In this document: piece by piece, positions 1 through 64,000 of the stretch | Position numbering within the stretch: position 1 is the stretch's first letter | Layout: each line of letters begins with the position of its first letter | Virus record (IMG/VR): IMGVR_UViG_3300047476_002078 | Location: 248,001 to 312,000 of that record | Reading direction: 5' to 3' (one strand) | DNA length: 64,000 bases | The notes under the pieces: generated by a model | What the model saw: only the letters and a program-made list of their open reading frames with translations | The model's database searches: none | What the model was told of the DNA's origin: nothing | Translations under genes and position numbers: made by a program

Positions 1-323
1 TCAGAAGCTCCAATTTGGAATTGGTTTGTACCTGCTCCCAAGAACAATATTTTTCCATTGATTAAAACTAAAGGGTTTTTAATCTTGATGGCATTTTTCC
101 AAAAACTACTTCCGTTTTCAGGTCGAGTAGTGATCTCACCACGAGTAATGAAACCAGATTTGTGAAAAGACCGTAAAATATCACTAATAATAGTATTTTG
201 AATATTTTGAAGTAAATTGAACTCAGAGTCCAAAGGCGGTCTAAGTGGTTGAAAAACAACTGAATTAAAAGATTTATCTTTTGCTTCAAGAACTCTTGAG
301 ACTTTGTTTCCTAATTTCTGCAT
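1..323 (-). CDS. Truncated tail/baseplate-associated protein (runs off left edge); paralog of 38285..39547
   Basis: Not in the ORF track. Manual translation from ATG at 323 gives MQKLGNKVSRVLEAKDKSFNSVVFQPLRPPLDSEFNLLQ..., open to the window edge. It shares the VSR...V.F....LDSE.N.LQ N-terminal motif with 38285..39547. Confidence 0.75.
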   Translation of the reverse strand, partial: MQKLGNKVSRVLEAKDKSFNSVVFQPLRPPLDSEFNLLQNIQNTIISDILRSFHKSGFITRGEITTRPENGSSFWKNAIKIKNPLVLINGKILFLGAGTNQFQIGAS

Positions 324-378
324 CTTCTATCTCTTCATTTCAATTTGTAGAATAATAACTATGATTTATAAATGTAAA

Positions 379-660
379 TTAGTCGAAAATGCACTTTACA
401 TAAATACCGTCATGTAAAATTATTCGTACTCCTTGTATTTTTAATTTTCCTGCTTTTGTACATTCTGGACAGAAAACTCCATCAAAATGTTCATAGATTC
501 CCATGATTGAATTTGTTACTTTGTCTCCAATTTTAAAATATTTTTCTTTATCTTCAAAAAAGGAAGGAGTTCCTAATTCAACAGAACCTTTATAGTCACA
601 AGTAGAGCACTTGAAACCGTCACAAAAAAATTTGTTAATCTTTATTGGAAAGTTATACAC
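379..660 (-). CDS. Small Zn-ribbon hypothetical protein
   Basis: CSTC...CPEC Cys pairs. Confidence 0.6.
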   Translation of the reverse strand: MYNFPIKINKFFCDGFKCSTCDYKGSVELGTPSFFEDKEKYFKIGDKVTNSIMGIYEHFDGVFCPECTKAGKLKIQGVRIILHDGIYVKCIFD

Positions 661-689
661 AGAGATATTGTAGTAAGCAGAAAGAATAA

Positions 690-1037
690 TTATTCATATA
701 AATTATAATTATTCCAATGATCTGCTTCTATCCAGCGTATTTTTTGAACACCTTTATAGTTTGGATTGTTTTGAAAAGAAGAAACTTCTTTAATCTTTTT
801 AACAGATAATTGTTTGTAACAAGTATCACCGAAATTATCAGTGATACAAAGAACAACACAATCTTCATCGTTCAAACAATTAAAGACTTCTTCAAATATA
901 CCGTACCCTCTATTTTGGATAGAAGGTACACAATACCATAAAACATTCCTATCAGTTTTTTTAAACTGACTCGCAGGAACAGGATTACCAGCAAGTTGGA
1001 TTAATTTAACCCAACCAGCTTCATCAACTTTAACCAT
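690..1037 (-). CDS. Hypothetical protein
   Basis: 115-aa ORF co-oriented with neighbours. Confidence 0.6.
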   Translation of the reverse strand: MVKVDEAGWVKLIQLAGNPVPASQFKKTDRNVLWYCVPSIQNRGYGIFEEVFNCLNDEDCVVLCITDNFGDTCYKQLSVKKIKEVSSFQNNPNYKGVQKIRWIEADHWNNYNLYE

Positions 1038-1115
1038 TTTGAAAACATTTAATATTTATTTTTGATTACAAAGGGAAATATTAAAACCCTTTTGCCGGAC
1101 TAATTCGGTCTTTCT

Positions 1116-1190
1116 CATGAAGAACATGAAACATAAGCATGAGTTGTTTTTGTTATTTCTCCTACTACCGTTTTTTCTTCTTTAGCTTTT
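1116..1190. repeat. 75-bp exact direct repeat, copy 1
   Basis: catgaagaacatgaaacataagcatgag...tttagctttt, identical to 1456-1530. Confidence 0.95.
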
Positions 1191-1455
1191 CTTCTAGCAA
1201 GTTACCTGCCCCCTCAGAGTCTCATAGGTTTAGTCTTTTGGAGAGTATAGTATTAAATACATCATCTCCCTAGCATCCTAATACAGGTGAGTTGCAATTT
1301 GATTATTCATAAAAAAATATTCAATTGCAATAGTATAGTTGAAAATTTTTTAAAATTTTTATTTTACGGTATTTTGTTAAATTATTTACGGTAATCTATA
1401 ACGTACTATGTTAAATTTAACAGAATTAATAACACGTATTGTTATTTTATTTTGC

Positions 1456-1530
1456 CATGAAGAACATGAAACATAAGCATGAGTTGTTTTTGTTATTTCT
1501 CCTACTACCGTTTTTTCTTCTTTAGCTTTT
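1456..1530. repeat. 75-bp exact direct repeat, copy 2 (340-bp period)
   Basis: Identical to 1116-1190. Confidence 0.95.
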
Positions 1531-1616
1531 TTAATGCTTAAAAAAGAAAGAGAGAGATAATATATAATATAATATAGTAAAACATATATTGTTCTAATTT
1601 GACTTATTTTGTCAGG

Positions 1617-1646
1617 ATAATAAATAAAGATTTTACGGTAAATCAA
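1617..1646 (-). promoter_or_regulatory. Putative leftward sigma70 promoter containing a TTTACCGTAAA box
   Basis: Minus strand TTGATT-18-TATTAT; perfect palindromic box at 1632-1642. Confidence 0.55.
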
Positions 1647-1718
1647 GCTACAGTAAATTAATTAATAAACCCGTGATTAGTTTTCTTTAAAGGAATATAA
1701 ATCGGAGGGATACTTATT

Positions 1719-2228
1719 GTGGTTAAGGATGAGTTAAAACGAACCATAAAGTTTGCTGAAGGTTTAGGATTAAAAATCCGTTTTGTGAAAAGAAACGGAG
1801 ATTATCATGGTTGTTATGTTCATCCTGATAAAAAACAAACAGGTGAAATAGAAATATGTCGTGGACCTAGAACGACAGTTACATTTCAAATAATAACCCT
1901 TTTGCATGAAATAGGGCATCATTTAGATTATACGGAAAGGTTAAAGATTCCTGACGCATACTGCAAGGTAGGGGATAATTCAACCCCTAAGTGGGCAAGG
2001 AAAGCTATCTTTAATGCAGAGAAAAGGGCTGTAGGCTTCGGAGAACAGCTTTATTGGACTTTGATGCTGAAGATACCTTTTTGGAAAGTTAAAAAAGAAT
2101 TGGATACTGATATTTACATATATCGTCATTTTTATATTTATGGTGATTATCCTACAGGTAAAGCTATCGCAGAGTACCAAAAAAGATGGGATAAGAAAAA
2201 AAAGAATTCACTTCTTTACCGTAAATAA
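1719..2228 (+). CDS. Zn metallopeptidase-like protein (ImmA/IrrE-type HExxH)
   Basis: TLLHEIGHH motif with downstream AEKRA; GGAGG RBS before GTG. Confidence 0.65.
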   Translation: MVKDELKRTIKFAEGLGLKIRFVKRNGDYHGCYVHPDKKQTGEIEICRGPRTTVTFQIITLLHEIGHHLDYTERLKIPDAYCKVGDNSTPKWARKAIFNAEKRAVGFGEQLYWTLMLKIPFWKVKKELDTDIYIYRHFYIYGDYPTGKAIAEYQKRWDKKKKNSLLYRK

Positions 2229-2239
2229 AAATACAATCT

Positions 2240-2268
2240 TTGACTTACCGTAAAATCGACTTTAACCT
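2240..2268 (+). promoter_or_regulatory. sigma70 promoter with operator-like box in the spacer
   Basis: TTGACT-17-TAACCT; CTTACCGTAAA at 2244-2254 and a perfect box at 2215-2225. Confidence 0.65.
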
Positions 2269-2308
2269 TATTCCTCAAAAGTTTAACAACACTAAGGAGA
2301 GTGTTCTT

Positions 2309-2665
2309 ATGCTCAAGAAGGCAGATAGACTAAAAATTGAAAAACTTATGAAAGCTGAAATTGTTTCCCTTCAGGAACAATTGAATAGCATTGAAATTCA
2401 ACCCTCTTCAAACTCTGGAGATAGTGCAGACATGAGTGCTTCACTGTACGACGAGCACGCAGCTATTTTAATGAAAGAAAGGTTGTCTAAAAAAATTCAC
2501 GAGTACAAACAAGCATTAGCAAGAATCAATGACTCTGATTTTGGTATTTGTGAAGAAACTGGAGAACCTATCGAAGTAAAGAGACTTTTAATGGTTCCTA
2601 CCACTCGATTGTCAATTGAGGCTCAACAAAGATTAGAAAGCGAAAAAAGAAACTTTTACAGATGA
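2309..2665 (+). CDS. dksA: DksA/TraR family RNA polymerase-binding protein (single-Cys type)
   Basis: GDSADMSA coiled-coil tip (DxxD); ALARI...FGICEETGEPIEVKRL..VPTTRLSIEAQ; AAGGAG RBS favours ATG 2309. Confidence 0.85.
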   Translation: MLKKADRLKIEKLMKAEIVSLQEQLNSIEIQPSSNSGDSADMSASLYDEHAAILMKERLSKKIHEYKQALARINDSDFGICEETGEPIEVKRLLMVPTTRLSIEAQQRLESEKRNFYR

Positions 2666-3315
2666 ATCAACCTAGAGCTTTCCATTTTTTGAATATGTTT
2701 ACGGATAATTGCCCTCCGTGCATGATCTTTTATGGGAAAAATGAAGGTGATAAAAAAATCATATTTGAAGAATTTTTCAAAAACGATGAGATTCATTTTT
2801 TTGACAAACCTAAACTGGATGAATTGTTAGAAATAAAAAAATGGATTTTTTTAAAACCTGCATCTAGGTATAAAGTTATCTTTATTAAAAAAGCTGATTT
2901 TATATCAAAAGAAGCCTCAAATTTTTTGCTGAAAATAATTGAAGAATCCCCAGATTACGTTCGATGGGTCATATCCACAGATTCATTGAATATTTTAGGA
3001 GCTTTGAAATCTCGAAGTTTTTTAATACCTTTCACAGAAGAAGAAAAAAATTTAGACGAGTTAGAAGGGAAGATTTTCGATATTTTAAAATCACGTTTGT
3101 ACTGCAATGCTTACAAATATTTATTGGATATTAAAAAAGCCGAATACTCTGAAGAAGAGTTAAAGCAAAAATACCTAGATATTTGTAATGTCTTGATTAA
3201 ATTTTACGCTAATCATAGTAAAAAACTTCATCTTATACAAAAAGCTAAAAACATTATTGATAAAAATGTTCGATCTGAAACAATTTTAAAAACCCTTTTT
3301 ATTCAGGTGCTTTAA
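2662..3315 (+). CDS. holB: DNA polymerase III delta'-like clamp loader subunit
   Basis: YKVIFIKKADFISKEASNFLLKIIEESP...ILGALKSRS matches the HolB pattern (A.NaLLK.lEEP...i.SRC). Confidence 0.7.
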   Translation: MNQPRAFHFLNMFTDNCPPCMIFYGKNEGDKKIIFEEFFKNDEIHFFDKPKLDELLEIKKWIFLKPASRYKVIFIKKADFISKEASNFLLKIIEESPDYVRWVISTDSLNILGALKSRSFLIPFTEEEKNLDELEGKIFDILKSRLYCNAYKYLLDIKKAEYSEEELKQKYLDICNVLIKFYANHSKKLHLIQKAKNIIDKNVRSETILKTLFIQVL

Positions 3316-4262
3316 TGAATTTTTCAGAGTTTAAAGACCAAGATAATTTTGATTTTAAAGTTTATGTTTTAAATGGAGAGGAAGAACTATACAAAGTTTT
3401 AGCTAAAGAAAAAATCAGAGATTCTTTTAAGACTTTGGAAATAGATTATGTTGATTCAGAATTAGAAGTTTCAGAGTTTTATTCCAAAATAGACTCGTCT
3501 GATTTATTTCCTCATCCTAAATTATTTTACATAAATAATACTAGCAACAACTTATCAAAACAAAAACAGTTTTGGAGTTACGTAAAAAGTTCAGACAGTG
3601 AAAGCATTTATATAATCAATTCTTTAAAAGAAAAAGTACCGACTGAAATTAAATCTATAGAAATTAAATGTGATAAGATTAAAGACTCTCAAAAAGACGT
3701 ATGTAAAGCGGTAGGTGAAATAGCTCAAAGTTTAGGTATTGCAATATCGGTTACAGACTTACCGATATTTTATTCTCTATATAAAAATAATTTATTTGCT
3801 ATCTACCAAGAATTAAAAAAATGTAAAACTTATTTGGATTCTAAAAAAACTTCTTATTTAGAATCCAAGGACATTTTTAAAATTGTTAGCCCTGCACTAG
3901 AAAAAGACCCGTTCATTTTTGCTAACAACTTTATGCACCGTAAATTAAAATCTTGTATAGCTAACCTACCAAACGAATCGGATTTTATACCTCAGTTTGG
4001 TAACATCTTTAATACTGCCGAGAAAATTTTAGTTTATAAATCAGCCAAACTATCAAAAATGAGTGACGATGAAATTTGTAAAAAATACGAGATAAATCCT
4101 TTTTATCTCAAATACAATTTATTGTCTGTTGAAAAAATGTGGAGTGTTAAAGAACTGTCTGAATTAATGATAGAAATTGAGAGTATTAATTGCAAAATTA
4201 GACGTTTTAATTTTACGGTAAAAGAGGCTATACTTAACCTCGTTTTTCAGTATTGTAAGTAA
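3315..4262 (+). CDS. holA: DNA polymerase III delta-like clamp loader subunit
   Basis: VYVLNGEEELY N-terminus, SDLF..KL, QELKK, INPFY; adjacent to the holB-like gene. Confidence 0.65.
   Translation: MNFSEFKDQDNFDFKVYVLNGEEELYKVLAKEKIRDSFKTLEIDYVDSELEVSEFYSKIDSSDLFPHPKLFYINNTSNNLSKQKQFWSYVKSSDSESIYIINSLKEKVPTEIKSIEIKCDKIKDSQKDVCKAVGEIAQSLGIAISVTDLPIFYSLYKNNLFAIYQELKKCKTYLDSKKTSYLESKDIFKIVSPALEKDPFIFANNFMHRKLKSCIANLPNESDFIPQFGNIFNTAEKILVYKSAKLSKMSDDEICKKYEINPFYLKYNLLSVEKMWSVKELSELMIEIESINCKIRRFNFTVKEAILNLVFQYCK
4206..4234 (+). promoter_or_regulatory. Putative promoter with a perfect TTTACGGTAAA box, upstream of the 4273-nrdAB-ligA genes
   Basis: TTTAAT-17-TATACT; box at 4212-4222 starts the spacer. 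Confidence 0.45.
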
Positions 4263-4272
4263 AGAGGAAAAC

Positions 4273-4962
4273 ATGGAATTAGAGAAAAAAGATATAGAGA
4301 TACTTTTAGCAGATGAATATTTTCCTGCCTCAAAATATTTAGGTGAAGGTTTCAATAATTGGTATTATCACGAACATTTAGTACAATCTGAAAAGAAGAT
4401 GCAGGTTTTTGTAAACGGTCACACTCATAATTTACCTATTATAAGCCGATCAATTATTTTTAAATGGTTAATGCCGCAAAAACCTTGCTTATACTCCGAA
4501 GAGGATTTTTACAATGACTTAGATAGAAAAGCAGGTATCTATCGTCTTTCTGTTGGAGAAAAAATCTGTATCTCGGAAAAAGAACTTAAAGAAATCGCAA
4601 AAGGGTATGTAAAAGTAGATAATGATTACTTAAAAAAGTTACAAGAGTTAGTGGAAAAATCATTCACTTTTTATTCAATAAAAATACCTATCGTGAATAT
4701 TCGTCTTGATGAAATACCTGATTCCTCTTTTAATCATCTTTACGAAATCCATACAGGAAGCTGGGTTTCTAAAATAAAAGAGATAGAAGAACAGCAAAAA
4801 GAATCACAAGAAAAAGCTAAAATTAAATCATTACTCCAAGTTAAAGACACTTTGAGTTCTTTTCCTGATTATCTTTCGATTTTGAAAGACTTAGTATCTG
4901 GAAAAATTTCTATAAATGAAGTCGAATCAAAACATGTTGGAATTTTTGTAAAGGGAATTTAA
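4273..4962 (+). CDS. Hypothetical protein
   Basis: 229 aa; GAGG RBS. Confidence 0.7.
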   Translation: MELEKKDIEILLADEYFPASKYLGEGFNNWYYHEHLVQSEKKMQVFVNGHTHNLPIISRSIIFKWLMPQKPCLYSEEDFYNDLDRKAGIYRLSVGEKICISEKELKEIAKGYVKVDNDYLKKLQELVEKSFTFYSIKIPIVNIRLDEIPDSSFNHLYEIHTGSWVSKIKEIEEQQKESQEKAKIKSLLQVKDTLSSFPDYLSILKDLVSGKISINEVESKHVGIFVKGI

Positions 4963-4964
4963 TT

Positions 4965-7274
4965 ATGTACGTTGTAAAAAGAAATGGTAAAAAAGAAGAA
5001 GTTAGATTTGATAAAATTCTCCAAAGAGTAAAAGCTTTCACTTCAGACTTAATTGTTGAACCTGTAAGTGTTTCTCAAAAAGTTGTAGCAGGTTTGCATG
5101 AAGGTATCACAACAAAAGCTATAGATAATTTATTAGCTGAAACTGCCTCTGTTTTAGCCAGTGAGCATCCTGACTATGCAAAACTAGCTGCCAGAATAGC
5201 GGTAAGTTCTCTACACAAAGAAACTACTACTTTTTACCAAACTATGAAAATGCTCTATAAAGAGGGTTACATTTCAGATGATTTTATCCAAGTAGTTAAA
5301 CAAAATGGAACTGTTATTGAGTCTGCTATTAAGTACGATAGAGATTTTGATTTTGATTATTTCGGATACAAAACTTTAGAAAAATCATACCTGTTGAAAA
5401 TTAACGGGAAAATTGTTGAAAGACCTCAACATTTATTCATGAGAGTAGCTATCGGTGTTTGTGGTTCAGACTTAGATAAAGTTTTTGAGTTATACGATCT
5501 AATGTCACAAGGATACTACACTCATGCCACGCCTACTTTATTTAATGCTGGGACTAAAAGACCTCAGATGTCATCTTGCTTCTTAATTTCTATGGAAGAT
5601 GATTCTATTGACGGTATTTATAACACTCTTAAAGAGTGTGCCTTAATCTCTAAACATGCTGGAGGCATTGGTCTTCATGTTCATAATGTAAGAGCACAAG
5701 GTTCTCATATCAAGGGAACTAATGGGACTTCAAATGGGATTATTCCTATGTTGAAAGTTTTTAACGAGACTGCTAGGTACGTGGACCAAGGTGGCGGAAA
5801 AAGAAAAGGGTCTATTGCAATTTATATTGAACCTTGGCACGCAGACATTGAAGCCTTTCTCGATCTTAAAAAGAACACAGGAAAAGAAGAATTCAGAGCA
5901 CGGGATTTATTTTTAGCCTTATGGGTTCCTGATCTTTTCATGAAGAGAGTAGAGGCAGATCAAGATTGGTCTTTAATGTGTCCAAACGAGTGTCCTGACC
6001 TATCTGATTCTGTTGGCGATGCTTTTGAAAAACTTTATACAAAGTATGAAAAAGAAGGAAAGGTTAGAAAAACTATTAAAGCTAGAGAAATTATGATGAG
6101 AATCATGGAGTCTCTTTCTGAAACAGGGGTTCCTTATATTTTATTCAAAGATGCTGCTAATTTGAAATCTAACCAACAAAATATCGGTGTGATTAAATCT
6201 TCAAATCTTTGTACAGAAATTTTGGAAGTATCAACTCCAGAAGAAACTGCCGTTTGTAATTTAGCTAGTATCTGTCTCCCTAAGTTTATCGTGGAAAAGA
6301 AAGGTAAAAAGTATTTCGATTTTGATAAGCTTATTGAGGTTGTTAAGGTTTCTACTAGAAATCTTAATTTTGTTATCGACAAAAACTTTTACCCTACGGA
6401 AAAAACAAAACGCTCTAACATGAGACACAGACCTATTGGAATCGGTGTTCAAGGGTTAGCAGACGTATTTTACGCTTTGGGGTATGCTTACGATTCCCAA
6501 GAAGCTAAAGAATTGAATAAAGAAATTTTTGAGGCAATGTATTTCGGAGCGTGTACTTCATCAATGGAGCTTGCAAAAGAACACGGTGCTTACGAAACAT
6601 TTCAAGGCTCACCTGCTTCTCAAGGCAAATTACAGTTTGATTTATGGGGTGTAAATCCTTCTGAGAAATACGATTGGAATTCTCTTAAAGAAGAAATTAA
6701 GCAACATGGGATGAGAAACTCGTTACTAATAGCTCCCATGCCTACAGCTTCCACTTCTCAAATTTTTGGTAATACTGAAGCTTTTGAGCCAGTAACATCT
6801 AACATTTATAAGCGTCAGACTCTTGCAGGTGAATTTATTGTTGTTAATAAATATTTAGTTCGTGATCTTCAAAAATTAAATCTTTGGAATGGTGTTATTA
6901 GAGACAAGATTATTTCAGAAAATGGTTCGGTTCAAAATATTCCAGAGATTCCTGCTAATGTTAAAGAGGTTTATAAAACTGTTTGGGAAATGTCTCAAAA
7001 AGTTATTATTGATTTAGCCGCAGATAGAGGTCCATTTATTTGTCAATCTCAGTCAATGAATCTTTACTTTGCTAAACCTAACTTTGGAGCAATGAATTCA
7101 GCGTTGTTCTACGGATGGAAAAAAGGTCTTAAAACTGGAAGTTACTACACAAGATCACGTCCAGCGGTAGATGCAGTTAAAGTGACAACAAAGATTGAAG
7201 AAAAAGTTCAACAAGCTGAAGCTTTAGTTTGCTCACTTGAAAATCCTGAAGCTTGTGAGGCTTGTGGGTCATGA
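4965..7274 (+). CDS. nrdA: Ribonucleotide reductase class Ia alpha subunit with ATP cone
   Basis: VVKRNG ATP cone, HATPTLFNAG, QMSSCFL, SNLCTEI, LIAPMPTAST, GLKTGSYY, C-terminal CEAC. Confidence 0.97.
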   Translation: MYVVKRNGKKEEVRFDKILQRVKAFTSDLIVEPVSVSQKVVAGLHEGITTKAIDNLLAETASVLASEHPDYAKLAARIAVSSLHKETTTFYQTMKMLYKEGYISDDFIQVVKQNGTVIESAIKYDRDFDFDYFGYKTLEKSYLLKINGKIVERPQHLFMRVAIGVCGSDLDKVFELYDLMSQGYYTHATPTLFNAGTKRPQMSSCFLISMEDDSIDGIYNTLKECALISKHAGGIGLHVHNVRAQGSHIKGTNGTSNGIIPMLKVFNETARYVDQGGGKRKGSIAIYIEPWHADIEAFLDLKKNTGKEEFRARDLFLALWVPDLFMKRVEADQDWSLMCPNECPDLSDSVGDAFEKLYTKYEKEGKVRKTIKAREIMMRIMESLSETGVPYILFKDAANLKSNQQNIGVIKSSNLCTEILEVSTPEETAVCNLASICLPKFIVEKKGKKYFDFDKLIEVVKVSTRNLNFVIDKNFYPTEKTKRSNMRHRPIGIGVQGLADVFYALGYAYDSQEAKELNKEIFEAMYFGACTSSMELAKEHGAYETFQGSPASQGKLQFDLWGVNPSEKYDWNSLKEEIKQHGMRNSLLIAPMPTASTSQIFGNTEAFEPVTSNIYKRQTLAGEFIVVNKYLVRDLQKLNLWNGVIRDKIISENGSVQNIPEIPANVKEVYKTVWEMSQKVIIDLAADRGPFICQSQSMNLYFAKPNFGAMNSALFYGWKKGLKTGSYYTRSRPAVDAVKVTTKIEEKVQQAEALVCSLENPEACEACGS

Positions 7275-7429
7275 GAACTTTAAATATCCAAATACTGTTT
7301 TTACTTTCGTTATTTGTTATTTATTTCGCAACAGTGTTGCTATTACCTATGGCAACACTTACCGAAAAGCAGTCTCATCAAATGTTTCAAACAATTATAA
7401 AAGCAACAGAGGTTAATAATGAGCAATAA
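7271..7429 (+). CDS. Possible 52-aa membrane microprotein between nrdA and nrdB
   Basis: ATGA overlap with the nrdA stop; MRTLNIQILFLLSLFVIYFATVLLLPM... hydrophobic helix; below the ORF track cutoff. Confidence 0.4.
   Translation: MRTLNIQILFLLSLFVIYFATVLLLPMATLTEKQSHQMFQTIIKATEVNNEQ
7333..7359. other. 10-bp stem-loop in the nrdA-nrdB interval
   Basis: agtgttgcta-ttaccta-tggcaacact. Confidence 0.6.
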
Positions 7430-8342
7430 ATATTCCATCTTTCCAATTAAAAAACAAAAATTATGGGAAGCTTTTAAAAATCACGAGAAAACATTTTGGA
7501 CAGCCGAAGAGTTAGATTTTGGTGCAGATTTAACAGATTTAAAAAAACTCAATCAAGACGAATTACATTTTCTTAAATATGTTTTGGCTTTTTTTTCCCA
7601 ATCAGACGGAATAGTTAATGAAAATTTAGCAATCAGGTTTTATAAAGACGTAGATATTCCAGAAGCAAGAGCTTTTTATTCTATGCAAATTTTAATCGAA
7701 ACAATTCATGCTGAAGTGTATGGATTGTTAATTGAAACCTATGTTGCAGATGAAGCAGAAAAAGATAAATTGTTCAACGCTATCTCAGAGATACCTGTAA
7801 TTAAGAAAAAGGCTGAATGGGCATTAAAATGGCTATCTTCAAAAGCCTCTTTCGCAGAAAGATTAATTGCTTTTGCCGTAGTTGAAGGAATATTTTTCTC
7901 AGGCTCATTTTGTTCAATCTATTGGCTAAGAAAAAGAGGGTTGTTGCCCGGACTAGCTGCCGCAAATGATCTAATCGCAAGAGATGAAGGATTACATTGG
8001 AACTTTGCAGTTCTTCTTTATCAAGAGATGGGGCTTAAAGTTGAAAAAGATGTTTTTGAAAAAATTGTAAGAGAGGCAGTAGAAATAGAAAAAGATTTTA
8101 TCTGTGATGCTTTACCTGTTAGTCTTATTGGAATGAATAAAGACTTGATGGCTCAATACATAGAATATACTGCCGATAGAGTCAGTCAAAATTTTGGATT
8201 TGGTAAGCTATATAATGTAGAAAACCCTTTCGATTTTATGCAGCTTATTGATATGGAAATTAAAACAAATTTCTTTGAAGCGAGAGTTACAAGCTATCAA
8301 AAACCTATGGATAGGGACCTTGATTTTGACTCTGATTTCTAA
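7419..8342 (+). CDS. nrdB: Ribonucleotide reductase class Ia beta subunit
   Basis: FWTAEE, DGIVNENL, ETIHAEVY (radical Tyr), VEGIFFSGSF, RDEGLH, TNFFE.RV..YQ. Confidence 0.97.
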   Translation: MSNKYSIFPIKKQKLWEAFKNHEKTFWTAEELDFGADLTDLKKLNQDELHFLKYVLAFFSQSDGIVNENLAIRFYKDVDIPEARAFYSMQILIETIHAEVYGLLIETYVADEAEKDKLFNAISEIPVIKKKAEWALKWLSSKASFAERLIAFAVVEGIFFSGSFCSIYWLRKRGLLPGLAAANDLIARDEGLHWNFAVLLYQEMGLKVEKDVFEKIVREAVEIEKDFICDALPVSLIGMNKDLMAQYIEYTADRVSQNFGFGKLYNVENPFDFMQLIDMEIKTNFFEARVTSYQKPMDRDLDFDSDF

Positions 8343-8354
8343 GAGGGATAAAAA

Positions 8355-10217
8355 ATGTTGATTAAAACTCCAGAAGAATATGTAGAACTTTTAAGACGCT
8401 ATTCTCATCAATATTACAATTTAGGTGAGCCTGAAGTAACTGATTCAGAATTTGATGAGCTAAAAGATGAATTTAAAAGTTTATACCCCGATCACGCTTA
8501 TTTTAAAGAAGTTGGGATTGTTCCTTCTGACCCAAATTTTAAAAAAGCGAATCATGAAATACCGATGGGTTCCCTCGATAAAGCCTTAAATGAACAAGAA
8601 ATGAGAGAATGGGCTGTAAAATCCACCTCTGATTTAACTTTTTGCGTTTCTGAAAAAATAGACGGCTTGAGCGTTAGTGTTACATATTGGAACGGTCATT
8701 TGAGACAAGCTATAACTAGAGGGGATGGGGTTGTTGGAGATGATATAACAAGAAATGTCTCAAACATGAAAATTCCCAAAAAGCTCCCACTAAATTTAAC
8801 CCTAACTCTTAGAGGGGAAATATTTTTAAGGAAATCAATTTTTTCTCAAAAGCATAGCTCAACTAAAGCAAACCCTAGAAACGCCGCAGTAGGTCTAACT
8901 AAAAGACTAGATGGGGTCGGAACAGAAGACTTGGATATATTTTTTTATGACATTATAAGTAATGTTACTTTTAAAGAAGAGATTCAAAAATTTGAATATA
9001 TAAAAAATACTCTGAATTTAAACACCCCTTTTTATAAAAAAGTTTCTTTAGAAGAATTGATAAAAATTCATGAAGATTATGAAAGTTTAAAAAGGCAGGA
9101 ACTCGACTACGAAATTGACGGTTTAGTTGTCAAAGTTAATTCTTTATCAAAGCAAGAAATTTTAGGAGAATTAAATTTAATACCTAAATTTGCAGTTGCT
9201 TATAAATTTGAATCACAAAAAGCAAATACTGTTCTTGAGGATGTTATTTGGCAAGTAGGGCGAACAGGTTATGTTACTCCTTTAGCTCAGGTTAAACCTA
9301 TAGAAGTTGGAGGAGTTACTATTAGCAATGTCACTCTTCACAATATTGCTGAAATGGGAAGATTGGGAGTTAAAAAAGGTCAATTAATAGAGGTTAAAAG
9401 AAGCGGTGACGTTATTCCTAAAATAACAAAAGTTGTTTCTGAAAAAGGTCAAGAAATAAAAATACCTACAAACTGCCCTGAATGTGAAAGCGTTTTAGAT
9501 AATAACGGTATCCAATTACGTTGCTTAAATAATGACTGTCCTGCCAAAATGACAAAAGGTTTACTTCACTGGTTAGAAACATTAGATATTTTAAATTTTG
9601 GTGAAAGGTTAGTTGAGCAACTGGAAGAAAGAGGATTTATTAAAGAGCCTTCAGACTTTTATAAATTAAGACCAGAGCACATAGCGAGTATCGAAGGAAG
9701 AGGTCAAGTAATAGCACAGAAAGTTTTAGATGAATTACATTCAAAGAAAAAAATTACTCTAGGAACTTTTTTATCTGCTTTATCAATACCTAATTTATCA
9801 ATTAAGACAGGTAAACTTTTAGCTTCCGAATTTGGAAATCTGGAAGCCGTTCAACTTGCTTCTGAAGAACAGCTTGAAAAAATCCAAGGTATCGCAAAAA
9901 AGTTAGCAAAAATTATCGTTCAGGGGTTGAAAGAGAAAGAAAAGGTTATAAAAAACTTAATGCAGCATGTTGAGATTGTTGAAAGTGAGTTTGTTTCTAC
10001 CAAACTTGGTGGAAAAACTTTTTGCTTTACAGGTTTCAGAGATAAATCCCTAGAACAGAAAATTGAAACAAACGGTGGAAAAGTTGTATCTGGTGTTACA
10101 AGTAAATTGAATTACTTGGTTTCAGTCGGGGCACAGAGTACAAAAACTTCAAAAGCTAAAGAGCTTGGAGTTTCTGTAATATCTCCAGATGATTTAAAAA
10201 ACTTGCTAGACTTCTAA
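8355..10217 (+). CDS. ligA: NAD-dependent DNA ligase
   Basis: EKIDG adenylation motif, TRGDG..GDDIT, NPRNAA, QVGRTG, CPEC Zn finger, C-terminal BRCT. Confidence 0.95.
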   Translation: MLIKTPEEYVELLRRYSHQYYNLGEPEVTDSEFDELKDEFKSLYPDHAYFKEVGIVPSDPNFKKANHEIPMGSLDKALNEQEMREWAVKSTSDLTFCVSEKIDGLSVSVTYWNGHLRQAITRGDGVVGDDITRNVSNMKIPKKLPLNLTLTLRGEIFLRKSIFSQKHSSTKANPRNAAVGLTKRLDGVGTEDLDIFFYDIISNVTFKEEIQKFEYIKNTLNLNTPFYKKVSLEELIKIHEDYESLKRQELDYEIDGLVVKVNSLSKQEILGELNLIPKFAVAYKFESQKANTVLEDVIWQVGRTGYVTPLAQVKPIEVGGVTISNVTLHNIAEMGRLGVKKGQLIEVKRSGDVIPKITKVVSEKGQEIKIPTNCPECESVLDNNGIQLRCLNNDCPAKMTKGLLHWLETLDILNFGERLVEQLEERGFIKEPSDFYKLRPEHIASIEGRGQVIAQKVLDELHSKKKITLGTFLSALSIPNLSIKTGKLLASEFGNLEAVQLASEEQLEKIQGIAKKLAKIIVQGLKEKEKVIKNLMQHVEIVESEFVSTKLGGKTFCFTGFRDKSLEQKIETNGGKVVSGVTSKLNYLVSVGAQSTKTSKAKELGVSVISPDDLKNLLDF

Positions 10218-10219
10218 CC

Positions 10220-10256
10220 TTGATAGTTTACCGTAAATAAGTTAAATTACGGTATG
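10220..10256 (+). promoter_or_regulatory. sigma70 promoter of recD2 with two operator-like boxes
   Basis: TTGATA-17-TAAATT; perfect TTTACCGTAAA at 10227-10237; ATTACGGTATG at 10246-10256 overlaps the start codon. Confidence 0.65.
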
Positions 10257-11930
10257 AACAAATTAGAACAATTAATTGAATTATTAAAAAAGTCGCCATT
10301 TAAGCATTTAGTGGCGACTTTTGAAACAAACCCTCCAGATGATGATTTTTATCAAAATATTTATATTCGATTTCCTTTAAGGAATCTCACATGGGAACAA
10401 ACTGACTTCATTGGAAAAGTTTTTTGTCCTAATCATAGGGTTCACGGCATAATTCTTTATTATCTTCACAGCATGGTTTGTACTTTTGGGGATACTCTAG
10501 CCAGAGTAAACACTATGTATGACAACTATAAAAAAAGAGTCGAAAGACAGCCCAAACTGTTTGTTCCATGCTCCAAGGATGAATGGTATAAAGCTTTAGA
10601 TGAATTAGAACAGCTAAAGATGGTTGTAATAGCTGAAGAAAAGCTAAGAGATAATTCTACCGTAAAATATGCTTGGCATTATACAAATTATTACAGTGAA
10701 GAAATCATTGCTCACACGTTTTCAGAGCTTTCTAAAACAAGGCTACCTGAATTGATAGACCCAAGCGGTTTTAAAGGCGAACTGACAGAAAAACAATATG
10801 CTGTTTTGGAAAGCATAAAAAGCAATCGTGTTACCATTATGGACGGATTGCCCGGAACAGGAAAAACTTTTACATGTGAAAAAATTGTTAAGTATTTAGA
10901 AGCCTGTGGTATTCCTATCTGGTTATTAGCACCAACAGGTCGAGCAGCAAAAAATTTAGCAGATAGGTGTAAAAGACCTGCAAGAACAATACACAGTTTT
11001 GTTCTTAAAAGAACTGAGATACACGGTGATGTGGCTTTTTTAATTGACGAATTTTCGATGGTAGATACAAAAATATTTTCTCGTTTTCTGGAGAAAATTT
11101 TTGTAACAAGCAACCCTATTTTAATTTTAGTGGGTGACGAAGGGCAATTACCTTCCATAGGAGCAGGTCAAGTTTTTAAAGAGCTTATAGAACTACATAA
11201 AAAATGGAACATAGCTTATCACAAGCTGGAAGAAATAATACGTCAGCAATCTGATTCTGAAATTATTCAAAATGCTCACAATATTAGAAAAGGTGACACT
11301 AAATTGGTGGATAAAAATCAATTTAGGTTCGTTCAGATGGATGAAAATGAAGCATCTGAAAATATTATTAAAGCTGCAAAAAAGCTAAAAGAATCTAATA
11401 AAGATTTCATAGTTCTTTCTCCAACACATAAAGGCGTATGTGGTGTTAGCTATCTTAATGAGCAATTACGGGAAATTTTTAATCCTCCAGAAATAGGAAA
11501 GATGGAAACAGAAGATGGTTGGAGAGTAGGAGATAGAATTCTTATCAATCAAAATTTTTATGATTTAGGTTTAGTAAACGGAGATATTGGTAACATAAAA
11601 GCCATTCACGGTGAAAAAGAAATGACTATTACAATTGCCGAACAAGACTTTAGAATAGGCAAAGATGTAATTTACACTTTGAAACATGCTTACGTGACTA
11701 CAATCCATAAAGCTCAAGGCGGCGAATTTGATGTAGTAATAATGCCTTTTGTTAAAGCTTTTAGCATACAATTACAAAGAAAATTACTCTATACCGCTGT
11801 CACAAGAGCAAAAAAACAAGTCGTTATATTTGGTCACAGAGAAGCACTTGTAAAAGCTATAGAATCAAATAAAGAAGATACACGCCACACAGGACTAAAA
11901 ATTTTAGCGAGGGTAAATGAAAACAGATAG
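10254..11930 (+). CDS. recD2: RecD2-like SF1B helicase
   Basis: GLPGTGKT, LAPTGRAA, IDEFSM, VGDEGQLPSIG, TIHKAQGGEF, LLYTAVTRAK. Confidence 0.9.
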   Translation: MNKLEQLIELLKKSPFKHLVATFETNPPDDDFYQNIYIRFPLRNLTWEQTDFIGKVFCPNHRVHGIILYYLHSMVCTFGDTLARVNTMYDNYKKRVERQPKLFVPCSKDEWYKALDELEQLKMVVIAEEKLRDNSTVKYAWHYTNYYSEEIIAHTFSELSKTRLPELIDPSGFKGELTEKQYAVLESIKSNRVTIMDGLPGTGKTFTCEKIVKYLEACGIPIWLLAPTGRAAKNLADRCKRPARTIHSFVLKRTEIHGDVAFLIDEFSMVDTKIFSRFLEKIFVTSNPILILVGDEGQLPSIGAGQVFKELIELHKKWNIAYHKLEEIIRQQSDSEIIQNAHNIRKGDTKLVDKNQFRFVQMDENEASENIIKAAKKLKESNKDFIVLSPTHKGVCGVSYLNEQLREIFNPPEIGKMETEDGWRVGDRILINQNFYDLGLVNGDIGNIKAIHGEKEMTITIAEQDFRIGKDVIYTLKHAYVTTIHKAQGGEFDVVIMPFVKAFSIQLQRKLLYTAVTRAKKQVVIFGHREALVKAIESNKEDTRHTGLKILARVNENR

Positions 11931-12471
11931 AATCGGAGCTTTACTTACAGAAGTTAATTCAATGCTAGATGTAATACGAAATAAAGTAACGCAAGATGTT
12001 AGACATGTTACTTCAGAATACGTTTGTGAAATATTAGGCATTGTGGATGACCATGGGCAAAGAATTGAAGAAATGTTGATTGAGGTAGAACAAGATGTAA
12101 TGCGTTTAGAAAGATTAATTACAAACAAGAAAGATTTTTATGAGACTAGGTTAGAAGAAGTTAAAGTAGAAGACCCTGAAGTGGCTTCGATGGGAACAGG
12201 AGCGGAACGTCTTAATAGGGCTAAATATAAGTTACGTGATTTGTCGAAAGAGATCAAAGACCTTGAACAAGAGTTACGTGAAACAGAAAGACTTGGAAAA
12301 ATCCTAATTCAAAGAAATAAAGGGCTAGATAGAACCAGATCGTCAGTAAATAGACAAAATGAAGCTACTATTCAATCCGCTAAATATTTAAACCTTAATT
12401 ACAGAGCAACTTCTGAAGCTTTTGTTGATGAAGGGATAGAAGAATTGAAGGAAAATTCTGATTTTGAATAA
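11917..12471 (+). CDS. Coiled-coil hypothetical protein (possible recombination mediator)
   Basis: All-helical with heptad character; context only. Confidence 0.5.
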   Translation: MKTDRIGALLTEVNSMLDVIRNKVTQDVRHVTSEYVCEILGIVDDHGQRIEEMLIEVEQDVMRLERLITNKKDFYETRLEEVKVEDPEVASMGTGAERLNRAKYKLRDLSKEIKDLEQELRETERLGKILIQRNKGLDRTRSSVNRQNEATIQSAKYLNLNYRATSEAFVDEGIEELKENSDFE

Positions 12472-12539
12472 ACATCTAAATTATAAATAATAACTATAAT
12501 AAAAATAGTTATAAAAATTTTCTCTCAAGGAAAGAGAGT

Positions 12540-12986
12540 ATGTCTGATAAAAAAAGCGTTAAAGAAAGAAAGTTACAACGCAGAGAAATAGAGAAAAATT
12601 TAAAGCAATACCGTAAATCAGAAATAGTTGATATGCTTTGTGGGGTATTAGACTTACCCAGAGATAAAATACTAGATGTATGTAATGCTTTAACCGATCT
12701 TTTAATTGAATTATCTTTCACAGAGGCTATTGTGCATTTTCCTAAATTTGGGAAATTTGTATTTGAGCCTTTATCAAAAAGAAAAATTTGGAATCCTAAA
12801 GAAAAAAAGTCGTTAGTTTACCAAAATCCCAAAATGACTTTTAAGCCTTCACACAAATTACGGAGCATGTTACGGAAACAATATCGTCGTAATAGTTATC
12901 AACTTGCAGAATTGAATAAAATTTCTGATACTAAACATAAACAGCCAACAAGCTGGTCAAAAATAACTGAGGAAAAAGAGGGATGA
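12540..12986 (+). CDS. HU/IHF-like DNA-binding protein with terminal extensions
   Basis: VHFPKFGKF.....KRKIWNP......KMTFKPSHKLR matches the HU arm signature. Confidence 0.75.
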   Translation: MSDKKSVKERKLQRREIEKNLKQYRKSEIVDMLCGVLDLPRDKILDVCNALTDLLIELSFTEAIVHFPKFGKFVFEPLSKRKIWNPKEKKSLVYQNPKMTFKPSHKLRSMLRKQYRRNSYQLAELNKISDTKHKQPTSWSKITEEKEG

Positions 12987-15355
12987 GCGTGAACAAGCAG
13001 GATATTATTTTAGCAGATGAACTCCCACTTATGCCTGTAAGAGATATGGTTATGTTTCCTAACATGATTGTACCTTTTTTTGTAGGCAGAGAAGAGTCTC
13101 TTAAAGCAATTGATTATGCGGCTAGAAATACTCAAAATTTGATGATTTTAGCTAGTCAAAAAGATGTTAATTTAGACAAACCTTCTAAAAATGATATTTA
13201 CCCCATAGCTGTTGCAGCTTTAATTATCAAAACAAAACAAGTCCCAGATGGAAGAATTAAGATATTAACTCAAGGGCTACATAAAGTTCGTATTTTAGAG
13301 TGGAAAGCGGAAGCTCCTTACGTAGTAAAATATGAAATCGTTGATGATTTTATAAGCGAATTAAAGACAGAACATAAAGCTCTCATGGGTTTAGTAAAAG
13401 ATAACCTTGAGCAATTAGTTACTATTGGTAAATTCGCTTATCCTGAAATAGTACAAATTTTAGAAGAACAAGAAGACCCCGGAAAATTAGCGGATTTAAT
13501 TTCTGCAAACTTGTCTCTAAAATTGACAGAAAGTTATTCTATTTTATCAGAACTTGACCCTATCAAAAGACTCGAAAAGGTTAATAAAACTTTAGTTCAA
13601 GAAATTGAAATATACAGATTACAACAAAAAATAAAAACCAATACTAAAGAAGAAGTTACTAAATCACAAAGAGAATACTTTCTTCGAGAACAGCTTCAAT
13701 CTATTCGTAAAGAGCTAGGTGAAAACGAAGATAAAGAAGGTTACAGTAAAAAAATTAAAGATGCTAAAATGCCAGAAGAGGCTCAAAAAGAAGCATTAAA
13801 ACAAGCAAAAAGATTAGACAGTCTCAGCCCAGAGTCTAGCGAAGCTTCAATAATTAAACACTATCTTGATTGGATGGTAGAGCTTCCTTGGGCAGTATCT
13901 ACTCAAGACAACTTAGACATTAAAAATGCTCGAAAAGTTCTTGATGAAGATCATTTTGGTCTTGATGATGTTAAAGAAAGGATTCTGGAATTCTTATCAA
14001 TCAAAAAATTGAACCCTGATAGTAAAGGCTCAATTCTGTGCCTTGTCGGTCCTCCGGGCGTAGGTAAAACAAGTATCTGTAGAAGTGTTGCCAAAAGTAT
14101 GAACAGAAAATATATCCGTTCATCTCTTGGTGGAGTAAGGGATGAGGCTGAGATCAGAGGGCACAGAAGAACTTATATAGGTTCCATGCCCGGAAAAGTC
14201 ATTCAAGGAATTAAACAAGCTGGTTCAAATAACCCTGTTTTTGTTTTGGATGAAATTGATAAATTGGGAAGAGATTTTAGAGGCGACCCTTCTTCCGCTT
14301 TACTGGAAGTTTTAGACCCAGAACAAAATAAAGATTTCAAAGACCACTATATCAATGTTGCTTTTGATGTCAGTAAAGCTTTTTTTATTGCTACAGCTAA
14401 CAGCCTAGATACAATTCCGGGTCCTTTATTAGACCGTATGGAAGTTATTAATGTAAGTGGCTATACTGAATCAGAAAAAGCTGAAATTTGTCGTAAATAC
14501 CTTCTTCCGAAGCATCAATTAGAGAGCGGATTAGGTGACATGAAATTAGAATTTGACCCTTTTGCTATCCGCAAGATGATTCAGGGCTACACTCGTGAAA
14601 ACGGTCTTAGAAATCTTGAGCGTCTTGTAAATAGAGTTTTCCGTAAAATTGCTCTACTTGTAACAGAAGACAAGATTAAAGTTTCAGAAAAATTGAATAT
14701 TACGGAAGATTCAATTACAAAATATCTGGGAGCACCAAAATACCTAACAGATGAGATGAGAAATTCTGACTTAGTAGGTGTTTGCACAGGTCTTGCTTAT
14801 ACTTCTGTTGGAGGAGTCACTTTAGAACTGGAAGCTATCCTTGTGCCTGAAAAAGACTTTAATTTAAAAGTTTCGGGTAATTTAGCTCAAGTTATGAAGG
14901 AATCTTCTGACATTTCATTCTCCGTTGTAAAATCTCGTGCAGATAAATTCGGTATTAAACTAGAAGATTTCAAAAACACTGGAATACATTTACATGCTTT
15001 AAATGGAGCCGTGCCAAAAGATGGTCCATCCGCAGGTATTACTATGGCAACGGTATTAACAAGTTTATTGTCAAGTAAGCCTGTTAGAAAAGACGTGTCT
15101 ATGACAGGAGAATTAACTCTTACTGGAAGAGTGCTGGCTATCGGTGGAGTTAAAGAAAAGCTAATAGCGGCTGCACGTCATGGGTGTAAGACTGTAATTA
15201 TACCTAAAGATAATGAAAAAGATTTGGAAGAAGTACCAGAAGAAATTAAAAAACTTATCCAGATCGTACCTGTAACAACTATTGAAGAAGTTATAGACAT
15301 TGCTTTAGTTAAAGAAGCTAAATCTTCTAAAAAGAAAAAAGAGAAAATTGCATGA
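12983..15355 (+). CDS. lon: ATP-dependent Lon protease (LonA)
   Basis: LPLMPVRD N-domain, GPPGVGKT, RGHRRTYIGSMPG, LDEIDK, PKDGPSAG (Ser), GGVKEK (Lys). Confidence 0.97.
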   Translation: MSVNKQDIILADELPLMPVRDMVMFPNMIVPFFVGREESLKAIDYAARNTQNLMILASQKDVNLDKPSKNDIYPIAVAALIIKTKQVPDGRIKILTQGLHKVRILEWKAEAPYVVKYEIVDDFISELKTEHKALMGLVKDNLEQLVTIGKFAYPEIVQILEEQEDPGKLADLISANLSLKLTESYSILSELDPIKRLEKVNKTLVQEIEIYRLQQKIKTNTKEEVTKSQREYFLREQLQSIRKELGENEDKEGYSKKIKDAKMPEEAQKEALKQAKRLDSLSPESSEASIIKHYLDWMVELPWAVSTQDNLDIKNARKVLDEDHFGLDDVKERILEFLSIKKLNPDSKGSILCLVGPPGVGKTSICRSVAKSMNRKYIRSSLGGVRDEAEIRGHRRTYIGSMPGKVIQGIKQAGSNNPVFVLDEIDKLGRDFRGDPSSALLEVLDPEQNKDFKDHYINVAFDVSKAFFIATANSLDTIPGPLLDRMEVINVSGYTESEKAEICRKYLLPKHQLESGLGDMKLEFDPFAIRKMIQGYTRENGLRNLERLVNRVFRKIALLVTEDKIKVSEKLNITEDSITKYLGAPKYLTDEMRNSDLVGVCTGLAYTSVGGVTLELEAILVPEKDFNLKVSGNLAQVMKESSDISFSVVKSRADKFGIKLEDFKNTGIHLHALNGAVPKDGPSAGITMATVLTSLLSSKPVRKDVSMTGELTLTGRVLAIGGVKEKLIAAARHGCKTVIIPKDNEKDLEEVPEEIKKLIQIVPVTTIEEVIDIALVKEAKSSKKKKEKIA

Positions 15356-16260
15356 GTATGAATATCGTAAAAGAAAAAATCAGTGATGAAGATGCAGTTG
15401 TTATTAAGAAATTAAATAAACCTGTTAAAACTACAATCATTGATAAATCTTTACGTATAGATGAAGATGAAGATATTTCGTCATTAAATACGAAAACTTC
15501 ATCTTCAAGCTCATCTCGACCTGTCAGTTCAAGAGAAGAAAAAGCACCTCCAAAAAAGAAGTTACTTGGTAATGCTGGACCTAATCCAGACGGGACTATT
15601 GATTGGGACAAAAATCCGGACTGTGTGGATTTTATAATTCAGTATCACGAATCAAGCGGTAATTCTAATGACGAGGAAGGTTATTTAAAAACTGGAAATA
15701 AGTGTTTTAGGCAATTTAACAAGATGTTTTCCACTAAAGCTAAAGCAGTTAATGTTAATCCTGAAGATATACAAAAAGGTCTAGTGGATTTTTATGAATC
15801 TGAATCCGACTTTAAATATACAAAAAAAGATGTTGTAGAAGAATATGAAGATGAAAGAACTGAGGGTTTAACAACACAAGAAATTATTGAAAAAGAAATA
15901 CCTAATACTAAATCCCCAAAAGTTCAAAATGAAGAATACTATCCAATAAATAGAAAAACTATATCAATTGTTGAAGATAAAAAAGTTTTGTTAAAAGGAA
16001 ATAAATTAGAAATTTGCAAAATTTTAGGTTGTAAAAATATCTGTATAGTAGCAAGAAATGAAGGTAAAATAGAAGAAAATGGATTCTTCCATGCAGCTTG
16101 TTCTAATAGTGAAAATGGGCAGATTTTAGAAGGTTGCCCACAACTTCAAGAGTTTTCAGGTAAAGAAAAAATAGCCTTTGAAATGTTTAAACAACAATTC
16201 CAAGGAGACGAATTAAAAGCTAAAAAATTTCTGTTGCTGACGAGAACTTTGTACAAGTAA
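15352..16260 (+). CDS. Hypothetical protein with low-complexity N-terminus and Cys-rich C-terminus
   Basis: ATGA-coupled to lon; CKILGCKNIC...HAAC...GCPQ. Confidence 0.65.
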   Translation: MSMNIVKEKISDEDAVVIKKLNKPVKTTIIDKSLRIDEDEDISSLNTKTSSSSSSRPVSSREEKAPPKKKLLGNAGPNPDGTIDWDKNPDCVDFIIQYHESSGNSNDEEGYLKTGNKCFRQFNKMFSTKAKAVNVNPEDIQKGLVDFYESESDFKYTKKDVVEEYEDERTEGLTTQEIIEKEIPNTKSPKVQNEEYYPINRKTISIVEDKKVLLKGNKLEICKILGCKNICIVARNEGKIEENGFFHAACSNSENGQILEGCPQLQEFSGKEKIAFEMFKQQFQGDELKAKKFLLLTRTLYK

Positions 16261-16272
16261 TGGAATATAAAA

Positions 16273-17262
16273 ATGATTGTTAATTGGGGAATCCCGTTAT
16301 TCAAATCAGTATTAATAAATTTTGATTTTTCGTTCAATTCATTTAATTGTGATGGTAAGTTAGTAAAATATAACGGTAATTTAAGTTCTCTCAACGGAAA
16401 TATTTTTGTATCTAAAGAAGATTTTTCCAGAATAGTGATTGATTTTTACAAGAGTTTATATCCTATTGCTTCAAACGATAAAATAAAAGATTTGTACTTA
16501 CTAATTTCTGATTTCATATCACTTGCTTTCCCAATACAGGGAGACATTCAAATTGATAAAAATTTAGTTTTAAATTTTTGGAACTCTCGATTATCAGAAT
16601 CCGAAATAGAAAATATTATTCATAATTCAAAACCTCAATTTATTGATAAAGATAACCTACCATTTGAACATTATTTTGCAGACTACTTAGGAAAAAAAGA
16701 AAAATCTTTGCACTTTGATAAACTATTATCAAAATCTCAGGACTTGGGAACAAGTTTCATGCTTTTCATGCTTACTGTTTGCTTCCGTACAATTTTGGGT
16801 GGAGTATATACCGCACCTTTTATAAATGATAATAATCTGTCTCGTTTTTTCCCCCGATATAAAGGTATGCCAAACAAAGAGTTAATAAAAAATTTAAGTT
16901 TTATTCATGATGAAAAAATACCGTTTATTTATACCAACTATTTAGATAGCAGTAAAATTGTTGAATACATATTTGATAAATACGACCACTCCTTAATAAA
17001 AGAAATGTGGGTAAATATATTGTATGAAAGAATTCCAGAAGTAGTTTCCCCTTACGAGCCAAAACAATTTTTGGGGGATTTGTTTGATAATTTAAAAGAT
17101 ATTGTTATTACAAAAAATTGGGAAAAATTTATTGATGATAAAACTTTAGGTCTTGAATGGGTTGTTTGTTTTAATAATTCTCCAGAGCTTTCAGTAAGAT
17201 ACAAGAGATCATTTGTTAAATATTTTTCAAACCAAGATGACTATTCGGTTTTTGTATTATGA
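16273..17262 (+). CDS. Uncharacterised paralog family member A
   Basis: FVSKEDF..IV..FYKSLYP and LPFEHYFADY, shared with 17259 and 31332. Confidence 0.75.
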   Translation: MIVNWGIPLFKSVLINFDFSFNSFNCDGKLVKYNGNLSSLNGNIFVSKEDFSRIVIDFYKSLYPIASNDKIKDLYLLISDFISLAFPIQGDIQIDKNLVLNFWNSRLSESEIENIIHNSKPQFIDKDNLPFEHYFADYLGKKEKSLHFDKLLSKSQDLGTSFMLFMLTVCFRTILGGVYTAPFINDNNLSRFFPRYKGMPNKELIKNLSFIHDEKIPFIYTNYLDSSKIVEYIFDKYDHSLIKEMWVNILYERIPEVVSPYEPKQFLGDLFDNLKDIVITKNWEKFIDDKTLGLEWVVCFNNSPELSVRYKRSFVKYFSNQDDYSVFVL

Positions 17263-18176
17263 ATTTGACAGAAAAAACAAAATTAAACATTTCTTTAAAT
17301 AAAATAACTCTTTTTTGTGTTGATGAAAAATACATAACAAATGAAGGGGAAGTGTTTTCATTTGATGAGTTTATAAGATCAGAAAAGGAATATTTCGTCT
17401 CACCTGAAGATTTCAGTATTATAATTTCAAAGTATTTAATATCCTTGTATCCTGACAAAAGTGTTGAAACTATTTTTGAGAAAATTTGTGATTATATCAA
17501 AATAAACGGTTCTATATTTAATAGAGACTTTCTTAGCATTGATTTTAAATTCAAATATTATAATCCTGAAAAAATAGAAAATTTTGAACCTTCTTTTGAA
17601 TTTTTGTATGGTGATTACTTGGCAGGAAATATAAACAGTAAATTTATAGAAAAATGTAGAAAGCTTTGTTATGACCATTTTTTATATATGACTATAGGTT
17701 CTTTCAACGCCATATTTACATCTTCTTTTGGATTAAGAGATTCCGTTCCTGACGCTTTAGAAAATTTATTTGATTTTGAAAATTCAAAATCTGTTTTGGA
17801 TTTATTAAAAAAACCATATTTTGACATTCTTTGGGATATTAAAGTGCCTATTGAATTCGATGGTAAAGATTCTGAAACAACCTCTGAATATTTGTTAAAA
17901 AATTTAGGTAAAGAAAAAATAAAAGAATTTTGGAATATATTACTATCCAAAAGAATCCCTGCTTATTTATACAGAAATTATGATAAAGACTTCACTAATA
18001 AAATGTTTAAAGAGAGATTGGATGCTATAGAAAGTCAAAATTTTGAACCTTTTATAAATAGCGAAACTGGTTTAATTTTTAGCGTTTTATATTCAAATGT
18101 TCCTTATTTCAGGAATTCTTATAACAGAGGTCTTATAACTTTCTTTAAGGAATCTGATTCAATTTGGCGGCTTTAG
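17259..18176 (+). CDS. Uncharacterised paralog family member B
   Basis: FVSPEDF..II..YLISLYP and PSFEFLYGDY. Confidence 0.75.
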   Translation: MNLTEKTKLNISLNKITLFCVDEKYITNEGEVFSFDEFIRSEKEYFVSPEDFSIIISKYLISLYPDKSVETIFEKICDYIKINGSIFNRDFLSIDFKFKYYNPEKIENFEPSFEFLYGDYLAGNINSKFIEKCRKLCYDHFLYMTIGSFNAIFTSSFGLRDSVPDALENLFDFENSKSVLDLLKKPYFDILWDIKVPIEFDGKDSETTSEYLLKNLGKEKIKEFWNILLSKRIPAYLYRNYDKDFTNKMFKERLDAIESQNFEPFINSETGLIFSVLYSNVPYFRNSYNRGLITFFKESDSIWRL

Positions 18177-18804
18177 TAGAAAACATTACGTGAGGCTTAT
18201 TCTTACTATGTAAGCTAGGGTCAACATACCCAAAGTGACACATTACTGTATATCTTTCTTTGTCACAAACCAATGGATTAACTTTGTGTTTAAATATGGG
18301 ATTAAGATTATTAACACAAACCAAAGTACCGTGTTGAGGCAGTATAGTATTAAGTGTAAATATTTTTTCAGAAGATTCTATTCCAACGCTCAAATATCCG
18401 CCGTCAGTTATAGTATATGTATCCTGTGTTAGATAAAGCATAGTTGTCATAAAAGAACCGTCAAGATAATCAGAGTGCCATGCCATACCTTCTCCATTTT
18501 TAAATTTATTGGACATTGGAAGACCTTGACTAAAATCTCCAAAATTTTTTATGAAAAAAGAAAAATACTCACTGGAGGATAAATAATTCCAGTAATAATG
18601 AAACAAAGAAGGTTGGGTATCTTTTTCCCAATGTAAAACCAAAGGGTCTTTCCAACCGTACTTTTCTTGATTAGCTTTTACAAAATTTTCTCCTCTAATT
18701 ATTTGTAGCAGGTCATCACAAAAATTTTTATCGACGGAAGAAATCACGTAACCATCTTTAAAAAATTGATTCAAATCAAAATGCGTATTATTAACTATTT
18801 CCAT
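18145..18804 (-). CDS. 2OG-Fe(II) oxygenase (prolyl-hydroxylase-like)
   Basis: WHSD...GGYL...HKV...RYT (HxD...H...R). Confidence 0.85.
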   Translation of the reverse strand: MEIVNNTHFDLNQFFKDGYVISSVDKNFCDDLLQIIRGENFVKANQEKYGWKDPLVLHWEKDTQPSLFHYYWNYLSSSEYFSFFIKNFGDFSQGLPMSNKFKNGEGMAWHSDYLDGSFMTTMLYLTQDTYTITDGGYLSVGIESSEKIFTLNTILPQHGTLVCVNNLNPIFKHKVNPLVCDKERYTVMCHFGYVDPSLHSKNKPHVMFSTKAAKLNQIP

Positions 18805-18806
18805 AA

Positions 18807-19337
18807 TCAGTATCCAGATTTACACATTAGAGAGTACCTTTTTAAAGGTAGCTTCATTTTTTCAACTTTATGAAAGAATAAAGGATTCCAATTCAATATC
18901 GAAACTAGAGTACCGTTTTCAGGCAGTATGTTTTGAATTTTATGGGCATTTTTTATAGAAAGACATCCGCCGAAAGACTCGTGCCAATTTTCATCACCTA
19001 AATAAAGTATATGATTAATGGGAAAATTGTGTGAAGCATCATTATGCCACTCTAAACCGTCACCTTGGCGATAACTATGAACGCAGAACTGCCTTTGCGA
19101 GAAATCACCGTAAATCTGAGTAAAAGGCTTCTCATATTCATTTAACATGTTTATAAAAAATTCTTGAATACTTTCTGGAACTTGAAGAGTTAAAAGCGGT
19201 GCATTGCTATCGTTATATTTTTCATTTGTATCTTGAAAGTTAAGTTTGCTAATCACTTCTAAAATTTCGCAAGGCGTTTGTATTTTTTGATAAGTAACAC
19301 CATTTTCAAATAATTCTGTGAGTTTAATTTTTAACAT
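18807..19337 (-). CDS. 2OG-Fe(II) oxygenase (prolyl-hydroxylase-like)
   Basis: WHND...LYL...GGCL...HKV...RYS. Confidence 0.85.
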   Translation of the reverse strand: MLKIKLTELFENGVTYQKIQTPCEILEVISKLNFQDTNEKYNDSNAPLLTLQVPESIQEFFINMLNEYEKPFTQIYGDFSQRQFCVHSYRQGDGLEWHNDASHNFPINHILYLGDENWHESFGGCLSIKNAHKIQNILPENGTLVSILNWNPLFFHKVEKMKLPLKRYSLMCKSGY

Positions 19338-19362
19338 ATTACATTATAGAAAATAATCAAAA

Positions 19363-19420
19363 TGACCGTAAAAAGCACCGTAATTTTTTTCTTGCTACCG
19401 TAAAGTTTTGTTACTATCAT
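19363..19420 (+). promoter_or_regulatory. sigma70 promoter of the ssb-ruvC-recA-sbc operon with three ACCGTAA boxes
   Basis: TTGCTA(19392)-17-TATCAT(19415); box variants at 19363, 19375 and 19395. Confidence 0.65.
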
Positions 19421-19509
19421 TTGATACAGATTGAAAATGCTGGAGAACAGCTAAAACGTGATTTCACGATTCTTACTCAAATGACCTAAAAGTGTCGAAG
19501 GAGAAAAAA

Positions 19510-20160
19510 ATGAGTATGTCTGAAGAAGTTGGATTTGATGATGAAAGTGTACGGTCTTTGGATTTTGAAAAGTACAAAGGTACAAAAGGAACAACAGATC
19601 GTTTAGCTTTTGTTCACCTTAAAGAAATTCAAGGCAAACTACAACCTGTACTGAGAAAAGCTTATGTTCATTACATTGAAAATGTAGGCTATGTTCTTGC
19701 GAACGATTATACACGCTCTCGTTTCGGTGAGCCTACGCTTCGTCTTGTAACGATTGTAGGTCAATACCAAACAGACAAATTCGGAAAAATTAAACAGCCT
19801 TTCAATGAAAGCAGTTTAACTCTGAAGTTTTTTGTTCTTAGTGCAAAAAAATATGATGCTCTTAGAAAAGCACATCAAGAATTCCCTCTTGATAAACATG
19901 ACTTAATGGTAACTTGTATTGAAGATCAGTACCAACAATTAAACTTCCAATCCTGCAAGGAAGCCGCTTGGGCAATTAAACCAGAAATTAAAAAAGCTGT
20001 TTTAGCACAAGTGGAAAAACTCGCACCATATCTTGAAGGTCAATTAGGTCAGAATTTAACAGCCGATCAAATTAAAGAGAAGCTAGGTGAATCTTCTGAA
20101 GGCGGTATTGTTGCTGACGATACGTCAAGCAATGCTGACGACATTATTGCCGGACTGTAA
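19510..20160 (+). CDS. Putative single-stranded DNA-binding protein
   Basis: First gene of the recombination operon; acidic-hydrophobic tail (DDTSSNADDIIAGL); AAGGAG RBS at 19498; codon usage like highly expressed genes. Confidence 0.5.
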   Translation: MSMSEEVGFDDESVRSLDFEKYKGTKGTTDRLAFVHLKEIQGKLQPVLRKAYVHYIENVGYVLANDYTRSRFGEPTLRLVTIVGQYQTDKFGKIKQPFNESSLTLKFFVLSAKKYDALRKAHQEFPLDKHDLMVTCIEDQYQQLNFQSCKEAAWAIKPEIKKAVLAQVEKLAPYLEGQLGQNLTADQIKEKLGESSEGGIVADDTSSNADDIIAGL

Positions 20161-20183
20161 TTTAGGAATCTAGTTTACAGTTT

Positions 20184-20291
20184 TACGGGGAAAACAAGGA
20201 AGTTGACTCGTAGTGCGAGAAAGGTGGAGGGTCTAGTGACAAGGAAGTGTATCACAAAGACCCTCCTTCTTTTTAGAACAAAGGAATGTTC
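20184..20291 (+). promoter_or_regulatory. Structured RNA with three AAGGAA-loop hairpins (CsrA/RsmA-type sites); the middle one is terminator-like
   Basis: aac-AAGGAA-gtt inside tacggg/ctcgta; ac-AAGGAA-gt inside ggagggtct/agaccctcc followed by ttcttttt; gaaca-AAGGAA-tgttc over the ruvC RBS. Confidence 0.65.
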
Positions 20292-20945
20292 ATGCGTGTT
20301 TTGGGCATTGACCCTTCACTTACAAATTTAGGATATGTTGTCTTAGAAGATGGTAAAGTTTTAGAAAAAGGAAGATTTCAGACTAATCCTGAAGATGGTT
20401 TAAATGTTCAAAGGTATTTAATCCAAGCAAACAGGGTTTCTGAAATAATTGAAAAGTACGAAATAAAATACGTTTCTTCTGAATCACCGATATTCCAAGA
20501 TTTCAATACAGAAGTTCTATACGGTCTTCAAAGTTTTTTACATTTAGTGTATTGGGTACACGCTGTAAATGTAGTCATATTATCTCCACTCCAAGTTAAA
20601 AGTTACGCTTTACCGAATTTCAAAGGAAAGATTTTTAAATCTGATATGGTAAAAGCTGCAAGAAAAGATATGGGTCTTCCTGATAACTCACGTCTTGCTA
20701 ATGATGTAGCTGACGCTTATTGGATTTCAAAAATTGGATTACGTTGGTGGATGTTTTATGAAAAACTTATTACAGAAAAAGATTTAACCGTAAAAGAGAA
20801 TCAAATGTTTTTGCACAGTCACACATTTACTCGTGGCAAAAAACAAGGTCAAACAGAAAAGAAGGGTATTGTCTTCCGTAAAAATGAAATTTACTATATT
20901 TATGAAGAATTAAAAAAACCGATATTTTTATTTAAGGGGAAATAA
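20292..20945 (+). CDS. ruvC: RuvC-like Holliday junction resolvase
   Basis: MRVLGIDPS, ESP, P..VK, K..M, NDVADA; alternative ATG at 20286. Confidence 0.85.
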   Translation: MRVLGIDPSLTNLGYVVLEDGKVLEKGRFQTNPEDGLNVQRYLIQANRVSEIIEKYEIKYVSSESPIFQDFNTEVLYGLQSFLHLVYWVHAVNVVILSPLQVKSYALPNFKGKIFKSDMVKAARKDMGLPDNSRLANDVADAYWISKIGLRWWMFYEKLITEKDLTVKENQMFLHSHTFTRGKKQGQTEKKGIVFRKNEIYYIYEELKKPIFLFKGK

Positions 20946-20948
20946 TTT

Positions 20949-22205
20949 ATGGCTGTTAAAAAAGGTAAAGAGACTCAGAAAAAGGTTTCTATGTCTGAGC
21001 TTGTAAAAAAACTCGCTGCTAAAAGCGATGATAAAGATTTGTTCTATAGCAAAGAAAGGCACAGAGAAATTGAATGTATTGATACAGGTTCAATTATTAT
21101 CAATAAAGTCATCGGTCTTGACGGTATTCCAAAAGGCAGGATAACTGAAATTTTCGGAATGGAGTCAAGTGGTAAATCAACACTTGTACAATCGTTAGCA
21201 ATTCAATGTTTAAAAAACGGAGGAAAAGTTCTCTATTTAGATTATGAGCAAGCCTTCGATACTGAATATGCTAGAAAGCAGGGATTAGATATTGATGACC
21301 CTGACACATTTATTTTAGCTCAACCTAAAACATTTGAAGAAGGCTTTGCAATCTGCCGTGAATTCTTGGATTGCGTGGAAGGTCTTGATCTAATTATTAT
21401 TGACTCTGTAGCTGCTATGACACCATCAAAGATTCTTAATGCTGAGATTGAAAAAGAGCTACAAATTGGTTTAATGGCTCGCCACATGGCTCAATTTTGT
21501 GCTGAGATGACAAAAACTATATCTAAGACAAATACAGCTATGGTTGTAGTAAACCAAGTTCGTAGTCGTATTAAAACAAATATGTACGATGCTGGACCTG
21601 ATACAGATACAACAGGCGGTAAAGCTCTCAAGTTTTACGCCTCTTTAAGACTGGAACTACGTCATAGAAAAATTGAAACTATAAGCACTACTAATGACAT
21701 TGATGGGACACCTGAAGACAAACCTGTTGGAATGTTATGTCAAGTAATTAACCGTAAAAACAAAGTTGCAAACCCATACCGTAAAGCTGAATTTGCGATT
21801 AGATTCGGAGAAGGTATTGATAACGTCAGAAGTGTAATAGATGTTTCTGAAAATCTAGGTCTGATTAAAAAAGCTGGGGCTTGGTTCAACTTCCGTAAAG
21901 ATATTCCATTTGATTTAGATGAGGACTTGATGACTCAAGAAGGGAAAATGCAAGGACTTGAAACAGTCAGAGAATATTTAGTTAAGCACACAAAAGTTTT
22001 GGCGACGTTAGTGGACAACATTTATGTTGAAAAAGATGATGAAGTCGAAAGAGAGTCTAAAAAAGATGATCTATCGACAACAGGAGTAGAATCTGGAAAC
22101 TTCGATGCTATCGAACTTAATGATGAAGAAGAAGCTGCTATAGCAGAAGCTCAATCTAAAGTTAAGAAAAGTAAAAAGAAAGCAAAAGAAGTTGAAATAG
22201 AGTGA
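20949..22205 (+). CDS. recA: RecA recombinase
   Basis: GIPKGRITEIFGMESSGKST, IIIDSVAAM, NQVR, TTGGKALKFYAS, KNKVA.PY. Confidence 0.95.
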   Translation: MAVKKGKETQKKVSMSELVKKLAAKSDDKDLFYSKERHREIECIDTGSIIINKVIGLDGIPKGRITEIFGMESSGKSTLVQSLAIQCLKNGGKVLYLDYEQAFDTEYARKQGLDIDDPDTFILAQPKTFEEGFAICREFLDCVEGLDLIIIDSVAAMTPSKILNAEIEKELQIGLMARHMAQFCAEMTKTISKTNTAMVVVNQVRSRIKTNMYDAGPDTDTTGGKALKFYASLRLELRHRKIETISTTNDIDGTPEDKPVGMLCQVINRKNKVANPYRKAEFAIRFGEGIDNVRSVIDVSENLGLIKKAGAWFNFRKDIPFDLDEDLMTQEGKMQGLETVREYLVKHTKVLATLVDNIYVEKDDEVERESKKDDLSTTGVESGNFDAIELNDEEEAAIAEAQSKVKKSKKKAKEVEIE

Positions 22206-22213
22206 GGTAGATT

Positions 22214-23377
22214 TTGAAGGACGTTCTTAAAGTATCGGTTAAAAATATACAAGCTATTGAAGAAGCATCTATTGAAGTGGAAGGGTTTACTGGAATTGTC
22301 GGACGTTCCAATTCTGGTAAATCTGCTTTAATTAGGGGTTTATTTGCAGCTTTAACAAATAAGTCTCCTAAAGGCATTTTTCGATATAACACTAAAGAAA
22401 GCCAAGTAAAACTAGATGATGAATCTCGAAATATACATATTGAATGGAGAAAAGGCGACAGCATTAACATGTACAATGTTAATGGAAAAGAGCATACAAA
22501 AGTAGGTAAGGAGCCTCCTCCAGAAATAGCAGATTGGGGATTTAAAACCATTAAAGTTAATGATGAAACTCTTGATGTTCAATTTGCAAGACAACATCAA
22601 TATCTTTTTCTACTAGATAAATCAGGTGGATTTGTAGCCGAGTTTATATCAAAAATAACTAAAGCTGATATATTAACAGGGGCTTTAAAAGATTGTGAGT
22701 CTGATTTACGTAAAGCTAATGAGTCAATCAAGCACAACGATAAGGAAGTAGAAAAATTAAATCAAGATTTATCAAAATTTGACTCTTTAGATTATTATCA
22801 TGAAAGAGTTAAAAATCTTATTGAAGCTAAGTCAAACTTATTGAAACAAAACGCAGAAATCAAACAAATAGAAGAATGGTGCAAGCAAAAAGAAGTCTTT
22901 GTTTCAGAGTATAAGAAGTTAGGAGAAACCCCAGAAATTATAGAATTTCAATTTGATCTATCAGAATTAAAAAAAATTAAAGATTGGTCAGATGAAGTAG
23001 AAGAACAAAAAAATAAACTAATCTCTGCAAGAAAAGTTGATGACTGTCAAATACCAGAAGTAAGTTTCGATATTGATATATTAAAAGTTTTTGAAGAATA
23101 CTTCCAATTATTAAAAAAATCAAATTCAGACATTCCTTCTATACCAAAAGCGGAATTCAATCTTGATGAAATAAAAGAAATACAAAATTTGATAGAAGAG
23201 AAAGATTCTTTAGATTTTGACAAAGATCAAATTGAAGAAGATTTAGAAAATGCTTGTTCTAAAATAATAGAACTAGAAAAACAAATGAAATCTTTAGAGA
23301 AACAATTAGGTAAGTGTCCACTGTGCAAGCACGATTTTAAAGGCATTTCGCACGACCATTTGGAGTTTAACGCATGA
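22214..23377 (+). CDS. SbcC/Rad50-like ATPase, N-terminal half (Walker A, Q-loop, coiled coil, Zn hook)
   Basis: KNIQA, GRSNSGKS, FARQ, ends in GKCPLC; no Walker B. Confidence 0.8.
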   Translation: MKDVLKVSVKNIQAIEEASIEVEGFTGIVGRSNSGKSALIRGLFAALTNKSPKGIFRYNTKESQVKLDDESRNIHIEWRKGDSINMYNVNGKEHTKVGKEPPPEIADWGFKTIKVNDETLDVQFARQHQYLFLLDKSGGFVAEFISKITKADILTGALKDCESDLRKANESIKHNDKEVEKLNQDLSKFDSLDYYHERVKNLIEAKSNLLKQNAEIKQIEEWCKQKEVFVSEYKKLGETPEIIEFQFDLSELKKIKDWSDEVEEQKNKLISARKVDDCQIPEVSFDIDILKVFEEYFQLLKKSNSDIPSIPKAEFNLDEIKEIQNLIEEKDSLDFDKDQIEEDLENACSKIIELEKQMKSLEKQLGKCPLCKHDFKGISHDHLEFNA

Positions 23378-24327
23378 AATTTAAAGCGATAACTATAGGA
23401 GATGTACACTTAGCAGATAAAACTCCAGCATCACGCTTAGATAACTATCGTGAAACTCTTTTTGAAGAATTGATGATGGCTAGACAAGTAGCCTTGGAAG
23501 AAAAAGCTGACGCTGTTCTAATAACAGGAGATATTTTTGATGTTAAATCACCTAAACTCAATTCTCATTACTTGGTATCAAAAGCTATATCGCTTTTTTC
23601 CTCATTTCCTTGTCCTGTTTACAGCATCATCGGAAACCATGATATTACTGCTAATAGGATTGATTCTCTTGATAAACAGCCGTTAGCTGTTCTTTTCAAT
23701 TCCGGTGCTGTGAAAAGATTAGATAGAGAAACAATTAATGGTGTAGATATTGTTGGAATTCATTTTAACGAAAACAATTCTTATGAAACTTTGTCCCAAA
23801 AGAAGCAAGACGGAAAACCTTTAATTGCTGTATGTCACGTTCTAGCGTCTCCCACAGGAGGAGACATGTTCGGTGAACCTATATTCTCTTATAAAACTTT
23901 AGCATCTAGCGATACAGAAGTAGATGTTTATGTTTTCGGGCATTATCATCACGATCAAGGAATTCAAAAAATTGGAAAAAAATCATTTATTAACATAGGT
24001 TCATTAGCTAGAGGTGCTTTAAGTAAAGAAAATATAGATAGACAAGTTAAAGTTGGAAAAGTTGTATGGGATGGTAAAAAATTTGAATGTTCTGAAATCC
24101 CATTACCTGTTAAGCCCGGAAGTGAAATTTTCAATATTGAAAAGAAACAAGAGCTTGAACACAGAGAAACAGAAATTGAAAAATTTGTATCCACATTAAA
24201 TAAAACTGACTTATTTGAAAACATCTCCACGCTAGAAGAAACTATAAAAGAAATGCGTCTTGATTCCGCTATCCGAATCCGTGTTACGGAATATTTGAAT
24301 AATAGAGGGGCTGGGATAAACGTATGA
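23374..24327 (+). CDS. sbcD: SbcD/Mre11-like metallophosphoesterase nuclease
   Basis: GDVHL, TGDIFD, GNHD, CH, FGHYH, NIGSL.R. Confidence 0.88.
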   Translation: MKFKAITIGDVHLADKTPASRLDNYRETLFEELMMARQVALEEKADAVLITGDIFDVKSPKLNSHYLVSKAISLFSSFPCPVYSIIGNHDITANRIDSLDKQPLAVLFNSGAVKRLDRETINGVDIVGIHFNENNSYETLSQKKQDGKPLIAVCHVLASPTGGDMFGEPIFSYKTLASSDTEVDVYVFGHYHHDQGIQKIGKKSFINIGSLARGALSKENIDRQVKVGKVVWDGKKFECSEIPLPVKPGSEIFNIEKKQELEHRETEIEKFVSTLNKTDLFENISTLEETIKEMRLDSAIRIRVTEYLNNRGAGINV

Positions 24328-25148
24328 CAGATATTAAAACTTTGGATTACAGTGGTTTAAAGGACTATGAAGATTGCCCTCAAAGATTTTTATGGTCACG
24401 TATTGAAAAGCGTAAACCTAAAATTCCTGAAAACGCTTACTATTGGATTTGTGGCACAGTTAAGCAAAAAATGTTCGAGCTTTTTGTTAATGAGCGTTGG
24501 TATCTGAAAGGGAAAGACTGTGTTCCTTTTATGGAAAGTATGGCTCCAAAACTTTTTGAAGATACTCTCAAATGGGCAAAAGTTGATTGGTCTGCCAGTT
24601 ATGCCAAATTAACCAAAGAGGATATGATACAAGAAGTTAAAAAAGGGGTCAAAGATGGCATTAAAATAATCAAAGACCATCGGTTAATTTCCGCAGCCTC
24701 TAAATCTGAAATAAAATTAACTGCGAATATTAATAATTGGTTTTCATTAGTTGGAAAAGTTGATTTCATAATCAAGCATAATGATACAAATGAGTCCATA
24801 ATAGTAGATGGCAAAGATACAGTAGATTCCGCTAAGATGCCTTCAGTAGACCCAAGACAGTTATGGATTTATAGCTTATTGCATCAAAGAAATTACGGAG
24901 ATTATCCAAATAAGCTAGGTTTTCTTTTTTGGAGACATGATACCGTTTTGTATTATGATGCTAAAGAAGGAATCGAAGCTGTCACTGAATGGGCAAAAAA
25001 GTCTTTCTGGGACATTAAGAAAGACAAATTTGAGCCAAAGCCTTCCCAATCTGCTTGCTTTTTTTGCAAGTATAAAAATGAATGTGACGCTTATAAAACT
25101 GAATCAGAGCTACTAAACATACCCGAAGGTGACGAAATAACTTTTTGA
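24324..25148 (+). CDS. PD-(D/E)XK exonuclease (AddB/Cas4-like, four-Cys Fe-S staple)
   Basis: YEDCP, GKVDFI, IVDGK, QL.IY, CFFCKYKNEC. Confidence 0.8.
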   Translation: MTDIKTLDYSGLKDYEDCPQRFLWSRIEKRKPKIPENAYYWICGTVKQKMFELFVNERWYLKGKDCVPFMESMAPKLFEDTLKWAKVDWSASYAKLTKEDMIQEVKKGVKDGIKIIKDHRLISAASKSEIKLTANINNWFSLVGKVDFIIKHNDTNESIIVDGKDTVDSAKMPSVDPRQLWIYSLLHQRNYGDYPNKLGFLFWRHDTVLYYDAKEGIEAVTEWAKKSFWDIKKDKFEPKPSQSACFFCKYKNECDAYKTESELLNIPEGDEITF

Positions 25149-25174
25149 CTTTACCGTAAATTGTAATTTAAAAT
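25145..25174 (+). promoter_or_regulatory. sigma70 promoter with a perfect TTTACCGTAAA box
   Basis: TTGACT-18-TAAAAT; box at 25150-25160. Confidence 0.6.
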
Positions 25175-25184
25175 GGAGATCATT

Positions 25185-25469
25185 ATGGCAGAATTAAATG
25201 AGCTTGTAAGTAAATACCAAAACATACAAAAAAGTATTGAGCAATCAAGAGACTTAAAAGCACGTCTTGAAGAAAGAAAGAAAAATGTTCATAAACAACT
25301 GAGCACGTTATTAGATAAAATTAAATCTCAAGGTTATGACCCAAAAAACCTTAAAGAAATCAGAGATCAAAAAATACAAGAACTCGAAAATCTTGTTAAA
25401 GAAAAAGAACAAGAGGTAAAAGAAGTTCACGAAAAATTAAAAGCTATTGATATTGAGACATCTCTATGA
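25185..25469 (+). CDS. Small coiled-coil protein (possible SbcC middle segment)
   Basis: Heptad-rich; GGAG RBS favours ATG 25185; coupled to the SbcC C-half. Confidence 0.65.
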   Translation: MAELNELVSKYQNIQKSIEQSRDLKARLEERKKNVHKQLSTLLDKIKSQGYDPKNLKEIRDQKIQELENLVKEKEQEVKEVHEKLKAIDIETSL

Positions 25470-26122
25470 TGGATTTGAATATTTTTGAGAAAAATTTAAG
25501 CGATCTCTCCGATCTTCAGCAAAAGCTCATCGGAGAGCGTTCTGCTTTATTAAGAAAGCATACTCAAAAAATTCAAGAATTAGAAAAATTAAAATTAGAA
25601 AGTCTGGAAATTCAAAAAGCAAAGCTCGTTCTTGAAGATTTGATAAAACAGTTTATCGGGTTTCAATTAGAAAAAATTCGAGAATATGTTTCTTACGGTC
25701 TTAAAACGGTTATTCCAGATCAAAACATTGAATTTGATTGCAACGTAACAACGAAAATGAATAAGCCTTGGGTTGAACTTCTCACTAAAAATAGTGAAGG
25801 TGTTTCGGAAAATGCTTTAGAAGCTTTTGGAGGTTCAGTAGCTCAAGTTGAATCTTTGATTTTAAGAGTATTAGCGATACTGCAATTAAAACTTTACCCT
25901 ATGATTGTATTGGACGAAAGTTTAAATGCTGTTAGTGAAGAGTATCTGCCAAATTTATCAGTTTTATTGAATGAACTGAGTAAACAATTAAACATCAAAA
26001 TACTTTTAGTTACGCATAATAAAGAAATTCTAGCAAACGCTACAAGAGTTTATCGAGCTACTGAAACATCTCGTGGATTGAAATTTACGGAAGTTCACTC
26101 TTCTGAAATGGTGACTACATGA
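25466..26122 (+). CDS. SbcC/Rad50-like ATPase, C-terminal half
   Basis: Coiled coil, then FGGSVAQ (signature), MIVLDES (Walker B), LLVTH (H-loop). Confidence 0.8.
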   Translation: MMDLNIFEKNLSDLSDLQQKLIGERSALLRKHTQKIQELEKLKLESLEIQKAKLVLEDLIKQFIGFQLEKIREYVSYGLKTVIPDQNIEFDCNVTTKMNKPWVELLTKNSEGVSENALEAFGGSVAQVESLILRVLAILQLKLYPMIVLDESLNAVSEEYLPNLSVLLNELSKQLNIKILLVTHNKEILANATRVYRATETSRGLKFTEVHSSEMVTT

Positions 26123-26550
26123 AAGAACCTACTAAAATAAAAGAAAAAATAAGACAATTAAAGTTTGCTTATATTAAGCAGTTTTATAAAGAACATCTGT
26201 CTCGTGAACCTAAAAATTGCGTTTATAACAGAACAGTTATATTTGCAGGAACAAAAGAACACGCTACGAGAGTTTGTAATTATTTTTCCGATAACAATGT
26301 TTATCAAATTTGTGATAGCTCTGAATGTGCTGGAAACTGTAACGCTTTTGTTTCTAAATTAAAAAAGAAAGATATTAAAGCTTCATTAGAAAATGATATT
26401 AAAAATAATCCTATGAAGTATCCAGAAATTATGGCTTTAAATTGGGTATTAGATAAAAACGTAGAAGATACTTATTTAACCAATTTAAAATATTATTTTT
26501 ATTCAAAACTGTTCTCAATTAAAGAATTTATCAAAAGGTGGATTAAATGA
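26119..26550 (+). CDS. Cys-rich hypothetical protein
   Basis: PKNC..N, CNY, CD...CAGNC..F. Confidence 0.65.
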   Translation: MKEPTKIKEKIRQLKFAYIKQFYKEHLSREPKNCVYNRTVIFAGTKEHATRVCNYFSDNNVYQICDSSECAGNCNAFVSKLKKKDIKASLENDIKNNPMKYPEIMALNWVLDKNVEDTYLTNLKYYFYSKLFSIKEFIKRWIK

Positions 26551-27122
26551 ACCGTCACCAACGTAGAGCTTATGAAAAAGTAAATAAAATAGGCTCGGCT
26601 CAAAATGATATTAACTCTGCCAACGCAATGTCATCTAATCTAAAAGCTTTAATTGAAGACTTTAGAAATATTCAATCACAGTTAGTTAAAATGGTAGAGT
26701 TTAATAAATCTCTATTCAAAAGTGTTCAGATTGTTAGAGAAACTCTTGAGAGGAAAGGTTTTCTAACTATTGATGATATTAAAGACACCGAAAATTTATA
26801 TAGAGTCAATATAGAAAACAGAGATAAAAAAATTAAAGAGGTTTTGTCATCTGACATGACAGATGACGAGAAGATAGAAATGTGTCTTCAGGATGCTGAG
26901 ACATATAAGCCCGGATATGAAAAATTAAATCTAAATCCTGTTAGAGACTTGAACGTGGCTCCAAACGTAGTAAATGATTACCTAATTCATTCTAAAGAAA
27001 TGACTGGATTAAATTATAAGCAATATGCTTTATTTTTAGGTGTTCCTGAAGTGATGCTTGTAAAACCTTTGCCAGAGCCAAAAAATAACAAGGTCGGGAA
27101 AGATGAAATTCAAGGAGCCTAA
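26547..27122 (+). CDS. Hypothetical protein
   Basis: ATGA-coupled; MNRHQRR N-terminus. Confidence 0.7.
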   Translation: MNRHQRRAYEKVNKIGSAQNDINSANAMSSNLKALIEDFRNIQSQLVKMVEFNKSLFKSVQIVRETLERKGFLTIDDIKDTENLYRVNIENRDKKIKEVLSSDMTDDEKIEMCLQDAETYKPGYEKLNLNPVRDLNVAPNVVNDYLIHSKEMTGLNYKQYALFLGVPEVMLVKPLPEPKNNKVGKDEIQGA

Positions 27123-27318
27123 TCTTTTTGAATTTATTCTATATGATCTTGAAAATTTTGAAATGAAAAGTTTTCGAGAAAAGATTTCAATTGCGGTTCA
27201 TTTTTCAGAAGAAAATGATAACTGGGTTGATTTTTCTTTTTCTCAATCAGAAGATTTAGTAAATGAGTTTAAAAAATCATTAAAAGGTGAATCAAATGTC
27301 GTCTCATTCAGAAGATAA
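27103..27318 (+). CDS. Hypothetical protein
   Basis: Short overlapping ORF in operon. Confidence 0.5.
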   Translation: MKFKEPNLFEFILYDLENFEMKSFREKISIAVHFSEENDNWVDFSFSQSEDLVNEFKKSLKGESNVVSFRR

Positions 27319-27556
27319 ATACAATTTGGTTATAGTTGATAAAAGACCTGAAGTAGAAAACTTTACTTATTGTGGTATAACAAAAGAAGATAGAAAACTA
27401 ATTAAAGCACAAATGTTGGAATATACCGAAAAATATTTGCATTTTGATTATGATGAAGGTGAAGTAATTGTTGTCAAGGATGTGATACATTCAATAGTCT
27501 TTACGGATTATATTAGTTCGGAAGAGATGGAAATTGGAACAGTAGAAGATGAGTAA
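27287..27556 (+). CDS. Hypothetical protein
   Basis: Short ORF in operon. Confidence 0.55.
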   Translation: MNQMSSHSEDKYNLVIVDKRPEVENFTYCGITKEDRKLIKAQMLEYTEKYLHFDYDEGEVIVVKDVIHSIVFTDYISSEEMEIGTVEDE

Positions 27557-27821
27557 TTTAGATTTTCAATCAATAAAAACCAGAGTTTTTAGTCTTGTTT
27601 CAGATTTGGAATATGTTGATGATGTATTAAAAAGCAAAAGTGGTTATGAAACAAATTTATGGGCTATAAGAGAGCAGAAAAAACTAGAAACAAATATCTC
27701 AGAAGATATGCAAAAAGCGTTACAAGAACGAGAGAATGTTTTGTTAAAACAAATAAATAATTGTGATAAAATGCTAGAAGCTACTAGAGAAAAAATTTTA
27801 AGAGCTTTAGGAAAAATGTGA
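27549..27821 (+). CDS. Hypothetical coiled-coil protein
   Basis: Short ORF in operon. Confidence 0.55.
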   Translation: MSNLDFQSIKTRVFSLVSDLEYVDDVLKSKSGYETNLWAIREQKKLETNISEDMQKALQERENVLLKQINNCDKMLEATREKILRALGKM

Positions 27822-28033
27822 ATAAACAAGATATAATTGAACACATTAGAGAATTGCCTGATTGTGAGGAGTGTAAAAAGCGTCCCACTATGTATCTGGC
27901 TTTTGATGGAGTGATTCTAAGCGGTTGTGATACTCACATGGTAGAGCTTGGTGATATGCTTTATCAATCTCATTACTATAATAAAAATTATGTCAATTAC
28001 GATTTAAAAGATCGAGGAAGCAAAGCTAACTAA
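27818..28033 (+). CDS. Small putative Zn-binding protein
   Basis: CEEC...GC..H. Confidence 0.5.
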   Translation: MNKQDIIEHIRELPDCEECKKRPTMYLAFDGVILSGCDTHMVELGDMLYQSHYYNKNYVNYDLKDRGSKAN

Positions 28034-28395
28034 TGATTATAACAATTCTATCGAGAGATAAAATTTCTCAAAATATATTCAAAGAAAATATACTAGATAT
28101 AACTAATTTTGTTACCTTGGGAACGCATAGTAATCAAGACAGTAATACATTAAAAGAAAGAATAAATTTCGCTTTAGGTCAAAATAAAGACGTTTTAATT
28201 TTCCACGCATTAAAAAGATCATCTTTTGCTATTTCAAAAGACTGGAATCCTGAACCTGTTGCAGACTATCAAAAAGAGCTATACGAAATATCAGACCTTT
28301 TAATTTACACGCCTACCTTGTTTCAAAGCAGTTACGGTAAAACTTTAACCGTAATTAAAGGTGATTTATCACTATTGAAATTAAAAACGCCATAA
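28033..28395 (+). CDS. Hypothetical protein
   Basis: TAATG-coupled ORF. Confidence 0.55.
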   Translation: MIITILSRDKISQNIFKENILDITNFVTLGTHSNQDSNTLKERINFALGQNKDVLIFHALKRSSFAISKDWNPEPVADYQKELYEISDLLIYTPTLFQSSYGKTLTVIKGDLSLLKLKTP

Positions 28396-28396
28396 C

Positions 28397-28425
28397 TTGA
28401 CACCTTTCTAAGCAAATACTACGAT
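28397..28425 (+). promoter_or_regulatory. Near-consensus sigma70 promoter of the clpX operon
   Basis: TTGACA-17-TACGAT; box variants upstream at 28331 and 28346. Confidence 0.7.
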
Positions 28426-28453
28426 TTTCATCTCACATAACGGAGGTATCTTT

Positions 28454-28630
28454 ATGGAAGACCTATATGAGGTAAAAATTGAAGTCACTGTTCCAAAAAT
28501 TCTTAAAATTAAAGCTAAAGATGAGAACGAGGCTTTAGAAAAAGTACAGCAATTGTTAGAAGAGAAAAACATAGAGCGTACAAGAATTCAAGAAATGACT
28601 TGGAACAAAATAGAGGAAAAAAGTGAATAA
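28454..28630 (+). CDS. 58-aa protein missed by the ORF track
   Basis: GGAGG RBS; [32 protein letters not shown]...; overlaps the clpX start. Confidence 0.7.
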
Positions 28631-29804
28631 GAACGCACAATCTTCTTGCTCTTTTTGTGGAAGCAAAACCCAATTGCTTGGGCTTTCTCCACAAATACTT
28701 ATATGTAAAAACTGTAGTGAGAAAATTTCCGGCTACTTTAAAGAAAATAATCAAGAAGAGGTCACATTCAATTTTGATCTGACTCCCCTTCAAATAAAAA
28801 CACATTTAGATGATTTTGTTATTGGTCAAGATCAAGCCAAGATAGAGTTAGCTACGGCAGTCTATTACCATTACAAAAGAATCAATGATAAAGATTCAGA
28901 AAATCTGGTAGAAAAAAGCAATATTCTTCTTTTGGGTCCGACTGGAGTGGGAAAGACTGCTCTATGTAAAGCATTAGCTAAATGCTTAAATGTGCCTTTT
29001 GCAATAGCGGATGCAACTAATCTTACTCAAGCAGGATACGTAGGTGATGATGTCGAAAATATACTTTATTACTTACTTCAAAATGCGGATGGAAGTGTAG
29101 CAAAAGCTGAAAAGGGTATAGTTTATATTGATGAAATAGACAAAATTGCGTCCAAAACTCAAAACGTGAGCCTTACAAGAGATGTTAGTGGTGAGGGAGT
29201 TCAACAAGCTTTACTTAAAATAATCGAAGGAACAATTGCAAAAATACCTCCAAAAGGAGGGAGAAAGCATCCAGACCAAGAATGTATTCAAATTAACACT
29301 GAAAATATTTTGTTTATAGTTGGAGGAGCTTTTGTAGGATTAACAGATATTATTGAGAGACGAACAAATAAAAAACGTATAGGTCTATCTAGTCAAACAT
29401 TTGACGATTTTGAAACTTTAAAAGATGTAACTCAAGAAGATTTAATATCTTATGGTTTTATTCCAGAATTTATCGGAAGATTGCCAAATATTGCAACGCT
29501 TCAAAATTTGACAGTGAGTGATTTAGTAAGCATAATCACCAAACCAAAAAATTGTATTTTATCGCAGTATAAAAAACAGTTCAACTACAATGGAGTTGAA
29601 TTAGAGATTACAGGCGAAGCTTTGAATAAAATCGCTGAAAGAGCCTTATCAAAGAATACAGGAGCAAGAGGTTTAAGGGCAGAGTTTGAGGTAGTTTTAA
29701 AAGATTATTTGTATGAAGCTCCAAATAAGACATTTGAAAAAGTAATAGTTGGAGATAATTTAGAAGTATGTGTAAAAAAAGAATATAAAGAAGCAGCGAA
29801 TTAA
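28623..29804 (+). CDS. clpX: ClpX AAA+ unfoldase
   Basis: CSFCG...[68 protein letters not shown]. Confidence 0.95.
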
Positions 29805-29815
29805 ACGGGGGATTA

Positions 29816-30304
29816 ATGCTACATAACGTGATGATGAATCTAGTGGTTATAAAAGAAGATAACCCCGGAAAATATTCAATTTTGCTTCATGATCCAGATG
29901 GACTCGGATGGAGACTCCCAAGTGGAGACGTTTTAGAAGTAGAGGATGAGGATGAACTTCCAGAACCTAACTCAATTTATTCTATTTCGTGTTTTCATCA
30001 CTTACAAAGTTTATGTAATTTAAGTCCTGAAGTTATAGAAGATTTTGATATTTTACCTTATTCCCACATACGGTCTTTTAGCCCAGAATTAGAAGTCCCA
30101 GAGTTAATCCTTGTTTACTGGGCGATTATAGATTCTGAAAAATTAGATTTAGTTTATGAACAGTTAAAATCCAAAAACGGTAATGCTCGATTTTTCCCTT
30201 ATATGGATGAAGCTGGAAACTGCACCTTACCTGAATTAAATATAATTGAAGATGAGCAGTCTATTATCGGTGTCATGAATAATTTTTATAAAAAGGTAAA
30301 TTAA
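29816..30304 (+). CDS. Degenerate Nudix-fold-like protein
   Basis: ILL......WRLPSG.V precedes the expected Nudix box, but REUxEE is absent. Confidence 0.35.
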   Translation: MLHNVMMNLVVIKEDNPGKYSILLHDPDGLGWRLPSGDVLEVEDEDELPEPNSIYSISCFHHLQSLCNLSPEVIEDFDILPYSHIRSFSPELEVPELILVYWAIIDSEKLDLVYEQLKSKNGNARFFPYMDEAGNCTLPELNIIEDEQSIIGVMNNFYKKVN

Positions 30305-30864
30305 TGCAACAAGGTATTGAAAAAGATTTAGAAGTTTCCTTAGAATGGACTCCTAATCCCAAGACTTTAAAATTAGTTGTAAATAAAACACTTTTAAGCA
30401 AAGGTATCAGTAATTCAAAAAGTTTACAAGAAGCTTCCGAAAAATCACCTTTGGCAGAAAAATTATTTTCTATTGATGGTGTTAAAGGTGTAATGATTGC
30501 AAAAGATTTTATTACTGTAACAATTGAAGGTTACGAAGTTTATGAAATTTACGACAGAATTAAATCTTGTATTATAGAAGTCATTAACTCAGGTTCCGAA
30601 TTAGTTTACGCATTTTTTAATAAAAAGGAACTTACTGGCATTGAACTTGAGATTGATACTATTTTACAAACTCATATCAAACCTGCGGTAGCAAAAGATG
30701 GAGGAGACATTAATTTTGAGAGCTTTGAAGACGGTGTGGTATATGTATCTCTTCACGGTTCTTGCAACGGTTGTCCTAGCTCTAAAATAACTTTAAAAAA
30801 CGGAGTCGAAACTCTTTTAAAAGAAAAAATACTCTCTGTTAAAGAAGTCGTATCTATAAGCTAA
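30304..30864 (+). CDS. nfuA: NfuA/NFU1 Fe-S cluster carrier
   Basis: TPNP.TLK, SPLAEKLF.IDGV, KDGGDI, GSCNGCPSS.ITLK.GVE. Confidence 0.92.
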   Translation: MQQGIEKDLEVSLEWTPNPKTLKLVVNKTLLSKGISNSKSLQEASEKSPLAEKLFSIDGVKGVMIAKDFITVTIEGYEVYEIYDRIKSCIIEVINSGSELVYAFFNKKELTGIELEIDTILQTHIKPAVAKDGGDINFESFEDGVVYVSLHGSCNGCPSSKITLKNGVETLLKEKILSVKEVVSIS

Positions 30865-31368
30865 ATGGCAAAATTAGAATTAGATCAAGTAGCTTTGTTA
30901 GATTTTAAAGAAATCATTCCTAATCTTTGTTTGCAATTAAAAACAAAAAGAAATGGTAAGTTATTATCTATTTTAAATTCAATAAAAATAGACGGGCATA
31001 AGTTTAAGTTTGTTTATAATGAAAACTCTTTTTATAAAATTTATGTTAAGTGCCCCAAGTGTAAAGAGCCTAAATTAAAACTCTACAAATTAGATGATGT
31101 TTATTGGTGTAGTTCCTGCCATAGAGTTGTTAAGAAGAAAAATAAAAGACGTTCAACAGTTTACTCCAAGTATGTCAGACCTTTAAAACTACTAAAAGAA
31201 ATCGAAGATGCTCTATTTACCGATAATATAACTGAAGGCAAGAGACGAAAATTGGAAATAAAAGCTGAAAAATTAAGAAAAATCATACCGATATATATCT
31301 ATGAACTAAGAGAAAAAGTCTTAAAAAGTATTCAGAAAGATAAAGATATTGGATTATCTGACAAATAA
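30865..31368 (+). CDS. Basic Zn-ribbon protein (possible DNA binder)
   Basis: CPKC.....KLY......CSSCH. Confidence 0.65.
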   Translation: MAKLELDQVALLDFKEIIPNLCLQLKTKRNGKLLSILNSIKIDGHKFKFVYNENSFYKIYVKCPKCKEPKLKLYKLDDVYWCSSCHRVVKKKNKRRSTVYSKYVRPLKLLKEIEDALFTDNITEGKRRKLEIKAEKLRKIIPIYIYELREKVLKSIQKDKDIGLSDK

Positions 31369-32411
31369 TTTAATAGGAAAAAGTTAATTCTTCTTCTATG
31401 TGACGACATCTGCATCACACTTTCAATCCATTCTTTATTATCAATAAGAGACTCAAAATCTCTATCCTTTATAATCCTTAATTTATTTTTAATTTGCTTA
31501 TCTCGAATGAGATTTTTAATACAGTCGTTTATGGTACTATTGTTTATATTTAAAAATTCGATATTGTATTTAGGTAAACTTCCGCTTAAAGGCATTGCTA
31601 AAATAATATTTCCGCTTATCCCACGATTAATATCTGATTCAAAAGTTTTAACATACAGTTCCGAAATGTGGTCTATTCCGTAAATTTCAATTATTTTATA
31701 AACATCTTCATCTGTGTCACAGTTAAATACTAATGGGTCAAAGATAAAAGGGTAAGATTTTTTAAACATTTCTCTCAGAGATTCTTTTTCTGATTTAAAA
31801 AGTTTTTCGTGTGGATAAGTGATGAAAAAGTTTTTAATTTCTCTCAGCATTTCTTTCATTTCTTTTAACGCTATTTTTTCGATGTCTTTTATCAAAGATT
31901 GATAAGTTTTGGGTTTTTTAAAAAACTTATAGTCGCCGTAACGAATTTCAAAAGGAAGAAATTCTACCATCTCTTCCTTAATTAAATTATTGTCTGCTAT
32001 CTGGTAAATAACCTCAAATTCTTGCTTACTGAATTCTATGTTGATATTTTCAATTAAGAATAGTTTATCAAATGTTAAGTCACATATTTTGTAAATTATT
32101 TCCTTATTTTGGTTAGGGTAAAGGCTTTTAAAGAAAGAAACGATTAAGTATTTAAAGTCTTTTATTTCGCAATATATGACAGACGGTCTATCACTATGAT
32201 AGCAAAAAAAATCATTAAAAAATAACTCAAGACTCGAATTATAATTGCTTGATATTAGCGTATGTAGATTTGAAGACTTTGAGATATATCTTGAATTTTG
32301 ATCTAATGTTATTTTAGTTGATAGTATTATTGCATCTGAGAATAATAAATGTTGTTTACTAAAATTTGTATCCAAATCTAAATATTTGTTTTTAAATAAT
32401 TGAAAAATCAT
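31332..32411 (-). CDS. Uncharacterised paralog family member C
   Basis: IYCEIKDF..LI.SFFKSLYP and LPFEIRYGDY. Confidence 0.75.
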   Translation of the reverse strand: MIFQLFKNKYLDLDTNFSKQHLLFSDAIILSTKITLDQNSRYISKSSNLHTLISSNYNSSLELFFNDFFCYHSDRPSVIYCEIKDFKYLIVSFFKSLYPNQNKEIIYKICDLTFDKLFLIENINIEFSKQEFEVIYQIADNNLIKEEMVEFLPFEIRYGDYKFFKKPKTYQSLIKDIEKIALKEMKEMLREIKNFFITYPHEKLFKSEKESLREMFKKSYPFIFDPLVFNCDTDEDVYKIIEIYGIDHISELYVKTFESDINRGISGNIILAMPLSGSLPKYNIEFLNINNSTINDCIKNLIRDKQIKNKLRIIKDRDFESLIDNKEWIESVMQMSSHRRRINFFLLNYLSDNPISLSF

Positions 32412-32944
32412 GAATCGTACTTATCCAATTTTGGATACCTTGGTAGTAGCATAGTTAAGAACTCTTTATCTTCTTTAAAATTAGGGGACTTGATTGCGAC
32501 AAACTTTTTATATCTAAGAATAGTGAATCCTAAATTATCTTTTGAAAAAGACTGTCTTCCTAAAAAATAATTATAAACTTCTACAGAATCGGGAATATTA
32601 AAACATTTAGCTTTTACATAAAAATTTTCTAGTCCTTCTGAACACAAAAAGCTTGTGAGGTATGAAGAACTTAAAGAAGAGATTGCTTGGATATTTCCGT
32701 CTAGCCACTGTTGAGTGTTAGGCTTCCAAAAGTCGCAGAATAAAAAACTAACTTCATTTCCTTGAGTAAAACCCATCTGAAGGTTTGGAACAAAATTAGC
32801 AAAATTAACTAGAGAATTGAGATGTTTTTCAAGATCGACGTTTGGGTAAATTTTCATTCTTAATATAGCGTAACATCTTCTAGCCAAATAAAAATCTGAT
32901 CTACCTTCGTACTGCTCTTTCATTCTTTTATTCAAATCTTTCAT
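32408..32944 (-). CDS. Thg1-like (tRNAHis guanylyltransferase) homolog lacking catalytic Asp residues
   Basis: L..RMK.YE....YL.RR...I.R, GFTQGNEVS, W..GNIQ..S, FNIP...EV.NYF..RQ; RxDG is RMKI and SDE is GNE. Confidence 0.7.
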   Translation of the reverse strand: MKDLNKRMKEQYEGRSDFYLARRCYAILRMKIYPNVDLEKHLNSLVNFANFVPNLQMGFTQGNEVSFLFCDFWKPNTQQWLDGNIQAISSLSSSYLTSFLCSEGLENFYVKAKCFNIPDSVEVYNYFLGRQSFSKDNLGFTILRYKKFVAIKSPNFKEDKEFLTMLLPRYPKLDKYDS

Positions 32945-32973
32945 ATAAACCTTTTACGGTATATAATTGTAGC

Positions 32974-33597
32974 ATGGTATTAGATTTACATTCACTGTTT
33001 TCTAAGGGATTTGCTGTAACAAAAGTAGATAACGTAGATTATTTGTTACATAGCATTAAAAATGATGTTTTCGACGATCATTCTGGCATATATTCAAATA
33101 ACGCTCCGCCAAAAGTAGTCGATTGGTCTTACACAGAAAAAGTTCCAGACCTTGTTAAAAATTTTTGGAGCAATTTAGCGTTAGATTCTTATTTTAATCT
33201 GTTTCGTTTAAATTATGGTGATTTCACCCATCTAAAAATGAGTGCTCACAAATATGAAAAGAACCATGAATTGCTTTGGCATCACGATTTTCATGAGGCT
33301 TGCCCAATAAATAATATTTTATATTTATCTGATACTGAAGTTTCAGAAGACCATGGCTCTTTACTTAAAATAGGAAAGTGGAAAATAGATAGAAACGGTT
33401 GGGGTAAGTCCCATGAAGTTGAAATTTTAGACACTATAATTCCATATCACGGTACTTTGGTAACTTTAATGAACTTTAATCCTATCTTTTGTCATTCAGT
33501 AACGCCTTTTTTAGGAAATTATGGAAGGTATTCGTTAATTTGTAGAATGGGTTACACGGAAAATATAGAAAACAGTAAGATTTCAAAATTCATGTAA
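32974..33597 (+). CDS. 2OG-Fe(II) oxygenase (paralog of 18145 and 18807)
   Basis: WHHD...ILYL...PYHGTLV..MNFNPIF.HSV...RYSL. Confidence 0.85.
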   Translation: MVLDLHSLFSKGFAVTKVDNVDYLLHSIKNDVFDDHSGIYSNNAPPKVVDWSYTEKVPDLVKNFWSNLALDSYFNLFRLNYGDFTHLKMSAHKYEKNHELLWHHDFHEACPINNILYLSDTEVSEDHGSLLKIGKWKIDRNGWGKSHEVEILDTIIPYHGTLVTLMNFNPIFCHSVTPFLGNYGRYSLICRMGYTENIENSKISKFM

Positions 33598-33849
33598 TTC
33601 AATACATAGTATTTTTGAGTTTGATATTGATAATATTTCAACTTCTGACAAGCTAGTGTATTGTGAGATGTCTCCGCACCCTTCCGTGAGTATTTGGTTA
33701 TCGAAAAGAATCGAACCGCTTTGCAAATAATATGTCTCTTTTTTAATGTTTAATTTTATGGATTTACCTTGTAAAATATCAATTATTCTAGTTGTGCATT
33801 GATTGGTTTTATCAACAATTGTTTCTAATCCCCATTCATGTTTATTCAT
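33583..33849 (-). CDS. Degenerate cupin (MPI-like)
   Basis: K.EWG.E....I.I..GK.....KKETYYLQSG; metal-binding His absent. Confidence 0.45.
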   Translation of the reverse strand: MNKHEWGLETIVDKTNQCTTRIIDILQGKSIKLNIKKETYYLQSGSILFDNQILTEGCGDISQYTSLSEVEILSISNSKILCIELHEF

Positions 33850-33885
33850 AAAACCTCTACTAAATGTTTAATATAATATAGTTAT

Positions 33886-34179
33886 ATGAAAAAATATGCG
33901 ATAGCTTTAAAAATAGCTGAATTAACTCTCAAAGATATAGTTTATCAGGTTGGAGAGTTAAACCCTTCTTTACACCAAAGAAAAACAGAACAATCTGACC
34001 CAAAAGAAATCATTATGCAGTTAGAAAAAATGCAAAAATGGTTGGAAAACGAAGGTCAAAATATGTCTGAGCTTGTTAATAAAGACATTTTGCCAGAGCA
34101 TCATAAATACCCAGAAATAAGGGGCTTGGTAAAATACTTAGTTGAAGATTCAACCAAACCAAAAAAGGTGATTTACTAA
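33886..34179 (+). CDS. Hypothetical, possibly head-associated protein
   Basis: N-terminal KKYA/LKIA motif as in the head cluster. Confidence 0.55.
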   Translation: MKKYAIALKIAELTLKDIVYQVGELNPSLHQRKTEQSDPKEIIMQLEKMQKWLENEGQNMSELVNKDILPEHHKYPEIRGLVKYLVEDSTKPKKVIY

Positions 34180-34739
34180 TGGCACTTTCAAACTTAATAC
34201 AACGTGACGTATATTTTCTTAAAAAGGGTGACACTATAACAGTATTAGTTAATGAAGAACTAGCTGAAAACGGATGGGCTGGAGGTCATTACTTTTCTTA
34301 TACTGACTCAATAGTTGTCGATGGTCATGTAGTGCCTGTTGTAAGAAGAGGAAACGGCATCCAAAGAGGTCCGTTTGCAATGTATGGTTCCGATGAGCCT
34401 GAAGATAAATCAATGTCTTATACAGGTCAGCATTTGAAGTATAAATATGCTCAAACAGTATATGGCAATACGCATTTCTTAACACGTATTTTTGAGACTA
34501 ATTCTTATTTTGATAGGACTGGGTTAGACACTCTTACTGACTATCATTCAGTTTCACACGACGTATTAAACCCGACATCTTTTTCATTGCAATATAAGGC
34601 AGGAAACCCTTTATACATTTCAGAAAGAGGTTTTTTAACCACTGAAAAAATAACAGAGGCGAATGAAGTAGTAGCTTATATTTTTCAAGAACCTAAAGAA
34701 GAAAATTCATTGTTTTTAGGCGTAGCTAATATTTCTTAA
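34179..34739 (+). CDS. Putative head decoration protein (third paralog)
   Basis: IFET...GNPLYISERGFLTT resembles IFET...GDKLYSSQNGLLTT of 53526..54056. Confidence 0.55.
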   Translation: MALSNLIQRDVYFLKKGDTITVLVNEELAENGWAGGHYFSYTDSIVVDGHVVPVVRRGNGIQRGPFAMYGSDEPEDKSMSYTGQHLKYKYAQTVYGNTHFLTRIFETNSYFDRTGLDTLTDYHSVSHDVLNPTSFSLQYKAGNPLYISERGFLTTEKITEANEVVAYIFQEPKEENSLFLGVANIS

Positions 34740-36121
34740 TAAACAATATCTTCAAAAGTAACTGTTCTTCCCTTTTCTAAAGGGTAGTTTCTATTTGTTG
34801 GTTTATCCGCTGTAATTATAGGGGAAGAATTACCAACTCTCTCAGATCGAGAGTTCCAAGGGTCTATAGGTGACTCAACAGATTGATTAAGATTTGTATT
34901 GTTACCTTCTATTCCAACTGAATAAACAATGTCTCCTGCGTCTAATTGTTGCAGAGTAAACATTTGCTGAAATATTGCACCTCTTTGACCAACATAATTT
35001 ATACTACCTACAGAAAATCTTTCTCCTGAAGGTCTAACAATTATATCTCTCTTATTCAACATAGGTGAAGGACCTGTCCAAGTCTCCCAAGTGTAATTAA
35101 CTCTAATACCGATCTCAGTTAATTCTACATTTTTTTCAGCGTCAGGAGGGGCAATAATTACATCGAAAGGACCTTCATATCCACCAACTATGTTAGTACC
35201 GTAACAAATGGGGCAATCTGAAGGAGAATTTTGGTGAACGTCAGAAAAATCATCACAAAGTTGACCATTCCATTTTCTGATAAAAACTTTAACTCTTTCT
35301 CCGCCTTGTTCAAGAATCCAACGGTTTCTTCTTACAGCTTCCTTCCACATCCAATCCGTTTTTTCTTGTTCGTGTAAATTTACAGATTTGCAGAATTCCA
35401 ATTCAGATTCTACTAGCTGACCTTGCGAATTTATCCCTACCGTGGTCAATTTATAAAAAATTCTATTGTGAAGATTCGCTCTTATTCTATTACTGTTTAT
35501 GTAATAGCTGACAGTTAAAGCTCCTGCATTATTTAACGGTAATCTTGGAGGGATTAATTTTTCTGTAGCTGGGTCTAATATTTGCTGGCTGATTAGAGTT
35601 ATCTCTCCAGTTAATGCTGATATTTTATGTATCGGAACCTCTAACAACCCGTTCCCATCTCCGTTATCAACTCTAACAATCACGTCTTTTATTTCAGCTA
35701 GATTGCCTTCATAAAGAGACTTTCCTTGATCTTCTATATTTTTCACAATTGGGAAAAATTTGGTCTTAAAACGCCACTCTTTTTGAGGATTGATGCCTCT
35801 TTCTAAATTTTGAACTTCTTCATTAGTTATAAGGCTATTTGTGGTTTTATCACGATACACTCCGCTACTTAAAGGTTCTGAATTAACCTTGTGGTACGGA
35901 CCTGCTTCAGAATCAAAACTTCTATATAAATTAACTCCAAGGATGGAAAAAGCAGTATTTTCGGGAAGTATGCTAGGGTTGTCCCATCTAACGTCTAATA
36001 CTCCGTTTAAATAAGGTGAAATCACAAAAACATTAATTGGAGGCTTTGGTAATAACGAGGAAGGCTTCCTTTCCGGAATTTCAAATGGTTTATTAGTTTG
36101 GTAAACTTGGTTGAATTTCAT
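34736..36121 (-). CDS. Putative neck/head-closure protein with an FN3-like N-terminus
   Basis: P.PP.NV...V.W......GVNLYRS; GGERVKVFIRK..G..C.....CPICYGT..VGGY. Confidence 0.5.
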   Translation of the reverse strand: MKFNQVYQTNKPFEIPERKPSSLLPKPPINVFVISPYLNGVLDVRWDNPSILPENTAFSILGVNLYRSFDSEAGPYHKVNSEPLSSGVYRDKTTNSLITNEEVQNLERGINPQKEWRFKTKFFPIVKNIEDQGKSLYEGNLAEIKDVIVRVDNGDGNGLLEVPIHKISALTGEITLISQQILDPATEKLIPPRLPLNNAGALTVSYYINSNRIRANLHNRIFYKLTTVGINSQGQLVESELEFCKSVNLHEQEKTDWMWKEAVRRNRWILEQGGERVKVFIRKWNGQLCDDFSDVHQNSPSDCPICYGTNIVGGYEGPFDVIIAPPDAEKNVELTEIGIRVNYTWETWTGPSPMLNKRDIIVRPSGERFSVGSINYVGQRGAIFQQMFTLQQLDAGDIVYSVGIEGNNTNLNQSVESPIDPWNSRSERVGNSSPIITADKPTNRNYPLEKGRTVTFEDIVY

Positions 36122-36461
36122 TTTTCTCTAACTTTTCAATGTGTTCATGACACTCAAAAATTTTATCAATCAGATATTGTTTTATTTCAGTTATTTCTTT
36201 TTCACTTGCAAATAAATTAGAAACTTCATCTTCAAAAACATACTCTTTATAAAAGAAACCAATTTGAGAATTAGCGAAGAGTCCATATATCTTATCGCCG
36301 TCAATAACCTCACACTTAATGAAAACTCCGCAATCACATTTCTGATATTTTCTTAGATTACTAAAATCAATAGGTTTTCTATGATCTTTATGAAAATAAA
36401 CGCCTAATTTAAAAAATGCCGAACTAATAAATATAAACAGCCTCGATAAAATATTTTTCAT
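36093..36461 (-). CDS. Hypothetical protein
   Basis: 122 aa, in a minus-strand operon. Confidence 0.55.
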   Translation of the reverse strand: MKNILSRLFIFISSAFFKLGVYFHKDHRKPIDFSNLRKYQKCDCGVFIKCEVIDGDKIYGLFANSQIGFFYKEYVFEDEVSNLFASEKEITEIKQYLIDKIFECHEHIEKLEKNEIQPSLPN

Positions 36462-36488
36462 TTATAACCCTTAATTATTATCGAGAAA

Positions 36489-38210
36489 TTAAAACTGTTT
36501 CCTTGCAATAGGCTTTCCATGAACAACTAAGTCATAAAACATACTTTTGGTCGGTTGCATTTTTTGGGTCATTTCTGGAAACATACAAAAAAGATTTGTT
36601 TTTGCTCTTGTGACTGCAACATAAAAAAGCCTCAATTCTTCAAAAAATTCTTCGTTTTTGAAAGATGGGAAGACTCCATCATAAATACCCATGACAAAGG
36701 TAGTATCCCATTCCAAACCTTTAGATTGGTGAATGGTTGTCAACACAACTCCATTACTCTCTTTTTCTAAACTGTCTGAAAATATTATATCAGATATGAA
36801 TTTTTTAAGATCGGGATGTGATCTAGCAAAGTCCAAAAATTTTTTTACTGCTACATCTCTGCTAGTATCTGGATGATCTCTCTGCACTACAGGCACGTAA
36901 AAATTTTCAACATTTTTTAAAAATTCTTTTGGGTCACTTGTTTTGAAAATATCTACTATTGGAGAAATTCCTCCATGGTTTACAGAGTTTATTCCACTTG
37001 AAATAGCGGTTTCAGCAAGTTTTTGAGCAGTAACTTTACCGACCTTGGGAATTAATCTAAAAATTCTAGCCCAAGCAATGATGTCTTTTTTATTAGTATA
37101 TGCTCGCATAAAACAAATAACATCTTGGATGTGCGAAGCTGTTAATAAATTTTGACCACTCCACACAGTAAAAGGTATTTTTAATTCAGCTAGTTTTAAT
37201 TGAAGTGTTTGGGAAATAAAATGTGATCTATACAAGACAGCCATAGAGTCAAAAGATTTACCTTGGTTTCTAAATTCCAAAATTTTCTGAGCTATATAAT
37301 TAACTTCATCCAAATAATTTCCAACTTTAACCAACTTAGCTTTTGGTGCATCGGGGTAATCCTTTACTGCAACAAGTTCAACTTTAGGACTATCAGGCAT
37401 ACCTGCTAATATACGATTGGCTACTTTTAGAACTTCCTGAGATGATCTGTAATTTACAGAAAGGGGATAATCCGTAACTCCTTCTTTTGACCAGTCGATG
37501 AACGATTCCAGTGATGCTCCACGGAAAGAATAAATTGACTGTGCTGCGTCACCGACAATAAAAAGGTTACGGTGTTTTTTAATAAGTTCTTTTGTAATCA
37601 TTGACTGAATTCCAGAGTTATCTTGAGCTTCATCAACAATCACTAATAAGTAATCAAGTGGGAAAAAATCTTTTTTCAGAAGGGTTAAAACATCTTCAAG
37701 CAAATCATCATAATCTTTAAGCTTATTTTTTACTTTAAACTCTTTATATTTTATTTCAACTTCTTTTAAAATAGGGTCATGATAAGGTTTTTGTAAATTA
37801 CGGTGATAACATAAAATTCCTGCTAAATCGCCCATTTGGTAAGAAAAATTTGAATAATCTTCTGTAATTGTTTTTAAAATATCTTGAACATCGTTATCGG
37901 TAATCAATGAATATGTAAGAACCTTAGATAGTAATTGGTGTGCAAAACTATGAAAAGTTCCTGCAAAAACTTTATCTGATTTTTCACCAATGATTTTACG
38001 GAGTCTTGTTTTAAGCTCTATTCCTGCTTTTTTAGTAAATGTTAGAGCTATAATTTTCTCAGGAGGGATACCGTTGTGAACTTCATAAGCGATTTTAGTG
38101 GTAATACATGAAGTTTTTCCTGAGCCTGCTCCTGCGACAACACGCACAATACCTTTGGGGGCGGTAACGGCAGAAAGTTGTTGGGAGTTTAAATGTTTTA
38201 ATAAGTTCAT
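36489..38210 (-). CDS. uvrD: UvrD/PcrA/Rep SF1A helicase
   Basis: AGAGSGKT, TFT.KA, GTFHS, VDEAQD, VGD..QSIYSFRGA, NYRS, TIHQSKGLEW, LFYVAVTRAK. Confidence 0.93.
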   Translation of the reverse strand: MNLLKHLNSQQLSAVTAPKGIVRVVAGAGSGKTSCITTKIAYEVHNGIPPEKIIALTFTKKAGIELKTRLRKIIGEKSDKVFAGTFHSFAHQLLSKVLTYSLITDNDVQDILKTITEDYSNFSYQMGDLAGILCYHRNLQKPYHDPILKEVEIKYKEFKVKNKLKDYDDLLEDVLTLLKKDFFPLDYLLVIVDEAQDNSGIQSMITKELIKKHRNLFIVGDAAQSIYSFRGASLESFIDWSKEGVTDYPLSVNYRSSQEVLKVANRILAGMPDSPKVELVAVKDYPDAPKAKLVKVGNYLDEVNYIAQKILEFRNQGKSFDSMAVLYRSHFISQTLQLKLAELKIPFTVWSGQNLLTASHIQDVICFMRAYTNKKDIIAWARIFRLIPKVGKVTAQKLAETAISSGINSVNHGGISPIVDIFKTSDPKEFLKNVENFYVPVVQRDHPDTSRDVAVKKFLDFARSHPDLKKFISDIIFSDSLEKESNGVVLTTIHQSKGLEWDTTFVMGIYDGVFPSFKNEEFFEELRLFYVAVTRAKTNLFCMFPEMTQKMQPTKSMFYDLVVHGKPIARKQF

Positions 38211-38284
38211 TAAAGAGGTTTCCGTAAATTGTTAATCAATACTTAGCTAATTTTAATAATACTTTGAGTTAAGGAAAAAAGTAA

Positions 38285-39547
38285 ATGACAGTATCAAGAG
38301 TCTCACACGACCCTACTAAAAATTATCTTGAAGTTCAATTTAATCAAGACGTTTCGCTTCTTGATTCAGAATTAAACGAACTACAAAAAATATTTCGAGG
38401 CTCTCTCGAAGATACCAGACGTGTATTACTCGGAGTTTCATTTTTTGGCGACGAGTTAAAAGTTGTTCCGGGCGATACTCCAAACTCCGTAAAAGTTAAA
38501 GCAGGTACTCTTTTTTATAAAGGTTTAAGAATTAACTTGGCTGAAGACAAAACAGTAAGTTTTTTATCTACTCCTTTAGCAAACAGAACTGACTGCGTGT
38601 TTATTGAGTTTTACGAGACAGAAATCGACCCTACAGAAGACCCAAATCTTCTTGACCCTGCCGTTGGAGCAGAAACAAGCCAAAGATTAAAACTTGAGTA
38701 TTTTGTAAGGGTAATTGAAGGAGTTGAGTTTCCTACACCTTCTGGAACTAATCAGTTTGTTCAATTAGGTAGATTGAATCGAGTAACAGGTGAACCTAAC
38801 ATAACTGAAAGCCAAATTGTTGATGATCGAGCAAAATCAACTCATACTTATGTTATTGATGGGTGTGCTGTTAAAAAATCAGGGGATTTTGAAATTACTG
38901 TAGGGGCAGGCTCCGTAAGAGTGGCGACTGTCGATATGGTAGTTGAAGAAGATGTTGTTTTTAGTATTCCTACAAATTCAACTAGATACATAGTAATTCA
39001 AAATGATTCTGTTCAGGCTTTAGCTTCTCGACCTCTGTCTTATGCTTGTACTTTAGCTATAGTTCAATCCGACAATCTAGGTATTACGATCTTAGATCGA
39101 CGTGATTTTATTCCTATGGTTTATCGTTCAGAAGCTACCGCAGAAACAGAGCAGTTACCGAAACCTCCCACACCTGATACTCAGTCTGGAACGCCTGTTT
39201 CAAAATATAAAGCGGCTACTCAAATCGCACAATTTAAGGTTGTGTGTTTAACAAATACTTCAAATGTAGTGAACTTAGCGAGCAATACAACAAGTGCTAC
39301 CGCTCCTGCTATAGCTATCGCTATTCAAACAGTAGGAGTTAATCAAATAGGAAGTTTCATGAAACAGGGTGAAATTACAAACCCTGCTTGGAACTGGGAA
39401 TTAAAGAAGCCTATTTTCTTAGGAATTAATGGTGATTTAACACAAACTCCTCCGACAATTCCCTATACTATAATTCAAAAGGTAGCATTTCCGGTGACGG
39501 CTCAGACTATTGAGTTCAATCCAAGCCTTTACACTATAAGGAACTGA
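38285..39547 (+). CDS. Tail/baseplate fibre adaptor protein
   Basis: VSR..HDP.KNY..V.F.Q....LDSELNELQ N-terminus; I.D.R modules; C-terminal cement-like W...PIFLG..G.LTQTPP. Confidence 0.6.
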   Translation: MTVSRVSHDPTKNYLEVQFNQDVSLLDSELNELQKIFRGSLEDTRRVLLGVSFFGDELKVVPGDTPNSVKVKAGTLFYKGLRINLAEDKTVSFLSTPLANRTDCVFIEFYETEIDPTEDPNLLDPAVGAETSQRLKLEYFVRVIEGVEFPTPSGTNQFVQLGRLNRVTGEPNITESQIVDDRAKSTHTYVIDGCAVKKSGDFEITVGAGSVRVATVDMVVEEDVVFSIPTNSTRYIVIQNDSVQALASRPLSYACTLAIVQSDNLGITILDRRDFIPMVYRSEATAETEQLPKPPTPDTQSGTPVSKYKAATQIAQFKVVCLTNTSNVVNLASNTTSATAPAIAIAIQTVGVNQIGSFMKQGEITNPAWNWELKKPIFLGINGDLTQTPPTIPYTIIQKVAFPVTAQTIEFNPSLYTIRN

Positions 39548-39548
39548 A

Positions 39549-42491
39549 ATGAGTCTTGAGAAATTTTTAGTTGTTAGACCAGACGGACAAGCAGAAAAAA
39601 GTAAATCTTTTGATAAAATTGACTCACGGGCGAGTTCTTTTTTAGCACCTATTCCATCTGAAACAGAAAGCACAACATTTAATATTTTAAGCGGTTCTGT
39701 TTATATTGATAACGCTGTAGTTAATTTTAACGGTTTAACGGTTGATTTATCGACAGGAGCTAATTATGAAGTTTCTGCGATTCCTTCAAACTATTACAAC
39801 GTAGCTGTTTTCACTTTATCCCCTTCAGGATTGATCGAAAAGGTTGAAGGTACTTCTTCATCTACAAAAGAAGGGGTAGTAGAACCTTCACTTCCTACAG
39901 GGAACTTTCCGATAGCTAAAGTTATTTTTCAAGATAATGGAATCGGTGGAACAGGAACCGTAAATAATGTTTTAGAAGAAGATATTACAGATATAAGACC
40001 GTTTTTTTACGGTAACTACGGTAAGCCTATTTTTGGAACAGATGCGGTAGCTGACTTTAAAGCTTTACCTACGATTCCAGAATCAGCCTCATTAAGAATT
40101 ACTAGAGGTACGCTCTGGATGAATGACGGAAACTTAGTTTCCATTCCAGATACTACAATTAGTTTTTCAAGCGGCGACTTAATATCTCCTTCAATACCTG
40201 CCAACTGGTACAACAAAGCCATTGTTGCTTTAGATGCTTTTGGAAACATTAAAGCCTTTTGGGGAACCCCTGCTTTAAATTTAGAAGACGTAGGTTTAGC
40301 TCAGACTCCGAAAGAATCAATGCCTATAGCGATTGTTAATGTTAGAGACAATGGCAACGCTAATGCTGGAACTTTAAGAAATATTTTAGTTTCTGATATA
40401 CTGGACGTAAGACCTTTATTTAATAACTTCTTAGGGCAGTTGAGAGCCGAGGATATTAATTATTGTAGAGTTCGTGCTTTCTATCCAGCCAATAAACAAA
40501 TTCAAATTTTTAATGGAATTGTTTATCCTAAAGCAGGTTTATTGGTAGATTTTCCTTATACTACAATAGACTTTTCAACAGGAACAAACGCTGTTCCTGC
40601 TACAACTCCGGGCTATTATCGAAAAATACTTATCACTTTAAATGCCGCAGGAAGCCCTCTAATTTTTTACGGAAATCCTTCAGTAAATATTTCAGGATTG
40701 GTAGCACCTCCGACACCACGGAATGTTATCGCTTTAGCTTATGTGACTGTTAAAGACGACGGCTCAGGTTTAACAGGTTCTATTTTACCGATCAATGAAG
40801 AAGACATCCAAGATGTAAGACCTTTTTTAGGTGCAAGTGGAGGCGGTGGAGGAGAAGGAACAACAGCTAGTCAGTCTTACAGTGACTACCTAAATACTTC
40901 TACCTTTGAACAAGGTTTCTACGAAGATTTTTCAGACAGTGATTACATTGATCTTGATAATACTACAGCGGATGCAGATGTTATTGTAGATAACAACACT
41001 ACTTTCCAAGTAGGTGAAACGCTACAAACCACAAATTTGTTTGATAATACGTTTTCATTAACGAACATTCCAAGAGTTTTGATTTTATTATCTGCAAACT
41101 TTTCAGAATTTTTACAGATTGAAGTTACAAATAACGGTGGAATAGATTGGTTTCAGGTAACTACCAATTCAGTAAAAGTTTTTACAACTGTAGGAACAGA
41201 TTTACGTGTTAGATTTACAAATATCGGTACAGGCGAAGTAATACTAACAGATTGGGCTATTTTTTATAATGATGATGAAATAAGCCCTTCGTTTTTATTT
41301 TCAAATGAAAGAGTACCGTTAAATCAAACAATAAATTTTGGTGATAGTGAAATTAATGGAAATGTAATTACATTACAAAATGAAAGATACTATCCTGTAG
41401 GAGAAAACGCTCTTTTAGTATTTAAAAATGGAGAACTTCTAAGACGTGACCCAGAACTTTTGGTTCCTAATTCATATAAAGAATTAAACGCTTCTCAAAT
41501 AGAAGTAAATGTTGCACCGCAATCTGGGGATTACTATCAATTAGCAATTCCAGCCGGATTTTTTGGTAAGTCTGTTACAGAATTTACTTCGTCTTTAAAT
41601 TTACTGCTTCCTGCCAAATATATAGTTGATGAATTAGTTCGAGCGGTGGAGGGAACTACAGTTAGCGTAAAAACAGCTATTGAAAGTGGCGGAAGAGTTC
41701 TTTTAGAAACCCAGAATTGGGACATAGACTCTCCTATAGAAGTTACCAATAATTGCTACATTTATTCAAAAACCATTGGTGAGACGGCAGTAAACTCTAG
41801 TTTTTCAGAAGCTATATTTGAAATAACTTCTGCAAATGAGTTTACTTTGGAAAACATCAAATTATCATCTCTTGCATTATCTCCAAGCGGTATAGGAGTT
41901 ACAATCGCATCCAGCGGTTCTTCAGCTTACTTTTTCAACTGCATGTTTGAAAATTTAGAAAAAGCTGTTGAGGTTGTTGGAGAATCTGAAACTCTAATGT
42001 TCAAAAATTGTAAATTTAAAGATTGTGAAATACCAGTCATAGCAAAGAATAACGCTACTTTTGAAAATTGTTTTTTTGAAAATTGTAGTGTTAGTGGAGT
42101 TTCTGTCGAAAGCAATAGTTTTGTTATTAATTGTAAGTTTATAAACTGTTCAACTCATGGGTTAATTGTAAACGGATTACATAATGTTATTAAAGGGAAT
42201 AATTTTGATTCCTGTGACAATGGAATTATTATTGAAGCTACAGGTGGAGAAAGCGTTGTAAGTGGAAATAAAATTCTAAATTCTATTTCACACGGTTGCA
42301 TTATTAACGGTGAAAGGGTTGTTCTCAATAATAATATATGTAAAGGGAATGATACTGGAATTAGTATTGAAGGTTCTGAAAATATGATAGAGGGTAATAT
42401 CGTTACTGACAACCTAACAGACGGTATTGTGATAGGTCTATCTGCGATTAATAATGAGATAGGTTCAAATGTACTGTTAAGGAATCCATAA
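39549..42491 (+). CDS. Tail spike/fibre protein with three internal repeats and a C-terminal right-handed beta-helix
   Basis: Three ~135-aa repeats ending DI.D[IV]RP; NCxFxN and GNxI beta-helix repeats. Confidence 0.7.
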   Translation: MSLEKFLVVRPDGQAEKSKSFDKIDSRASSFLAPIPSETESTTFNILSGSVYIDNAVVNFNGLTVDLSTGANYEVSAIPSNYYNVAVFTLSPSGLIEKVEGTSSSTKEGVVEPSLPTGNFPIAKVIFQDNGIGGTGTVNNVLEEDITDIRPFFYGNYGKPIFGTDAVADFKALPTIPESASLRITRGTLWMNDGNLVSIPDTTISFSSGDLISPSIPANWYNKAIVALDAFGNIKAFWGTPALNLEDVGLAQTPKESMPIAIVNVRDNGNANAGTLRNILVSDILDVRPLFNNFLGQLRAEDINYCRVRAFYPANKQIQIFNGIVYPKAGLLVDFPYTTIDFSTGTNAVPATTPGYYRKILITLNAAGSPLIFYGNPSVNISGLVAPPTPRNVIALAYVTVKDDGSGLTGSILPINEEDIQDVRPFLGASGGGGGEGTTASQSYSDYLNTSTFEQGFYEDFSDSDYIDLDNTTADADVIVDNNTTFQVGETLQTTNLFDNTFSLTNIPRVLILLSANFSEFLQIEVTNNGGIDWFQVTTNSVKVFTTVGTDLRVRFTNIGTGEVILTDWAIFYNDDEISPSFLFSNERVPLNQTINFGDSEINGNVITLQNERYYPVGENALLVFKNGELLRRDPELLVPNSYKELNASQIEVNVAPQSGDYYQLAIPAGFFGKSVTEFTSSLNLLLPAKYIVDELVRAVEGTTVSVKTAIESGGRVLLETQNWDIDSPIEVTNNCYIYSKTIGETAVNSSFSEAIFEITSANEFTLENIKLSSLALSPSGIGVTIASSGSSAYFFNCMFENLEKAVEVVGESETLMFKNCKFKDCEIPVIAKNNATFENCFFENCSVSGVSVESNSFVINCKFINCSTHGLIVNGLHNVIKGNNFDSCDNGIIIEATGGESVVSGNKILNSISHGCIINGERVVLNNNICKGNDTGISIEGSENMIEGNIVTDNLTDGIVIGLSAINNEIGSNVLLRNP

Positions 42492-43315
42492 TGCCATTAA
42501 TAAAACAGCTTAATCAGAAATTAACAAAAATAAGAACCCCTAGAGACACAGATTTAGCCGGAGGTCTTTTTAATTTTAATTTCTTTTTGGGTTCTCAGGG
42601 TATTGGACCTGATTCTAATATTTTTACGACTACTAGAAGATTTGTAGCAGATGACTACTCTTTGATGGTTTTTAAAAACGGTCAATATCGGTATCAAAAC
42701 ATACACTATCTTGCTCTGGACAATCAAAACATTCAATTTATTGAAAGTATTTCATCAACAGATGAAATAGCTATAATTGTTAATGGTGGGAGTATTGTAA
42801 GAGATAATAGTGCTAACAATTTTAACAATATTGTTCAATTAGCTGGGGATTTATACAAAACAGGTTCCGCACAGCTTTTTAACACTGGTGTTAAGGCTTT
42901 AGAAAATCCTGTAAGCTTTCAAGGTTTATTGTCTCCTGTAAAAGCGGTTGTTGGTCCCAATGGAACACATGATCGACTTCAAGACGCAATTGATTTTGTT
43001 TCAGACGGTGCTTTAATCATGATTGATTCTCACGAATTAATACTAACCGAAGCAGTTAATATCAATAAAGATAATATCACTATCATGGGTTGCGGAAGAG
43101 GCTCTGTTATCAGCGGAGACGGTTCTTTCATAGGATTAAATATCACTAATGATGGTGTAAAAATTAAAGGTTTAAAATTTAATAATTTTTCTACAGCTAT
43201 AAAGGTTTCTTCGGAATCTTGTATGGTTATTGAGAATTATTTTACAAACAATACAATTGATGTGGATTACAGCGGAATCGTTAAACTGATTCTTGAAAAC
43301 AATTTAAAAGAGTAA
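42491..43315 (+). CDS. Beta-helix virion protein
   Basis: LMVFKNG module; VGP.G....LQDAID...I.I.G.G..S.I pectate-lyase-like start. Confidence 0.6.
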   Translation: MPLIKQLNQKLTKIRTPRDTDLAGGLFNFNFFLGSQGIGPDSNIFTTTRRFVADDYSLMVFKNGQYRYQNIHYLALDNQNIQFIESISSTDEIAIIVNGGSIVRDNSANNFNNIVQLAGDLYKTGSAQLFNTGVKALENPVSFQGLLSPVKAVVGPNGTHDRLQDAIDFVSDGALIMIDSHELILTEAVNINKDNITIMGCGRGSVISGDGSFIGLNITNDGVKIKGLKFNNFSTAIKVSSESCMVIENYFTNNTIDVDYSGIVKLILENNLKE

Positions 43316-43316
43316 T

Positions 43317-46300
43317 ATGGCAAATTTTAATTTAACAGTTAAAGGTACAGTTAAATCTGACGACGACTTTAGAATTCAACTTGAATTACTTCAGCCTAGT
43401 TGTACAGAGAATGATAAGGTTGTAACTATAAGTTCAGCTTCCAAAGTTAAATCTAATGGGCAAGTTGTTAAAGCTTATGTTATTCCACGAAATCCTTCAA
43501 ATTTTCCGGGCGGTTCAGTAGATTTTTCATTATATGAATCTAATGTGCCTTCTGATTCTTATGTAAAAGCTTTAATTGTCATAAACTCCGTAGATGGTGT
43601 AGATGTTTATTTTGGAACTCCTGCTGCTTCGGCTGAATTAGCGTCTGAGCCTAACTCTTTAAGTTATCACATTGCGATTGTAACTTTAAGAAAAATAGGA
43701 AGCGTTTTACAAAACATTACGAACGCTGACATTATAGATAGAAGACCTTTAAACCAAATTAACGGAGCACCTGTTTACTATGCAGCAGGCGATGAAATAG
43801 CTACCGAGCAGTTTTTAGTTCAGATAGCAGACTCCTTTGTAGGTCTTCCAAATACACTTGATAACTCGATAGATTTTACTGCAAATAGAGCGTCTGTAAG
43901 TCAGTATGCTTCACCGAATTTAATTACTGCTAAGTTTAGTGTAAGAACAGGAAGTTTCTCCGGAAACGCTGTCAGCCTTGATGACGCACCTTCTTTTTCA
44001 ATTAGACCTAATTGCTGGGTTCGTGTTGGTCAAGAGTTTAGAAGAATAACCAATATTTCTAGTCAAACAGAATTTGAAGTTTCTTCAGATTTTTTAGGAG
44101 CTTCTTGGATTAACGAAAGTGATATAGAGCAGTTGCCTTGGGTAGATGTTGTATATGGGCAAAGTAAATTTTTTGCGGTATCTACTACAGGTAAAATAGC
44201 TAACTCTGAAGATGGATTAAGCTGGACAGAAAAATATACATCCTCATATCATTTTAACAAAATAATTTATACAGGCTCTATATTGGTTGCTGTTGCCAAT
44301 GATGGAGTTATTGTTCACTCTAATGATGAGGGTGAAAATTGGAATGTGGTAACGACAGGATTAGAAGATTTTTATTCTGTTGTTTTTGATGGTACAAATT
44401 ATATTATTGTTTCAAGCGGTAATGTTTATACTTATGATAGCGTATTTACTCTAAGTAATACTGTTTCAATACCTCAAACTTTACTTCAAACTTCTGGAAA
44501 TAATAAATACTATACCTCAAATCTAATTAAAAAAATTACTTATGGAAACGGTTTGTATGTAATTGTTACTGACGAGTTCAAAGAATATGAAACAGTCGGT
44601 TCTACAACAGTAACAAACCTATATCTCAGCTATATATGGACTTCAAATGATGGTACAACTTGGAGTAGAATAAGCACTCCTTGGAAAACCTCATTCAATT
44701 ATTCAAGTTTTTATGTTAATTATGCAGATTACTTAAACGGTGTTTATCTTGTAGGTGGAAATTTTGGAACTTACAAGTCAAGTGATGGTTCAAGCTGGTC
44801 TTTTGCTTGTGCTGAAACTATGGGAGCCTCATACGGCTTAGGTATTTATCTTTTAATTAGTTCAAATATTTCATACTTCTCAGAAGACTTAATTACATTT
44901 TCAGAAACTACTCTTGCTCAAAATAATTGGAAAGCTAGTTCGTTTAACGGTCAAATTTTCTTAGCTGTTGGAACGTCTGGAAATTACAGGTCAATGTTTG
45001 TTGATCTTAGCACAACAACTTTTGCCATCTACGAACCTATTCCTACTAAAGATTTGTATCAAAATGTAGGGGATGAGTCTCAGGGAACAAGAGTCATAGA
45101 TAATTTTAGTGAATTAGTTACAAGTTTGATTCTCGATTATGATGACAGTTCATCTGTAGATGACGGTCAGTATGATTCAGGAAGCAATAATATTATTGCC
45201 TTAGTATCCACAGATGATGAAGACGATTTTGTAACATTTTTAAGACCTTTATCAAAAGCAGGAGAGCTTACTGAAATAGTAATGCCTAACCCTGCACAAA
45301 ATTTAAAAATCACATTTTTACCATTTCACTATGTAGGTGATGGTCAAGTTAATCTACTTGGGTATAGCTGTTTCTTTATTAAAGACGTAGAACAATACAA
45401 AGGTGGAATATTTAATCAAGCTTTAGGATTCACTAACGAGTCTTCTGGATTAAATATGGATATAGGGTTGTTTAACAACAGAACTTTAATCACATTCAAA
45501 GATGAATTTTCTTCGTATGTTACAGGAATAAATTCTTCCTCTCCTTATGGTGATCTAATTGTTCAAGAACAAGGTGCAGAGATACCTAGACGTTTAGTTG
45601 GAGTAACAGATGATACTCTTCCTTATTACGAAGAACTGTCTCCAAATCAAATTCTTTTATGGGATAATCTAAGCAATTCTGTAAAAAGAAGAATGATTTC
45701 TGTAGTAAGAAGATATGGAACAATTGATACAAACGACCAAAACTCTTCTTATATTCAATCCTTTAAAGCAAAAGGTTCCCCTGTACTGTACAGCGTAACT
45801 CAGGCTGGTTGTAATAATGGAGATGTTGTTTATTTTAATGGTACTCAATTCGTAAAAGCTTTAGCAGACGATATTTCAAATGCCGACATTGTTGGAGTAA
45901 TTTTTAACGTATCTGGCACATTAGGAGATGTTGCAATATCTGGGAAAATTGAAAACGTGTTCACAGGTCTTGTAGTAGGAAATCCGTATTTTTTAAGTCA
46001 GGTTGATGCAGGTCAAATAATTACACCAAAACCAAGTTCCGGATTAATTGTAAAAGTAGGATTCGCTACGTCATCTAACACTTTAGTTCTTGATGTAAAA
46101 GAATTTTTTGATCTTCCTCAAGCCGATGCTATTGTAGGGTCTTCAACTCAGCTTGCTAATGGACAAGCAACTCATACTTCTTTAACAACAGCTATTAGTG
46201 ATATACCTGTTGATGGAAAGATTTTGATTTTAAGAGGAACTTTTACAGGAAATATAGATGTCAATAAAAGATGCTCAATAGAAGGTCAAGGATATGGTTC

Positions 46301-46478
46301 TAACTTCAGTGGAAACATAACTGTATCTACTGATTACGTTACTTTAAAAAATGTAAGATTTGGTGGAAATTTAACTGTGTCTGGAAATAGCAATTTCATT
46401 CAACAATGTTTTGTTTCTTCTACCTCTACAATTTCTAACACAGGTACTAACAATCTGGTTCAGACAATTACAGGGTAA
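43317..46478 (+). CDS. Large tail fibre/receptor-binding protein (beta-propeller, cement-like and beta-helix domains)
   Basis: S.DG..W propeller repeats; GDVVYFNG..FVKA.AD...G.PYFLS...AG.I; C-terminal beta-helix. Confidence 0.7.
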   Translation: MANFNLTVKGTVKSDDDFRIQLELLQPSCTENDKVVTISSASKVKSNGQVVKAYVIPRNPSNFPGGSVDFSLYESNVPSDSYVKALIVINSVDGVDVYFGTPAASAELASEPNSLSYHIAIVTLRKIGSVLQNITNADIIDRRPLNQINGAPVYYAAGDEIATEQFLVQIADSFVGLPNTLDNSIDFTANRASVSQYASPNLITAKFSVRTGSFSGNAVSLDDAPSFSIRPNCWVRVGQEFRRITNISSQTEFEVSSDFLGASWINESDIEQLPWVDVVYGQSKFFAVSTTGKIANSEDGLSWTEKYTSSYHFNKIIYTGSILVAVANDGVIVHSNDEGENWNVVTTGLEDFYSVVFDGTNYIIVSSGNVYTYDSVFTLSNTVSIPQTLLQTSGNNKYYTSNLIKKITYGNGLYVIVTDEFKEYETVGSTTVTNLYLSYIWTSNDGTTWSRISTPWKTSFNYSSFYVNYADYLNGVYLVGGNFGTYKSSDGSSWSFACAETMGASYGLGIYLLISSNISYFSEDLITFSETTLAQNNWKASSFNGQIFLAVGTSGNYRSMFVDLSTTTFAIYEPIPTKDLYQNVGDESQGTRVIDNFSELVTSLILDYDDSSSVDDGQYDSGSNNIIALVSTDDEDDFVTFLRPLSKAGELTEIVMPNPAQNLKITFLPFHYVGDGQVNLLGYSCFFIKDVEQYKGGIFNQALGFTNESSGLNMDIGLFNNRTLITFKDEFSSYVTGINSSSPYGDLIVQEQGAEIPRRLVGVTDDTLPYYEELSPNQILLWDNLSNSVKRRMISVVRRYGTIDTNDQNSSYIQSFKAKGSPVLYSVTQAGCNNGDVVYFNGTQFVKALADDISNADIVGVIFNVSGTLGDVAISGKIENVFTGLVVGNPYFLSQVDAGQIITPKPSSGLIVKVGFATSSNTLVLDVKEFFDLPQADAIVGSSTQLANGQATHTSLTTAISDIPVDGKILILRGTFTGNIDVNKRCSIEGQGYGSNFSGNITVSTDYVTLKNVRFGGNLTVSGNSNFIQQCFVSSTSTISNTGTNNLVQTITG

Positions 46479-46481
46479 CAA

Positions 46482-47117
46482 ATGAAAAAAGCAAATCAGA
46501 GTCAATCAGATACAGATATTGAAAAACGTCGTTACGAAACAACGCTAGAAAGACCTCCAAGACATGATTTGAGAAGAGATCATGCTCCAGTACGTGACCC
46601 TGATTTACAAAAAGAAAAAATACAAAGAAGAGACGATATGGGTGGAACTTCTGTTTACAAGAAAAAGAACGAACAAAAATCCAAAGCCTCCAAAGAAGAA
46701 TCTGGTTCAACTGGAAGATTAATGGATGGCTGGGAACCTAAAAAAGAAAATTTAGAACAACTATTAAAAGTTGAAGCAAAACTAGATGTTTGTATTAAGT
46801 TTTTATCTCAAGCCCTCTCTGATTTTGCTGGTTTAAAATCCATAGACATTTCCCCTGACGGAAAATTAGGTGGAAGAGGTTTCGTGATGGATATTTCTGA
46901 AATCCGATCTCGTTTATATAGCACGGTAGAAAACATCTCTTTAGTGATTGATACTTTGTATGATGAAACTAGAGGAAAACATTGGACTAGCAAATTTGAA
47001 GTAGCTGAAATGAAAGAAGAGGCGAAAGAAGATGCAAAAGACGATCATTTGGAAGAATCTGACTTAAATAAAGTATCTTCAATTTACGAATTTGTAAAAA
47101 AGAAGGCTAATAAATGA
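46482..47117 (+). CDS. Putative head-associated protein
   Basis: RPPRHDLRR; ISPDGKLGGRGFVM; KKA motifs. Confidence 0.6.
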   Translation: MKKANQSQSDTDIEKRRYETTLERPPRHDLRRDHAPVRDPDLQKEKIQRRDDMGGTSVYKKKNEQKSKASKEESGSTGRLMDGWEPKKENLEQLLKVEAKLDVCIKFLSQALSDFAGLKSIDISPDGKLGGRGFVMDISEIRSRLYSTVENISLVIDTLYDETRGKHWTSKFEVAEMKEEAKEDAKDDHLEESDLNKVSSIYEFVKKKANK

Positions 47118-47635
47118 GCCAAAAGGCAGCATTAAAAATAGCCGCTCATTGGATGACTGTCGCACAACCTAATCTAAAGTGTGACGAGTTCTCATTACCT
47201 TACTATATTATATTTTCTCAACGCATTAATTCCTTATATAACAAGCTTCCATCAAAAGTGAAGAAAGTTATGTATGGGTGCAATTTACATTTGTGCTCTC
47301 AAGAAACTTTGGAAGAGTGTGCTGATAGAGAAGGAATTCTTGGTTTATGCAGACCTAAAGAAAAGTGCATTTGGTATAACATTGAAAGATTTTTGGACGG
47401 TAAAGAAGTCAATTTTGAAAAAAATCGTTTTGACAGTCTTTTTTATCATGAAATTGGGCATTACTTGACCCATTTTATGACAGAAAGAGAAAAATCTTTC
47501 TATTATAAATTATTCAATATGGAGCCAAAAACTTCAGGAGAACCTGAAGCAGATGGGTTTTCAGCTTACATGAGAGGGGTAGCTCCTTATCATGTACAAG
47601 AATTTTGGTCTTGGTATATTTTAAACGAATTGTAA
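47114..47635 (+). CDS. HExxH metallopeptidase-like protein in the head cluster
   Basis: FYHEIGHY...EADGFSAY; N-terminal LKIAA. Confidence 0.55.
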   Translation: MSQKAALKIAAHWMTVAQPNLKCDEFSLPYYIIFSQRINSLYNKLPSKVKKVMYGCNLHLCSQETLEECADREGILGLCRPKEKCIWYNIERFLDGKEVNFEKNRFDSLFYHEIGHYLTHFMTEREKSFYYKLFNMEPKTSGEPEADGFSAYMRGVAPYHVQEFWSWYILNEL

Positions 47636-47671
47636 TTATTTAATGATTTTTTATGTTTAGAAGGTTTTATT

Positions 47672-48394
47672 ATGAAAAAAGATATTGCAGAAAAAATTTT
47701 TAAAAAAATGGCTTATGAAAGTGGTGCAGACTATTTTCATAAACATAAAATTTTAGACTCTGGTGACAAACGTGAAGAAAGAGAGCCTTACACAAACCCT
47801 TCTCACGTAAGCGATGATGATCTTTTAGTAATAGCAAAACACGCCTCTACTATATTGGATAAAGAGCTAATGAATTATAATGTAGAGGTTGCCAAGCAAT
47901 CTGCCGTAGAAGTGGCTATTAAAACATTAGCAGACGGTAAGTATGACGGTAAGATTAATTCGGTAAACTATTTTAAAATTTTAAATTTAATGAATCAGTC
48001 AAAAACTGGAGGAGTAAACATGAAACGTACTGCAAAGTATTATACTGACAGACTTGATAAGATTGCAAACGAAATTCGCAATCTTGTAGCTGAAGGTAAA
48101 CTGGAAGCAAAAGTAGGATTTAATCTTGAATATGCCCTAGACCAAGTGTCAGATGAGCTTGAAGTTCAAGCAAAACAGGCAAAAGCCCTAGAGCACGACA
48201 AAGATGAAAAATACATGAAAGATTTCGGTCAAGACCCTGCAACTCATGAGCAAGATAAAGACGAAGACTATATGAAAGAATTTCATAACTTTGGTCAAAA
48301 TGTAATGTCTGAAGCTCACGATAAAGGTGAGTTCGACCCAAATAAAAAAGCAAGCAGGCTTGACGCTAAAAAACTTGCTGCAAGAAGAAAGTAA
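47672..48394 (+). CDS. Putative internal head protein with an in-frame internal start at 48020
   Basis: Many K-x-A motifs; GGAGGAG RBS before the internal ATG 48020. Confidence 0.6.
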   Translation: MKKDIAEKIFKKMAYESGADYFHKHKILDSGDKREEREPYTNPSHVSDDDLLVIAKHASTILDKELMNYNVEVAKQSAVEVAIKTLADGKYDGKINSVNYFKILNLMNQSKTGGVNMKRTAKYYTDRLDKIANEIRNLVAEGKLEAKVGFNLEYALDQVSDELEVQAKQAKALEHDKDEKYMKDFGQDPATHEQDKDEDYMKEFHNFGQNVMSEAHDKGEFDPNKKASRLDAKKLAARRK

Positions 48395-48413
48395 TAATTT
48401 TAGGGAGAGTGCT

Positions 48414-48932
48414 GTGAGCAAATCTAAAAAATCTTCAGTAGCTCTTTTTCCTTTCCAGACTTCAGTTTTAGATTATAAAATTGGAGATCATGTAAAGAAA
48501 TTGACTCGAAACAACGAAAGTCAGATTGTTGGTATAGTGACTCACATTTTACCAAAATCTTGCAAAATTAGAGTTCAGTGGACTTACGGAAATGAATTAG
48601 AGTCGCCTGAAGAAATCTACAAAGTTTCGCCAACTCTTTATCCAACTAGCGTAGGATTTGATACTTCTTATGACAGTTGGGAGAACAGAGACAGTGAAAA
48701 AAATTACGGCACTTCTCTCCCTAAAAGACCAAAAAAATATTTAGAGTCTTTAGCTGATAAGATAGCATCAAAACATGTCAACGCTACTTCAATTTTAGTT
48801 GAAAACATACTTAGTATGAAAAAAGCTAATCTGAACGAACTACAATGTTATTTAAAGATGAGTAGTAAGTATGCCAAGAGTGTTGGAGATAGCTTACTAA
48901 AAGAATTGGTTTTATCTGTTTATGAAGAATAA
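48414..48932 (+). CDS. Putative head-associated protein
   Basis: GGGAG RBS before GTG 48414; IGD.V.......G.V.........VQW.YG. Confidence 0.55.
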   Translation: MSKSKKSSVALFPFQTSVLDYKIGDHVKKLTRNNESQIVGIVTHILPKSCKIRVQWTYGNELESPEEIYKVSPTLYPTSVGFDTSYDSWENRDSEKNYGTSLPKRPKKYLESLADKIASKHVNATSILVENILSMKKANLNELQCYLKMSSKYAKSVGDSLLKELVLSVYEE

Positions 48933-49692
48933 AATTGCTATTGATTTAAACAAAGTAACTAACTCTTTGGATGCTAGATTCAAGTGTGAATTATTAGAAG
49001 ACAATCTTCTTTGTATCGAAAATAAATTTGGCTTACCAAAACATATTTATGTAAATGATAAGGGCGAGATTTGGACAAGTAGTGCTGACGTACTGGTAGA
49101 TTCAAAAAATGTTGGCGATGTTGTGAAAACAGTTCGTAACCTAGCTGCTTCTAAACAAGAATTGGTCTTCAAGGTAAGCGATTTATTCAAATTAGTCGTT
49201 CCTCCTGACTGTTCGCTACCTGAACCAGAACTATTAGAAGACGAAGTTTTTGAAGTCGGTAATGACCTTGCTTCTGACATTTTGAAAGAGCCTGAAATTT
49301 TAGCACTTAACCTACCTCAAGAAGATGAAAATGAAGTAGTAGTAATGGTTTTTGATTCTATTGCTGACGATAAAATCCAATCTTTTGAGGAAATGGAAAG
49401 CTTCATAGCTCCAAAATTGGCTTCTTTTTTAAATGATACTTTTGAAAATATGAAATTTATTAATATTGGAAACGGTTTAGTTGAAATTGTTTTTGATTCT
49501 AAATTAGCTTCAAATGTATCAAAAGATCAATTTTGTGATTTTCTTAAAGTAGCTTTTCAAGATGTAGATTTTTTTAATTTTTACTCAAGTTGCGTAAAAG
49601 ATTTTTCAAAAAAGATTTCTTCTGATTTACCTGATTATTTTAAAATAAGAAATGAAGTCATAAATGAAGTGCTGGAGCAAATAAATGGATAA
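48922..49692 (+). CDS. Putative head-associated protein
   Basis: Repeated KLAS/KIA/KVA motifs. Confidence 0.55.
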   Translation: MKNKIAIDLNKVTNSLDARFKCELLEDNLLCIENKFGLPKHIYVNDKGEIWTSSADVLVDSKNVGDVVKTVRNLAASKQELVFKVSDLFKLVVPPDCSLPEPELLEDEVFEVGNDLASDILKEPEILALNLPQEDENEVVVMVFDSIADDKIQSFEEMESFIAPKLASFLNDTFENMKFINIGNGLVEIVFDSKLASNVSKDQFCDFLKVAFQDVDFFNFYSSCVKDFSKKISSDLPDYFKIRNEVINEVLEQING

Positions 49693-50038
49693 GAAAAAAG
49701 CTCAAAAGATAGCTAATAATATCATGCAAAAGAAAGCTTACATGGTTCTTAAAGTACCTGTTGGCTACGCACTTCTCAAAAACTCTAAAGATGTTTTACA
49801 AAAAAAGATCGGAATTCAAGTTCAGGATGAGGATTTAGAAGAAATTTTTGCAAGATTTATAGATTTAGTTATTTTTGGTCTTATGAAAGATACAGAAAAT
49901 GTAGGGACTTCTATGCCATCGGCAGATGCTTTTGTTCAAGTAGCAGAAGAAGTTTTACAAGATAATTATGACAGTGATGAAGATTTTGAAGATTCTGATT
50001 TTGACGATGATATTGAATCTGAAAACAATAGGTATTAA
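49685..50038 (+). CDS. Putative head-associated acidic protein
   Basis: KIAN/KKAY motifs; Asp-rich tail. Confidence 0.55.
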   Translation: MDKKKAQKIANNIMQKKAYMVLKVPVGYALLKNSKDVLQKKIGIQVQDEDLEEIFARFIDLVIFGLMKDTENVGTSMPSADAFVQVAEEVLQDNYDSDEDFEDSDFDDDIESENNRY

Positions 50039-51670
50039 ATGGCTTTTTTAAAATATGCAGATGCTATAGTAAGAAATCCTAATTTAGAGCCAAAAGCTTG
50101 GAACAATATGCGAGCCGCTGCAACGGCAGTCAGAGTTCCGGTTTCTTCCATACTTGAAGATTTTTCGCCAGACAAATATCTACTTACCCACGCTACAATT
50201 GTAGCTTCCGTAGATGTAGAAGATAATGATTATTATATAAAACCAGACTGCTCACAATACGTTAATCAAAATGGCGACTGTTGGGAAAGGCAGCTTTTGA
50301 TGGCTTCTTATCCAACATTTATTGGAGCTTATAATTATTTAGAGCATGTTCAAATTCCAGCTTTGTCAAAAGGCAGAATTATTGACGCTGTTGCTAGAAG
50401 TGTTTCAAATAACAATTCAGTTTATATAGATATTCTTGTAGCTACTGAAAGAAAGCACAGAGAATTAGTTGCATCAATTGAAGGTGGAAAAATTTCTACA
50501 CTTTCTATGGGGTGCTCAATCAAATATTCAATATGTTCCGCCTGCGGTAACAAAGCAGCCGATGAAACTGAATTATGTGACCATATAAGATATATGAAAA
50601 ATTCTTATTTCGTTGATGAAAACGGAGTAAAGAGGATAATTGCAGAACTTTGCGGTCATCGTGAAGAAAAAGATTCTAACGTGTTTATTGAAGCATCTTG
50701 GGTTGCTAATCCAGCCTTCAAGGGTGCTGTAATGAGAAATATTTTATTTCCAAAAGATTCTTTAGAAAGTGTAGAAGTAGCAAAGAAAATTGAAGCTTCT
50801 TACGTTCTTAAAAAAGTAGAAGAAAATAGTTTAGACGCTTATTTAAAAGCAGCTTCACTTCGTAAAGCAGTTGAAGACCCAATGGATTTCCCAAATAAAG
50901 ACGAAGAAGATTTAGTTAAACCAGAGCAAGCTCAACCAGAGCAAGCTCAACCAGAACAAGCTCAACCAGAGCAAGCTCAACCAGAACAAGCTCAACCAGA
51001 GCAAGCTCAACCAGAGCAAGCTCAACCAGAGCAAGCTCAACCAGAGCAAGCTCAACCAGAGCAAGCTCAACCAGAACAAGCTCAACCAGAGCAAGCTCAA
51101 CCAGAGCAAGCTCAACCAGAGCAAGCTCAACCAGAGCAAGCTCAACCAGAAGAAGATTCTTTTGATGGGGTTATAAATAAAGTTAAAAAAGAAATTCGCC
51201 AGCAAGTTATTGACGAACTGCAAAAAGAGTTGTCTGACTCGGTAACAACAAAAACACCGGATTTCTCAGATTCAGACAAAATGAATCAAGGTTGGAATAC
51301 TAACGATAATCTAGTGAAAGCTTTTATTGAGATATATCAACCCAAAACAGGATTTTCAAAAGCTAAATTAGCCTCAATTTTTAAAATGGTTGAAGCTTAT
51401 GAAAATAAGAAAGATATTGTTAAATTGGCTCACAGTTCTCGTGACCTTATAGATTTTTTTGAATTTGTAGATACTTTTCAATTAAATCCAAAAAGTCTCA
51501 AGAAAAGTCACTACAATATTCTTAGAAAAGCTTCTAGCGAAAATTTAAGTAGTTTTGATAGTTTTTTAAACTTTGTTGCAAGTAACGGTATTTCCGATAA
51601 TGCAGTAATTAACAGTATTTTAGCAAGGGCTAAGTTTATTCGTGAAAAATTTAAGGACGATAATCGCTGA
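50039..51670 (+). CDS. Prohead (capsid maturation) protease with Zn-ribbon insert and repeat linker
   Basis: NQNGD, LEH, LSMG, CSACGN...CDH, E.SWV.NPAF; located upstream of scaffold and capsid genes. Confidence 0.7.
   Translation: MAFLKYADAIVRNPNLEPKAWNNMRAAATAVRVPVSSILEDFSPDKYLLTHATIVASVDVEDNDYYIKPDCSQYVNQNGDCWERQLLMASYPTFIGAYNYLEHVQIPALSKGRIIDAVARSVSNNNSVYIDILVATERKHRELVASIEGGKISTLSMGCSIKYSICSACGNKAADETELCDHIRYMKNSYFVDENGVKRIIAELCGHREEKDSNVFIEASWVANPAFKGAVMRNILFPKDSLESVEVAKKIEASYVLKKVEENSLDAYLKAASLRKAVEDPMDFPNKDEEDLVKPEQAQPEQAQPEQAQPEQAQPEQAQPEQAQPEQAQPEQAQPEQAQPEQAQPEQAQPEQAQPEQAQPEQAQPEQAQPEEDSFDGVINKVKKEIRQQVIDELQKELSDSVTTKTPDFSDSDKMNQGWNTNDNLVKAFIEIYQPKTGFSKAKLASIFKMVEAYENKKDIVKLAHSSRDLIDFFEFVDTFQLNPKSLKKSHYNILRKASSENLSSFDSFLNFVASNGISDNAVINSILARAKFIREKFKDDNR
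50921..51145 (+). repeat. 15 x 15-bp tandem repeat encoding (PEQAQ)15
   Basis: ccagaRcaagctcaa; GAA variant in units 3, 5 and 11. Confidence 0.97.
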
Positions 51671-51872
51671 ATTAGAAGTCCGTTTAGAGCGGATAGCGTA
51701 CAAACCTAGATTTAAAAGACAACGTAAATTACGTGGTCCTAGAAAAACTAAAAGCCGAAAGTATTATCGCAGAAATAAGTCTGAGATAAAACGTAGAATG
51801 AAGCATTATAGGAAAAAGTTTAAGACTTTTTTGAAAAATAGAAGGAAGAAAATTCATCATAGAAGGCTATAA
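51642..51872 (+). CDS. Small, very basic (Arg/Lys-rich) protein
   Basis: RFKRQRKLRGPRKTKSRKYYRRNK... Confidence 0.65.
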   Translation: MKNLRTIIAELEVRLERIAYKPRFKRQRKLRGPRKTKSRKYYRRNKSEIKRRMKHYRKKFKTFLKNRRKKIHHRRL

Positions 51873-51880
51873 GGAATATC

Positions 51881-52156
51881 TTGAAAAAGCTCAATAGTGA
51901 TTACTTAAAAAGATTGGTTGGGAGTATAGAGGAAATAGCTGACGATTTTCTTGATTCTAATGATTTTTCTACAGGATTAAAACTTAGAAGAATTGCTTCA
52001 AATATTATGGGAAGTTTAGCGTCAACTGATCTTTTAGTAGAAAATTTAGACGTTGATGATGAAAGTAGAGAGCACATTGCTACAATAATAAAAGAAGCTG
52101 TCGCTGCAAAAAGAGCTTCTAAGCAAACTAAGAAAAAAGTTAAGAATAAAGTATAA
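51881..52156 (+). CDS. Hypothetical head-cluster protein
   Basis: AAGGA RBS; RIAS/KRAS motifs. Confidence 0.55.
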   Translation: MKKLNSDYLKRLVGSIEEIADDFLDSNDFSTGLKLRRIASNIMGSLASTDLLVENLDVDDESREHIATIIKEAVAAKRASKQTKKKVKNKV

Positions 52157-52192
52157 ATAAATTTTTAAATTAATCTCTTTGGAGGAAACAAA

Positions 52193-53500
52193 ATGAGAAA
52201 CAGACTTACAAGATTAAAGAAAGCAGACCCTTTCACACTAGGACGTGAAAAAGAGAATCCACCTGTTGAAAAATATACTAACGGGGACCCTGATTCATGG
52301 GCTGAGACTCCTTACGACAAAAAACATTGGGAAGACGATAAGCGTGAAGAAACTAACCACGCTGCCGAATCAGACCACAATTTCGGTGCTTCTGTAAAAG
52401 CTTCTGTAAAAGTTGCTCGTGAACTTCGTGAAAAAGCACTTAAATGCGTTCACATTGCTTCTGCTCTTTTCCCTACAGCTTCAGAAGAAACTCTTGAAGC
52501 TCAAGGATTTGACCTTATGGAACTTTCTGATCGTTCAATCGAAGCAACACTTAAACGTATTGCTGAAATGGAAGAAATGAAAGAAGACGAAGCTCAAGAA
52601 GAAGAACAAGAAGAAGTAATGAAAGAAGCTCGTTCTCTTCTCGCAAAAGTTCGTTCTTTAATTGCTGAAGCTGAAGAAGGAGAAAAAGAAGAAGCTCTTG
52701 AAGAAGATGAAGCTTGTGAAGACGAAGAAGAAATGAATCAAGCTGAAAAAGCTGCATCTGTTCTTGTTAAAAAAGCTTCGGCTCTTGTAGCTGCCGCTGA
52801 GTATGAAGAAGAAATTGGTGCTGAAGAAGAAGCTGAAGCTAAAAAAGAAGAAGCAAAGCAAATCCTTGCTAAGGCTAAAAAAATTCTTGCAGGAGAGCTT
52901 CCACCAGCACTTAAAGAAAATGCAGAAAAGATGAAAAAACTTCATGAAGAAGGTGCAGAAGTTGATAATTCTAAACTTAATACTGAAGGTCTTGAAGAAG
53001 CAGAAATGAGTCTTGAGGAAAAGAAAGAAGCTGCCCTTCGCCACTTAGCCGCTGCTAAAAAGCTTATGGCTGAAGTTGGAGTTGAAGATAAAGAAGAAGC
53101 TCACGAAGAAGAAGCACAATCTGAAGCTATGGAAGAAGAAGTAGAATCTGAAGAAGAAGCTATGGAAGAAGAAGTAGAATCTGAAGAAGAAGCTATGGAA
53201 GACGAAGAAGAACTTTCTATGGAAGAAGTTGACATGATTCCGTCTGAAAAAGACGAAGCTCTTGAAGACCTTTTCATGTCTCCTGATATGAAAGATGCTA
53301 AAGAAGCTTATGAAGACGCTTTCGGTGGGGAAGCTCACGAAGAGAAAGAAGAAAAACAAGCTTCTAAAACAGCTTCAAAGGCTCCTAAAAAAGGTGCTAA
53401 AACTCTGAAAGGTGGATTAAAAATTAGCTCTGTAAATAGTGCTGAAGATTTATCTAACTTGTGGGACTGCCCACCAGATGTTTCTCACCTATTTAAGTAA
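52193..53500 (+). CDS. Capsid scaffold protein
   Basis: Highly acidic and helical; GGAGG RBS; DLSNLW...PDVS.LF C-terminus; precedes decoration and capsid genes. Confidence 0.7.
   Translation: MRNRLTRLKKADPFTLGREKENPPVEKYTNGDPDSWAETPYDKKHWEDDKREETNHAAESDHNFGASVKASVKVARELREKALKCVHIASALFPTASEETLEAQGFDLMELSDRSIEATLKRIAEMEEMKEDEAQEEEQEEVMKEARSLLAKVRSLIAEAEEGEKEEALEEDEACEDEEEMNQAEKAASVLVKKASALVAAAEYEEEIGAEEEAEAKKEEAKQILAKAKKILAGELPPALKENAEKMKKLHEEGAEVDNSKLNTEGLEEAEMSLEEKKEAALRHLAAAKKLMAEVGVEDKEEAHEEEAQSEAMEEEVESEEEAMEEEVESEEEAMEDEEELSMEEVDMIPSEKDEALEDLFMSPDMKDAKEAYEDAFGGEAHEEKEEKQASKTASKAPKKGAKTLKGGLKISSVNSAEDLSNLWDCPPDVSHLFK
53123..53202 (+). repeat. 33-bp tandem repeat (EAMEEEVESEE, ~2.4 copies) in the scaffold gene
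   Basis: gaagctatggaagaagaagtagaatctgaagaa repeated. Confidence 0.85.
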
Positions 53501-53525
53501 TTGATCTGATAAAGGGAGATAGCAG

Positions 53526-54056
53526 ATGCTAACATTATTGTACGTCGGTCATAGAGTAAGTTTAGGAAAGTTGAATAACGCTGCTTTTACTAAAAGTAAT
53601 GCAAGCGGAAATTTACAACTTGCCAACAACACTACTCTTCTCCCTTACAGAGACATTGCAGGAGTTCTAGGCGGTTCTGTGGCGGCAGCGGTTGGGTCAG
53701 ATATTATCGGACCTGCGGGTGCTGCCGCATCCAACGATGCTGTCGTTGGTATTTTTATGAACAACGCTGCGGGAAATCCTTTTGAAAACTCTCCAGCCGC
53801 CGCTTCAGGAATTTGTCCTTATGTAAGCGGTATGGGTGTTTATGAAGTGGATATTTTTGAAACCTGTGATGTGAGTGGTAATCCAATAGCTTTGCCACAA
53901 GTAGGGGATAAACTTTATAGCTCACAAAATGGATTGTTGACGACCGCCGCTGGATTAGCAGGAGGAACGGTTCCAAATGGTGCAACACTAATTGGGATTG
54001 TAACAAGTGCTCCAACAGGTTCCAACATGATTATGAAATTTGAATTACGTATTTAA
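53526..54056 (+). CDS. Head decoration/cement protein 1
   Basis: Gly/Ala-rich beta protein before the capsid gene; GVLGGSVA...G.F.NNA.GN.FEN. Confidence 0.65.
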   Translation: MLTLLYVGHRVSLGKLNNAAFTKSNASGNLQLANNTTLLPYRDIAGVLGGSVAAAVGSDIIGPAGAAASNDAVVGIFMNNAAGNPFENSPAAASGICPYVSGMGVYEVDIFETCDVSGNPIALPQVGDKLYSSQNGLLTTAAGLAGGTVPNGATLIGIVTSAPTGSNMIMKFELRI

Positions 54057-54112
54057 TTTTTTAACAATAACAGACTAATAAATTTTTAATTACAGTCTAG
54101 GAGGATTTAACA

Positions 54113-54562
54113 ATGGCTTTTGAACTTTTACACGCAGTAAAGCGTCCCACAGTTCTAAAACTTGGCTCTGGTGTTGACAAGACTCTTGTCGAAGCAGGGA
54201 AAGTGGCGGCTGTGAACACGTCAGGAGAATTAGTTATCGGTGCAGACAATGAAGCTGCTCCAGTAGGTATTTTCCAAGTACAGGGATACGTCCCATCTTA
54301 TCAATCTACAGGATTACTTGATTCGCAAATCAACGGAGCCGTTGGTTCCGCTGGCGGTGGAGTAACTGTATCACTTATCGCAGGTGCAGGTGCAGTTTTT
54401 AAAACTGACCAGTTCGTGTCACTTAGTTCAGCGGCTATCGGCTCTGAGCTTGTTTGTGGTGCAGGCGGTAAGTTAAAAGTTAAGGGAGTTTCTACAGCAC
54501 CAGTTGTAGGGCTACTTATTGGTAAAGATGGCGATTTAGCAATCGTACAAATGAGACTTTAA
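54113..54562 (+). CDS. Head decoration/cement protein 2
   Basis: Gly/Val-rich; PVGIF...FKTDQF...G..L.....GKL; GGAGG RBS. Confidence 0.65.
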   Translation: MAFELLHAVKRPTVLKLGSGVDKTLVEAGKVAAVNTSGELVIGADNEAAPVGIFQVQGYVPSYQSTGLLDSQINGAVGSAGGGVTVSLIAGAGAVFKTDQFVSLSSAAIGSELVCGAGGKLKVKGVSTAPVVGLLIGKDGDLAIVQMRL

Positions 54563-54636
54563 TTTTTTAACAATTATTAAGTAGGTGCTAGTGGACGAAA
54601 ATTCCACGAACGGTACTGAAAAAGGAGTTTTTAACA

Positions 54637-55506
54637 ATGAAACCAGCAGATAACGCAACAAAACAAAAAGTAATCAGCGAACTGATTAAAACCGCCGCAG
54701 GCAGAGCAAAATTAGCTGCCTCTATGGTTCAACCTCTTCGCTTCCGTCGTGATTACACTTCAATTGGACGTAAAACATTCCTAGTTGAAGCTTTACCAGA
54801 TGGAGCACTTCCAATCTACGATAAAGACCCAAAGGCTACTGCCTACATTATCGGTGAAGAAGGTGAAAACATTCTTGCTATCCAAAAGCCTAAGCGTGTT
54901 ATTTTCCCTCTTTTCGAGATTGCTTCTAACCCAGAAATTCCTCTAACGCAGATCAAAGAGCGTCGCTTCGACCTAATCGAACGTGCTCAAGACCTTGCTA
55001 AAGCTGAAATTCAAGCTGAAGAAGATGGTCGTGTATTTGAAATCATGAACGCAATCGCAGGTGCGGCTACTGACGATGGTATCACTAACCCTGATATTCC
55101 AGTTGTAGCTCCTCTAACTGCTTCTGTTATGGCTGACTCTTTTGCAGACGTTGAGCGTCACGATCTTCGTGTTGCTAAAATTTTCGCAAACGCTAAAGAC
55201 TATACAGATATTCGTAAATGGGGTCGCGACGTTCTCGACATCGAAACTCAGCAAACATTACTTAAAACAGGTCTTCTTGCATACCTTTGGGGTGCTCAAA
55301 TTCTTGTTTCTCGTCGTGTTCCAGTAAACTACGTTTATACTTGCTGTGAAGCAGAAATGTTTGGACGTATTCCTGTAAGAACTGAACTTACTGTTCTTTC
55401 TGCGGATGATCCGAAAGCAAGAACTATCGGTTTCTCAATCTTTGAAAATATCGGAATTGGTGCTCATAACCCTGCCGGTCTTTCAAGACTTGTTCTTACT
55501 CGATAA
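54637..55506 (+). CDS. Major capsid protein (HK97 fold)
   Basis: GRAKLAASMVQPLR.RRDY..IGRKTFLVE.LPDGALPIYDKD, FEIASNP.I......RRFDLIERAQ, WGAQI.VSR; strong RBS, biased codons, followed by a terminator. Confidence 0.88.
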   Translation: MKPADNATKQKVISELIKTAAGRAKLAASMVQPLRFRRDYTSIGRKTFLVEALPDGALPIYDKDPKATAYIIGEEGENILAIQKPKRVIFPLFEIASNPEIPLTQIKERRFDLIERAQDLAKAEIQAEEDGRVFEIMNAIAGAATDDGITNPDIPVVAPLTASVMADSFADVERHDLRVAKIFANAKDYTDIRKWGRDVLDIETQQTLLKTGLLAYLWGAQILVSRRVPVNYVYTCCEAEMFGRIPVRTELTVLSADDPKARTIGFSIFENIGIGAHNPAGLSRLVLTR

Positions 55507-55529
55507 TCAATTTTTTTGTGAATCTAGTG

Positions 55530-55558
55530 AAGGGCGACCAGAAATGGTCGCCCTTTTT
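55530..55558 (+). terminator. Rho-independent terminator after the capsid gene (likely bidirectional)
   Basis: aagggcgacca-gaaa-tggtcgccctt + ttt. Confidence 0.9.
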
Positions 55559-57392
55559 ATTTTGTGATTTTAAATTTCCAATTTCCAGAATTCCATATTG
55601 AATAAATTCCTTTAGACGATAGAATTTGATCTGCGGTTAAATTGCTATTAAATGATTCTGGAAAAAATGATTTAATTTTATGTTTTTGAAATGCTTCTCT
55701 TGACCAACGTCTGCGAAAATTTGTGTAGAATAATCTCGGTCCTGTATCTTCTACTAACTCAAATCCGTTTTTAAAATACACTGTGTTTTCTGCTACTGGA
55801 GATAAGTCTCTATCGCAGTATGAAATTATTGTATGCCATTTAAGAGTCTTCATAGCGTGTTTTAAGAGCCTTGAAAAACCTCCTCTAACCGATGTTCCTA
55901 GTCGAGAAGAGAATCTACTGATCTCTAACCCTTCTGGATGATTACGAAAACTCATTGCACATTGTATTTCATCTTTTTCATCTACCAAAGCAAATTGAGC
56001 TATTGCTTGAGCCTTACCATAAACATGTGTTTCATCAAAAAACTTAGAACAATCTATTTCTTTTATTTTTAGTGATCTAGCATTTTTCTTATCTAATATT
56101 CCTAGCTCTGACTTAATAACTGATTGTATTTTTAAAAGACTCCAATCTTCCCAAAGATGAATTAACCTTATCCCTTCTTTGGTTGCGGATTGTGTCTTAT
56201 TTAAGTGATAATTTTTTTCAACGGGTTTACCCCATTGTAAAGAGTGGGTGCTGTGGTGATATAGGCTATCAATTTCAAAAGCTAATTTTTTACTTTCAAT
56301 ATAAATATCTATCTCAAACCATTTACCTGTTGATGTGTTTTTAATAACGTCTTTAGTATTACACTGAACATTGAATCCGAGAGACTCTATATATGAAGCT
56401 AATGCTATTTCAAGTTGTCCTCTTTTATTACCTACAAGCGGAAAGCATTTTCGACACCGTGGGGTCAAATAAAGGTCATCATAAAATTCTAACCCACAAT
56501 CTAAATGTTTTATTTTGTATTGTTTATATCCCTTAGTAAAACCGTCTTTGGTAAAGATTCCTTTGTATTCATCGAGTAGAGCATAATTAAAAAAATCAAG
56601 AGTTTTTAATACCTCTGCATATTTTTTATCAGTGATGGTAGCGACTCTTTTTTGTATAACTTCTTGATTTGAAAGAGGTGATTCACTTCCATACCGAACT
56701 TTATTAGTATTTTGAATTTTTGAACGAACTATATTTGAAGATGCTGCGTGAGCAGTTCCATATCTTTCAATATTTGTGTTTAATATTTTCTGTTTTACTT
56801 CAGGGTCTTGTTGAGCAAAATTAAAACCATAGCGACATAGGTTTGTCTCTTTTCTTTTTACAAGAGCCTCTTCAGATGTAGCAGAAACACTTTGAGAAAT
56901 TTTAACTCTTGAATCTACGAATTGAGCGACATTATCGACACAGTATTTTTCTTTTACTGTTATCTGAGTAGCTTTTTTAATTTCATCTGATTGTTGAGCG
57001 TACTCAACTCCATACAATTTCTTTGTAGTAGATCGCATTTTTTCGATTGCTAACTTTCTATTTTCTGATTCTTTGCGTAGCTCTAGGTTAAAAAGATTAA
57101 ATCTTTCTTTTATAGTATTAGGCTTGATACCAAGTTTAGAAGAAAGAGATTCAATACTTTCACCTGACTTATAATCATTATGGATATTTTCCCAGTATTC
57201 TTTATCATTTTTTGGGACAAGAGGTTTAAAAGAATTTCGAGGAAAGTAGTGGCTTTCAGAACTAAATCCTAAAGAACGCATACGGGAGTTAAAGGTTGCT
57301 TTTTTGTAACCTAATACAATCATAGCTTCTTCTTTGGAAATCTTTCCATGTGCATAATTAAGTAAGATTTGTGTTTCTTCAGGAGACATCAA
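55557..57392 (-). CDS. Hef-like homing endonuclease: HTH, T(N)..(R/K)YG repeats, PD-(D/E)XK domain and C-terminal Mom/GNAT-like domain
   Basis: TNIERYG-type repeats; EIDIYI..KKLAFEID..YHH; EISRF......VRGGFSRLL....IISYCDR....Y..NGF. Confidence 0.75.
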   Translation of the reverse strand: MMSPEETQILLNYAHGKISKEEAMIVLGYKKATFNSRMRSLGFSSESHYFPRNSFKPLVPKNDKEYWENIHNDYKSGESIESLSSKLGIKPNTIKERFNLFNLELRKESENRKLAIEKMRSTTKKLYGVEYAQQSDEIKKATQITVKEKYCVDNVAQFVDSRVKISQSVSATSEEALVKRKETNLCRYGFNFAQQDPEVKQKILNTNIERYGTAHAASSNIVRSKIQNTNKVRYGSESPLSNQEVIQKRVATITDKKYAEVLKTLDFFNYALLDEYKGIFTKDGFTKGYKQYKIKHLDCGLEFYDDLYLTPRCRKCFPLVGNKRGQLEIALASYIESLGFNVQCNTKDVIKNTSTGKWFEIDIYIESKKLAFEIDSLYHHSTHSLQWGKPVEKNYHLNKTQSATKEGIRLIHLWEDWSLLKIQSVIKSELGILDKKNARSLKIKEIDCSKFFDETHVYGKAQAIAQFALVDEKDEIQCAMSFRNHPEGLEISRFSSRLGTSVRGGFSRLLKHAMKTLKWHTIISYCDRDLSPVAENTVYFKNGFELVEDTGPRLFYTNFRRRWSREAFQKHKIKSFFPESFNSNLTADQILSSKGIYSIWNSGNWKFKITK

Positions 57393-57870
57393 GTCCTCCT
57401 TTAAGCTTTAGTAGAACCTCTTCAACAGTTAAATTTGGGTAATATTTTTCTTGAACGTATTTAAGCTTTTTAATATTTATATTTGTGGGCTTATTCTTAT
57501 AGTATGAATCATTTCTAAGTTGAGAAGACATACAACCACAGCTTTTAGTTGTTCCTTTAATAAGATACTGGCTCCTTACATCAACTACATTTCCGCAAAA
57601 ACATAAGCACGTCCAATAACCTCTACGAGATATTTTTTGTGTAGTTAAAAAACCAAATTTTTGATTCTCTTGAATTTTTCTTCGACCAGATAAAACTTTT
57701 TTTCTTAAACATCCGCAAGATTTTGTATTTTTTAACAAATATGTATTTTTTTCACAGATAGTTCCACAGTCACACATAACAAGCCAGTTACGGTTTTTCT
57801 TATCGTTTTCTAATTGGTCTATCACGACCATTGATCCAAACCTTTCTCCGATTAAACTTTTTCTTTTCAT
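57379..57870 (-). CDS. Protein of tandem HNH-associated Zn/DNA-binding repeats with no recognisable nuclease domain
   Basis: Two copies of (G).[RK]FG......W...C.CG.........TKSCGC. Confidence 0.65.
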   Translation of the reverse strand: MKRKSLIGERFGSMVVIDQLENDKKNRNWLVMCDCGTICEKNTYLLKNTKSCGCLRKKVLSGRRKIQENQKFGFLTTQKISRRGYWTCLCFCGNVVDVRSQYLIKGTTKSCGCMSSQLRNDSYYKNKPTNINIKKLKYVQEKYYPNLTVEEVLLKLKGGLDVS

Positions 57871-58691
57871 GATCTTTTAGGATAAGGTAAAGGTGTATAA
57901 TTTTTAAGGCTGTTTAATTTTAAAGACTCTTTTTTATTAGAGCCTAAAACAAGAATGTATTTTCCTTTAGGTGAGATTTGTATTTTTTCAGATTCTTTTA
58001 CGATAGAATTAATCCAATTTTTCCATGCTTTATTTACATCTTGTGGTATTTTAGAAAGGTCTTTAAAACCGTTTTCTTTTATCCAACTCGGTTCTATTTT
58101 GACATTATTCTCTTTCGCCCATTTTTTTAAAGTGGATGTTCGATAAAGAGACTGCTTTGAAAAAGGAGCACCTTTTTTAAATTTAGGATGAGTCAACATG
58201 TTTTTTGTTCCAAAATTACATCCTAGATAATCAAAATTGCAAGCTTGGTATATTGTTCCTATTTCATTGGCGGAAGAATCAGCATAAGCTACGAAAGCTC
58301 TTTTAGGTGTGGTTTTAACCATTTCTTTACATGAGAACATGATTAACCTGCTTCCGAGATTTTTTGGAGTCCATGAAGCACAAGCACCCCGCTGAATTAA
58401 GGCTTCATATTTTTTGGTATCTTTCCCCAAAACATTTGAATATGAGCTAGGTTCATTTATTAAAACCACTCCGCCGAGTAAATTGTTATACCTTGCTGTA
58501 AAAACCCATTTAGGTTTTGTTCCTATATTTCCTAACCATTCATAAGTTTTTATAAAATCTATAATTTCTGAATTTAATATTTCTTGCTTCAAAGAAAAGT
58601 CCGAAGCTTTTAAATTACTAGAGTCAAAATTTAGATTAACTAAATCAGCTTCTAACCTTTGCTCTCGGATAATTCTTTGATGGCATTTCAT
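57867..58691 (-). CDS. Mom-family (GNAT fold) DNA adenine-modifying enzyme
   Basis: FI..YEWLG, L.GVV, RGAC..W.PKN.GSRLI, VAYAD....EIGTIYQACNF.YLG. Confidence 0.75.
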   Translation of the reverse strand: MKCHQRIIREQRLEADLVNLNFDSSNLKASDFSLKQEILNSEIIDFIKTYEWLGNIGTKPKWVFTARYNNLLGGVVLINEPSSYSNVLGKDTKKYEALIQRGACASWTPKNLGSRLIMFSCKEMVKTTPKRAFVAYADSSANEIGTIYQACNFDYLGCNFGTKNMLTHPKFKKGAPFSKQSLYRTSTLKKWAKENNVKIEPSWIKENGFKDLSKIPQDVNKAWKNWINSIVKESEKIQISPKGKYILVLGSNKKESLKLNSLKNYTPLPYPKRS

Positions 58692-59590
58692 AGTAATTTA
58701 TATTTTAATGTTGGTATTATGTTTGGTTCAAGTATTTTACTAAGAATTAAGGCATTTATTCCTTGAAAATATATTCTTTTATTTCGAGTATAAGATTCAA
58801 TTTTCCACCGACTTTTGAACCACTTTATACAATTGTTTATATCTTCTTCAGAAAAACAATCTGTGCTTATTCCCAATAAATTTTCATTCTTGAAACCATC
58901 ATCTTGAAACCAAAAAGCTAAACCTCTGTCATCAAGACTATTAAGAACTTCTTCTGATACTATTTTTAATTTGTTTTTATAAAAAAGGCTGTGAATGTCA
59001 TTGAATATAGGATTTGTTTCTGTTCTAAAAGAAACACTTTGGTAGTTTTTGTTAGTTCTTTTGTCAAATCTTTCAAAAATTTTAGGAGGTTGTTGGACAA
59101 AGTTTTTAAGAATATTATATTTTAATTCCACATAGTCTTTTTGTTTTAAACCATGCTCTATTTTTAATCTACCTTTGTTTCTATGCAATTCAATACTAGC
59201 ATCACCCAACAAAGACCCTTTTATAAGCTGTTCCTGAATAGGGCTAATCCAATTAAGTAGTTCATTTTTTGAGTCTGAGATAACATCGCTTACTATTCGG
59301 AATCTAACTAAAGCTTTTTTTATAGCGTCAACATTGGTGTTTTTATTTGAAGCTATCTCTTCAATAGATTTATTGTTTTCTAAAAATTCTTTTATCAGAT
59401 AATGTTTTTGGAGAGACACTCCGTCTTGCCTTCTCAGAGTTATTTTTTCTTTTTTAAATATTTGATACAAAGTTGAAGTCGAAAGACCTACCTTGGAGGC
59501 TATTTCAGATACGGGAACGCCTTCAGAATACATTTTGATTATGGTTTCAAACATATTGAATTTACTAACATTACTATATTTTTGTGTCAA
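58688..59590 (-). CDS. LAGLIDADG homing endonuclease with N-terminal HTHs
   Basis: LIKGSLLGDASI and GLAFWFQDDG; ISTDCFS; N-terminal G..VSEIASKVGLS.STLY. Confidence 0.85.
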   Translation of the reverse strand: MTQKYSNVSKFNMFETIIKMYSEGVPVSEIASKVGLSTSTLYQIFKKEKITLRRQDGVSLQKHYLIKEFLENNKSIEEIASNKNTNVDAIKKALVRFRIVSDVISDSKNELLNWISPIQEQLIKGSLLGDASIELHRNKGRLKIEHGLKQKDYVELKYNILKNFVQQPPKIFERFDKRTNKNYQSVSFRTETNPIFNDIHSLFYKNKLKIVSEEVLNSLDDRGLAFWFQDDGFKNENLLGISTDCFSEEDINNCIKWFKSRWKIESYTRNKRIYFQGINALILSKILEPNIIPTLKYKLL

Positions 59591-59643
59591 TTTAATTATT
59601 TTAGCAACTATTCACTGAATAAACCTTTATTTTTTCATAATAA

Positions 59644-59985
59644 GTGAATCTTTTACATAAGGTAATCATGGACGATCTGCTTAAAGATTTTCAAGGAGGG
59701 GAATGGCGACCAAAGAATTTGGTTCAGCCTGCCTTGGCTAAAGCTTTGTTGTCGGAAATGTCAAAACTGAAAAAAACAGTAGATGTTTTAGAGAATCAAG
59801 ACTTGCCGAGTATTAAAAAGATGTTAGCTCGTCTTAATATGTATTTGGCGAAAGCGAATCAAGTTAAGTCGATAAACCATGTAGATTACTTAGTATTTAT
59901 TGCAAATGCGTTGATAGATATACAAGAAATTGTTGGATGGTATCAAAGAAATAAACAAATCCTTAAAGGGGGAAAAAATGGCTAA
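59644..59985 (+). CDS. Hypothetical protein
   Basis: Helical ORF resuming the plus-strand late genes. Confidence 0.5.
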   Translation: MNLLHKVIMDDLLKDFQGGEWRPKNLVQPALAKALLSEMSKLKKTVDVLENQDLPSIKKMLARLNMYLAKANQVKSINHVDYLVFIANALIDIQEIVGWYQRNKQILKGGKNG

Positions 59986-60256
59986 GGTTTTAACACACAC
60001 TGGAGAAGTTACAACTGCGAGTGGAGGATTTCAAGTAGGTCCTTTTACATCACCTATTTATCTTGGTTTTCTTGAAAAAAGAAACGGATTAGGTGGAGGT
60101 GTAGCAGTTGGTCAAGCAGGTCAAGATCAGTACCTTGCTTCAGGCAATTCTATTATCGTAGAAGAAACGTCTCAGTATCTTTTAGCAGTCGCTTCTGGCG
60201 GTGCTCTTGATAAGTTCGTTGTTATGGGACTTATTGAAATTTCTGATCCAGAATAA
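59978..60256 (+). CDS. Putative small virion protein
   Basis: GGGGG RBS before ATG 59978 (MAKVLTH); Gly-rich. Confidence 0.55.
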   Translation: MAKVLTHTGEVTTASGGFQVGPFTSPIYLGFLEKRNGLGGGVAVGQAGQDQYLASGNSIIVEETSQYLLAVASGGALDKFVVMGLIEISDPE

Positions 60257-60266
60257 ATTTAATTAA

Positions 60267-60290
60267 GGGCGGAGAAATAAATCTCCGCCC
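60267..60290 (+). terminator. GC-rich stem-loop (possible terminator or attenuator)
   Basis: gggcggaga-aataaa-tctccgccc; weak U-tract. Confidence 0.55.
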
Positions 60291-60310
60291 GAATTTAAAA
60301 GAGATTTAAA

Positions 60311-60547
60311 ATGAATGAATATAAAACATCTGATTTGTACTTCGCTGCTTATCTTCAAACGGCAGGATGTACTTTAAAAAGAACAGAAAAGACTGGAAAC
60401 AGAGTATTTTTTATTTTTGAGTATCAGCCTTTACTAGATGATTTAAAGCTTCAATACTTTAATGGAGAGGCAAAAGTTAAGGCTCAACCTTACGCCGCTT
60501 CAATAAAAAATTTGAAGTCTCTCACACATCAAGTAATGTCTGCTTAA
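60311..60547 (+). CDS. Small DUF5659-like phage protein
   Basis: YKTSDLYFAAYL...G........RVFFIF...YFNG...V. Confidence 0.6.
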   Translation: MNEYKTSDLYFAAYLQTAGCTLKRTEKTGNRVFFIFEYQPLLDDLKLQYFNGEAKVKAQPYAASIKNLKSLTHQVMSA

Positions 60548-60594
60548 TCCACAAATAATTTTCTTTTCTTGAGAAATTTTATTAAGGAAAGAAA

Positions 60595-61194
60595 ATGAAA
60601 ATTTTTAATATAGGGGATTATGCAGATTTCGTTTTTGAATCTAATGAAATAGTAACCGCTATTCAAATTAAAATATTCAATATAGTTGAACCTAAGCCAG
60701 CGTATGTACTAAGTAATTTGGAGCCTTTTGCTGATTTAGAAAATACTTCAATCACTTTATCCGTTAGCGGAGGTAGTGAAGAAACAGTTGTGTTTGATAA
60801 AAATTATCAAACTGCTTCAGATGTCGCTAATTTTATTAATTCTGAAATATACCCAAATTTTGACTTCACGGCAGTAGAAGACAAAGGAAGAATTAAAATC
60901 CAAAGTCTTTTGGAAGGCAGTCAATCAAATTTAATTATTTCATCTAACACCTCTTTGGGGTTTTCTGAAGGTATTTATTTTGGCGAAGATTTATCAAAAA
61001 ATGATTACTTAGGTGGGATAGAATTTTCTTCGATATTCAGCGGTCTTTATGCAGTTTCACTATACCTAGATTCTGAATTTTTTGTACCTAATGAAACTTA
61101 TTTTCTTTTAGTAGAACTTGAAAATTATAAGATAATAAAAGAATTTAAAGTAGTTAAAAAACAAACTTTTGCATCTGTTAATTTCGTTAGCTAA
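60595..61194 (+). CDS. Putative virion structural protein
   Basis: Beta-rich; TASDVA.FIN...G..S.L.I.....LGF module. Confidence 0.5.
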   Translation: MKIFNIGDYADFVFESNEIVTAIQIKIFNIVEPKPAYVLSNLEPFADLENTSITLSVSGGSEETVVFDKNYQTASDVANFINSEIYPNFDFTAVEDKGRIKIQSLLEGSQSNLIISSNTSLGFSEGIYFGEDLSKNDYLGGIEFSSIFSGLYAVSLYLDSEFFVPNETYFLLVELENYKIIKEFKVVKKQTFASVNFVS

Positions 61195-61203
61195 GGAGAT
61201 ACT

Positions 61204-62436
61204 GTGGTAGTTTTTGAAAGAGGTCAACAACTTACTAAAAACGATCTAAATATTTTTGTTAGAGATAACGAAGGAAATTTAATTGACCCTTTTTCTATTA
61301 CATACACTATTTACGATAGGACTGGTAGCAAGCCTGTTCTTGTAGGAGGTTCTTTAAATCAGATACCTAGTAGAGATTCTGTTGGTTACTATTGGGTAAA
61401 TGTTAGAATGGATGAAGGGGAAAATCTCGGTGAATACGAAATCCAATGGGATATACGTTTAGTAGAAAACGGAAACAGGGAGCAAGTAAATCAAAGGTTT
61501 TCTATTGTTAGAAAATCAACTCCTCTTCAGTTTCTTGCAAATACTGGAGGGGTAGCATATTACCCCGGACAAATACTTGGACCTCAAGAATTATACATTC
61601 AAGTTTTGAATGAACGTAATAACCCATTTGACCCAAAAGAAATTTATTATGCAGTATTCGACAGAACCACAGGATTGGACATTCTAGTTGGCGGTTTAAA
61701 AAACCAACCTGTAAGGCTTTCTACTGGTAAATATTATGCAAATTATACTGTTCCTCAAAATGCTCCAGTAGGGGATTATTCTATTCGATGGACTTTTATT
61801 GATGATGAAGGGAATCCTGCAAGAAACGTAGTGCAAGAATTTGCAGTAGTTAATCCATCAACTATTGTTAATAGCATTTACAATGAAAATGAAAGAACTA
61901 TGGTAAGAAGATTAAGATTCTTACTTCGTGATAATAACCCTGACAGAAACTACAGATTTGTACCGCCTGAACATGAAAAAGTTATTCAGAATTACACGGA
62001 AACTTTTGGGTTTATCTGGACTGACGAGGAATTATACGAATATTTATTGATGGCTGTTGATGCCGTCAATATGGCTCCACCTATAGAACAACACACATTA
62101 ACAAGTTTACCAAATTTTCTTCAAACTATCGTAACGGTAAAAGCAGCTTCTTTAGCTTTATCTGCATTAAGTATTAACTGGATTCACGACGAGTTTGATT
62201 ACAGTATTGGGGGAGTTTCTTTACAGATTGATAAGTCTTCTAAATATCAAGGTATGTCTGACAAATTTGAACAAGAGTATCAAACTTCTGTGGAGCGTTA
62301 CAAAGATTTTGGAGTCAAGATTGTTAAAGGTATCCAACAACCTAAATATGGAATTGGGGTATCGGCAGCACTTGGTCCCTTTTCTTCTCAGGGTGTTCAG
62401 AACAGAAGAAATTTTATTTCTTCCAATAGAGTTTAA
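61204..62436 (+). CDS. Neck/head-tail adaptor protein with two Ig-like repeats
   Basis: Two repeats of DP..I.Y..(Y/F)DRT...P.R...G.Y......G.Y.I.W, then LRFLLRDNNPD, WTDEEL..YL, FDYSIGGVSL. Confidence 0.6.
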   Translation: MVVFERGQQLTKNDLNIFVRDNEGNLIDPFSITYTIYDRTGSKPVLVGGSLNQIPSRDSVGYYWVNVRMDEGENLGEYEIQWDIRLVENGNREQVNQRFSIVRKSTPLQFLANTGGVAYYPGQILGPQELYIQVLNERNNPFDPKEIYYAVFDRTTGLDILVGGLKNQPVRLSTGKYYANYTVPQNAPVGDYSIRWTFIDDEGNPARNVVQEFAVVNPSTIVNSIYNENERTMVRRLRFLLRDNNPDRNYRFVPPEHEKVIQNYTETFGFIWTDEELYEYLLMAVDAVNMAPPIEQHTLTSLPNFLQTIVTVKAASLALSALSINWIHDEFDYSIGGVSLQIDKSSKYQGMSDKFEQEYQTSVERYKDFGVKIVKGIQQPKYGIGVSAALGPFSSQGVQNRRNFISSNRV

Positions 62437-62485
62437 CCTTTTAAGTTTGACTATAATAAATCAAGACTTTTAAGGAGTTAATTTT

Positions 62486-63277
62486 ATGCGTGAATACATT
62501 GCCACAAAATCATTTTATTCAGGTGAGCTAGACCAGTATGTTCAGAAAGACGAGCGAATCAAATTTGACGGCGTAAAAGCTGAATTCAGGGGTGAAGATA
62601 AAAAAGCCCCTTCATTGATGTCTGCAATCCGAGCAGGGATACTAAGCCCTGCACAGGTAACATCTTTGGGTAAATCAGAAGAAGACGCTTCAATTCCCCA
62701 AGAATCTGCTTCTGAAAGAGCAAAAAAAGCTAAAGAGGCTAGATTAATGCAAATTAGAGGTTCCGCTGGGAATGGTCAATTTCTTGAAGATACTGAAATG
62801 AAAAAAGTGGATAAAAGAATTGTTAAATCCACTGTAGATGAAAAAGAGACGGAAATTAAAAAAGACAAAAAAGTAGAAAGACCTATCGTTCAAGAAACAG
62901 AAGGGGTTGAGGTTGCTAAAGTAACTAAAAACGCTGTTGTGGAAGATGAACATCCTAAATCTTTTTATGAAAATTTGATGGAAGGTCAAACTAAAAAATT
63001 AGAAGTAGCTAAAGATCAGTTTGTTCCAAAGGTAATCAAAAAAGACTCTCAAGACGACGCTATTGAAGTTAAAAGCTTAGTTGATTCAGAAATGACTGCT
63101 TCTAAAGACCCTTTAAAAAATTGGTCTAGCTTAAATGCGAAGAAAAAAGCGACATTTATCAAAAATGCTTCCGATAGTGCAGTAATCAAACAGATTATTA
63201 GTAAAGAGTCTGGCTCTATTAAACGTAAAGCAGAAGAAAAATTGGCAGAGATAAATGGCGATAAAGGGTTACGATAA
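62486..63277 (+). CDS. Hypothetical charged protein
   Basis: AAGGAG RBS. Confidence 0.65.
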   Translation: MREYIATKSFYSGELDQYVQKDERIKFDGVKAEFRGEDKKAPSLMSAIRAGILSPAQVTSLGKSEEDASIPQESASERAKKAKEARLMQIRGSAGNGQFLEDTEMKKVDKRIVKSTVDEKETEIKKDKKVERPIVQETEGVEVAKVTKNAVVEDEHPKSFYENLMEGQTKKLEVAKDQFVPKVIKKDSQDDAIEVKSLVDSEMTASKDPLKNWSSLNAKKKATFIKNASDSAVIKQIISKESGSIKRKAEEKLAEINGDKGLR

Positions 63278-64000
63278 TATTTATGATTTTAGAACTCCAG
63301 AAGAGATGGCAAAACCGGGCGACACGGTTTTGCAACCTTCTGAGAAACTTCTAGTTCCGTATTTTAATAAACCGAGTCTTTCAGATGTTCCGGGCGAATA
63401 CGAGAAACTGTTAGAGCAAAAAAACCAAATCGACCCAGAGACAGAAGCTCAATTTCCTAATATGTCTTTAGATTCAGAAAAGCCAAATACTCCACCCAGA
63501 AAAGCCTATTTGAGTGATTTAACTCCTTCTTCTGAGCAGGATAAAGAAGAAATCAAAGAAGATGTTTTTTCAGGAAATTGGGATAGCGGTATTGAGGTTC
63601 AGACTACTCCCGACCCATACATTGAAAAAATAGCTAGATCAATACTTGCAGAGTACAGGCTTGAAAAAAATCCAGTAGAGCTAGATTTAAGTGAAAACAT
63701 AAAGGTAGCTTGGACTTTAGATGAGTTGTTTGATGCCACTAGCAAATTTTCTTTAAAATATAAGGGAAGTTGTAGTGCCTCCCCTAAAAGGATAAGAAAT
63801 AAAATTTTCAGATATGACTTTCATGTTATTTGTGGGGAATCTTGGTCTAACCCTACAGGTCACATAGTAAAACTTAAATTTTTGCCTAAAGGTAATCAGA
63901 AAAAAGCAGTTAGTTCAAAAGTTTTAATTTCTTGCTCATGCGAGTTTTGGCAATTTTATGGTTGTGATTGGAATAGCTTAAAAAAAGACTATAACGAAAG
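63255..64000 (+). CDS. Truncated protein with a SWIM-like CSC motif (runs off right edge)
   Basis: Not in the ORF track; MAIKGYDNIYDFRTPEEMAKPGD...EKIARS...VLISCSCEFWQFYGCDW, open to the edge. Confidence 0.7.
   Translation, partial: MAIKGYDNIYDFRTPEEMAKPGDTVLQPSEKLLVPYFNKPSLSDVPGEYEKLLEQKNQIDPETEAQFPNMSLDSEKPNTPPRKAYLSDLTPSSEQDKEEIKEDVFSGNWDSGIEVQTTPDPYIEKIARSILAEYRLEKNPVELDLSENIKVAWTLDELFDATSKFSLKYKGSCSASPKRIRNKIFRYDFHVICGESWSNPTGHIVKLKFLPKGNQKKAVSSKVLISCSCEFWQFYGCDWNSLKKDYNE

What the first reader, a model, noticed from the sequence alone, without database searches (positions are those of the whole stretch)
1362..38228. Candidate phage regulon: palindromic TTTAC-S-GTAAA box in sigma70 promoter spacers of replication/repair operons
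Seen: perfect 11-bp odd palindromes TTTAC[C/G]GTAAA at 1632, 2215, 4212, 10227 and 25150. Near-matches lie at 1362, 1385, 1649, 2244, 10246, 19363/19375/19395, 28331/28346, 32953 and 38219. A rough estimate at ~30% GC gives about 0.1 perfect hits by chance in 64 kb. The box repeatedly sits on or just after a -35 hexamer: TTGACT-TACCGTAAA (dksA), TTGATT-TACCGTAAA (leftward promoter), TTGACT-TTACCGTAAA (sbcC C-half), TTGATAg-TTTACCGTAAA (recD2) and TTGCTACCGTAAA (ssb-ruvC-recA). Copies also lie before the nrdAB-ligA operon, clpX, uvrD and both 2OG islands. I saw none in the intergenic regions of the head genes. Inference: one dimeric regulator coordinates an SOS-like phage regulon, as a repressor or as a MotA/MerR-style activator. 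As I recall, the Bdellovibrio LexA box has the same TTAC/GTAA half-sites with N3 spacing, so a host factor is possible.
Basis: partly seen in the sequence, partly recalled or inferred. Interest (0 to 1): 0.85.

Follow-up and report, generated by a model that had tools for sequence, protein, structure and literature searches.

The report
Phage early-gene operator palindrome
A short DNA palindrome sits in front of the replication, repair and DNA-methylase genes of an uncultured 356-kb phage, and related phages carry different palindromes at the same promoters, so it is most likely the docking site of an unidentified, probably phage-encoded gene regulator.

Summary
TTTACSGTAAA occurs 5 times perfectly (0.07 expected) and 14 times with at most 1 mismatch (2.2 expected). 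All five perfect copies lie within 150 bp upstream of a start codon. None lies in late-gene intergenic DNA. The window is part of a 356-kb jumbo-phage contig.

New evidence comes from related phages:
- In a relative with 90% nucleotide identity, the boxes are 94% conserved against 79% for other non-coding DNA.
- In more distant relatives with the same gene order, this box is absent. Other short palindromes occupy the same promoters: TTACWGTAA, TTTCCGGAAA, TTTCGGCGGAAA and TTAACATGTTAA. Each is enriched only in its own lineage.
- A second region of the same genome carries box pairs in front of C5-cytosine methylase genes.

The box is therefore a functional DNA-level site read by a symmetric protein whose specificity differs between lineages. 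It marks an early/middle gene class that is wider than an SOS-like set. A repressor overlapping sigma70-type promoters is the most likely reading. It is not proven, and the regulator was not found. A host LexA-like factor is unlikely, because the half-site spacing is wrong and the motif changes by lineage. Several near-matches inside genes are at background level.

The parts
1632..1642 (.). Perfect box TTTACGGTAAA. It lies 82 bp upstream of the protease-like gene 1719-2228. Read leftward it follows TTGATT (1641-1646, minus strand).
   Evidence: In the 90%-identical relative L036 this copy is degraded while the neighbouring core at 1649 improves, which is site turnover.
1363..1395 (.). Two box variants, 1363-1373 (2 mismatches) and 1385-1395 (1 mismatch), 22 bp apart in the 681-bp gene-free region
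2215..2254 (.). Box pair upstream of the DksA-like gene: 2215-2225 perfect and 2244-2254 with 1 mismatch. The second overlaps the -35-like TTGACT at 2240-2245.
   Evidence: Both are conserved in L036. Sister phages L040 and L043 carry their own box overlapping TTG at the same promoter, and L044 has its box just 3' of TTGATTGAC.
4212..4222 (.). Perfect box inside the 3' end of gene 3315-4262, 56 bp upstream of the operon 4273-10217 (229-aa protein, nrdA, nrdB, NAD ligase). TATACT lies 6 bp downstream.
   Evidence: The codons are FNFTVK. In L038 the same codons read FNFPVS and encode that phage's own box. L042 and L044 also carry their box upstream of this gene.
10220..10256 (+). recD2 promoter region: TTGATA (10220-10225), perfect box 10227-10237 in the 17-bp spacer, TAAATT (10243-10248), and a second partial box ATTACGGT abutting the ATG at 10254
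   Evidence: The layout of box 1, -10 element and box 2 next to an ATG is seen in L038, L040 and L043. In L042 the second box abuts an upstream ATG, which I infer to be the true start rather than the called GTG.
19362..19404 (.). Three box variants (19362, 19375, 19394) in the divergent region between the 2OG oxygenase gene (18807-19337, minus) and the SSB-like gene (19492-20160). 19394 overlaps TTGCTA-17-TATCAT. 19362 read on the minus strand gives TTTACG-18-TATAAT.
   Evidence: Between 2 and 4 own-type boxes lie at this promoter in L038, L040, L042, L043, L044 and L045.
25145..25160 (+). TTGACT followed by perfect box 25150-25160, in the 24-bp gap before the GapR-like gene and the SbcC C-terminal half
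   Evidence: TTGACT-18-TAAAAT
28331..28355 (.). Box pair (1 and 2 mismatches) at the 3' end of gene 28033-28395, upstream of 28454 and clpX (28623-29804)
32953..32963 (.). Box with 1 mismatch filling the 29-bp divergent gap between 32408-32944 (minus) and the 2OG oxygenase gene 32974-33597. It overlaps TTCATA-16-TATAAT.
38218..38228 (.). Weak variant GTTTCCGTAAA (2 mismatches) between uvrD (36489-38210, minus) and 38285-39547. Membership is doubtful.
1719..31368 (+). Rightward block of early/middle genes whose internal promoters carry the boxes. In order: protease-like, DksA-like, clamp-loader-like, nrdAB, ligA, recD2, HU-like, Lon, SSB-like, RuvC-like, RecA, SbcC/SbcD, PD-(D/E)XK nuclease, GapR-like, ClpX, NifU-like. 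18145-19337 inside the span is on the minus strand.
   Evidence: Pfam and PHROG. The same gene order occurs in nine related contigs.

Best explanation
The box is the operator of a symmetric, probably dimeric, sequence-specific DNA-binding protein. That protein controls a class of early/middle genes of this jumbo phage: replication, recombination and repair, nucleotide supply, proteases and DNA methylases.

Shown:
- The site is strongly enriched.
- It is confined to promoter-proximal DNA of the early region.
- It is under purifying selection.
- In sister lineages a different short palindrome replaces it at the same promoters.

Inferred:
- The reader protein is encoded by the phage and co-evolves with its sites.
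- It acts mainly as a repressor. The promoter-proximal copy overlaps or follows a good -35 hexamer and fills the spacer, centred about 11-16 bp upstream of the best -10-like hexamer. Second copies cover the -10 and start region or lie 14-32 bp away. A bound dimer, or a pair of dimers, would therefore exclude host RNA polymerase.
- A plausible role is timed shut-off or feedback control of the early/middle programme.

My estimates for the separate steps are: protein-binding regulatory site 0.85, phage-encoded reader 0.65, net repressor 0.55.
For: - Enrichment: 5 perfect against 0.07 expected, and 14 against 2.2 with at most 1 mismatch. TTAC-N1-GTAA is the top palindrome of the early 40 kb (10 against 1.05).
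- Position: 5 of 5 perfect sites lie within 150 bp upstream of starts. Seven of 12 intergenic gaps in the first 40 kb hold a box-like copy and 0 of 14 in the late region do (my count from the listing).
- Selection against L036: 90.4% identity overall, 78.8% in non-coding DNA, 94.4% in boxes. Five of the six box changes lie in one pair that shows turnover.
- Selection between L040 and L043: boxes 96% against 70% for other upstream DNA.
- Lineage-specific replacement at the same promoters (recD2, SSB-like, dksA, the nrd operon, recA, protease-like), shown as observed against expected:
  - TTTACSGTAAA: W 11 and L036 8, against 0.7 and 0.5
  - TTTACWGTAAA: L040 4 and L043 7, against 0.6
  - TTTCCGGAAA: L038 6, against 1.1
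  - TTTCGGCGGAAA: L042 5 and L044 5, against 0.17, and 0-1 in all other phages
  - TTAACATGTTAA: L045 3, against 0

- DNA-level reading: the central base is C or G on the coding strand, and the slightly asymmetric L042/L044 box occurs in both orientations before plus-strand genes.
- Promoter overlap: TTGACT, TTGATA, TTGCTA and TTGATT are followed by the box with 17-18 bp spacers. The same layout is seen in L038 and L042 (my reading of the sequences).
- Extension within the same genome: box pairs lie upstream of C5-cytosine methylase genes in L206 (12 hits with at most 2 mismatches against 3.3 expected).
- Precedent: the 12-bp palindrome GTTTAGCTAAAC is bound by the KorA helix-turn-helix dimer, a global repressor of plasmid RP4 (PMC2665229).
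Against: - No candidate regulator was found. There is no HTH, RHH, S24, MerR, ParB or MotA hit among the window ORFs.
- The only lead, the 191-aa protein 26547-27122, was not borne out by a model and fold search.
- No transcription start sites are known. Sigma70-like consensus matches are no more frequent than in shuffled sequence (72 against 81, and 75 against 78), so the promoter assignments are inferences.
- Some boxes lack a recognisable -35 (4212, 1632 read rightward, L206). That would fit an activator.
- Half-site spacing differs between lineages (N1, N0, N2 or more). That is awkward for one rigid dimer.
- Two clade members, L039 and L041, show no palindrome.
- Box position relative to the -10-like hexamer varies by about 5 bp.
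- Different motifs could reflect different hosts rather than a phage-encoded protein.
Confidence: 0.55

Rival explanations
1. The box is the site of a phage-encoded activator that defines a temporal class of 'middle' promoters. It would work like T4 MotA or Mu Mor/C in function, recruiting or re-aiming host RNA polymerase at the replication, repair and methylase genes.
For: - The box marks one functional and temporal gene class and is absent from late-gene intergenic DNA.
- Its centre sits at a fairly constant 11-16 bp upstream of -10-like hexamers (my reading).
- Some promoters have a box but only a poor -35: 4212 (TTTAAT), 1632 read rightward, and L206 at 2080.
- Lineage-specific promoter codes are typical of phage-specific transcription factors.
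Against: - Most box promoters keep near-consensus -35 hexamers, which an activator of this type would not need.
- Second copies cover the -10 and start region or abut the start codon, as at recD2 in four to five phages and at 32953. That placement is typical of repression.
- The palindrome differs from the asymmetric MotA box.
- No MotA or AsiA hit was found in the window.
Confidence: 0.2
2. A host-encoded regulator reads the box, either a LexA-like SOS repressor or another global factor. The different palindromes in related phages would reflect different hosts.
For: - The gene set overlaps classical SOS and damage regulons: SSB-like, recD2, uvrD, nrdAB, ligase, sbcCD.
- LexA motifs are known to differ widely between phyla, and TTAC/GTAA half-sites occur in Bdellovibrio (N3) and in a Bacteroidetes LexA-like SOS regulator of Elizabethkingia (N5) (PMC8565304).
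- The related phages differ in G+C content (32-51%), so they may have different hosts.
Against: - No LexA motif named in PMC8565304 has N1 or N0 spacing.
- recA itself has no intergenic box, and HU-Lon has none.
- The box also precedes methylase and 2OG oxygenase genes.
- A scan of 185,579 species genomes for tandem boxes returned heterogeneous hits: coding repeats, LacI-type operators and assorted others. The 60 flanking proteins showed no recurrent SOS or regulator family.
- Five motif types would need five unknown host factors, each acting at the same promoter positions.
Confidence: 0.15
3. The box is a core promoter element read directly by a phage-encoded sigma factor or RNA polymerase. 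It would not be an operator.
For: - Jumbo phages often carry their own transcription machinery with private promoter sequences that differ between relatives.
- The arm TTTAC resembles a -35 variant, and the consensus scan used one box in that way (TTTACG-18-TATAAT at 19372, minus strand).
Against: - Perfect two-fold symmetry in several independent lineages is not expected of a sigma or polymerase promoter.
- Boxes occur in tandem at variable spacings of 13-32 bp and at 3 to about 190 bp from start codons.
- The arms in the other lineages (TTTCC, TTTCGG, TTAACA) do not resemble -35 elements.
- No RNA polymerase or sigma hit was found in the window or in the two large ORFs to its left.
Confidence: 0.06
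4. The box has no role in transcription. It could be a chance or codon-driven pattern, or a site for another DNA transaction such as methylation or restriction, replication initiation or packaging.
For: - Some in-gene near-matches are explained by codons. The RuvC-like motif (V/I)(F/Y)R(K/R)NE gives TAC-CGT-AAA even in L043, whose own box is different.
- In-gene hits with at most 1 mismatch are only about twice the expectation.
- In another group of phage contigs, clusters of the same sequence lie upstream of a recurrent 174-185-aa flanking protein that I read, unverified, as a small terminase subunit.
- The genome encodes several C5 methylases, and the box has a central CG.
Against: - Chance is excluded.
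- Codon effects cannot explain intergenic copies or their conservation.
- The sites are spread over many promoters and are not clustered as at an origin or pac site.
- The L040/L043 and L045 versions have no CG.
- Placement at the same promoters across lineages points to gene control.
Confidence: 0.04

Closest known systems
KorA/KorB global repressor network of IncP plasmids RK2/RP4 (operators OA GTTTAGCTAAAC and OB TTTAGCGGCTAAA)
   Same: - Very short perfect palindromes of 12-13 bp with T-rich and A-rich arms. One has an odd length with a central S.
- They recur at many operon promoters of one mobile element and coordinate its replication and maintenance genes.
- An HTH dimer reads the 12-mer in consecutive major grooves.
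(PMC2665229; PMC11790492)
   Different: - The sequence is different.
- As I recall, KorA sites overlap the -10 and KorB sites lie upstream of the -35 or far away. Here the proximal box fills the spacer next to the -35.
- No KorA-like or ParB-like protein was found in the window.
- The element here is a phage, not a plasmid.
LexA SOS boxes, including Bdellovibrio TTAC-N3-GTAA and the Bacteroidetes LexA-like motifs
   Same: - Palindromic operators lie in front of DNA-repair genes, often in tandem.
- The motif diverges between lineages.
- The half-sites TTAC/GTAA are shared.
(PMC8565304)
   Different: - The spacing is N1 here (N0 to N2 or more in relatives) rather than N3 to N10.
- No LexA/S24 gene was seen.
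- recA lacks an intergenic box.
- The regulon includes methylases and oxygenases.
- The motif changes between closely related phages.
Phage T4 MotA/AsiA middle promoters
   Same: A phage-specific sequence near -30 marks a temporal class that includes replication and recombination genes, combined with a host-type -10 (from established knowledge).
   Different: - The MotA box is asymmetric and replaces the -35.
- Here the element is a palindrome next to intact -35 hexamers, often duplicated and sometimes over the start site.
- No MotA or AsiA homologue was found.
Immunity regions of lambdoid and other temperate phages (CI/Cro-type repressors with private operators)
   Same: Related phages keep the promoter architecture but swap operator sequence together with repressor specificity (from established knowledge).
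   Different: - Operators there are 14-17 bp and clustered at one control region.
- Here 10-12 bp sites are scattered over many operons of a large, apparently lytic genome.
Protease-repressor damage switches (Deinococcus IrrE/DdrO with the RDRM palindrome, ICEBs1 ImmA/ImmR, CBASS CapP/CapH)
   Same: - A palindromic operator precedes repair genes.
- The first gene of the block, 1719-2228, is a small HExxH metalloprotease (HEIGHH).

   Different: - The protease match is weak: phrog_87 at E=5e-4, and fold search tops with SPRTN at E=0.11 while CapP scores E=1.1.
- There is no adjacent XRE repressor gene.
- The operator length and sequence are different.

Membership tests
LexA / SOS regulon | The operator matches a known LexA-binding motif in both half-sites and spacing | tested here: not met
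   The box is TTAC-N1-GTAA. The LexA and LexA-like motifs quoted in PMC8565304 have N3 (Bdellovibrio), N5, N7, N8 or N10 spacing.
LexA / SOS regulon | A LexA-type repressor (wHTH plus S24 peptidase) is present and preceded by its own box | tested here: not met
   No Peptidase_S24 or LexA_DNA_bind hit was found among about 65 window ORFs scanned. The rest of the 356-kb genome and the host could not be examined.
LexA / SOS regulon | Core SOS genes (recA, uvr, ssb) carry the box in their promoters | tested here: inconclusive
   The SSB-like gene carries it (3 copies). uvrD has only a 2-mismatch variant. recA has only in-gene near-matches that are partly codon-driven. Non-SOS genes such as C5 methylases and 2OG oxygenases also carry it.
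T4 MotA-dependent middle promoters | An asymmetric MotA box centred at -30 replaces the -35 element | tested here: not met
   The element is a perfect palindrome next to -35-like TTGACT, TTGATA and TTGCTA.
T4 MotA-dependent middle promoters | MotA and AsiA homologues are encoded | tested here: not met
   No such Pfam or PHROG hit was found in the window. The whole genome could not be tested.
MerR-type activation | The dyad is centred in an over-long 19-20 bp spacer | tested here: not met
   The spacers of the box promoters are 17-18 bp.
MerR-type activation | A MerR-family regulator gene is present | tested here: not met
   No MerR hit was found among the window ORFs.
KorA/KorB-type global repressor network of a mobile element | One short perfect palindrome is repeated at many operon promoters of the element | tested here: met
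   About 10 promoter regions in the window plus 2 in L206 carry it.
KorA/KorB-type global repressor network of a mobile element | A KorA-like HTH dimer or a ParB-family KorB is encoded | tested here: not met
   No such hit was found in the window. The remaining 290 kb or so could not be tested with these tools.
IrrE/DdrO, ImmA/ImmR and CapP/CapH protease-repressor switches | An M78-type (ImmA/IrrE) metalloprotease is present | tested here: inconclusive
   1719-2228 has an invariant HE.GHH motif and a weak phrog_87 'metallo-protease' hit (E=5e-4). It has no Pfam hit. The AlphaFold model has pLDDT 88.7. Best fold matches are SPRTN 6mdx (E=0.11) and CapP 7t5t (E=1.1).
IrrE/DdrO, ImmA/ImmR and CapP/CapH protease-repressor switches | An adjacent XRE-type HTH repressor gene is present | tested here: not met
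   The 681-bp region upstream holds no HTH-like ORF. Neighbouring small ORFs have no HTH hit.

The most novel reading that the evidence does not exclude
A whole clade of uncultured huge phages may run its replication, repair and DNA-modification programme through a private, fast-evolving regulator-operator pair. The 10-12 bp palindrome changes in half-site sequence and also in half-site spacing between lineages, while the promoter architecture stays fixed. The divergence might then be driven by competition between co-infecting phages, as a form of transcriptional heteroimmunity in lytic jumbo phages.
Probability: 0.15. Interest if true: 0.8.

Novelty: new member of a known kind. Interest (0 to 1): 0.55.

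Why it matters
Almost nothing is known about how uncultured huge phages schedule their genes.

- This box gives a concrete, testable regulon for one 356-kb phage.
- The series of different palindromes at the same promoters in related phages gives a ready-made comparative set. It can be used to find the regulator and to read out how its DNA specificity is encoded.
- The box flags which genes belong to the early/middle class without any expression data. These include the methylases, the 2OG oxygenases and the Lon/ClpX-associated blocks.
- If the factor is phage-encoded, the pairs are candidate orthogonal repressor-operator parts.

Tried and rejected
1. Close relatives in GenBank phages: none by DNA. 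The capsid and RecD2 proteins gave only distant matches.
2. IMG/VR scan with TTGACTTTACCGTAAA: 29 loci, which I estimate is about the chance number. Second boxes in those loci are coding FYGK/FTVK repeats. Uninformative.
3. IMG/VR single-protein scans around the boxes found only the source contig.
4. Literature search for the motif string returned only primers and vector sequences.
5. Regulator hunt in the window with Pfam and PHROGs found no HTH, RHH, S24, MerR or ParB family.
6. The 115-aa divergent ORF 690-1037 has no PDB or atlas lead.
7. The SSB-like protein is too conserved to be the specificity-changing factor and has an acidic SSB-type tail.
8. The DksA-like protein looked hyper-divergent only because I used a wrong frame. 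After correction it is an ordinary DksA-like protein.
9. The basic zinc-ribbon protein 30865-31368 gave only unnamed clusters.
10. The 191-aa protein 26547-27122 had an atlas lead to XRE HTH (score 0.67). The model (pLDDT 78) found no fold match (best E=2.6).
11. The IrrE/ImmA idea for the protease-like gene gave weak and ambiguous fold matches.
12. Genome-collection scan for tandem boxes to look for a host regulon gave heterogeneous hits with no recurrent flanking family.
13. RNA-level reading. I rejected it for three reasons: a 5-bp stem with a 1-nt loop cannot fold, box pairs are not complementary in L038, and the boxes are used in both orientations. The window has no Rfam or tRNA hit, and the SSB-like leader fold is not significant (z=-1.2).
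14. Avoidance of the half-site in late genes: the low late-region count is explained by composition.

Full report
Source and setting. The window is positions 248001-312000 of IMGVR_UViG_3300047476_002078, a 355,874-bp viral contig. It is a jumbo phage with about 32% G+C. It has no close relative among GenBank phages.

- DksA-like, 2309-2665
- clamp-loader-like genes
- nrdA, nrdB and NAD ligase
- recD2
- an HU-like gene and Lon
- two 2OG oxygenases on the minus strand
- a RuvC-like gene and RecA
- an SbcC N-terminal half, SbcD and a PD-(D/E)XK nuclease
- a GapR-like gene and an SbcC C-terminal half
- ClpX and a NifU-like gene
- a third 2OG oxygenase
- UvrD

The 'ssb' gene (19492-20160) has no family hit. 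It is highly conserved in relatives and ends in an acidic tail, which fits an SSB. Structural genes follow from about 38 kb.

The observation. TTTACSGTAAA occurs five times perfectly, against 0.07 expected, and 14 times with at most one mismatch, against 2.19 expected. TTAC-N1-GTAA is the most enriched palindrome of the first 40 kb, at 10 against 1.05. All five perfect copies and 8 of the 14 lie within 150 bp upstream of a start codon, a zone that makes up 17.1% of the window (P=1.4e-4 and 8e-4). By my count, seven of the 12 intergenic gaps in the first 40 kb hold a box-like copy and none of the 14 gaps in the late region does.

Sites fully inside genes with at most one mismatch are only about twice the expectation (8 against 4.07, P=0.043). 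The internal hits at 10656, 14637, 20784, 21748 and 40006 are therefore at about background. The copies at 2215, 4212 and 28331 lie at the 3' ends of genes, immediately upstream of the next gene. One finding stays unexplained. The half-site CCGTAAA is three times over-represented deep inside early-region genes (13 against 4.1). Its scarcity in late genes is explained by composition alone.

Evidence of selection. RecD2 homologues define a clade of huge-phage contigs with the same gene order: protease-like, dksA, clamp loader, nrd, ligase, recD2, HU, Lon, SSB-like, RuvC-like, RecA, SbcCD and nuclease. In L036, which is 90.4% identical in DNA, non-coding positions are 78.8% identical and box positions 94.4%. 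Five of the six box changes lie in the 1632/1649 pair. There one copy decays while its neighbour gains the core, which is site turnover.

Lineage-specific replacement. The more distant relatives have 43-56% RecD2 identity and 39-51% G+C. They lack this box but carry other short palindromes at the same promoters:
- L040 and L043: TTACWGTAA
- L038: TTTCCGGAAA
- L042 and L044: TTTCGGCGGAAA, nearly symmetric and used in both orientations
- L045: TTAAC(A/T)TGTTAA

A motif-by-phage count over about 20 kb per phage is essentially diagonal. Each phage is enriched 5- to 30-fold in its own motif, and the other motifs stay close to expectation. Between the sister phages L040 and L043, box columns are 96% identical against 70% for the rest of the upstream DNA.

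The architecture is conserved even where the sequence is not:
- Before recD2, one box lies in the promoter spacer and a second abuts the ATG in W, L038, L040 and L043. L042 fits if an upstream ATG is the true start.
- Before the SSB-like gene there are two to four boxes, the proximal one directly after a TTG-type hexamer.
- The box at 4212 lies inside codons FNFTVK. In L038 the same codons read FNFPVS and spell that phage's own box.

L039 and L041 have no enriched palindrome and show only short WACATC repeats at these promoters.

Extent of the regulon. A scan of IMG/VR for tandem boxes hit the source contig twice. One hit is the dksA pair in the window. The other, L206, lies outside the window. 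There a perfect box and a one-mismatch box sit in the divergent gap before a C5-cytosine methylase gene. A second pair precedes two further C5 methylase genes (12 hits with at most 2 mismatches in 7.4 kb against 3.3 expected). In the window the box also precedes 2OG oxygenases and the clpX to nifU block. HU-Lon has none, and recA has only in-gene near-matches. Some of those are plain codon effects. The conserved RuvC-like motif (V/I)(F/Y)R(K/R)NE gives TAC-CGT-AAA even in L043, whose own box is different. The set is therefore better described as an early/middle gene class than as an SOS regulon.

Mechanism. Recognition is at the DNA level and symmetric. The central base is C or G with respect to the coding strand. 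The asymmetric L042/L044 variant occurs in both orientations. The palindrome cannot form an RNA hairpin.

The promoter-proximal copy follows or overlaps -35-like hexamers and fills a 17-18 bp spacer:
- TTGACT-17-TAACCT, my own reading of the sequence at dksA
- TTGATA-17-TAAATT
- TTGCTA-17-TATCAT
- TTGACT-18-TAAAAT

Partner copies lie 13-32 bp away or over the -10 and start region. This layout would block RNA polymerase, so I favour a repressor.

The caveats are real. Consensus promoter matches are not enriched over shuffles in this AT-rich DNA. TTG next to the box is only modestly enriched over all boxes (16 of 50 against 0.20). Some boxes lack a -35. An activator that defines a middle class therefore remains a serious rival.

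The 17-18 bp spacers argue against a MerR-type mechanism. The palindrome and the intact -35 hexamers argue against a MotA-type one.

Who reads it. No regulator family was detected among the window ORFs. The first gene of the block (1719-2228) is a small HExxH metalloprotease. Its link to ImmA/IrrE/CapP-type anti-repressor proteases is weak: phrog_87 at E=5e-4, SPRTN at E=0.11 and CapP at E=1.1. No XRE gene lies next to it. A language-model lead to an XRE-like C-terminus in the 191-aa protein 26547-27122 was not confirmed by modelling and fold search.

A host factor cannot be excluded, but it is disfavoured for three reasons:
- The LexA motifs listed in PMC8565304 all have N3-N10 spacing.
- Five motif types would need five unknown host proteins acting at the same promoter positions.
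- A scan of one genome per bacterial species for tandem boxes gave a heterogeneous mix of coding repeats, LacI-type operators and unrelated contexts, with no recurrent flanking family.

Comparison with known systems. In format and logic the nearest known system is the KorA/KorB network of IncP plasmids. That network uses 12-13 bp perfect palindromes (GTTTAGCTAAAC and TTTAGCGGCTAAA) repeated at many operon promoters of one mobile element. An HTH dimer reads the 12-mer. The swap of operator sequence with a conserved architecture recalls the immunity regions of temperate phages. Membership in any of these families is not shown, because the defining protein was not found.

Verdict. The finding is a real and well-supported cis-regulatory element that defines a phage regulon. 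Its SOS/LexA framing is not. The finding is a new member of a known kind of system. Its useful comparative handle is the set of lineage-specific operator variants. Interest is moderate.

Noticed in passing
window 1038-1718 (repeats 1111-1190 and 1451-1530): A 681-bp gene-free region lies between divergent gene blocks. It holds an 80-nt direct repeat (98% identical). Each copy contains a 22-aa hydrophobic ORF, MKNMKHKHELFLLFLLLPFFLL. Relatives also have long, repeat-rich, gene-free DNA at this spot: L044 has about 2 kb with GGATACCTCATAG four times, and L043 has a long hairpin. It could be a replication origin or a control hub.
   Followed up: partly
window 10220-10256, 32940-32976, 25145-25187: Three box promoters appear to give leaderless or nearly leaderless mRNAs. 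The -10-like hexamer ends 5-6 nt before the ATG of recD2 (10254) and of the 2OG oxygenase gene (32974), with no Shine-Dalgarno sequence. At the GapR-like gene the likely start at 25185 is about 10 nt after TAAAAT. Most other genes have a clear AGGAG.
   Followed up: partly
L206 (same contig, outside the window), 1166-2029 minus, 5239-6177 and 6174-7253: Three C5-cytosine DNA methylase genes lie in a 7-kb stretch. Two of their promoter regions carry box pairs. A DctP-like solute-binding protein gene lies next to them.
   Followed up: partly
window 22214-23377 and 25466-26122: SbcC is split into an N-terminal ATPase half and a C-terminal half. They are separated by sbcD, a PD-(D/E)XK nuclease gene and a GapR-like gene, with a box promoter in between.
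   Followed up: no
window 2309-2665: The DksA-like protein keeps the acidic coiled-coil tip (GDxxDxS) but has only one of the four zinc-finger cysteines. The L039 orthologue keeps all four. The ORF listing starts it too early, at 2240. The likely start is the ATG at 2309, behind AAGGAG.
   Followed up: partly
window, first 38.3 kb, inside genes (e.g. 3938, 10660, 12611, 21752, 21779): The half-site CCGTAAA / ACCGTAA is 3-4 times more frequent deep inside early genes than in codon-preserving shuffles (13 against 4.1, and 12 against 3.3). It is mostly in the sense orientation. It may reflect extra weak sites or a CGT-AAA codon-pair bias.
   Followed up: partly
window 12983-15355 and 28623-29804: The phage encodes both a full-length Lon protease, which is 66-71% identical across the clade and is its best-conserved protein, and a ClpX-like unfoldase. 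This is unusual cargo and could tie proteolysis to the regulatory circuit.
   Followed up: no
window 19405-19491 and the same regions of L038-L045: The SSB-like gene has a leader of about 100 nt in every relative, with short conserved blocks such as GATTCCGAC and GACTAAC in L042 and L044. This recalls autogenous control of T4 gene 32. The W leader alone does not fold better than shuffles (z=-1.2).
   Followed up: partly
window 52157-52168 and 54078-54089: ATAAATTTTTAA occurs in two late-gene intergenic gaps. It is a candidate late-promoter element but is not significant on its own (3 against 1.24 expected).
   Followed up: partly
L167, L173, L174, L176, L189, L198, L200, L202, L203, L208, L213 (IMG/VR): An unrelated group of phage contigs has clusters of TTTACSGTAAA-like repeats upstream of a recurrent 174-185-aa protein. 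Its sequence looks to me like a small terminase subunit, but this was not checked against any family library. The same palindrome is thus used in other phages, perhaps for another purpose.
   Followed up: no

What the first reader, a model, noticed from the sequence alone, without database searches (positions are those of the whole stretch)
16273..19337. Island 1 of an unexplained module: two unknown paralogs convergent with two 2OG-Fe(II) oxygenases
Seen: 16273 and 17259 are paralogs (FVS.EDF..I......SLYP; [LP][PS]FE..[FY][AG]DY; IKE.W..L..RIP). They overlap tail-to-tail with two paralogous oxygenases sharing WHxD and P..GTLV...N.NP.F.HKV...RY. The same pairing recurs at 31.3-33.6 kb, giving three of each family. 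Inference: a dedicated hydroxylase + partner (substrate or specificity factor) system for modifying proteins, peptides or nucleic acids. From memory, similar families accompany phage radical-SAM clusters; no radical SAM gene is in this window.
Basis: partly seen in the sequence, partly recalled or inferred. Interest (0 to 1): 0.75.

Follow-up and report, generated by a model that had tools for sequence, protein, structure and literature searches.

The report
Phage prolyl-hydroxylase paralogs with partner family
A 356-kb freshwater jumbo phage carries 14 copies of a prolyl-hydroxylase-type oxygenase and five copies of a previously undescribed helical protein that sit next to them far more often than chance allows, which points to an uncharacterised phage protein-modification system whose chemistry is still untested.

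Summary
All six ORFs exist at the stated coordinates, and both paralogies are real.

- **Oxygenases.** They are PHD/P4H-type 2OG-Fe(II) enzymes. The HxD...H...R site is intact, and the nearest solved structures are PHD2, Tpa1, OGFOD1 and P4H.
- **No 1:1 module.** The window lies in a complete 355,874-bp jumbo phage. That genome holds 14 oxygenase paralogs in 9 loci and 5 members of the unknown "U" family in 4 loci.
- **Linkage.** Every U locus lies within 3.1 kb of an oxygenase (permutation P about 2e-4). The oxygenase convergent to the U1/U2 pair is orthologous in three diverged lineages. Other relatives (L028, L031) also keep U near oxygenases. Several (L013, L014, L016) do not.
- **U family.** It is very rare, with 18 cluster representatives among 1.84 billion. 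It folds confidently into a small beta domain plus a helical domain that matches no solved structure.
- **Radical SAM link.** The only remote relative is ORF069 of Ralstonia phage RSL2. It sits among SPASM radical-SAM and 2OG oxygenase genes. The orthologous four-gene radical-SAM cluster exists in this genome, beside another oxygenase pair.
- **U3.** It is instead coupled to a degenerate Thg1-like gene.

Whether U is substrate, adaptor or merely co-located is unresolved. The complex prediction gave no verdict.

The parts
16273..17262 (+). U1, 329 aa. Member of a new helical protein family. Its stop overlaps the U2 start by 4 nt (ATGA).
   Evidence: ORF. Paralogous to U2 at E 7e-16. Orthologues at 93, 78, 45, 40 and 39% identity. 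No Pfam or PHROG match.
17259..18176 (+). U2, 305 aa. Tandem paralog of U1. Its 3' end overlaps the 3' end of OXY-a by 32 nt.
   Evidence: ORF. AF2 model has pLDDT 87.4 and pTM 0.85, with an N-terminal beta domain followed by an all-helical domain. No solved or AFDB fold match. Only phage proteins match in BFVD.
18145..18804 (-). OXY-a, 219 aa. PHD/P4H-type 2OG-Fe(II) oxygenase, convergent with U2. H110-x-D112, H173 and R184 are intact.
   Evidence: Pfam PF13640 31.6 bits, above the cut-off of 27. Invariant H110, D112, H173 and R184. AF2 pLDDT 84.7. Foldseek top hits are PHD1/2, P4H, Tpa1 and Ofd1 at E about 4e-9. Orthologous clade with the L011 and L029 copies.
18807..19337 (-). OXY-b, 176 aa. 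Shorter paralog of the same oxygenase family, in tandem with OXY-a.
   Evidence: BLASTP against OXY-a gives E 3e-23. Pfam PF13661 34.9 bits and PF13640 34.7 bits. WHND, FFHKV and KRYSL motifs are kept.
31332..32411 (-). U3, 359 aa. Third U-family subfamily. Its start overlaps the stop of the upstream Thg1-like gene by 4 nt. Its 3' end overlaps the 3' end of ORF 30865-31368 by 37 nt.
   Evidence: ORF. Family HMM E 9e-91. Orthologues are P0014 (59%) and P0017-P0021.
32408..32944 (-). Degenerate Thg1-like protein, 178 aa, co-transcribed upstream of U3.
   Evidence: phrog_4717 at E 9e-12. 39% identical to the gene directly upstream of the U3 orthologue in L015. That copy matches phrog_4717 at 1.6e-30 and BtTLP 4kgk at 1e-19. 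The catalytic SDE is SNE, and the window copy lacks about 45 internal residues.
32974..33597 (+). OXY-c, 207 aa. Oxygenase paralog, divergent from the Thg1-like/U3 operon across a 29-nt spacer.
   Evidence: BLASTP against OXY-a gives E 4e-30. WHHD, FCHSV and GRYSL motifs are kept. Pfam 22 bits, below the cut-off on its own.

Best explanation
The two islands are visible parts of a dispersed multigene system in a 356-kb freshwater jumbo phage.

Component 1 is a 14-copy family of prolyl-hydroxylase-type (PHD/P4H/OGFOD1-like) 2OG-Fe(II) oxygenases. At least 12 of the 14 keep the full Fe(II)/2OG site.

Component 2 is a five-member family of 250-360-aa proteins, here called the U family. They have a new fold: a small N-terminal beta domain followed by a helical domain. 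The conserved motifs are SLYP, LPFExxYADY, an invariant Asp, and RxP.

Shown:
- U genes are non-randomly placed beside oxygenase paralogs.
- U1 and U2 are translationally coupled.
- The oxygenase convergent to the U1/U2 pair (the OXY-a clade) has stayed with that pair through deep divergence.

Inferred:
- U1 and U2 act together, probably as a heteromer.
- The adjacent oxygenase uses Fe(II), 2-oxoglutarate and O2 to hydroxylate a protein side chain, most likely proline.
- The U proteins are its cognate protein partner, either the substrate itself or the subunit that presents the substrate. I put substrate and adaptor at roughly equal odds.
- The system belongs to a wider phage-encoded protein-modification toolkit. 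That toolkit also includes four SPASM-type radical-SAM enzymes and an Nfu Fe-S scaffold.
- U3 has been recruited to a different partner, a catalytically degenerate Thg1-like protein.
For: Oxygenase identity:
- Pfam 2OG-FeII_Oxy_3/4.
- The paralog profile hits OGFOD1 and Tpa1 at E about 4e-7.
- The AF2 model (pLDDT 84.7) matches PHD1/2, P4H, Tpa1, Ofd1 and PPHD at probability 1.0, TM 0.6-0.69.
- H, D, H and R are invariant in the alignment.

Family sizes: 14 OXY in 9 loci and 5 U in 4 loci.

Linkage inside the genome:
- U-to-OXY distances are 0, 0, 563 and 3071 bp.
- Permutation gives P = 1.7e-4 by gene order and 2.4e-4 by base pairs.

Linkage in relatives:
- L011: U2-like and OXY convergent and overlapping, followed by U1-like.
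- L029: U2-like, U1-like, HNH, then a convergent OXY, plus a second OXY 2 kb away.
- L028: three tandem OXY genes 2.5 kb from a U3-like gene.
- L031, found by searching with OXY: its only U gene lies about 2 kb from an OXY pair.
- OXY-a, the L011 copy and L029_6310 form one clade, with support 95/89 and 82/77.

Other points:
- The 4-nt U1/U2 start-stop overlap is kept in the window, L013, L014, L016, L029 and the 345-kb relative.
- U4 overlaps a catalytically dead OXY paralog (H to Y, H to R, R to L), as expected if binding rather than turnover is retained there.
- Radical-SAM connection: RSL2 ORF069 is a remote U homologue (HMM E 2.9e-9, hhalign 92.7%, BFVD probability 1.0). It sits among SPASM radical-SAM genes and two 2OG oxygenases. 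Orthologues of that cluster lie next to an OXY pair in this genome.
- An Nfu scaffold gene lies at window 30304-30864.
Against: - No biochemical or interaction evidence exists. The U1+U2+OXY-a complex prediction gave no verdict.
- Five of nine OXY loci have no U gene.
- The U1/U2 pair persists with no OXY within 5 kb in L013, L014, L016 and two loci of a 345-kb relative. The convergent ORFs there are not oxygenases.
- OXY is the most abundant gene family in the genome. If both families are confined to plastic accessory regions, chance proximity is more likely than the uniform permutation assumes.
- Adjacency in paralogous or orthologous loci is partly inherited, so the counts are not independent.
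- Some PHD-fold enzymes act on free amino acids (PolD and HalA are among the top hits), so a protein substrate is not certain.
- The U family keeps conserved acidic residues (E, D, D). It could therefore be an enzyme in its own right.
Confidence: 0.45

Rival explanations
1. Co-location without direct coupling. OXY and U are two fast-evolving accessory multigene families that accumulate in the same plastic islands of jumbo-phage genomes, which are hot spots visited by homing endonucleases. They act on unrelated targets, for example oxygenases on host proteins or metabolites and U proteins in host takeover or anti-defence.
For: - OXY is the largest paralog family, and five of nine OXY loci lack U.
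- U pairs occur without OXY in L013, L014, L016 and the 345-kb relative.
- An HNH gene sits between the U pair and OXY in L029, and an HNH/homing endonuclease is in the window at 55557-57392.
- The island genes are the only minus-strand genes in a long plus-strand block, and their 3' ends overlap their neighbours, as inserted cassettes would.
- L028 carries an Acb5-like anti-defence gene nearby.
Against: - All four U loci lie within 3.1 kb of OXY (P about 2e-4).
- The same OXY clade stays convergent to the U1/U2 pair in three lineages, down to about 31% OXY identity.
- Independent contigs L028 and L031 repeat the proximity.
- A dead OXY copy is retained overlapping U4.
Confidence: 0.3
2. Joint radical-SAM/2OG maturation pathway. 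U proteins are scaffold or recognition subunits (RRE-like), or large precursor proteins, of a RiPP-like or protein-crosslinking pathway. SPASM radical-SAM enzymes and 2OG oxygenases would act in sequence, as in the YhhB/YhhC-type cyclophane systems. In this genome the pathway genes have become dispersed.
For: - In RSL2 the U homologue ORF069 lies between SPASM radical-SAM genes ORF067 and ORF072, with ORF075 and ORF077 (radical SAM) and ORF076 and ORF080 (2OG oxygenases) following.
- This genome keeps orthologues of all four radical-SAM genes (41-53% identity) beside an OXY pair.
- The best NCBIfam matches are peptide or protein maturases: PapB, DynA, DarE, CbpB and anSME.
- OXY-a has a weak hit to the YhhC 2OG maturase.
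- An Nfu scaffold is in the window.
Against: - In this genome the radical-SAM cluster holds no U gene, and it lies 85-100 kb from the window islands.
- All NCBIfam scores are far below the curated cut-offs. The YhhC hit is 16 bits against a cut-off of 150.
- Only one cultured lineage (RSL2 and its close kin) shows the clustered state.
- No short precursor peptide gene was identified.
Confidence: 0.15
3. Nucleic-acid or tRNA modification or repair. U proteins would be nucleic-acid-binding or nucleotide-binding domains (HEPN or KNTase_C-like helical bundles) that work with nucleotidyltransferases (Thg1-like) and with oxygenases acting on bases or RNA.
For: - A Thg1-like gene is translationally coupled to U3 in two lineages.
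- Several weak structural hits of U2 residues 112-282 are to HEPN or nucleotidyltransferase substrate-binding domains, at Z 4-5.
- Neighbours in relatives include dNK, thymidylate synthase, DHFR, Ro60/TROVE and DNA methyltransferases.
Against: - The OXY fold and profile are closest to protein prolyl hydroxylases. No AlkB or TET/JBP entry is among the 50 best structural hits listed.
- The Thg1-like proteins lack two of the three metal-binding carboxylates.
- Z of 5.5 or less is below what the tool considers meaningful for helical bundles, and no Rx4-6H motif is conserved.
- The nucleotide-metabolism neighbours are ordinary early-region phage genes.
Confidence: 0.1

Closest known systems
Protein prolyl hydroxylases of the PHD/P4H/PKHD class: EGLN/PHD2, OGFOD1/Tpa1/Ofd1, Pseudomonas PPHD and Dictyostelium PhyA
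   Same: Double-stranded beta-helix fold, the HxD...H iron triad and the 2OG-binding Arg. These are the best structural hits (TM 0.6-0.69) and the best profile hits (OGFOD1/Tpa1, E about 4e-7). From general knowledge, these enzymes each hydroxylate one defined protein: HIF, ribosomal uS12, EF-Tu or Skp1.
   Different: Only 15-19% identity. The phage proteins are minimal single-domain enzymes of 176-249 aa. They are expanded to 14 paralogs in one phage genome and match no PHROG family. The substrate is unknown and activity is untested.
Ralstonia phage RSL2 ORF067-ORF081 cluster (U homologue = ORF069, phrog_36207, function unknown)
   Same: It contains a remote U-family homologue, four SPASM-type radical-SAM genes that are 41-53% identical to this genome's four, an ORF070-like and an ORF081-like gene, and 2OG oxygenases.
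   Different: In RSL2 everything is in one 12-kb co-directional cluster with a single U gene. Here the U genes are dispersed, expanded to five, and sit by P4H-type oxygenases rather than by the radical-SAM genes. No gene of the RSL2 cluster is annotated with a function in that record.
Radical-SAM/SPASM plus 2OG-oxygenase RiPP maturation pairs (YhhB/YhhC type)
   Same: The same two enzyme classes are co-encoded. There are weak NCBIfam hits of the radical-SAM proteins to YhhB, PapB and DynA, and of OXY-a to YhhC.
   Different: All scores are far below the family cut-offs. No short precursor peptide was identified. The candidate partner is a folded protein of about 300 aa, not a leader-core peptide.
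Multi-copy 2OG-Fe(II) oxygenase genes of marine cyanophages and the chlorovirus PBCV-1 prolyl 4-hydroxylase (from general knowledge, not tested here)
   Same: Viral genomes carrying several P4H-superfamily oxygenases of unknown or protein-directed function.
   Different: The window's three copies match no PHROG family at E<=0.01. No conserved partner family has, to my knowledge, been reported for the cyanophage copies.
Thg1 / Thg1-like proteins (BtTLP, PDB 4kgk)
   Same: The gene upstream of U3 and its L015 orthologue are sequence homologues (phrog_4717; 4kgk at E 1e-19).
   Different: The SDE metal-binding motif is SNE, and the first catalytic Asp region is not conserved. The window copy has a deletion of about 45 residues. 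It is probably not an active 3'-5' nucleotidyltransferase.

Membership tests
2OG-Fe(II) oxygenase superfamily, prolyl-hydroxylase (PF13640/PF13661) branch | Double-stranded beta-helix (jelly-roll) core | tested here: met
   The AF2 model of OXY-a has pLDDT 84.7 and eight core strands. Foldseek gives probability 1.0 to PHD2, P4H and Tpa1, TM 0.6-0.69.
2OG-Fe(II) oxygenase superfamily, prolyl-hydroxylase (PF13640/PF13661) branch | HxD...H iron-binding facial triad | tested here: met
   H110, D112 and H173 are invariant in alignment A4 and present in all three window copies. Of the 14 genome copies, g207848 has lost both His, and the second His of g100839 falls in an alignment gap.
2OG-Fe(II) oxygenase superfamily, prolyl-hydroxylase (PF13640/PF13661) branch | Basic residue binding the 2OG C5 carboxylate | tested here: met
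   R184 is invariant (RY[ST]L motif). It is lost only in the dead copy g207848.
2OG-Fe(II) oxygenase superfamily, prolyl-hydroxylase (PF13640/PF13661) branch | Pfam gathering score reached | tested here: met
   OXY-a scores 31.6 bits and OXY-b 34.7/34.9 bits against a cut-off of 27. OXY-c scores 22.0/22.5 bits and is below the cut-off on its own, but it is a clear paralog.
2OG-Fe(II) oxygenase superfamily, prolyl-hydroxylase (PF13640/PF13661) branch | Prolyl (or other residue) hydroxylase activity on a protein | not testable with these tools
   This needs an enzyme assay or mass spectrometry.
Thg1 / Thg1-like tRNA 3'-5' nucleotidyltransferases | Sequence membership (Pfam PF04446 / phrog_4717) | tested here: inconclusive
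   The window copy scores 16.1 bits in Pfam against a cut-off of 29.2, but matches phrog_4717 at 9e-12. Its L015 orthologue matches phrog_4717 at 1.6e-30 and PDB 4kgk at 1e-19.
Thg1 / Thg1-like tRNA 3'-5' nucleotidyltransferases | Three metal-binding carboxylates (RxDG Asp and the SDE pair) | tested here: not met
   SDE of BtTLP aligns to SNE, and the window copy has GNE. The alignment starts after the RxDG region, and no DG motif is visible in the N-terminus.
HEPN / KNTase_C helical substrate-binding domains (considered for the U family) | Four-helix up-down bundle with significant structural similarity | tested here: inconclusive
   VIA-align Z is 4.0-5.0 to 1jog, 8xdj, 1wwp, 5yep and 2hsb. 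This is below the level the tool regards as meaningful for helical proteins.
HEPN / KNTase_C helical substrate-binding domains (considered for the U family) | Rx4-6H catalytic motif | tested here: not met
   No conserved Arg...His pair exists. The nearly invariant residues are Y64, F113, E114, D119, D193 and Y216 in U2 numbering.
aGPT-Pplase and other Pfam families (considered for the U family) | Any Pfam-A match | tested here: not met
   None of the 22 family members gives a consistent Pfam hit at E<=1. The three window members gave no PHROG hit.
RSL2-type phrog_36207 family (U homologue) | Detectable homology over most of the length | tested here: met
   The family HMM gives E 2.9e-9. hhalign gives 92.7% over 292 columns and aligns the PFE motif. 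BFVD gives probability 1.0 and TM 0.55. Direct BLAST finds nothing, so the window proteins are remote relatives rather than members of that PHROG.
Radical SAM / SPASM maturases (genome cluster outside the window) | Radical_SAM domain above the Pfam cut-off and a SPASM auxiliary-cluster domain | tested here: inconclusive
   In the genome search, PF04055 is above the cut-off in three of four genes. The SPASM model TIGR04085 scores 20.3-20.8 bits, below its cut-off of 27. The RSL2 orthologue scores 30.2 bits and passes.

The most novel reading that the evidence does not exclude
Jumbo phages from freshwater lineages to the phiKZ-related RSL2 group would share a previously unrecognised protein post-translational modification system. 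In it, a new-fold protein family (U) is the dedicated target or targeting subunit of phage-encoded prolyl-hydroxylase-type oxygenases and SPASM radical-SAM enzymes. Paralog-specific enzyme-partner pairs would have diversified inside single genomes, including a pseudo-enzyme/partner pair and a pseudo-Thg1/partner pair.
Probability: 0.25. Interest if true: 0.8.

Novelty: new variant of a known kind. Interest (0 to 1): 0.6.

Why it matters
Phage 2OG-Fe(II) oxygenases are among the most common viral 'auxiliary' genes, and hardly any has a known substrate. This genome offers a concrete, testable candidate: a small set of folded proteins that stay next to specific oxygenase paralogs across diverged phages.

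If the U proteins are substrates or adaptors, three things would follow:
- It would give the first handle on what expanded viral prolyl-hydroxylase families do.
- It would connect them to the equally unexplained SPASM radical-SAM clusters of jumbo phages.
- It would add a new protein fold with a defined biochemical context.

If the linkage is only co-location, the result still matters. It would show that these islands are plastic accessory regions rather than an operon-like module.

Tried and rejected
**Complex prediction.** U1+U2+OXY-a scored 0.20 against a mark of 0.32, so no verdict. This is not evidence either way.

**Fold searches with the U2 model.**
- Foldseek against PDB, AFDB clusters, Swiss-Prot and the ESM Atlas gave nothing significant.
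- VIA-align against 48,161 chains gave a best Z of 5.5.
- Cas1 and FadR recur at very low scores (TM below 0.2). I do not regard them as leads.

**Sequence searches for the U family.**
- The protein-atlas searches for U1 and U3 were uninformative.
- Pfam on all 22 family members and PHROGs on the three window members gave no match.
- tblastn of U2 and U3 against 50,697 GenBank phages found no match.
- The search for related loci with the 7-sequence U alignment in IMG/VR found none.

**Specific ideas tested and rejected.**
- The ORFs convergent to U2-like genes in L013 and L014 are not cryptic oxygenases (hhalign probability below 1%; no Pfam or PHROG match).
- RSL2 ORF068 is not Thg1-like.
- The partial gene upstream of the U3-like gene in L017 is not Thg1-like.

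**Other.**
- Promoter and terminator scans of both islands gave no more sites than shuffled sequence.
- Literature searches found no description of the U family or of this oxygenase/partner linkage. They found only generic annotation of radical-SAM genes in RSL2-related phages (PMC5468394) and of Fe-S gene sets in marine viral genomes (PMC5332604).
- A genome-wide hhalign scan timed out and was replaced by an HMM search.

Full report
**1. Where the window lies.** The window is bases 248,001-312,000 of a single 355,874-bp virus record. The record has direct terminal repeats and an estimated completeness of 100%, with 34% G+C. The same sequence is held by several freshwater and lake metagenomes from 2016 to 2025.

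The surrounding genes are typical of a jumbo-phage replication and host-takeover region:
- ribonucleotide reductase, NAD-dependent ligase and helicases;
- Lon protease (12983-15355), RuvC-like, RecA, a ClpX-like ATPase (28623-29804) and an Nfu/NifU Fe-S scaffold (30304-30864).

No tRNA genes are present.

**2. The observation.** All six ORFs exist at the stated coordinates.
- U1 (16273-17262) and U2 (17259-18176) are full-length paralogs (E 7e-16). Stop and start overlap by 4 nt.
- U3 (31332-32411, minus strand) is only weakly similar pairwise (E 2e-4). Family profiles join it firmly to the others.
- The three oxygenases are clear paralogs (E 3e-23 and 4e-30) and match Pfam 2OG-FeII_Oxy_3/4.
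- The tail-to-tail overlap is real for U2 and OXY-a only, at 32 nt.
- Island 2 is arranged differently. U3 is preceded on the same strand by an overlapping 178-aa gene, and OXY-c diverges from that gene across 29 nt.

**3. The oxygenases.**
- A profile of the paralogs finds OGFOD1 and Tpa1, the ribosomal uS12 prolyl hydroxylases, as the nearest solved proteins (E about 4e-7).
- The AF2 model of OXY-a (pLDDT 84.7) is closest to PHD1/PHD2, Phytophthora and Pseudomonas P4H, Tpa1, Ofd1 and Dictyostelium PHD (probability 1.0, TM 0.6-0.69). Two small-molecule enzymes, PolD and HalA, are also among the top hits.
- The iron triad H110-x-D112...H173 and the 2OG-binding R184 are invariant.
- None of the three window copies matches a PHROG family.

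Genome-wide there are 14 paralogs in nine loci. This is the largest gene family in the genome. At least 12 of the 14 keep the full catalytic set. One copy (genome 207848-208504) has lost both His and the Arg.

**4. The U family.**
- It is very rare. A word-based search of 5.8 billion proteins gave three hits. An exhaustive profile search of 1.84 billion cluster representatives gave 18.
- The hits fall into three old orthologous subfamilies: U1-like, U2-like and U3-like.
- Wider profiles reveal two more members in this genome: U4 (208488-209366, E 4.8e-10) and a truncated U5 (31083-31832, E 1.5e-9).
- U2 folds confidently (pLDDT 87.4, pTM 0.85) into a small N-terminal beta domain followed by an all-helical domain.
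- No solved structure, AFDB cluster, Swiss-Prot model or Atlas cluster matches it. No Pfam family is hit by any of 22 members.
- The nearly invariant residues are Y64, F113, E114, D119, D193 and Y216, within the motifs SLYP, LPFExxYADY, D-x-K-I-P and R-x-P.

**5. Is U linked to the oxygenases?**

Inside the genome, the four U loci lie 0, 0, 563 and 3071 bp from an oxygenase paralog. Random placement reproduces this with P = 1.7e-4 by gene order and 2.4e-4 by base pairs.

In relatives that keep the linkage:
- L011 (182-kb contig, U about 45% identical): U2-like and an OXY-a orthologue (59% identical) are convergent and overlapping, followed by U1-like.
- L029: U2-like, U1-like, an HNH gene, then a convergent oxygenase, with another oxygenase 2 kb upstream.
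- L028: three tandem oxygenases 2.5 kb from a U3-like gene. They are orthologous to this genome's four-gene tandem cluster.
- L031: a 78-kb IMG/VR contig found by searching with the oxygenase. It has a single U gene, and that gene lies about 2 kb from an oxygenase pair.

A maximum-likelihood tree places OXY-a, the L011 copy and the L029 convergent copy in one clade, with support 95/89 and 82/77. The same oxygenase lineage has therefore stayed with the U1/U2 pair.

Against an obligate link:
- Five of nine oxygenase loci here have no U gene.
- L013, L014, L016 and two loci of a 345-kb relative keep the translationally coupled U pair with no oxygenase within 5 kb.
- The convergent ORFs there are not oxygenases.

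The permutation assumes uniform placement. Some of the adjacency is inherited rather than independently maintained.

**6. The radical-SAM connection.**
- The best structural neighbours of U2 are phage proteins, led by an RSL2 protein (BFVD probability 1.0, TM 0.55).
- The family HMM finds RSL2 ORF069 (E 2.9e-9), and hhalign gives 92.7% over 292 columns.
- ORF069 lies in a co-directional cluster: ORF067 (radical SAM/SPASM), ORF068, ORF069 (U-like), ORF070, ORF071, ORF072 (radical SAM), two DHFR genes, ORF075 (radical SAM), ORF076 (2OG-FeII_Oxy_5), ORF077 (radical SAM), ORF080 (related to the OXY family) and ORF081.
- This genome holds orthologues of all four radical-SAM genes (41-53% identity), plus ORF070-like and ORF081-like genes, at 175.3-181.5 kb. 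That cluster is directly beside the oxygenase pair at 173.5-175.0 kb and next to a DnaJ gene.
- The best NCBIfam matches are peptide or protein maturases (PapB, DynA, DarE, CbpB, anSME). All are far below the curated cut-offs.

**7. U3 and the Thg1-like gene.**
- The 178-aa gene overlapping the U3 start matches phrog_4717, tRNA-His guanylyltransferase (E 9e-12).
- An independent contig (L015) has the same pair: Thg1-like then U3-like. The two Thg1-like proteins are 39% identical.
- The L015 copy aligns to the Bacillus Thg1-like protein 4kgk (E 1e-19). However, SNE replaces the metal-binding SDE, and the first catalytic Asp region is not conserved.
- The window copy additionally lacks about 45 residues.
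- It is probably a non-catalytic derivative. Other U3-like loci (L016, L017, L028 and the 345-kb relative) lack it.

**8. Interpretation.**

Shown:
- two real, conserved protein families;
- the PHD/P4H class and intact active sites of the oxygenases;
- non-random and partly orthologous linkage of U genes to oxygenase paralogs;
- translational coupling of U1 and U2;
- a remote homologue embedded in a radical-SAM/2OG cluster.

Inferred:
- The oxygenases hydroxylate a protein.
- The U proteins are their cognate partners, either substrate or substrate-presenting subunit.

The pairing of U4 with a dead oxygenase, and of U3 with a degenerate Thg1-like protein, fits a family whose role is to be bound by enzyme-fold proteins. 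It does not prove this.

The main rival is co-location of two accessory multigene families in plastic islands. Other rivals are a joint radical-SAM/2OG maturation pathway and a nucleic-acid-directed role. The last is disfavoured by the oxygenase class and by the degenerate Thg1 site. The one available complex prediction gave no verdict.

**9. Novelty and score.** The oxygenases are new, highly expanded members of a known enzyme class. The U family is undescribed and has no recognisable fold relative outside phages. I found no report of its linkage to prolyl-hydroxylase-type oxygenases and radical-SAM clusters. I rate it a new variant of a known kind, with interest 0.6. The anatomy is solid and testable, but the mechanism is inferred.

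Noticed in passing
window 32408-32944 (-): A Thg1-like gene is translationally coupled to U3. The catalytic SDE is changed to GNE/SNE, and about 45 internal residues are missing relative to its L015 orthologue. It is probably a pseudo-enzyme. The same Thg1-like to U3 pair occurs in L015.
   Followed up: partly
G000 genome 175334-181522 (outside the window; loci L021-L025): A cluster of four SPASM-type radical-SAM genes plus ORF070-like and ORF081-like genes, orthologous to RSL2 ORF067-ORF081. It is flanked by an oxygenase pair (173525-174963), a DUF1003 gene and a DnaJ gene (182114-182962).
   Followed up: partly
G000 genome 207848-209366 (outside the window): An oxygenase paralog that has lost both iron-binding His and the 2OG-binding Arg overlaps the start of U4, a divergent U-family member, by 17 nt. 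This is a pseudo-enzyme/partner pair.
   Followed up: partly
window 30304-30864 (+), 28623-29804 (+), 12983-15355 (+): The phage encodes an Nfu/NifU Fe-S scaffold, a ClpX-like unfoldase and a full-length Lon protease close to the two islands. A DnaJ gene lies by the radical-SAM cluster. Together they make a sizeable proteostasis and Fe-S supply set.
   Followed up: partly
G000 genome 173525-174260 (-), locus L002: One oxygenase paralog has about 45 N-terminal residues of clear family homology upstream of its first ATG/GTG/TTG. It may use a non-canonical start or be 5'-truncated.
   Followed up: no
window 15352-16260 (+): A 302-aa ORF between Lon and U1, separated from U1 by a 12-nt gap. It has a Ser-rich acidic N-terminal part and a Cys-rich C-terminal part, and matches no Pfam or PHROG family. 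Whether it belongs to the U1/U2 operon is unknown.
   Followed up: no
window 18145-19337, 31332-32944, 33583-33849: From 1.7 to 34.7 kb, the island genes are the only substantial minus-strand ORFs in an otherwise plus-strand block. At 18145-18176, 31332-31368 and 33583-33597 their 3' ends overlap the 3' ends of plus-strand neighbours by 15-37 nt. No terminator-like sites were detected.
   Followed up: partly
window 55557-57870 (-); G000 34510-34902 and 101903-102706: An HNH/homing endonuclease (611 aa) sits next to a member of a three-copy family of unknown function. The other two copies of that family lie beside oxygenase loci. L029 has an HNH gene between the U pair and its oxygenase. This hints that endonuclease-associated mobility shapes these islands.
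   Followed up: no
window 39549-42491 (+) and 43317-46478 (+): Two very large ORFs (980 and 1053 aa) have no PHROG match. They are paralogous to two other genes of the genome (197303-199078 and 209432-210730).
   Followed up: no
G000 genome 347449-355872 and 10820-343295 (outside the window): Further multigene families: six tandem paralogs at the right genome end and an eight-member dispersed family. The genome is rich in expanded families besides the oxygenases.
   Followed up: no
L016 8417-10024 (-); L013 7845-11305; L028 3564-3824: Relatives carry a Ro60/TROVE homologue, a DegT aminotransferase with thymidylate-kinase-like and glycosyltransferase genes, and an Acb5-like gene within a few kb of their U genes.
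   Followed up: no

What the first reader, a model, noticed from the sequence alone, without database searches (positions are those of the whole stretch)
20184..20291. Three AAGGAA-capped hairpins: host CsrA/RsmA-type control element in front of ruvC-recA-sbcCD
Seen: within ~110 nt, three stems present the same hexaloop AAGGAA (20196, 20241, 20281). The first two read ACAAGGAAGT, matching the ACANGGANGU consensus. The second caps a GC-rich terminator-like stem followed by U residues. The third (gaaca/tgttc) displays the ruvC Shine-Dalgarno in its loop. Established: CsrA/RsmA dimers bind ANGGAN hexaloops and repress translation when one overlaps the SD. Inference: phage recombination genes are tied to the host carbon/lifestyle regulator, and/or the abundant upstream transcript's 3' UTR acts as a CsrA sponge.
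Basis: partly seen in the sequence, partly recalled or inferred. Interest (0 to 1): 0.75.

Follow-up and report, generated by a model that had tools for sequence, protein, structure and literature searches.

The report
Conserved GGA-loop hairpins after phage SSB gene
The spacer between a gp32-like single-strand-binding gene and ruvC of an uncultured 356-kb freshwater phage holds a transcription terminator whose tip carries a GGA hexaloop kept across distant relatives. The loop matches the binding consensus of the bacterial regulator CsrA, but the binder and the host are unknown.

Summary
AAGGAA sits at 20196, 20241 and 20281. ACAAGGAAGT occurs twice. All three GGA are unpaired (p>=0.88) at hairpin tips.

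The parts:
- Hairpin 2 (20218-20274, -24.9 kcal/mol, U-run) is the terminator/attenuator of a highly transcribed gp32-like SSB gene. Metatranscriptome depth falls from 4-15 to 0 across it.
- Site 3 is the ordinary ruvC Shine-Dalgarno in a weak stem that a 90% relative lacks.
- Hairpin 1 occurs only in the window's own clade.

The new result is comparative. In a "core" subfamily of huge phages the SSB-ruvC hairpin keeps an A-N-G-G-A-N hexaloop, mostly closed by C-G. This holds in 9 of 17 lineages, across two deep clades, while the stem sequence has turned over completely. All 10 pairs covary, and G.U pairs mark a sense-strand RNA. Four more lineages have CC[AAGGAU]GG (GG replaced by UU in L017) right after the stop codon. 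One has three CC[ACGGAN]GG motifs between recA and sbcC. Control loop patterns, other terminators of this genome and the broader family show nothing similar.

The motif equals the CsrA/Rsm consensus (A/U)CANGGANG(U/A) and is not a good Shine-Dalgarno. The phage encodes no CsrA, and the host could not be identified. A selected protein-binding RNA loop is well supported. CsrA as the binder is plausible but unproven.

The parts
19392..19420 (+). Candidate sigma-70-type promoter of the SSB gene (TTGCTA-17-TATCAT).
   Evidence: Consensus scan. Metatranscriptome contigs begin at 19439-19465. This is inference, not mapped.
19510..20160 (+). gp32-like single-stranded-DNA-binding protein gene (216 aa from ATG 19510, SD AAGGAG 19499-19504, acidic C-terminal tail ...DDIIAGL).
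   Evidence: AF2 model on alignment A2, pLDDT 77. Foldseek top PDB hits are T4 gp32 and RB69 gp32, prob 0.90-0.95, TM about 0.44. BFVD hits include phage SSBs. No Pfam or PHROG hit. Covered by RNA contigs in 4 of 4 metatranscriptomes.
20180..20216 (+). Hairpin 1: 7-bp lower stem, internal loop, AAC/GUU, hexaloop AAGGAA (20196-20201). It reads ACAAGGAAGU. dG -9.2 kcal/mol.
   Evidence: Present only in the window clade (L002-4, L099, L005). In L005 the loop is AAGGAU and G-C becomes G.U in the stem.
20218..20274 (+). Hairpin 2: intrinsic terminator/attenuator. The A-tract 20218-24 pairs with the U-tract. Main stem 20226-34 / 20258-66. Inner stem 20236-41 / 20248-54. Apical ACAAGGAAGU with loop 20241-46. 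U-run 20267-74. dG -24.9 kcal/mol.
   Evidence: RNA depth drops across it. It is the positional homologue of the conserved GGA-hexaloop hairpin in relatives.
20276..20291 (+). Hairpin 3: GAACA/UGUUC around AAGGAA (20281-86), which is the Shine-Dalgarno of ruvC. dG -2.5 kcal/mol.
   Evidence: GGA lies 6 nt before ATG 20292. The stem is not kept in L005. AAGGAA peaks at -11 before genes genome-wide.
20292..20945 (+). RuvC-like Holliday-junction resolvase gene.
   Evidence: PHROG 159 at 5.6e-24. Pfam RuvC match is below its cut-off. Homologues at 56-98% identity.
20949..25148 (+). recA (20949-22205), sbcC-like ATPase (22214-23377), sbcD-like phosphoesterase (23374-24327) and PD-(D/E)XK nuclease (24324-25148), tightly packed downstream of ruvC.
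   Evidence: Pfam. The same gene order occurs in relatives.

Best explanation
The 131-nt spacer is the 3' end of a strongly expressed gp32-like SSB message joined to the ruvC ribosome-binding site.

Hairpin 2 plus its U-run terminates most transcription. ruvC-recA-sbcCD, which has no recognisable promoter of its own, is therefore fed by read-through at a much lower level.

The tip of that hairpin carries a selected, sequence-specific recognition loop: A-N-G-G-A-N closed by C-G, usually on A-U. This loop is a binding site for a trans-acting RNA-binding protein. It matches the CsrA/RsmA/RsmE consensus (A/U)CANGGANG(U/A) position for position and is a poor Shine-Dalgarno. The most likely binder is therefore a CsrA-family dimer supplied by the unknown host.

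In the window's clade the site has been duplicated (hairpin 1, 45 nt upstream). A third AAGGAA loop overlaps the ruvC SD 40 nt downstream. A dimer could therefore bridge terminator loop and SD and dampen ruvC translation on read-through RNA, as CsrA does at the ColE7 T1 loop and cel SD. The abundant SSB mRNA would also hold CsrA at its 3' end.

Shown: the structures, terminator behaviour, loop conservation with stem covariation, and the motif match.
Inferred: that a protein binds, that it is CsrA, and the direction of the effect.

The confidence of 0.4 is for the whole statement including CsrA as the binder. The terminator role and the selected loop motif alone I put at about 0.8.
For: - Structure: all three GGA are unpaired at hairpin tips.
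- Terminator: it has a GC stem and a U-run. In four lake metatranscriptomes depth is 4.4-14.6 at 20152-20222, 0.24-0.35 at 20223-20293 in three runs (10.3 in X8), and 0 in all four at 20294-20648. Contigs end at 20224-20226 in three runs and at about 20282 in X8. No promoter-like site lies in the spacer.
- Conservation: the strongest spacer hairpin has GGA in its apical loop in 11 of 19 core-subfamily spacers against 0 of 27 in the broader family.
- Loop sequences: AAGGAA, AAGGAU, AUGGAU, AUGGAA, AGGGAU and ACGGAC. A, G, G, A are invariant. The closing pair is C-G in 9 of 11 rows.
- Covariation: all 10 stem pairs show changes on both sides. 84.5% of cells pair, against 53-58% in slid controls, and 0 of 500 shuffles reach this. 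Frequent G.U pairs point to sense-strand RNA.
- Phylogeny: the trait lies on both sides of a branch of 1.49 substitutions per site in the SSB tree.
- Specificity: in 78 kb of core loci there are 10 ANGGAN hexaloops on stems >=8 bp, all on the sense strand. Seven control loop patterns gave 0, 0, 0, 1, 0, 0, 0. Only 1 of 42 other terminator-like hairpins in this genome has GGA in its loop.
- Multiplicity elsewhere: CC[AAGGAU]GG lies directly after the SSB stop in L007, L021 and L182 (CCAAGGAUUAGG in L017). Three CC[ACGGAN]GG motifs lie in the recA-sbcC spacer of L180, two of them predicted as hexaloops.
- Motif match: the Rsm motif CANGGANG and consensus (A/U)CANGGANG(U/A) are given in PMC6849547. 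The SELEX consensus RUACARGGAUGU with GGA in a loop, and CsrA binding to the ColE7 T1 loop plus the cel SD, are given in PMC2896534.
- Spacing: 45 and 40 nt between sites lies within the range a CsrA dimer is reported to bridge (my own knowledge, Mercante et al. 2009).
Against: - No CsrA homologue is found in this complete phage genome or in five related records.
- The host is unidentified. Only about 30% of bacterial genomes carry csrA (PMC13443453).
- CANGGANG is not enriched genome-wide (53 against 45+-6.5), so no phage-wide Csr regulon is visible.
- Four core lineages lack the motif in the SSB-ruvC spacer (L014, L016, L121, L180).
- In L013, L019, L022 and L180 ruvC has no SD, so loop-to-SD bridging cannot be the conserved mechanism.
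- L140, L163 and L179 have no U-run after the hairpin, so termination is not universal.
- The RNA evidence comes from assembled contigs, not reads. The 3' end is not mapped, and three runs stop just before hairpin 2.
- No binding was tested.
Confidence: 0.4

Rival explanations
1. The loop is the operator of a phage-encoded RNA-binding protein that is not of the CsrA family. Candidates are the gp32-like SSB itself, another replication or recombination protein, or an unannotated small protein. Such a protein would set expression or processing within the SSB-ruvC-recA-sbcCD module, as T4 gp32, gp43 and RegA regulate their messages.
For: The motif is confined to spacers of this one gene module: after SSB in most lineages, after recA in L180, and at the sbcD SD in L014. 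It is also confined to one phage subfamily, whatever the GC content (31-50%) and so probably the host. It is not enriched elsewhere in the genome. Phage replication proteins that bind hairpins in their own mRNAs are established (T4 gp32, gp43; my own knowledge).
Against: No RegA, RegB, Hfq, FliW or CsrA homologue is present, and no candidate was identified. An exact match to an 8-position consensus of a known host protein would be a coincidence. gp32 autoregulation in T4 uses a 5' pseudoknot, not a 3' loop.
Confidence: 0.25
2. Nothing binds the loops. The spacer is just a terminator plus an SD, and the GGA loops persist by descent or because they favour hairpin folding or termination.
For: Hairpin 2 behaves as a terminator. 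AAGGAA is a common SD in this phage. Hairpin 3 is weak and not conserved. Hairpin 1 is limited to near-identical relatives. The 5' arms of all these hairpins are purine- and GGA-rich anyway.
Against: The loop stays invariant at A, G, G, A while every stem position changes. It is found in two deep clades. It is absent from 41 of 42 other terminator-like hairpins in the same genome and from 27 of 27 hairpins of the broader family. Extra copies appear outside terminators (L007-type flank motif; L180 triple).
Confidence: 0.15
3. The loops are Shine-Dalgarno mimics. They hold 30S subunits or terminating ribosomes through the anti-SD, as a stand-by or re-initiation tether, to feed translation of the next gene about 31-45 nt downstream.
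For: GGA pairs with CCU of the 16S 3' end. The loop-to-ATG distance is fairly constant at 31-45 nt in nine lineages. This phage often shows SDs in hexaloops in front of genes: 17 hairpins with stems >=6 bp against 7.7+-2.6 expected.
Against: The variable positions do not extend SD pairing. N1 is A, U, G or C. N2 is A, U or C and never G, so GGAG is avoided. AUGGAU and ACGGAC are poor SDs. Conservation of the first loop A and of the C-G closing pair has no role in anti-SD pairing.
Confidence: 0.1
4. It is a DNA-level element: an operator, part of the ruvC promoter, or a replication or recombination signal formed by the inverted repeat.
For: It lies at the head of the recombination module. TATAAT-like boxes follow the hairpin in several relatives.
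Against: The arms vary while the asymmetric centre is conserved, the opposite of a palindromic operator. G.U pairs work only in sense-strand RNA. The loop does not fall on a -35 position and no promoter-like site is found in the window's spacer. All 10 long-stem copies are on the coding strand.
Confidence: 0.05

Closest known systems
ColE7 cea-cei-cel operon: CsrA bound to the loop of terminator T1 and to the cel Shine-Dalgarno (PMC2896534)
   Same: A GGA-containing loop on an intercistronic terminator hairpin lies after a highly expressed gene. A second GGA site sits on the SD of the next gene a few tens of nucleotides downstream. It is on a mobile genetic element and the downstream genes depend on read-through.
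   Different: Here there are three sites, not two. The element is in a lytic-type huge phage of unknown host. Binding is untested. In several relatives the downstream SD site does not exist.
CsrA/RsmE high-affinity sites: SELEX RUACARGGAUGU and hcnA-type (A/U)CANGGANG(U/A) hexaloops (PMC2896534, PMC6849547)
   Same: ACAAGGAAGU (twice), ACAGGGAUGU, ACAUGGAUGU and ACAUGGAAGU fit the consensus at every specified position. GGA is unpaired at the tip of a stem and the C-G pair closes the hexaloop.
   Different: The stems are long and GC-rich (8-15 bp) and act as terminators, rather than short leader hairpins. No CsrA gene is known for this system.
CsrB/RsmY/RsmZ sponge RNAs
   Same: An abundant RNA carries repeated GGA loops and could titrate CsrA.
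   Different: There are only 1-3 motifs, on the 3' end of an mRNA rather than a dedicated sRNA with its own promoter. No Rfam family matches.
T4 gene 32 message and its translational autoregulation
   Same: The gene encodes a gp32-like SSB, is highly expressed and ends in a strong hairpin.
   Different: The T4 operator is a 5' pseudoknot plus an unstructured leader bound by gp32 itself. Here the conserved element is a 3' hairpin loop with a GGA motif.
Lambdoid boxB (nut) hairpins bound by N
   Same: A short purine-rich loop on an intergenic phage hairpin is recognised by sequence and shape, near terminators.
   Different: boxB has a 5-bp stem and a GNRA-like pentaloop upstream of terminators, with a boxA partner. 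Here a GGA hexaloop sits on the terminator itself and no boxA is seen.

Membership tests
CsrA/Rsm binding site | GGA unpaired in the loop of a hairpin | tested here: met
   Unpaired probability >=0.88 for every GGA base at the three sites; MFE loops.
CsrA/Rsm binding site | Match to (A/U)CANGGANG(U/A) / CANGGANG | tested here: met
   ACAAGGAAGT at 20194 and 20239. Homologous loops in L013, L019, L022 and L132 match fully. L140, L163 and L143 match 8 of 10 positions and L179 6 of 10. Consensus taken from PMC6849547.
CsrA/Rsm binding site | Two or more sites within bridging distance of a dimer, one overlapping the SD of the regulated gene | tested here: inconclusive
   The window has spacings of 45 and 40 nt, and site 3 is the ruvC SD. 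Most relatives have one site, and four lineages have no SD before ruvC.
CsrA/Rsm binding site | A CsrA-family protein present in the cell (phage- or host-encoded) | tested here: inconclusive
   Phage: none at E<=1, and none over the cut-off in 5 related records. Host: unknown; attempts gave nothing.
CsrA/Rsm binding site | Demonstrated binding and GGA-dependent regulation | not testable with these tools
   Needs EMSA and reporter assays.
Intrinsic (Rho-independent) terminator | GC-rich stem-loop followed by a U-tract just after a stop codon | tested here: met
   Stem 20226-34/20258-66 and TTCTTTTT, dG -24.9. The simple scan missed it because the loop is over 8 nt.
Intrinsic (Rho-independent) terminator | Drop of transcript level across it | tested here: met
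   Depth 4.4-14.6 before it and 0 at 20294-20648 in 4 metatranscriptomes. These are contig-level data and the 3' end is not mapped.
Intrinsic (Rho-independent) terminator | Structure conserved in relatives | tested here: met
   Every spacer >=50 nt has a strong hairpin. Covariation is shown. The U-run is missing in L140, L163 and L179.
CsrB/Rsm sponge sRNA families (Rfam) | Match to a curated covariance model; many GGA repeats; own promoter | tested here: not met
   No Rfam hit better than E = 0.97 and none to a Csr/Rsm family. Only three motifs, and no promoter in the spacer.
T4 gp32-type SSB (upstream gene) | gp32 core fold with acidic C-terminal tail | tested here: met
   Foldseek hits 8gme, 2a1k and 1gpc, prob 0.66-0.95, TM 0.41-0.44. 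Tail ...ADDIIAGL. Sequence families do not detect it, so it is a distant member.
Lambda-type boxA/boxB nut site | 5-bp stem with GNRA-like pentaloop and a boxA element | tested here: not met
   The loops are 6 nt with GGA on 8-15-bp stems. No boxA-like CGCTCTT is seen in 20161-20291 (read by eye).

The most novel reading that the evidence does not exclude
The abundant SSB message of a whole clade of huge phages carries a conserved high-affinity CsrA decoy at its 3' end. Through it the phage titrates or recruits the host's global post-transcriptional regulator during infection. This would be a phage-borne, mRNA-embedded counterpart of CsrB/RsmZ, with extra copies added in some lineages (three in the window, three in L180).
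Probability: 0.13. Interest if true: 0.85.

Novelty: new variant of a known kind. Interest (0 to 1): 0.62.

Why it matters
If the binder is CsrA, this would be, as far as two literature searches showed, the first conserved Csr-type RNA element described in phage genomes. It would tie a huge phage's recombination and replication module, or its most abundant early message, to the host's global carbon and lifestyle regulator. It would also give a sequence signature usable for host prediction, restricting hosts to csrA-bearing bacteria.

If the binder is a phage protein, the element is a new cis-regulatory RNA with independently evolved GGA-hexaloop recognition.

Either way the element is small, sharply defined and directly testable by EMSA and loop mutations. 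The comparative data show it is under selection in uncultured phages from lakes, wastewater and subsurface samples.

Tried and rejected
- Close DNA relatives in the phage collection: none.
- Single-protein scans of viral contigs: none. Relatives had to be reached through protein searches and contig look-ups.
- Rfam: only noise.
- Phage-encoded CsrA, FliW, RegA, RegB, Hfq: none.
- Host identification failed. The GTDB contig scan gave one irrelevant MAG. RecA's best cellular hits are about 44% identical and reflect database abundance. Terminase and gp23 models did not ring. A literature search gave nothing specific. Strong SD usage argues only against Bacteroidota-type hosts.
- Genome-wide Csr regulon: rejected. 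CANGGANG is at chance level. ANGGAN hexaloops on stems >=6 bp are modestly enriched (17 against 7.7), mostly as AU-rich SD-in-loop hairpins.
- Other AAGGAA clusters in the genome: collagen-like Gly-X-Y coding repeats.
- The third CAAGGAAG at 19957 encodes the conserved peptide CKEAAW.
- Small ORF 20203-20331: no plausible RBS.
- Promoter readings of TTGACT (20203) and GTGACA (20236): no -10 box at the right spacing.
- Antiterminator pairing of the site-1 region with the terminator 3' arm (11 of 13 pairs by hand): weaker than the terminator and not conserved, so not pursued.
- Complex prediction was not used, because it gives no verdict for RNA.

Full report
**What the window is.** The window is bases 248,001-312,000 of a 355,874-bp virus record with direct terminal repeats and 33.9% G+C, from a freshwater metagenome. 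It has no close relative among deposited phages. The genes around the finding form a replication/recombination block:
- ribonucleotide reductase small subunit, NAD-dependent ligase, RecD-like helicase and Lon protease;
- three genes of unknown function;
- two 2OG-Fe(II) oxygenases on the minus strand;
- a 216-aa gene (19510-20160);
- ruvC (20292-20945), recA, sbcC-like, sbcD-like and a PD-(D/E)XK nuclease.

**The upstream gene.** The 216-aa protein has no Pfam or PHROG match. An AlphaFold model built on 13 homologues (pLDDT 77) finds T4 gp32 and RB69 gp32 as its best solved-structure matches (prob 0.90-0.95, TM about 0.44). It also finds phage SSBs among predicted viral structures. The protein ends in an acidic tail. 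I read it as a gp32-like single-stranded-DNA-binding protein.

**Observation.**
- AAGGAA lies at 20196, 20241 and 20281.
- ACAAGGAAGT lies at 20194 and 20239.
- A GC-rich stem, 20226-34 with 20258-66, is followed by TTCTTTTT.
- GAACA/TGTTC flanks the third AAGGAA.
- RNAfold places all three in six-base apical loops. Every GGA base is unpaired with probability >=0.88.
- The three hairpins are very unequal: -9.2, -24.9 and -2.5 kcal/mol.

AAGGAA alone is not remarkable. It is under-represented in the window. It is one of the phage's normal Shine-Dalgarno forms, peaking at -11 before genes. A triple within 91 nt would arise by chance in about a quarter of random placements. The exact 10-mer occurs three times in the genome, two of them here. 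Flush stems around AAGGAA are rare.

**Transcription.** Four lake metatranscriptomes hold contigs 95-100% identical to the SSB gene.
- Summed word depth is 4.4-14.6 at 20152-20222.
- Depth is 0.24-0.35 at 20223-20293 in three runs and 10.3 in the fourth.
- Depth is zero in all four at 20294-20648, and at most 2.8 further into ruvC and recA.
- Contigs end at 20224-20226 in three runs and at about 20282 in the fourth.
- A uniform DNA contaminant would not give this profile.

No promoter-like site lies in the spacer. Hairpin 2 therefore behaves as the terminator/attenuator of an abundant SSB message, and ruvC-recA-sbcCD is fed by read-through. The exact 3' end is not mapped. The three contig ends just before hairpin 2 may reflect poor cDNA coverage of a structured 3' end, or processing after hairpin 1.

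**Relatives.** RuvC homologues at 56-98% identity, and a wider set at 32-40%, were found in lake, marine, sediment and wastewater assemblies. DNA was fetched for 180 loci. The SSB-then-ruvC order holds in 127 loci. A "core" subfamily, defined by an SSB profile score >=255 bits, comprises 17 lineages.

Near relatives (98% identical RuvC) keep all three hairpins. A 90% relative (L005) keeps hairpins 1 and 2, with loop 1 changed to AAGGAU, but has lost the stem of hairpin 3. More distant lineages have a shorter spacer (50-91 nt) with one strong hairpin of entirely different sequence.

**The key result.** An unbiased census took the apical loop of the most stable hairpin in each spacer. It found GGA in 11 of 19 core spacers and in 0 of 27 spacers of the broader family.

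Anchored on the loop, the hairpins of L013, L019, L022, L132, L140, L163, L179 and L143 have 8-15 contiguous pairs around A-N-G-G-A-N. The loops are AGGGAU, AUGGAU, AUGGAA, AAGGAA, ACGGAC and AAGGAU. The loop is closed by C-G in six of these eight, and by C-G in all three window-clade rows.

In the 11-row alignment A3:
- A, G, G, A of the loop are invariant.
- All ten stem pairs show changes on both sides.
- 84.5% of cells pair, against 53-58% when the partner is slid by 1-3 columns.
- No shuffle of 500 reaches the observed values.
- G.U pairs are frequent, so the structure belongs to the sense-strand RNA.

On an SSB tree the trait occurs in the window clade, in L013, in L019+L022, and in five of six members of a clade separated by a branch of 1.49 substitutions per site. 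It is therefore old and maintained, or repeatedly regained.

Controls:
- In the 78 kb of core loci, ANGGAN hexaloops on stems >=8 bp number 10, all on the coding strand. Seven other loop patterns of equal information give 0, 0, 0, 1, 0, 0, 0.
- The 364 kb of broader-family loci give chance-level counts.
- In the window's own genome only 1 of 42 other terminator-like hairpins has GGA in its loop.

**Further copies.**
- A clade without the loop on its terminator (L007, L017, L021, L182) has a CCAAGGAU motif directly after the SSB stop codon: CC[AAGGAU]GG in L007, L021 and L182, and CCAAGGAUUAGG in L017.
- L180 lacks the motif after SSB. It has three CC[ACGGAN]GG motifs in the 97-nt recA-sbcC spacer, two predicted as hexaloops and one on a 10-bp stem.
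- L014 shows the sbcD SD in TTTAACC[AAGGAA]GGTTGAA.

The motif is thus a unit that recurs, sometimes in clusters, in spacers of this one gene module. The distance from loop to the ruvC ATG is 31-45 nt in nine lineages.

**What the motif resembles.** The conserved letters are C-A-N-G-G-A-N-G, usually with A and U outside. This is exactly the Rsm/CsrA motif CANGGANG and consensus (A/U)CANGGANG(U/A) (PMC6849547). It is close to the SELEX consensus RUACARGGAUGU with GGA in a loop (PMC2896534).

It is not shaped like a Shine-Dalgarno. The positions flanking GGA vary freely, and the 3' one is never G, so GGAG is avoided.

The nearest described system is the ColE7 operon. There CsrA binds the loop of terminator T1 after cei and the SD of cel, and represses cel translation.

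**What argues against CsrA.**
- The phage has no CsrA, FliW, RegA, RegB or Hfq gene, and five related records have no CsrA.
- The host could not be identified.
- Strong SD use argues only against Bacteroidota-like hosts.
- csrA is present in only about 30% of bacterial genomes (PMC13443453).
- CANGGANG is not enriched genome-wide.
- In L013, L019, L022 and L180 a TATAAT lies exactly 5 nt before the ruvC ATG and there is no SD. Repression of ruvC translation by loop-to-SD bridging therefore cannot be the conserved role. The conserved partner of the loop is the 3' end of the SSB message.

**Verdict.**
- Hairpin 2 is a terminator/attenuator. This is well supported.
- Site 3 is the ruvC SD in a weak, non-conserved stem.
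- Hairpin 1 is a clade-specific extra copy.
- The apical GGA hexaloop is a selected, sequence-specific RNA motif. I put this at about 0.8.
- That its binder is a host CsrA-family protein is the best single hypothesis, at about 0.4. It remains unproven.
- A phage-encoded binder is the main rival, at about 0.25.
The 3'-UTR binding-platform reading fits the comparative data better than control of ruvC.

Noticed in passing
L013:2484-2503, L019:2106-2125, L022:2484-2503, L180:1484-1503: In four related lineages a perfect TATAAT lies exactly 5 nt before the ruvC ATG and there is no Shine-Dalgarno. This suggests a leaderless ruvC mRNA starting at or next to the A of the start codon. L140, L163 and L179 instead have TATA(T)AA(G/C) right after the hairpin and no U-run.
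   Followed up: partly
window 2288-2311 (genome 250288-250311); also genome 47069, 75920, 118665, 158324, 160733 and 42819 (-): Several genes of this phage have their Shine-Dalgarno displayed in an A-N-GGA-N hexaloop on a 5-9-bp AU-rich stem directly before the start codon, e.g. AACACT[AAGGAG]AGTGTTcttATG. Genome-wide there are 17 such hairpins with stems >=6 bp against 7.7+-2.6 in shuffles.
   Followed up: partly
L180:3495-3545: Three tandem CC[ACGGAA/C]GG motifs lie in the recA-sbcC spacer of a relative that lacks the motif after its SSB gene.
   Followed up: yes
window 22283-22324: A 16-pair inverted repeat (with G.U pairs, loop TCGGACGTTC) lies inside the sbcC-like gene, over the codons of its Walker A motif (GRSNSGKS). 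It is probably incidental.
   Followed up: no
genome (outside the window) 150-520, 348560-349180, 353300-353480: Long collagen-like Gly-X-Y coding repeats (GVQGTTGVQGET...) lie near both ends of the genome, probably in a fibre protein. They account for all other AAGGAA clusters.
   Followed up: partly
window 18145-19337 (- strand): Two 2OG-Fe(II) oxygenase genes on the opposite strand sit between the conserved 305-aa gene and the SSB gene. Relatives at 56-67% identity have Lon, a 281-298-aa gene and SSB directly adjacent, so this pair is an insertion in the window's clade.
   Followed up: no
L001:2252-2968 (LR745208.1): In a distant 485-kb uncultured phage a 238-aa ORF is inserted between the SSB-like gene and ruvC. 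I read it by eye as HNH-endonuclease-like and did not check it.
   Followed up: no
window 19957-19964: A third CAAGGAAG 240 nt upstream of the spacer is coding. It spells the conserved CKEAAW motif of the SSB family (Cys and His/Asp conserved, perhaps a gp32-like zinc site).
   Followed up: partly
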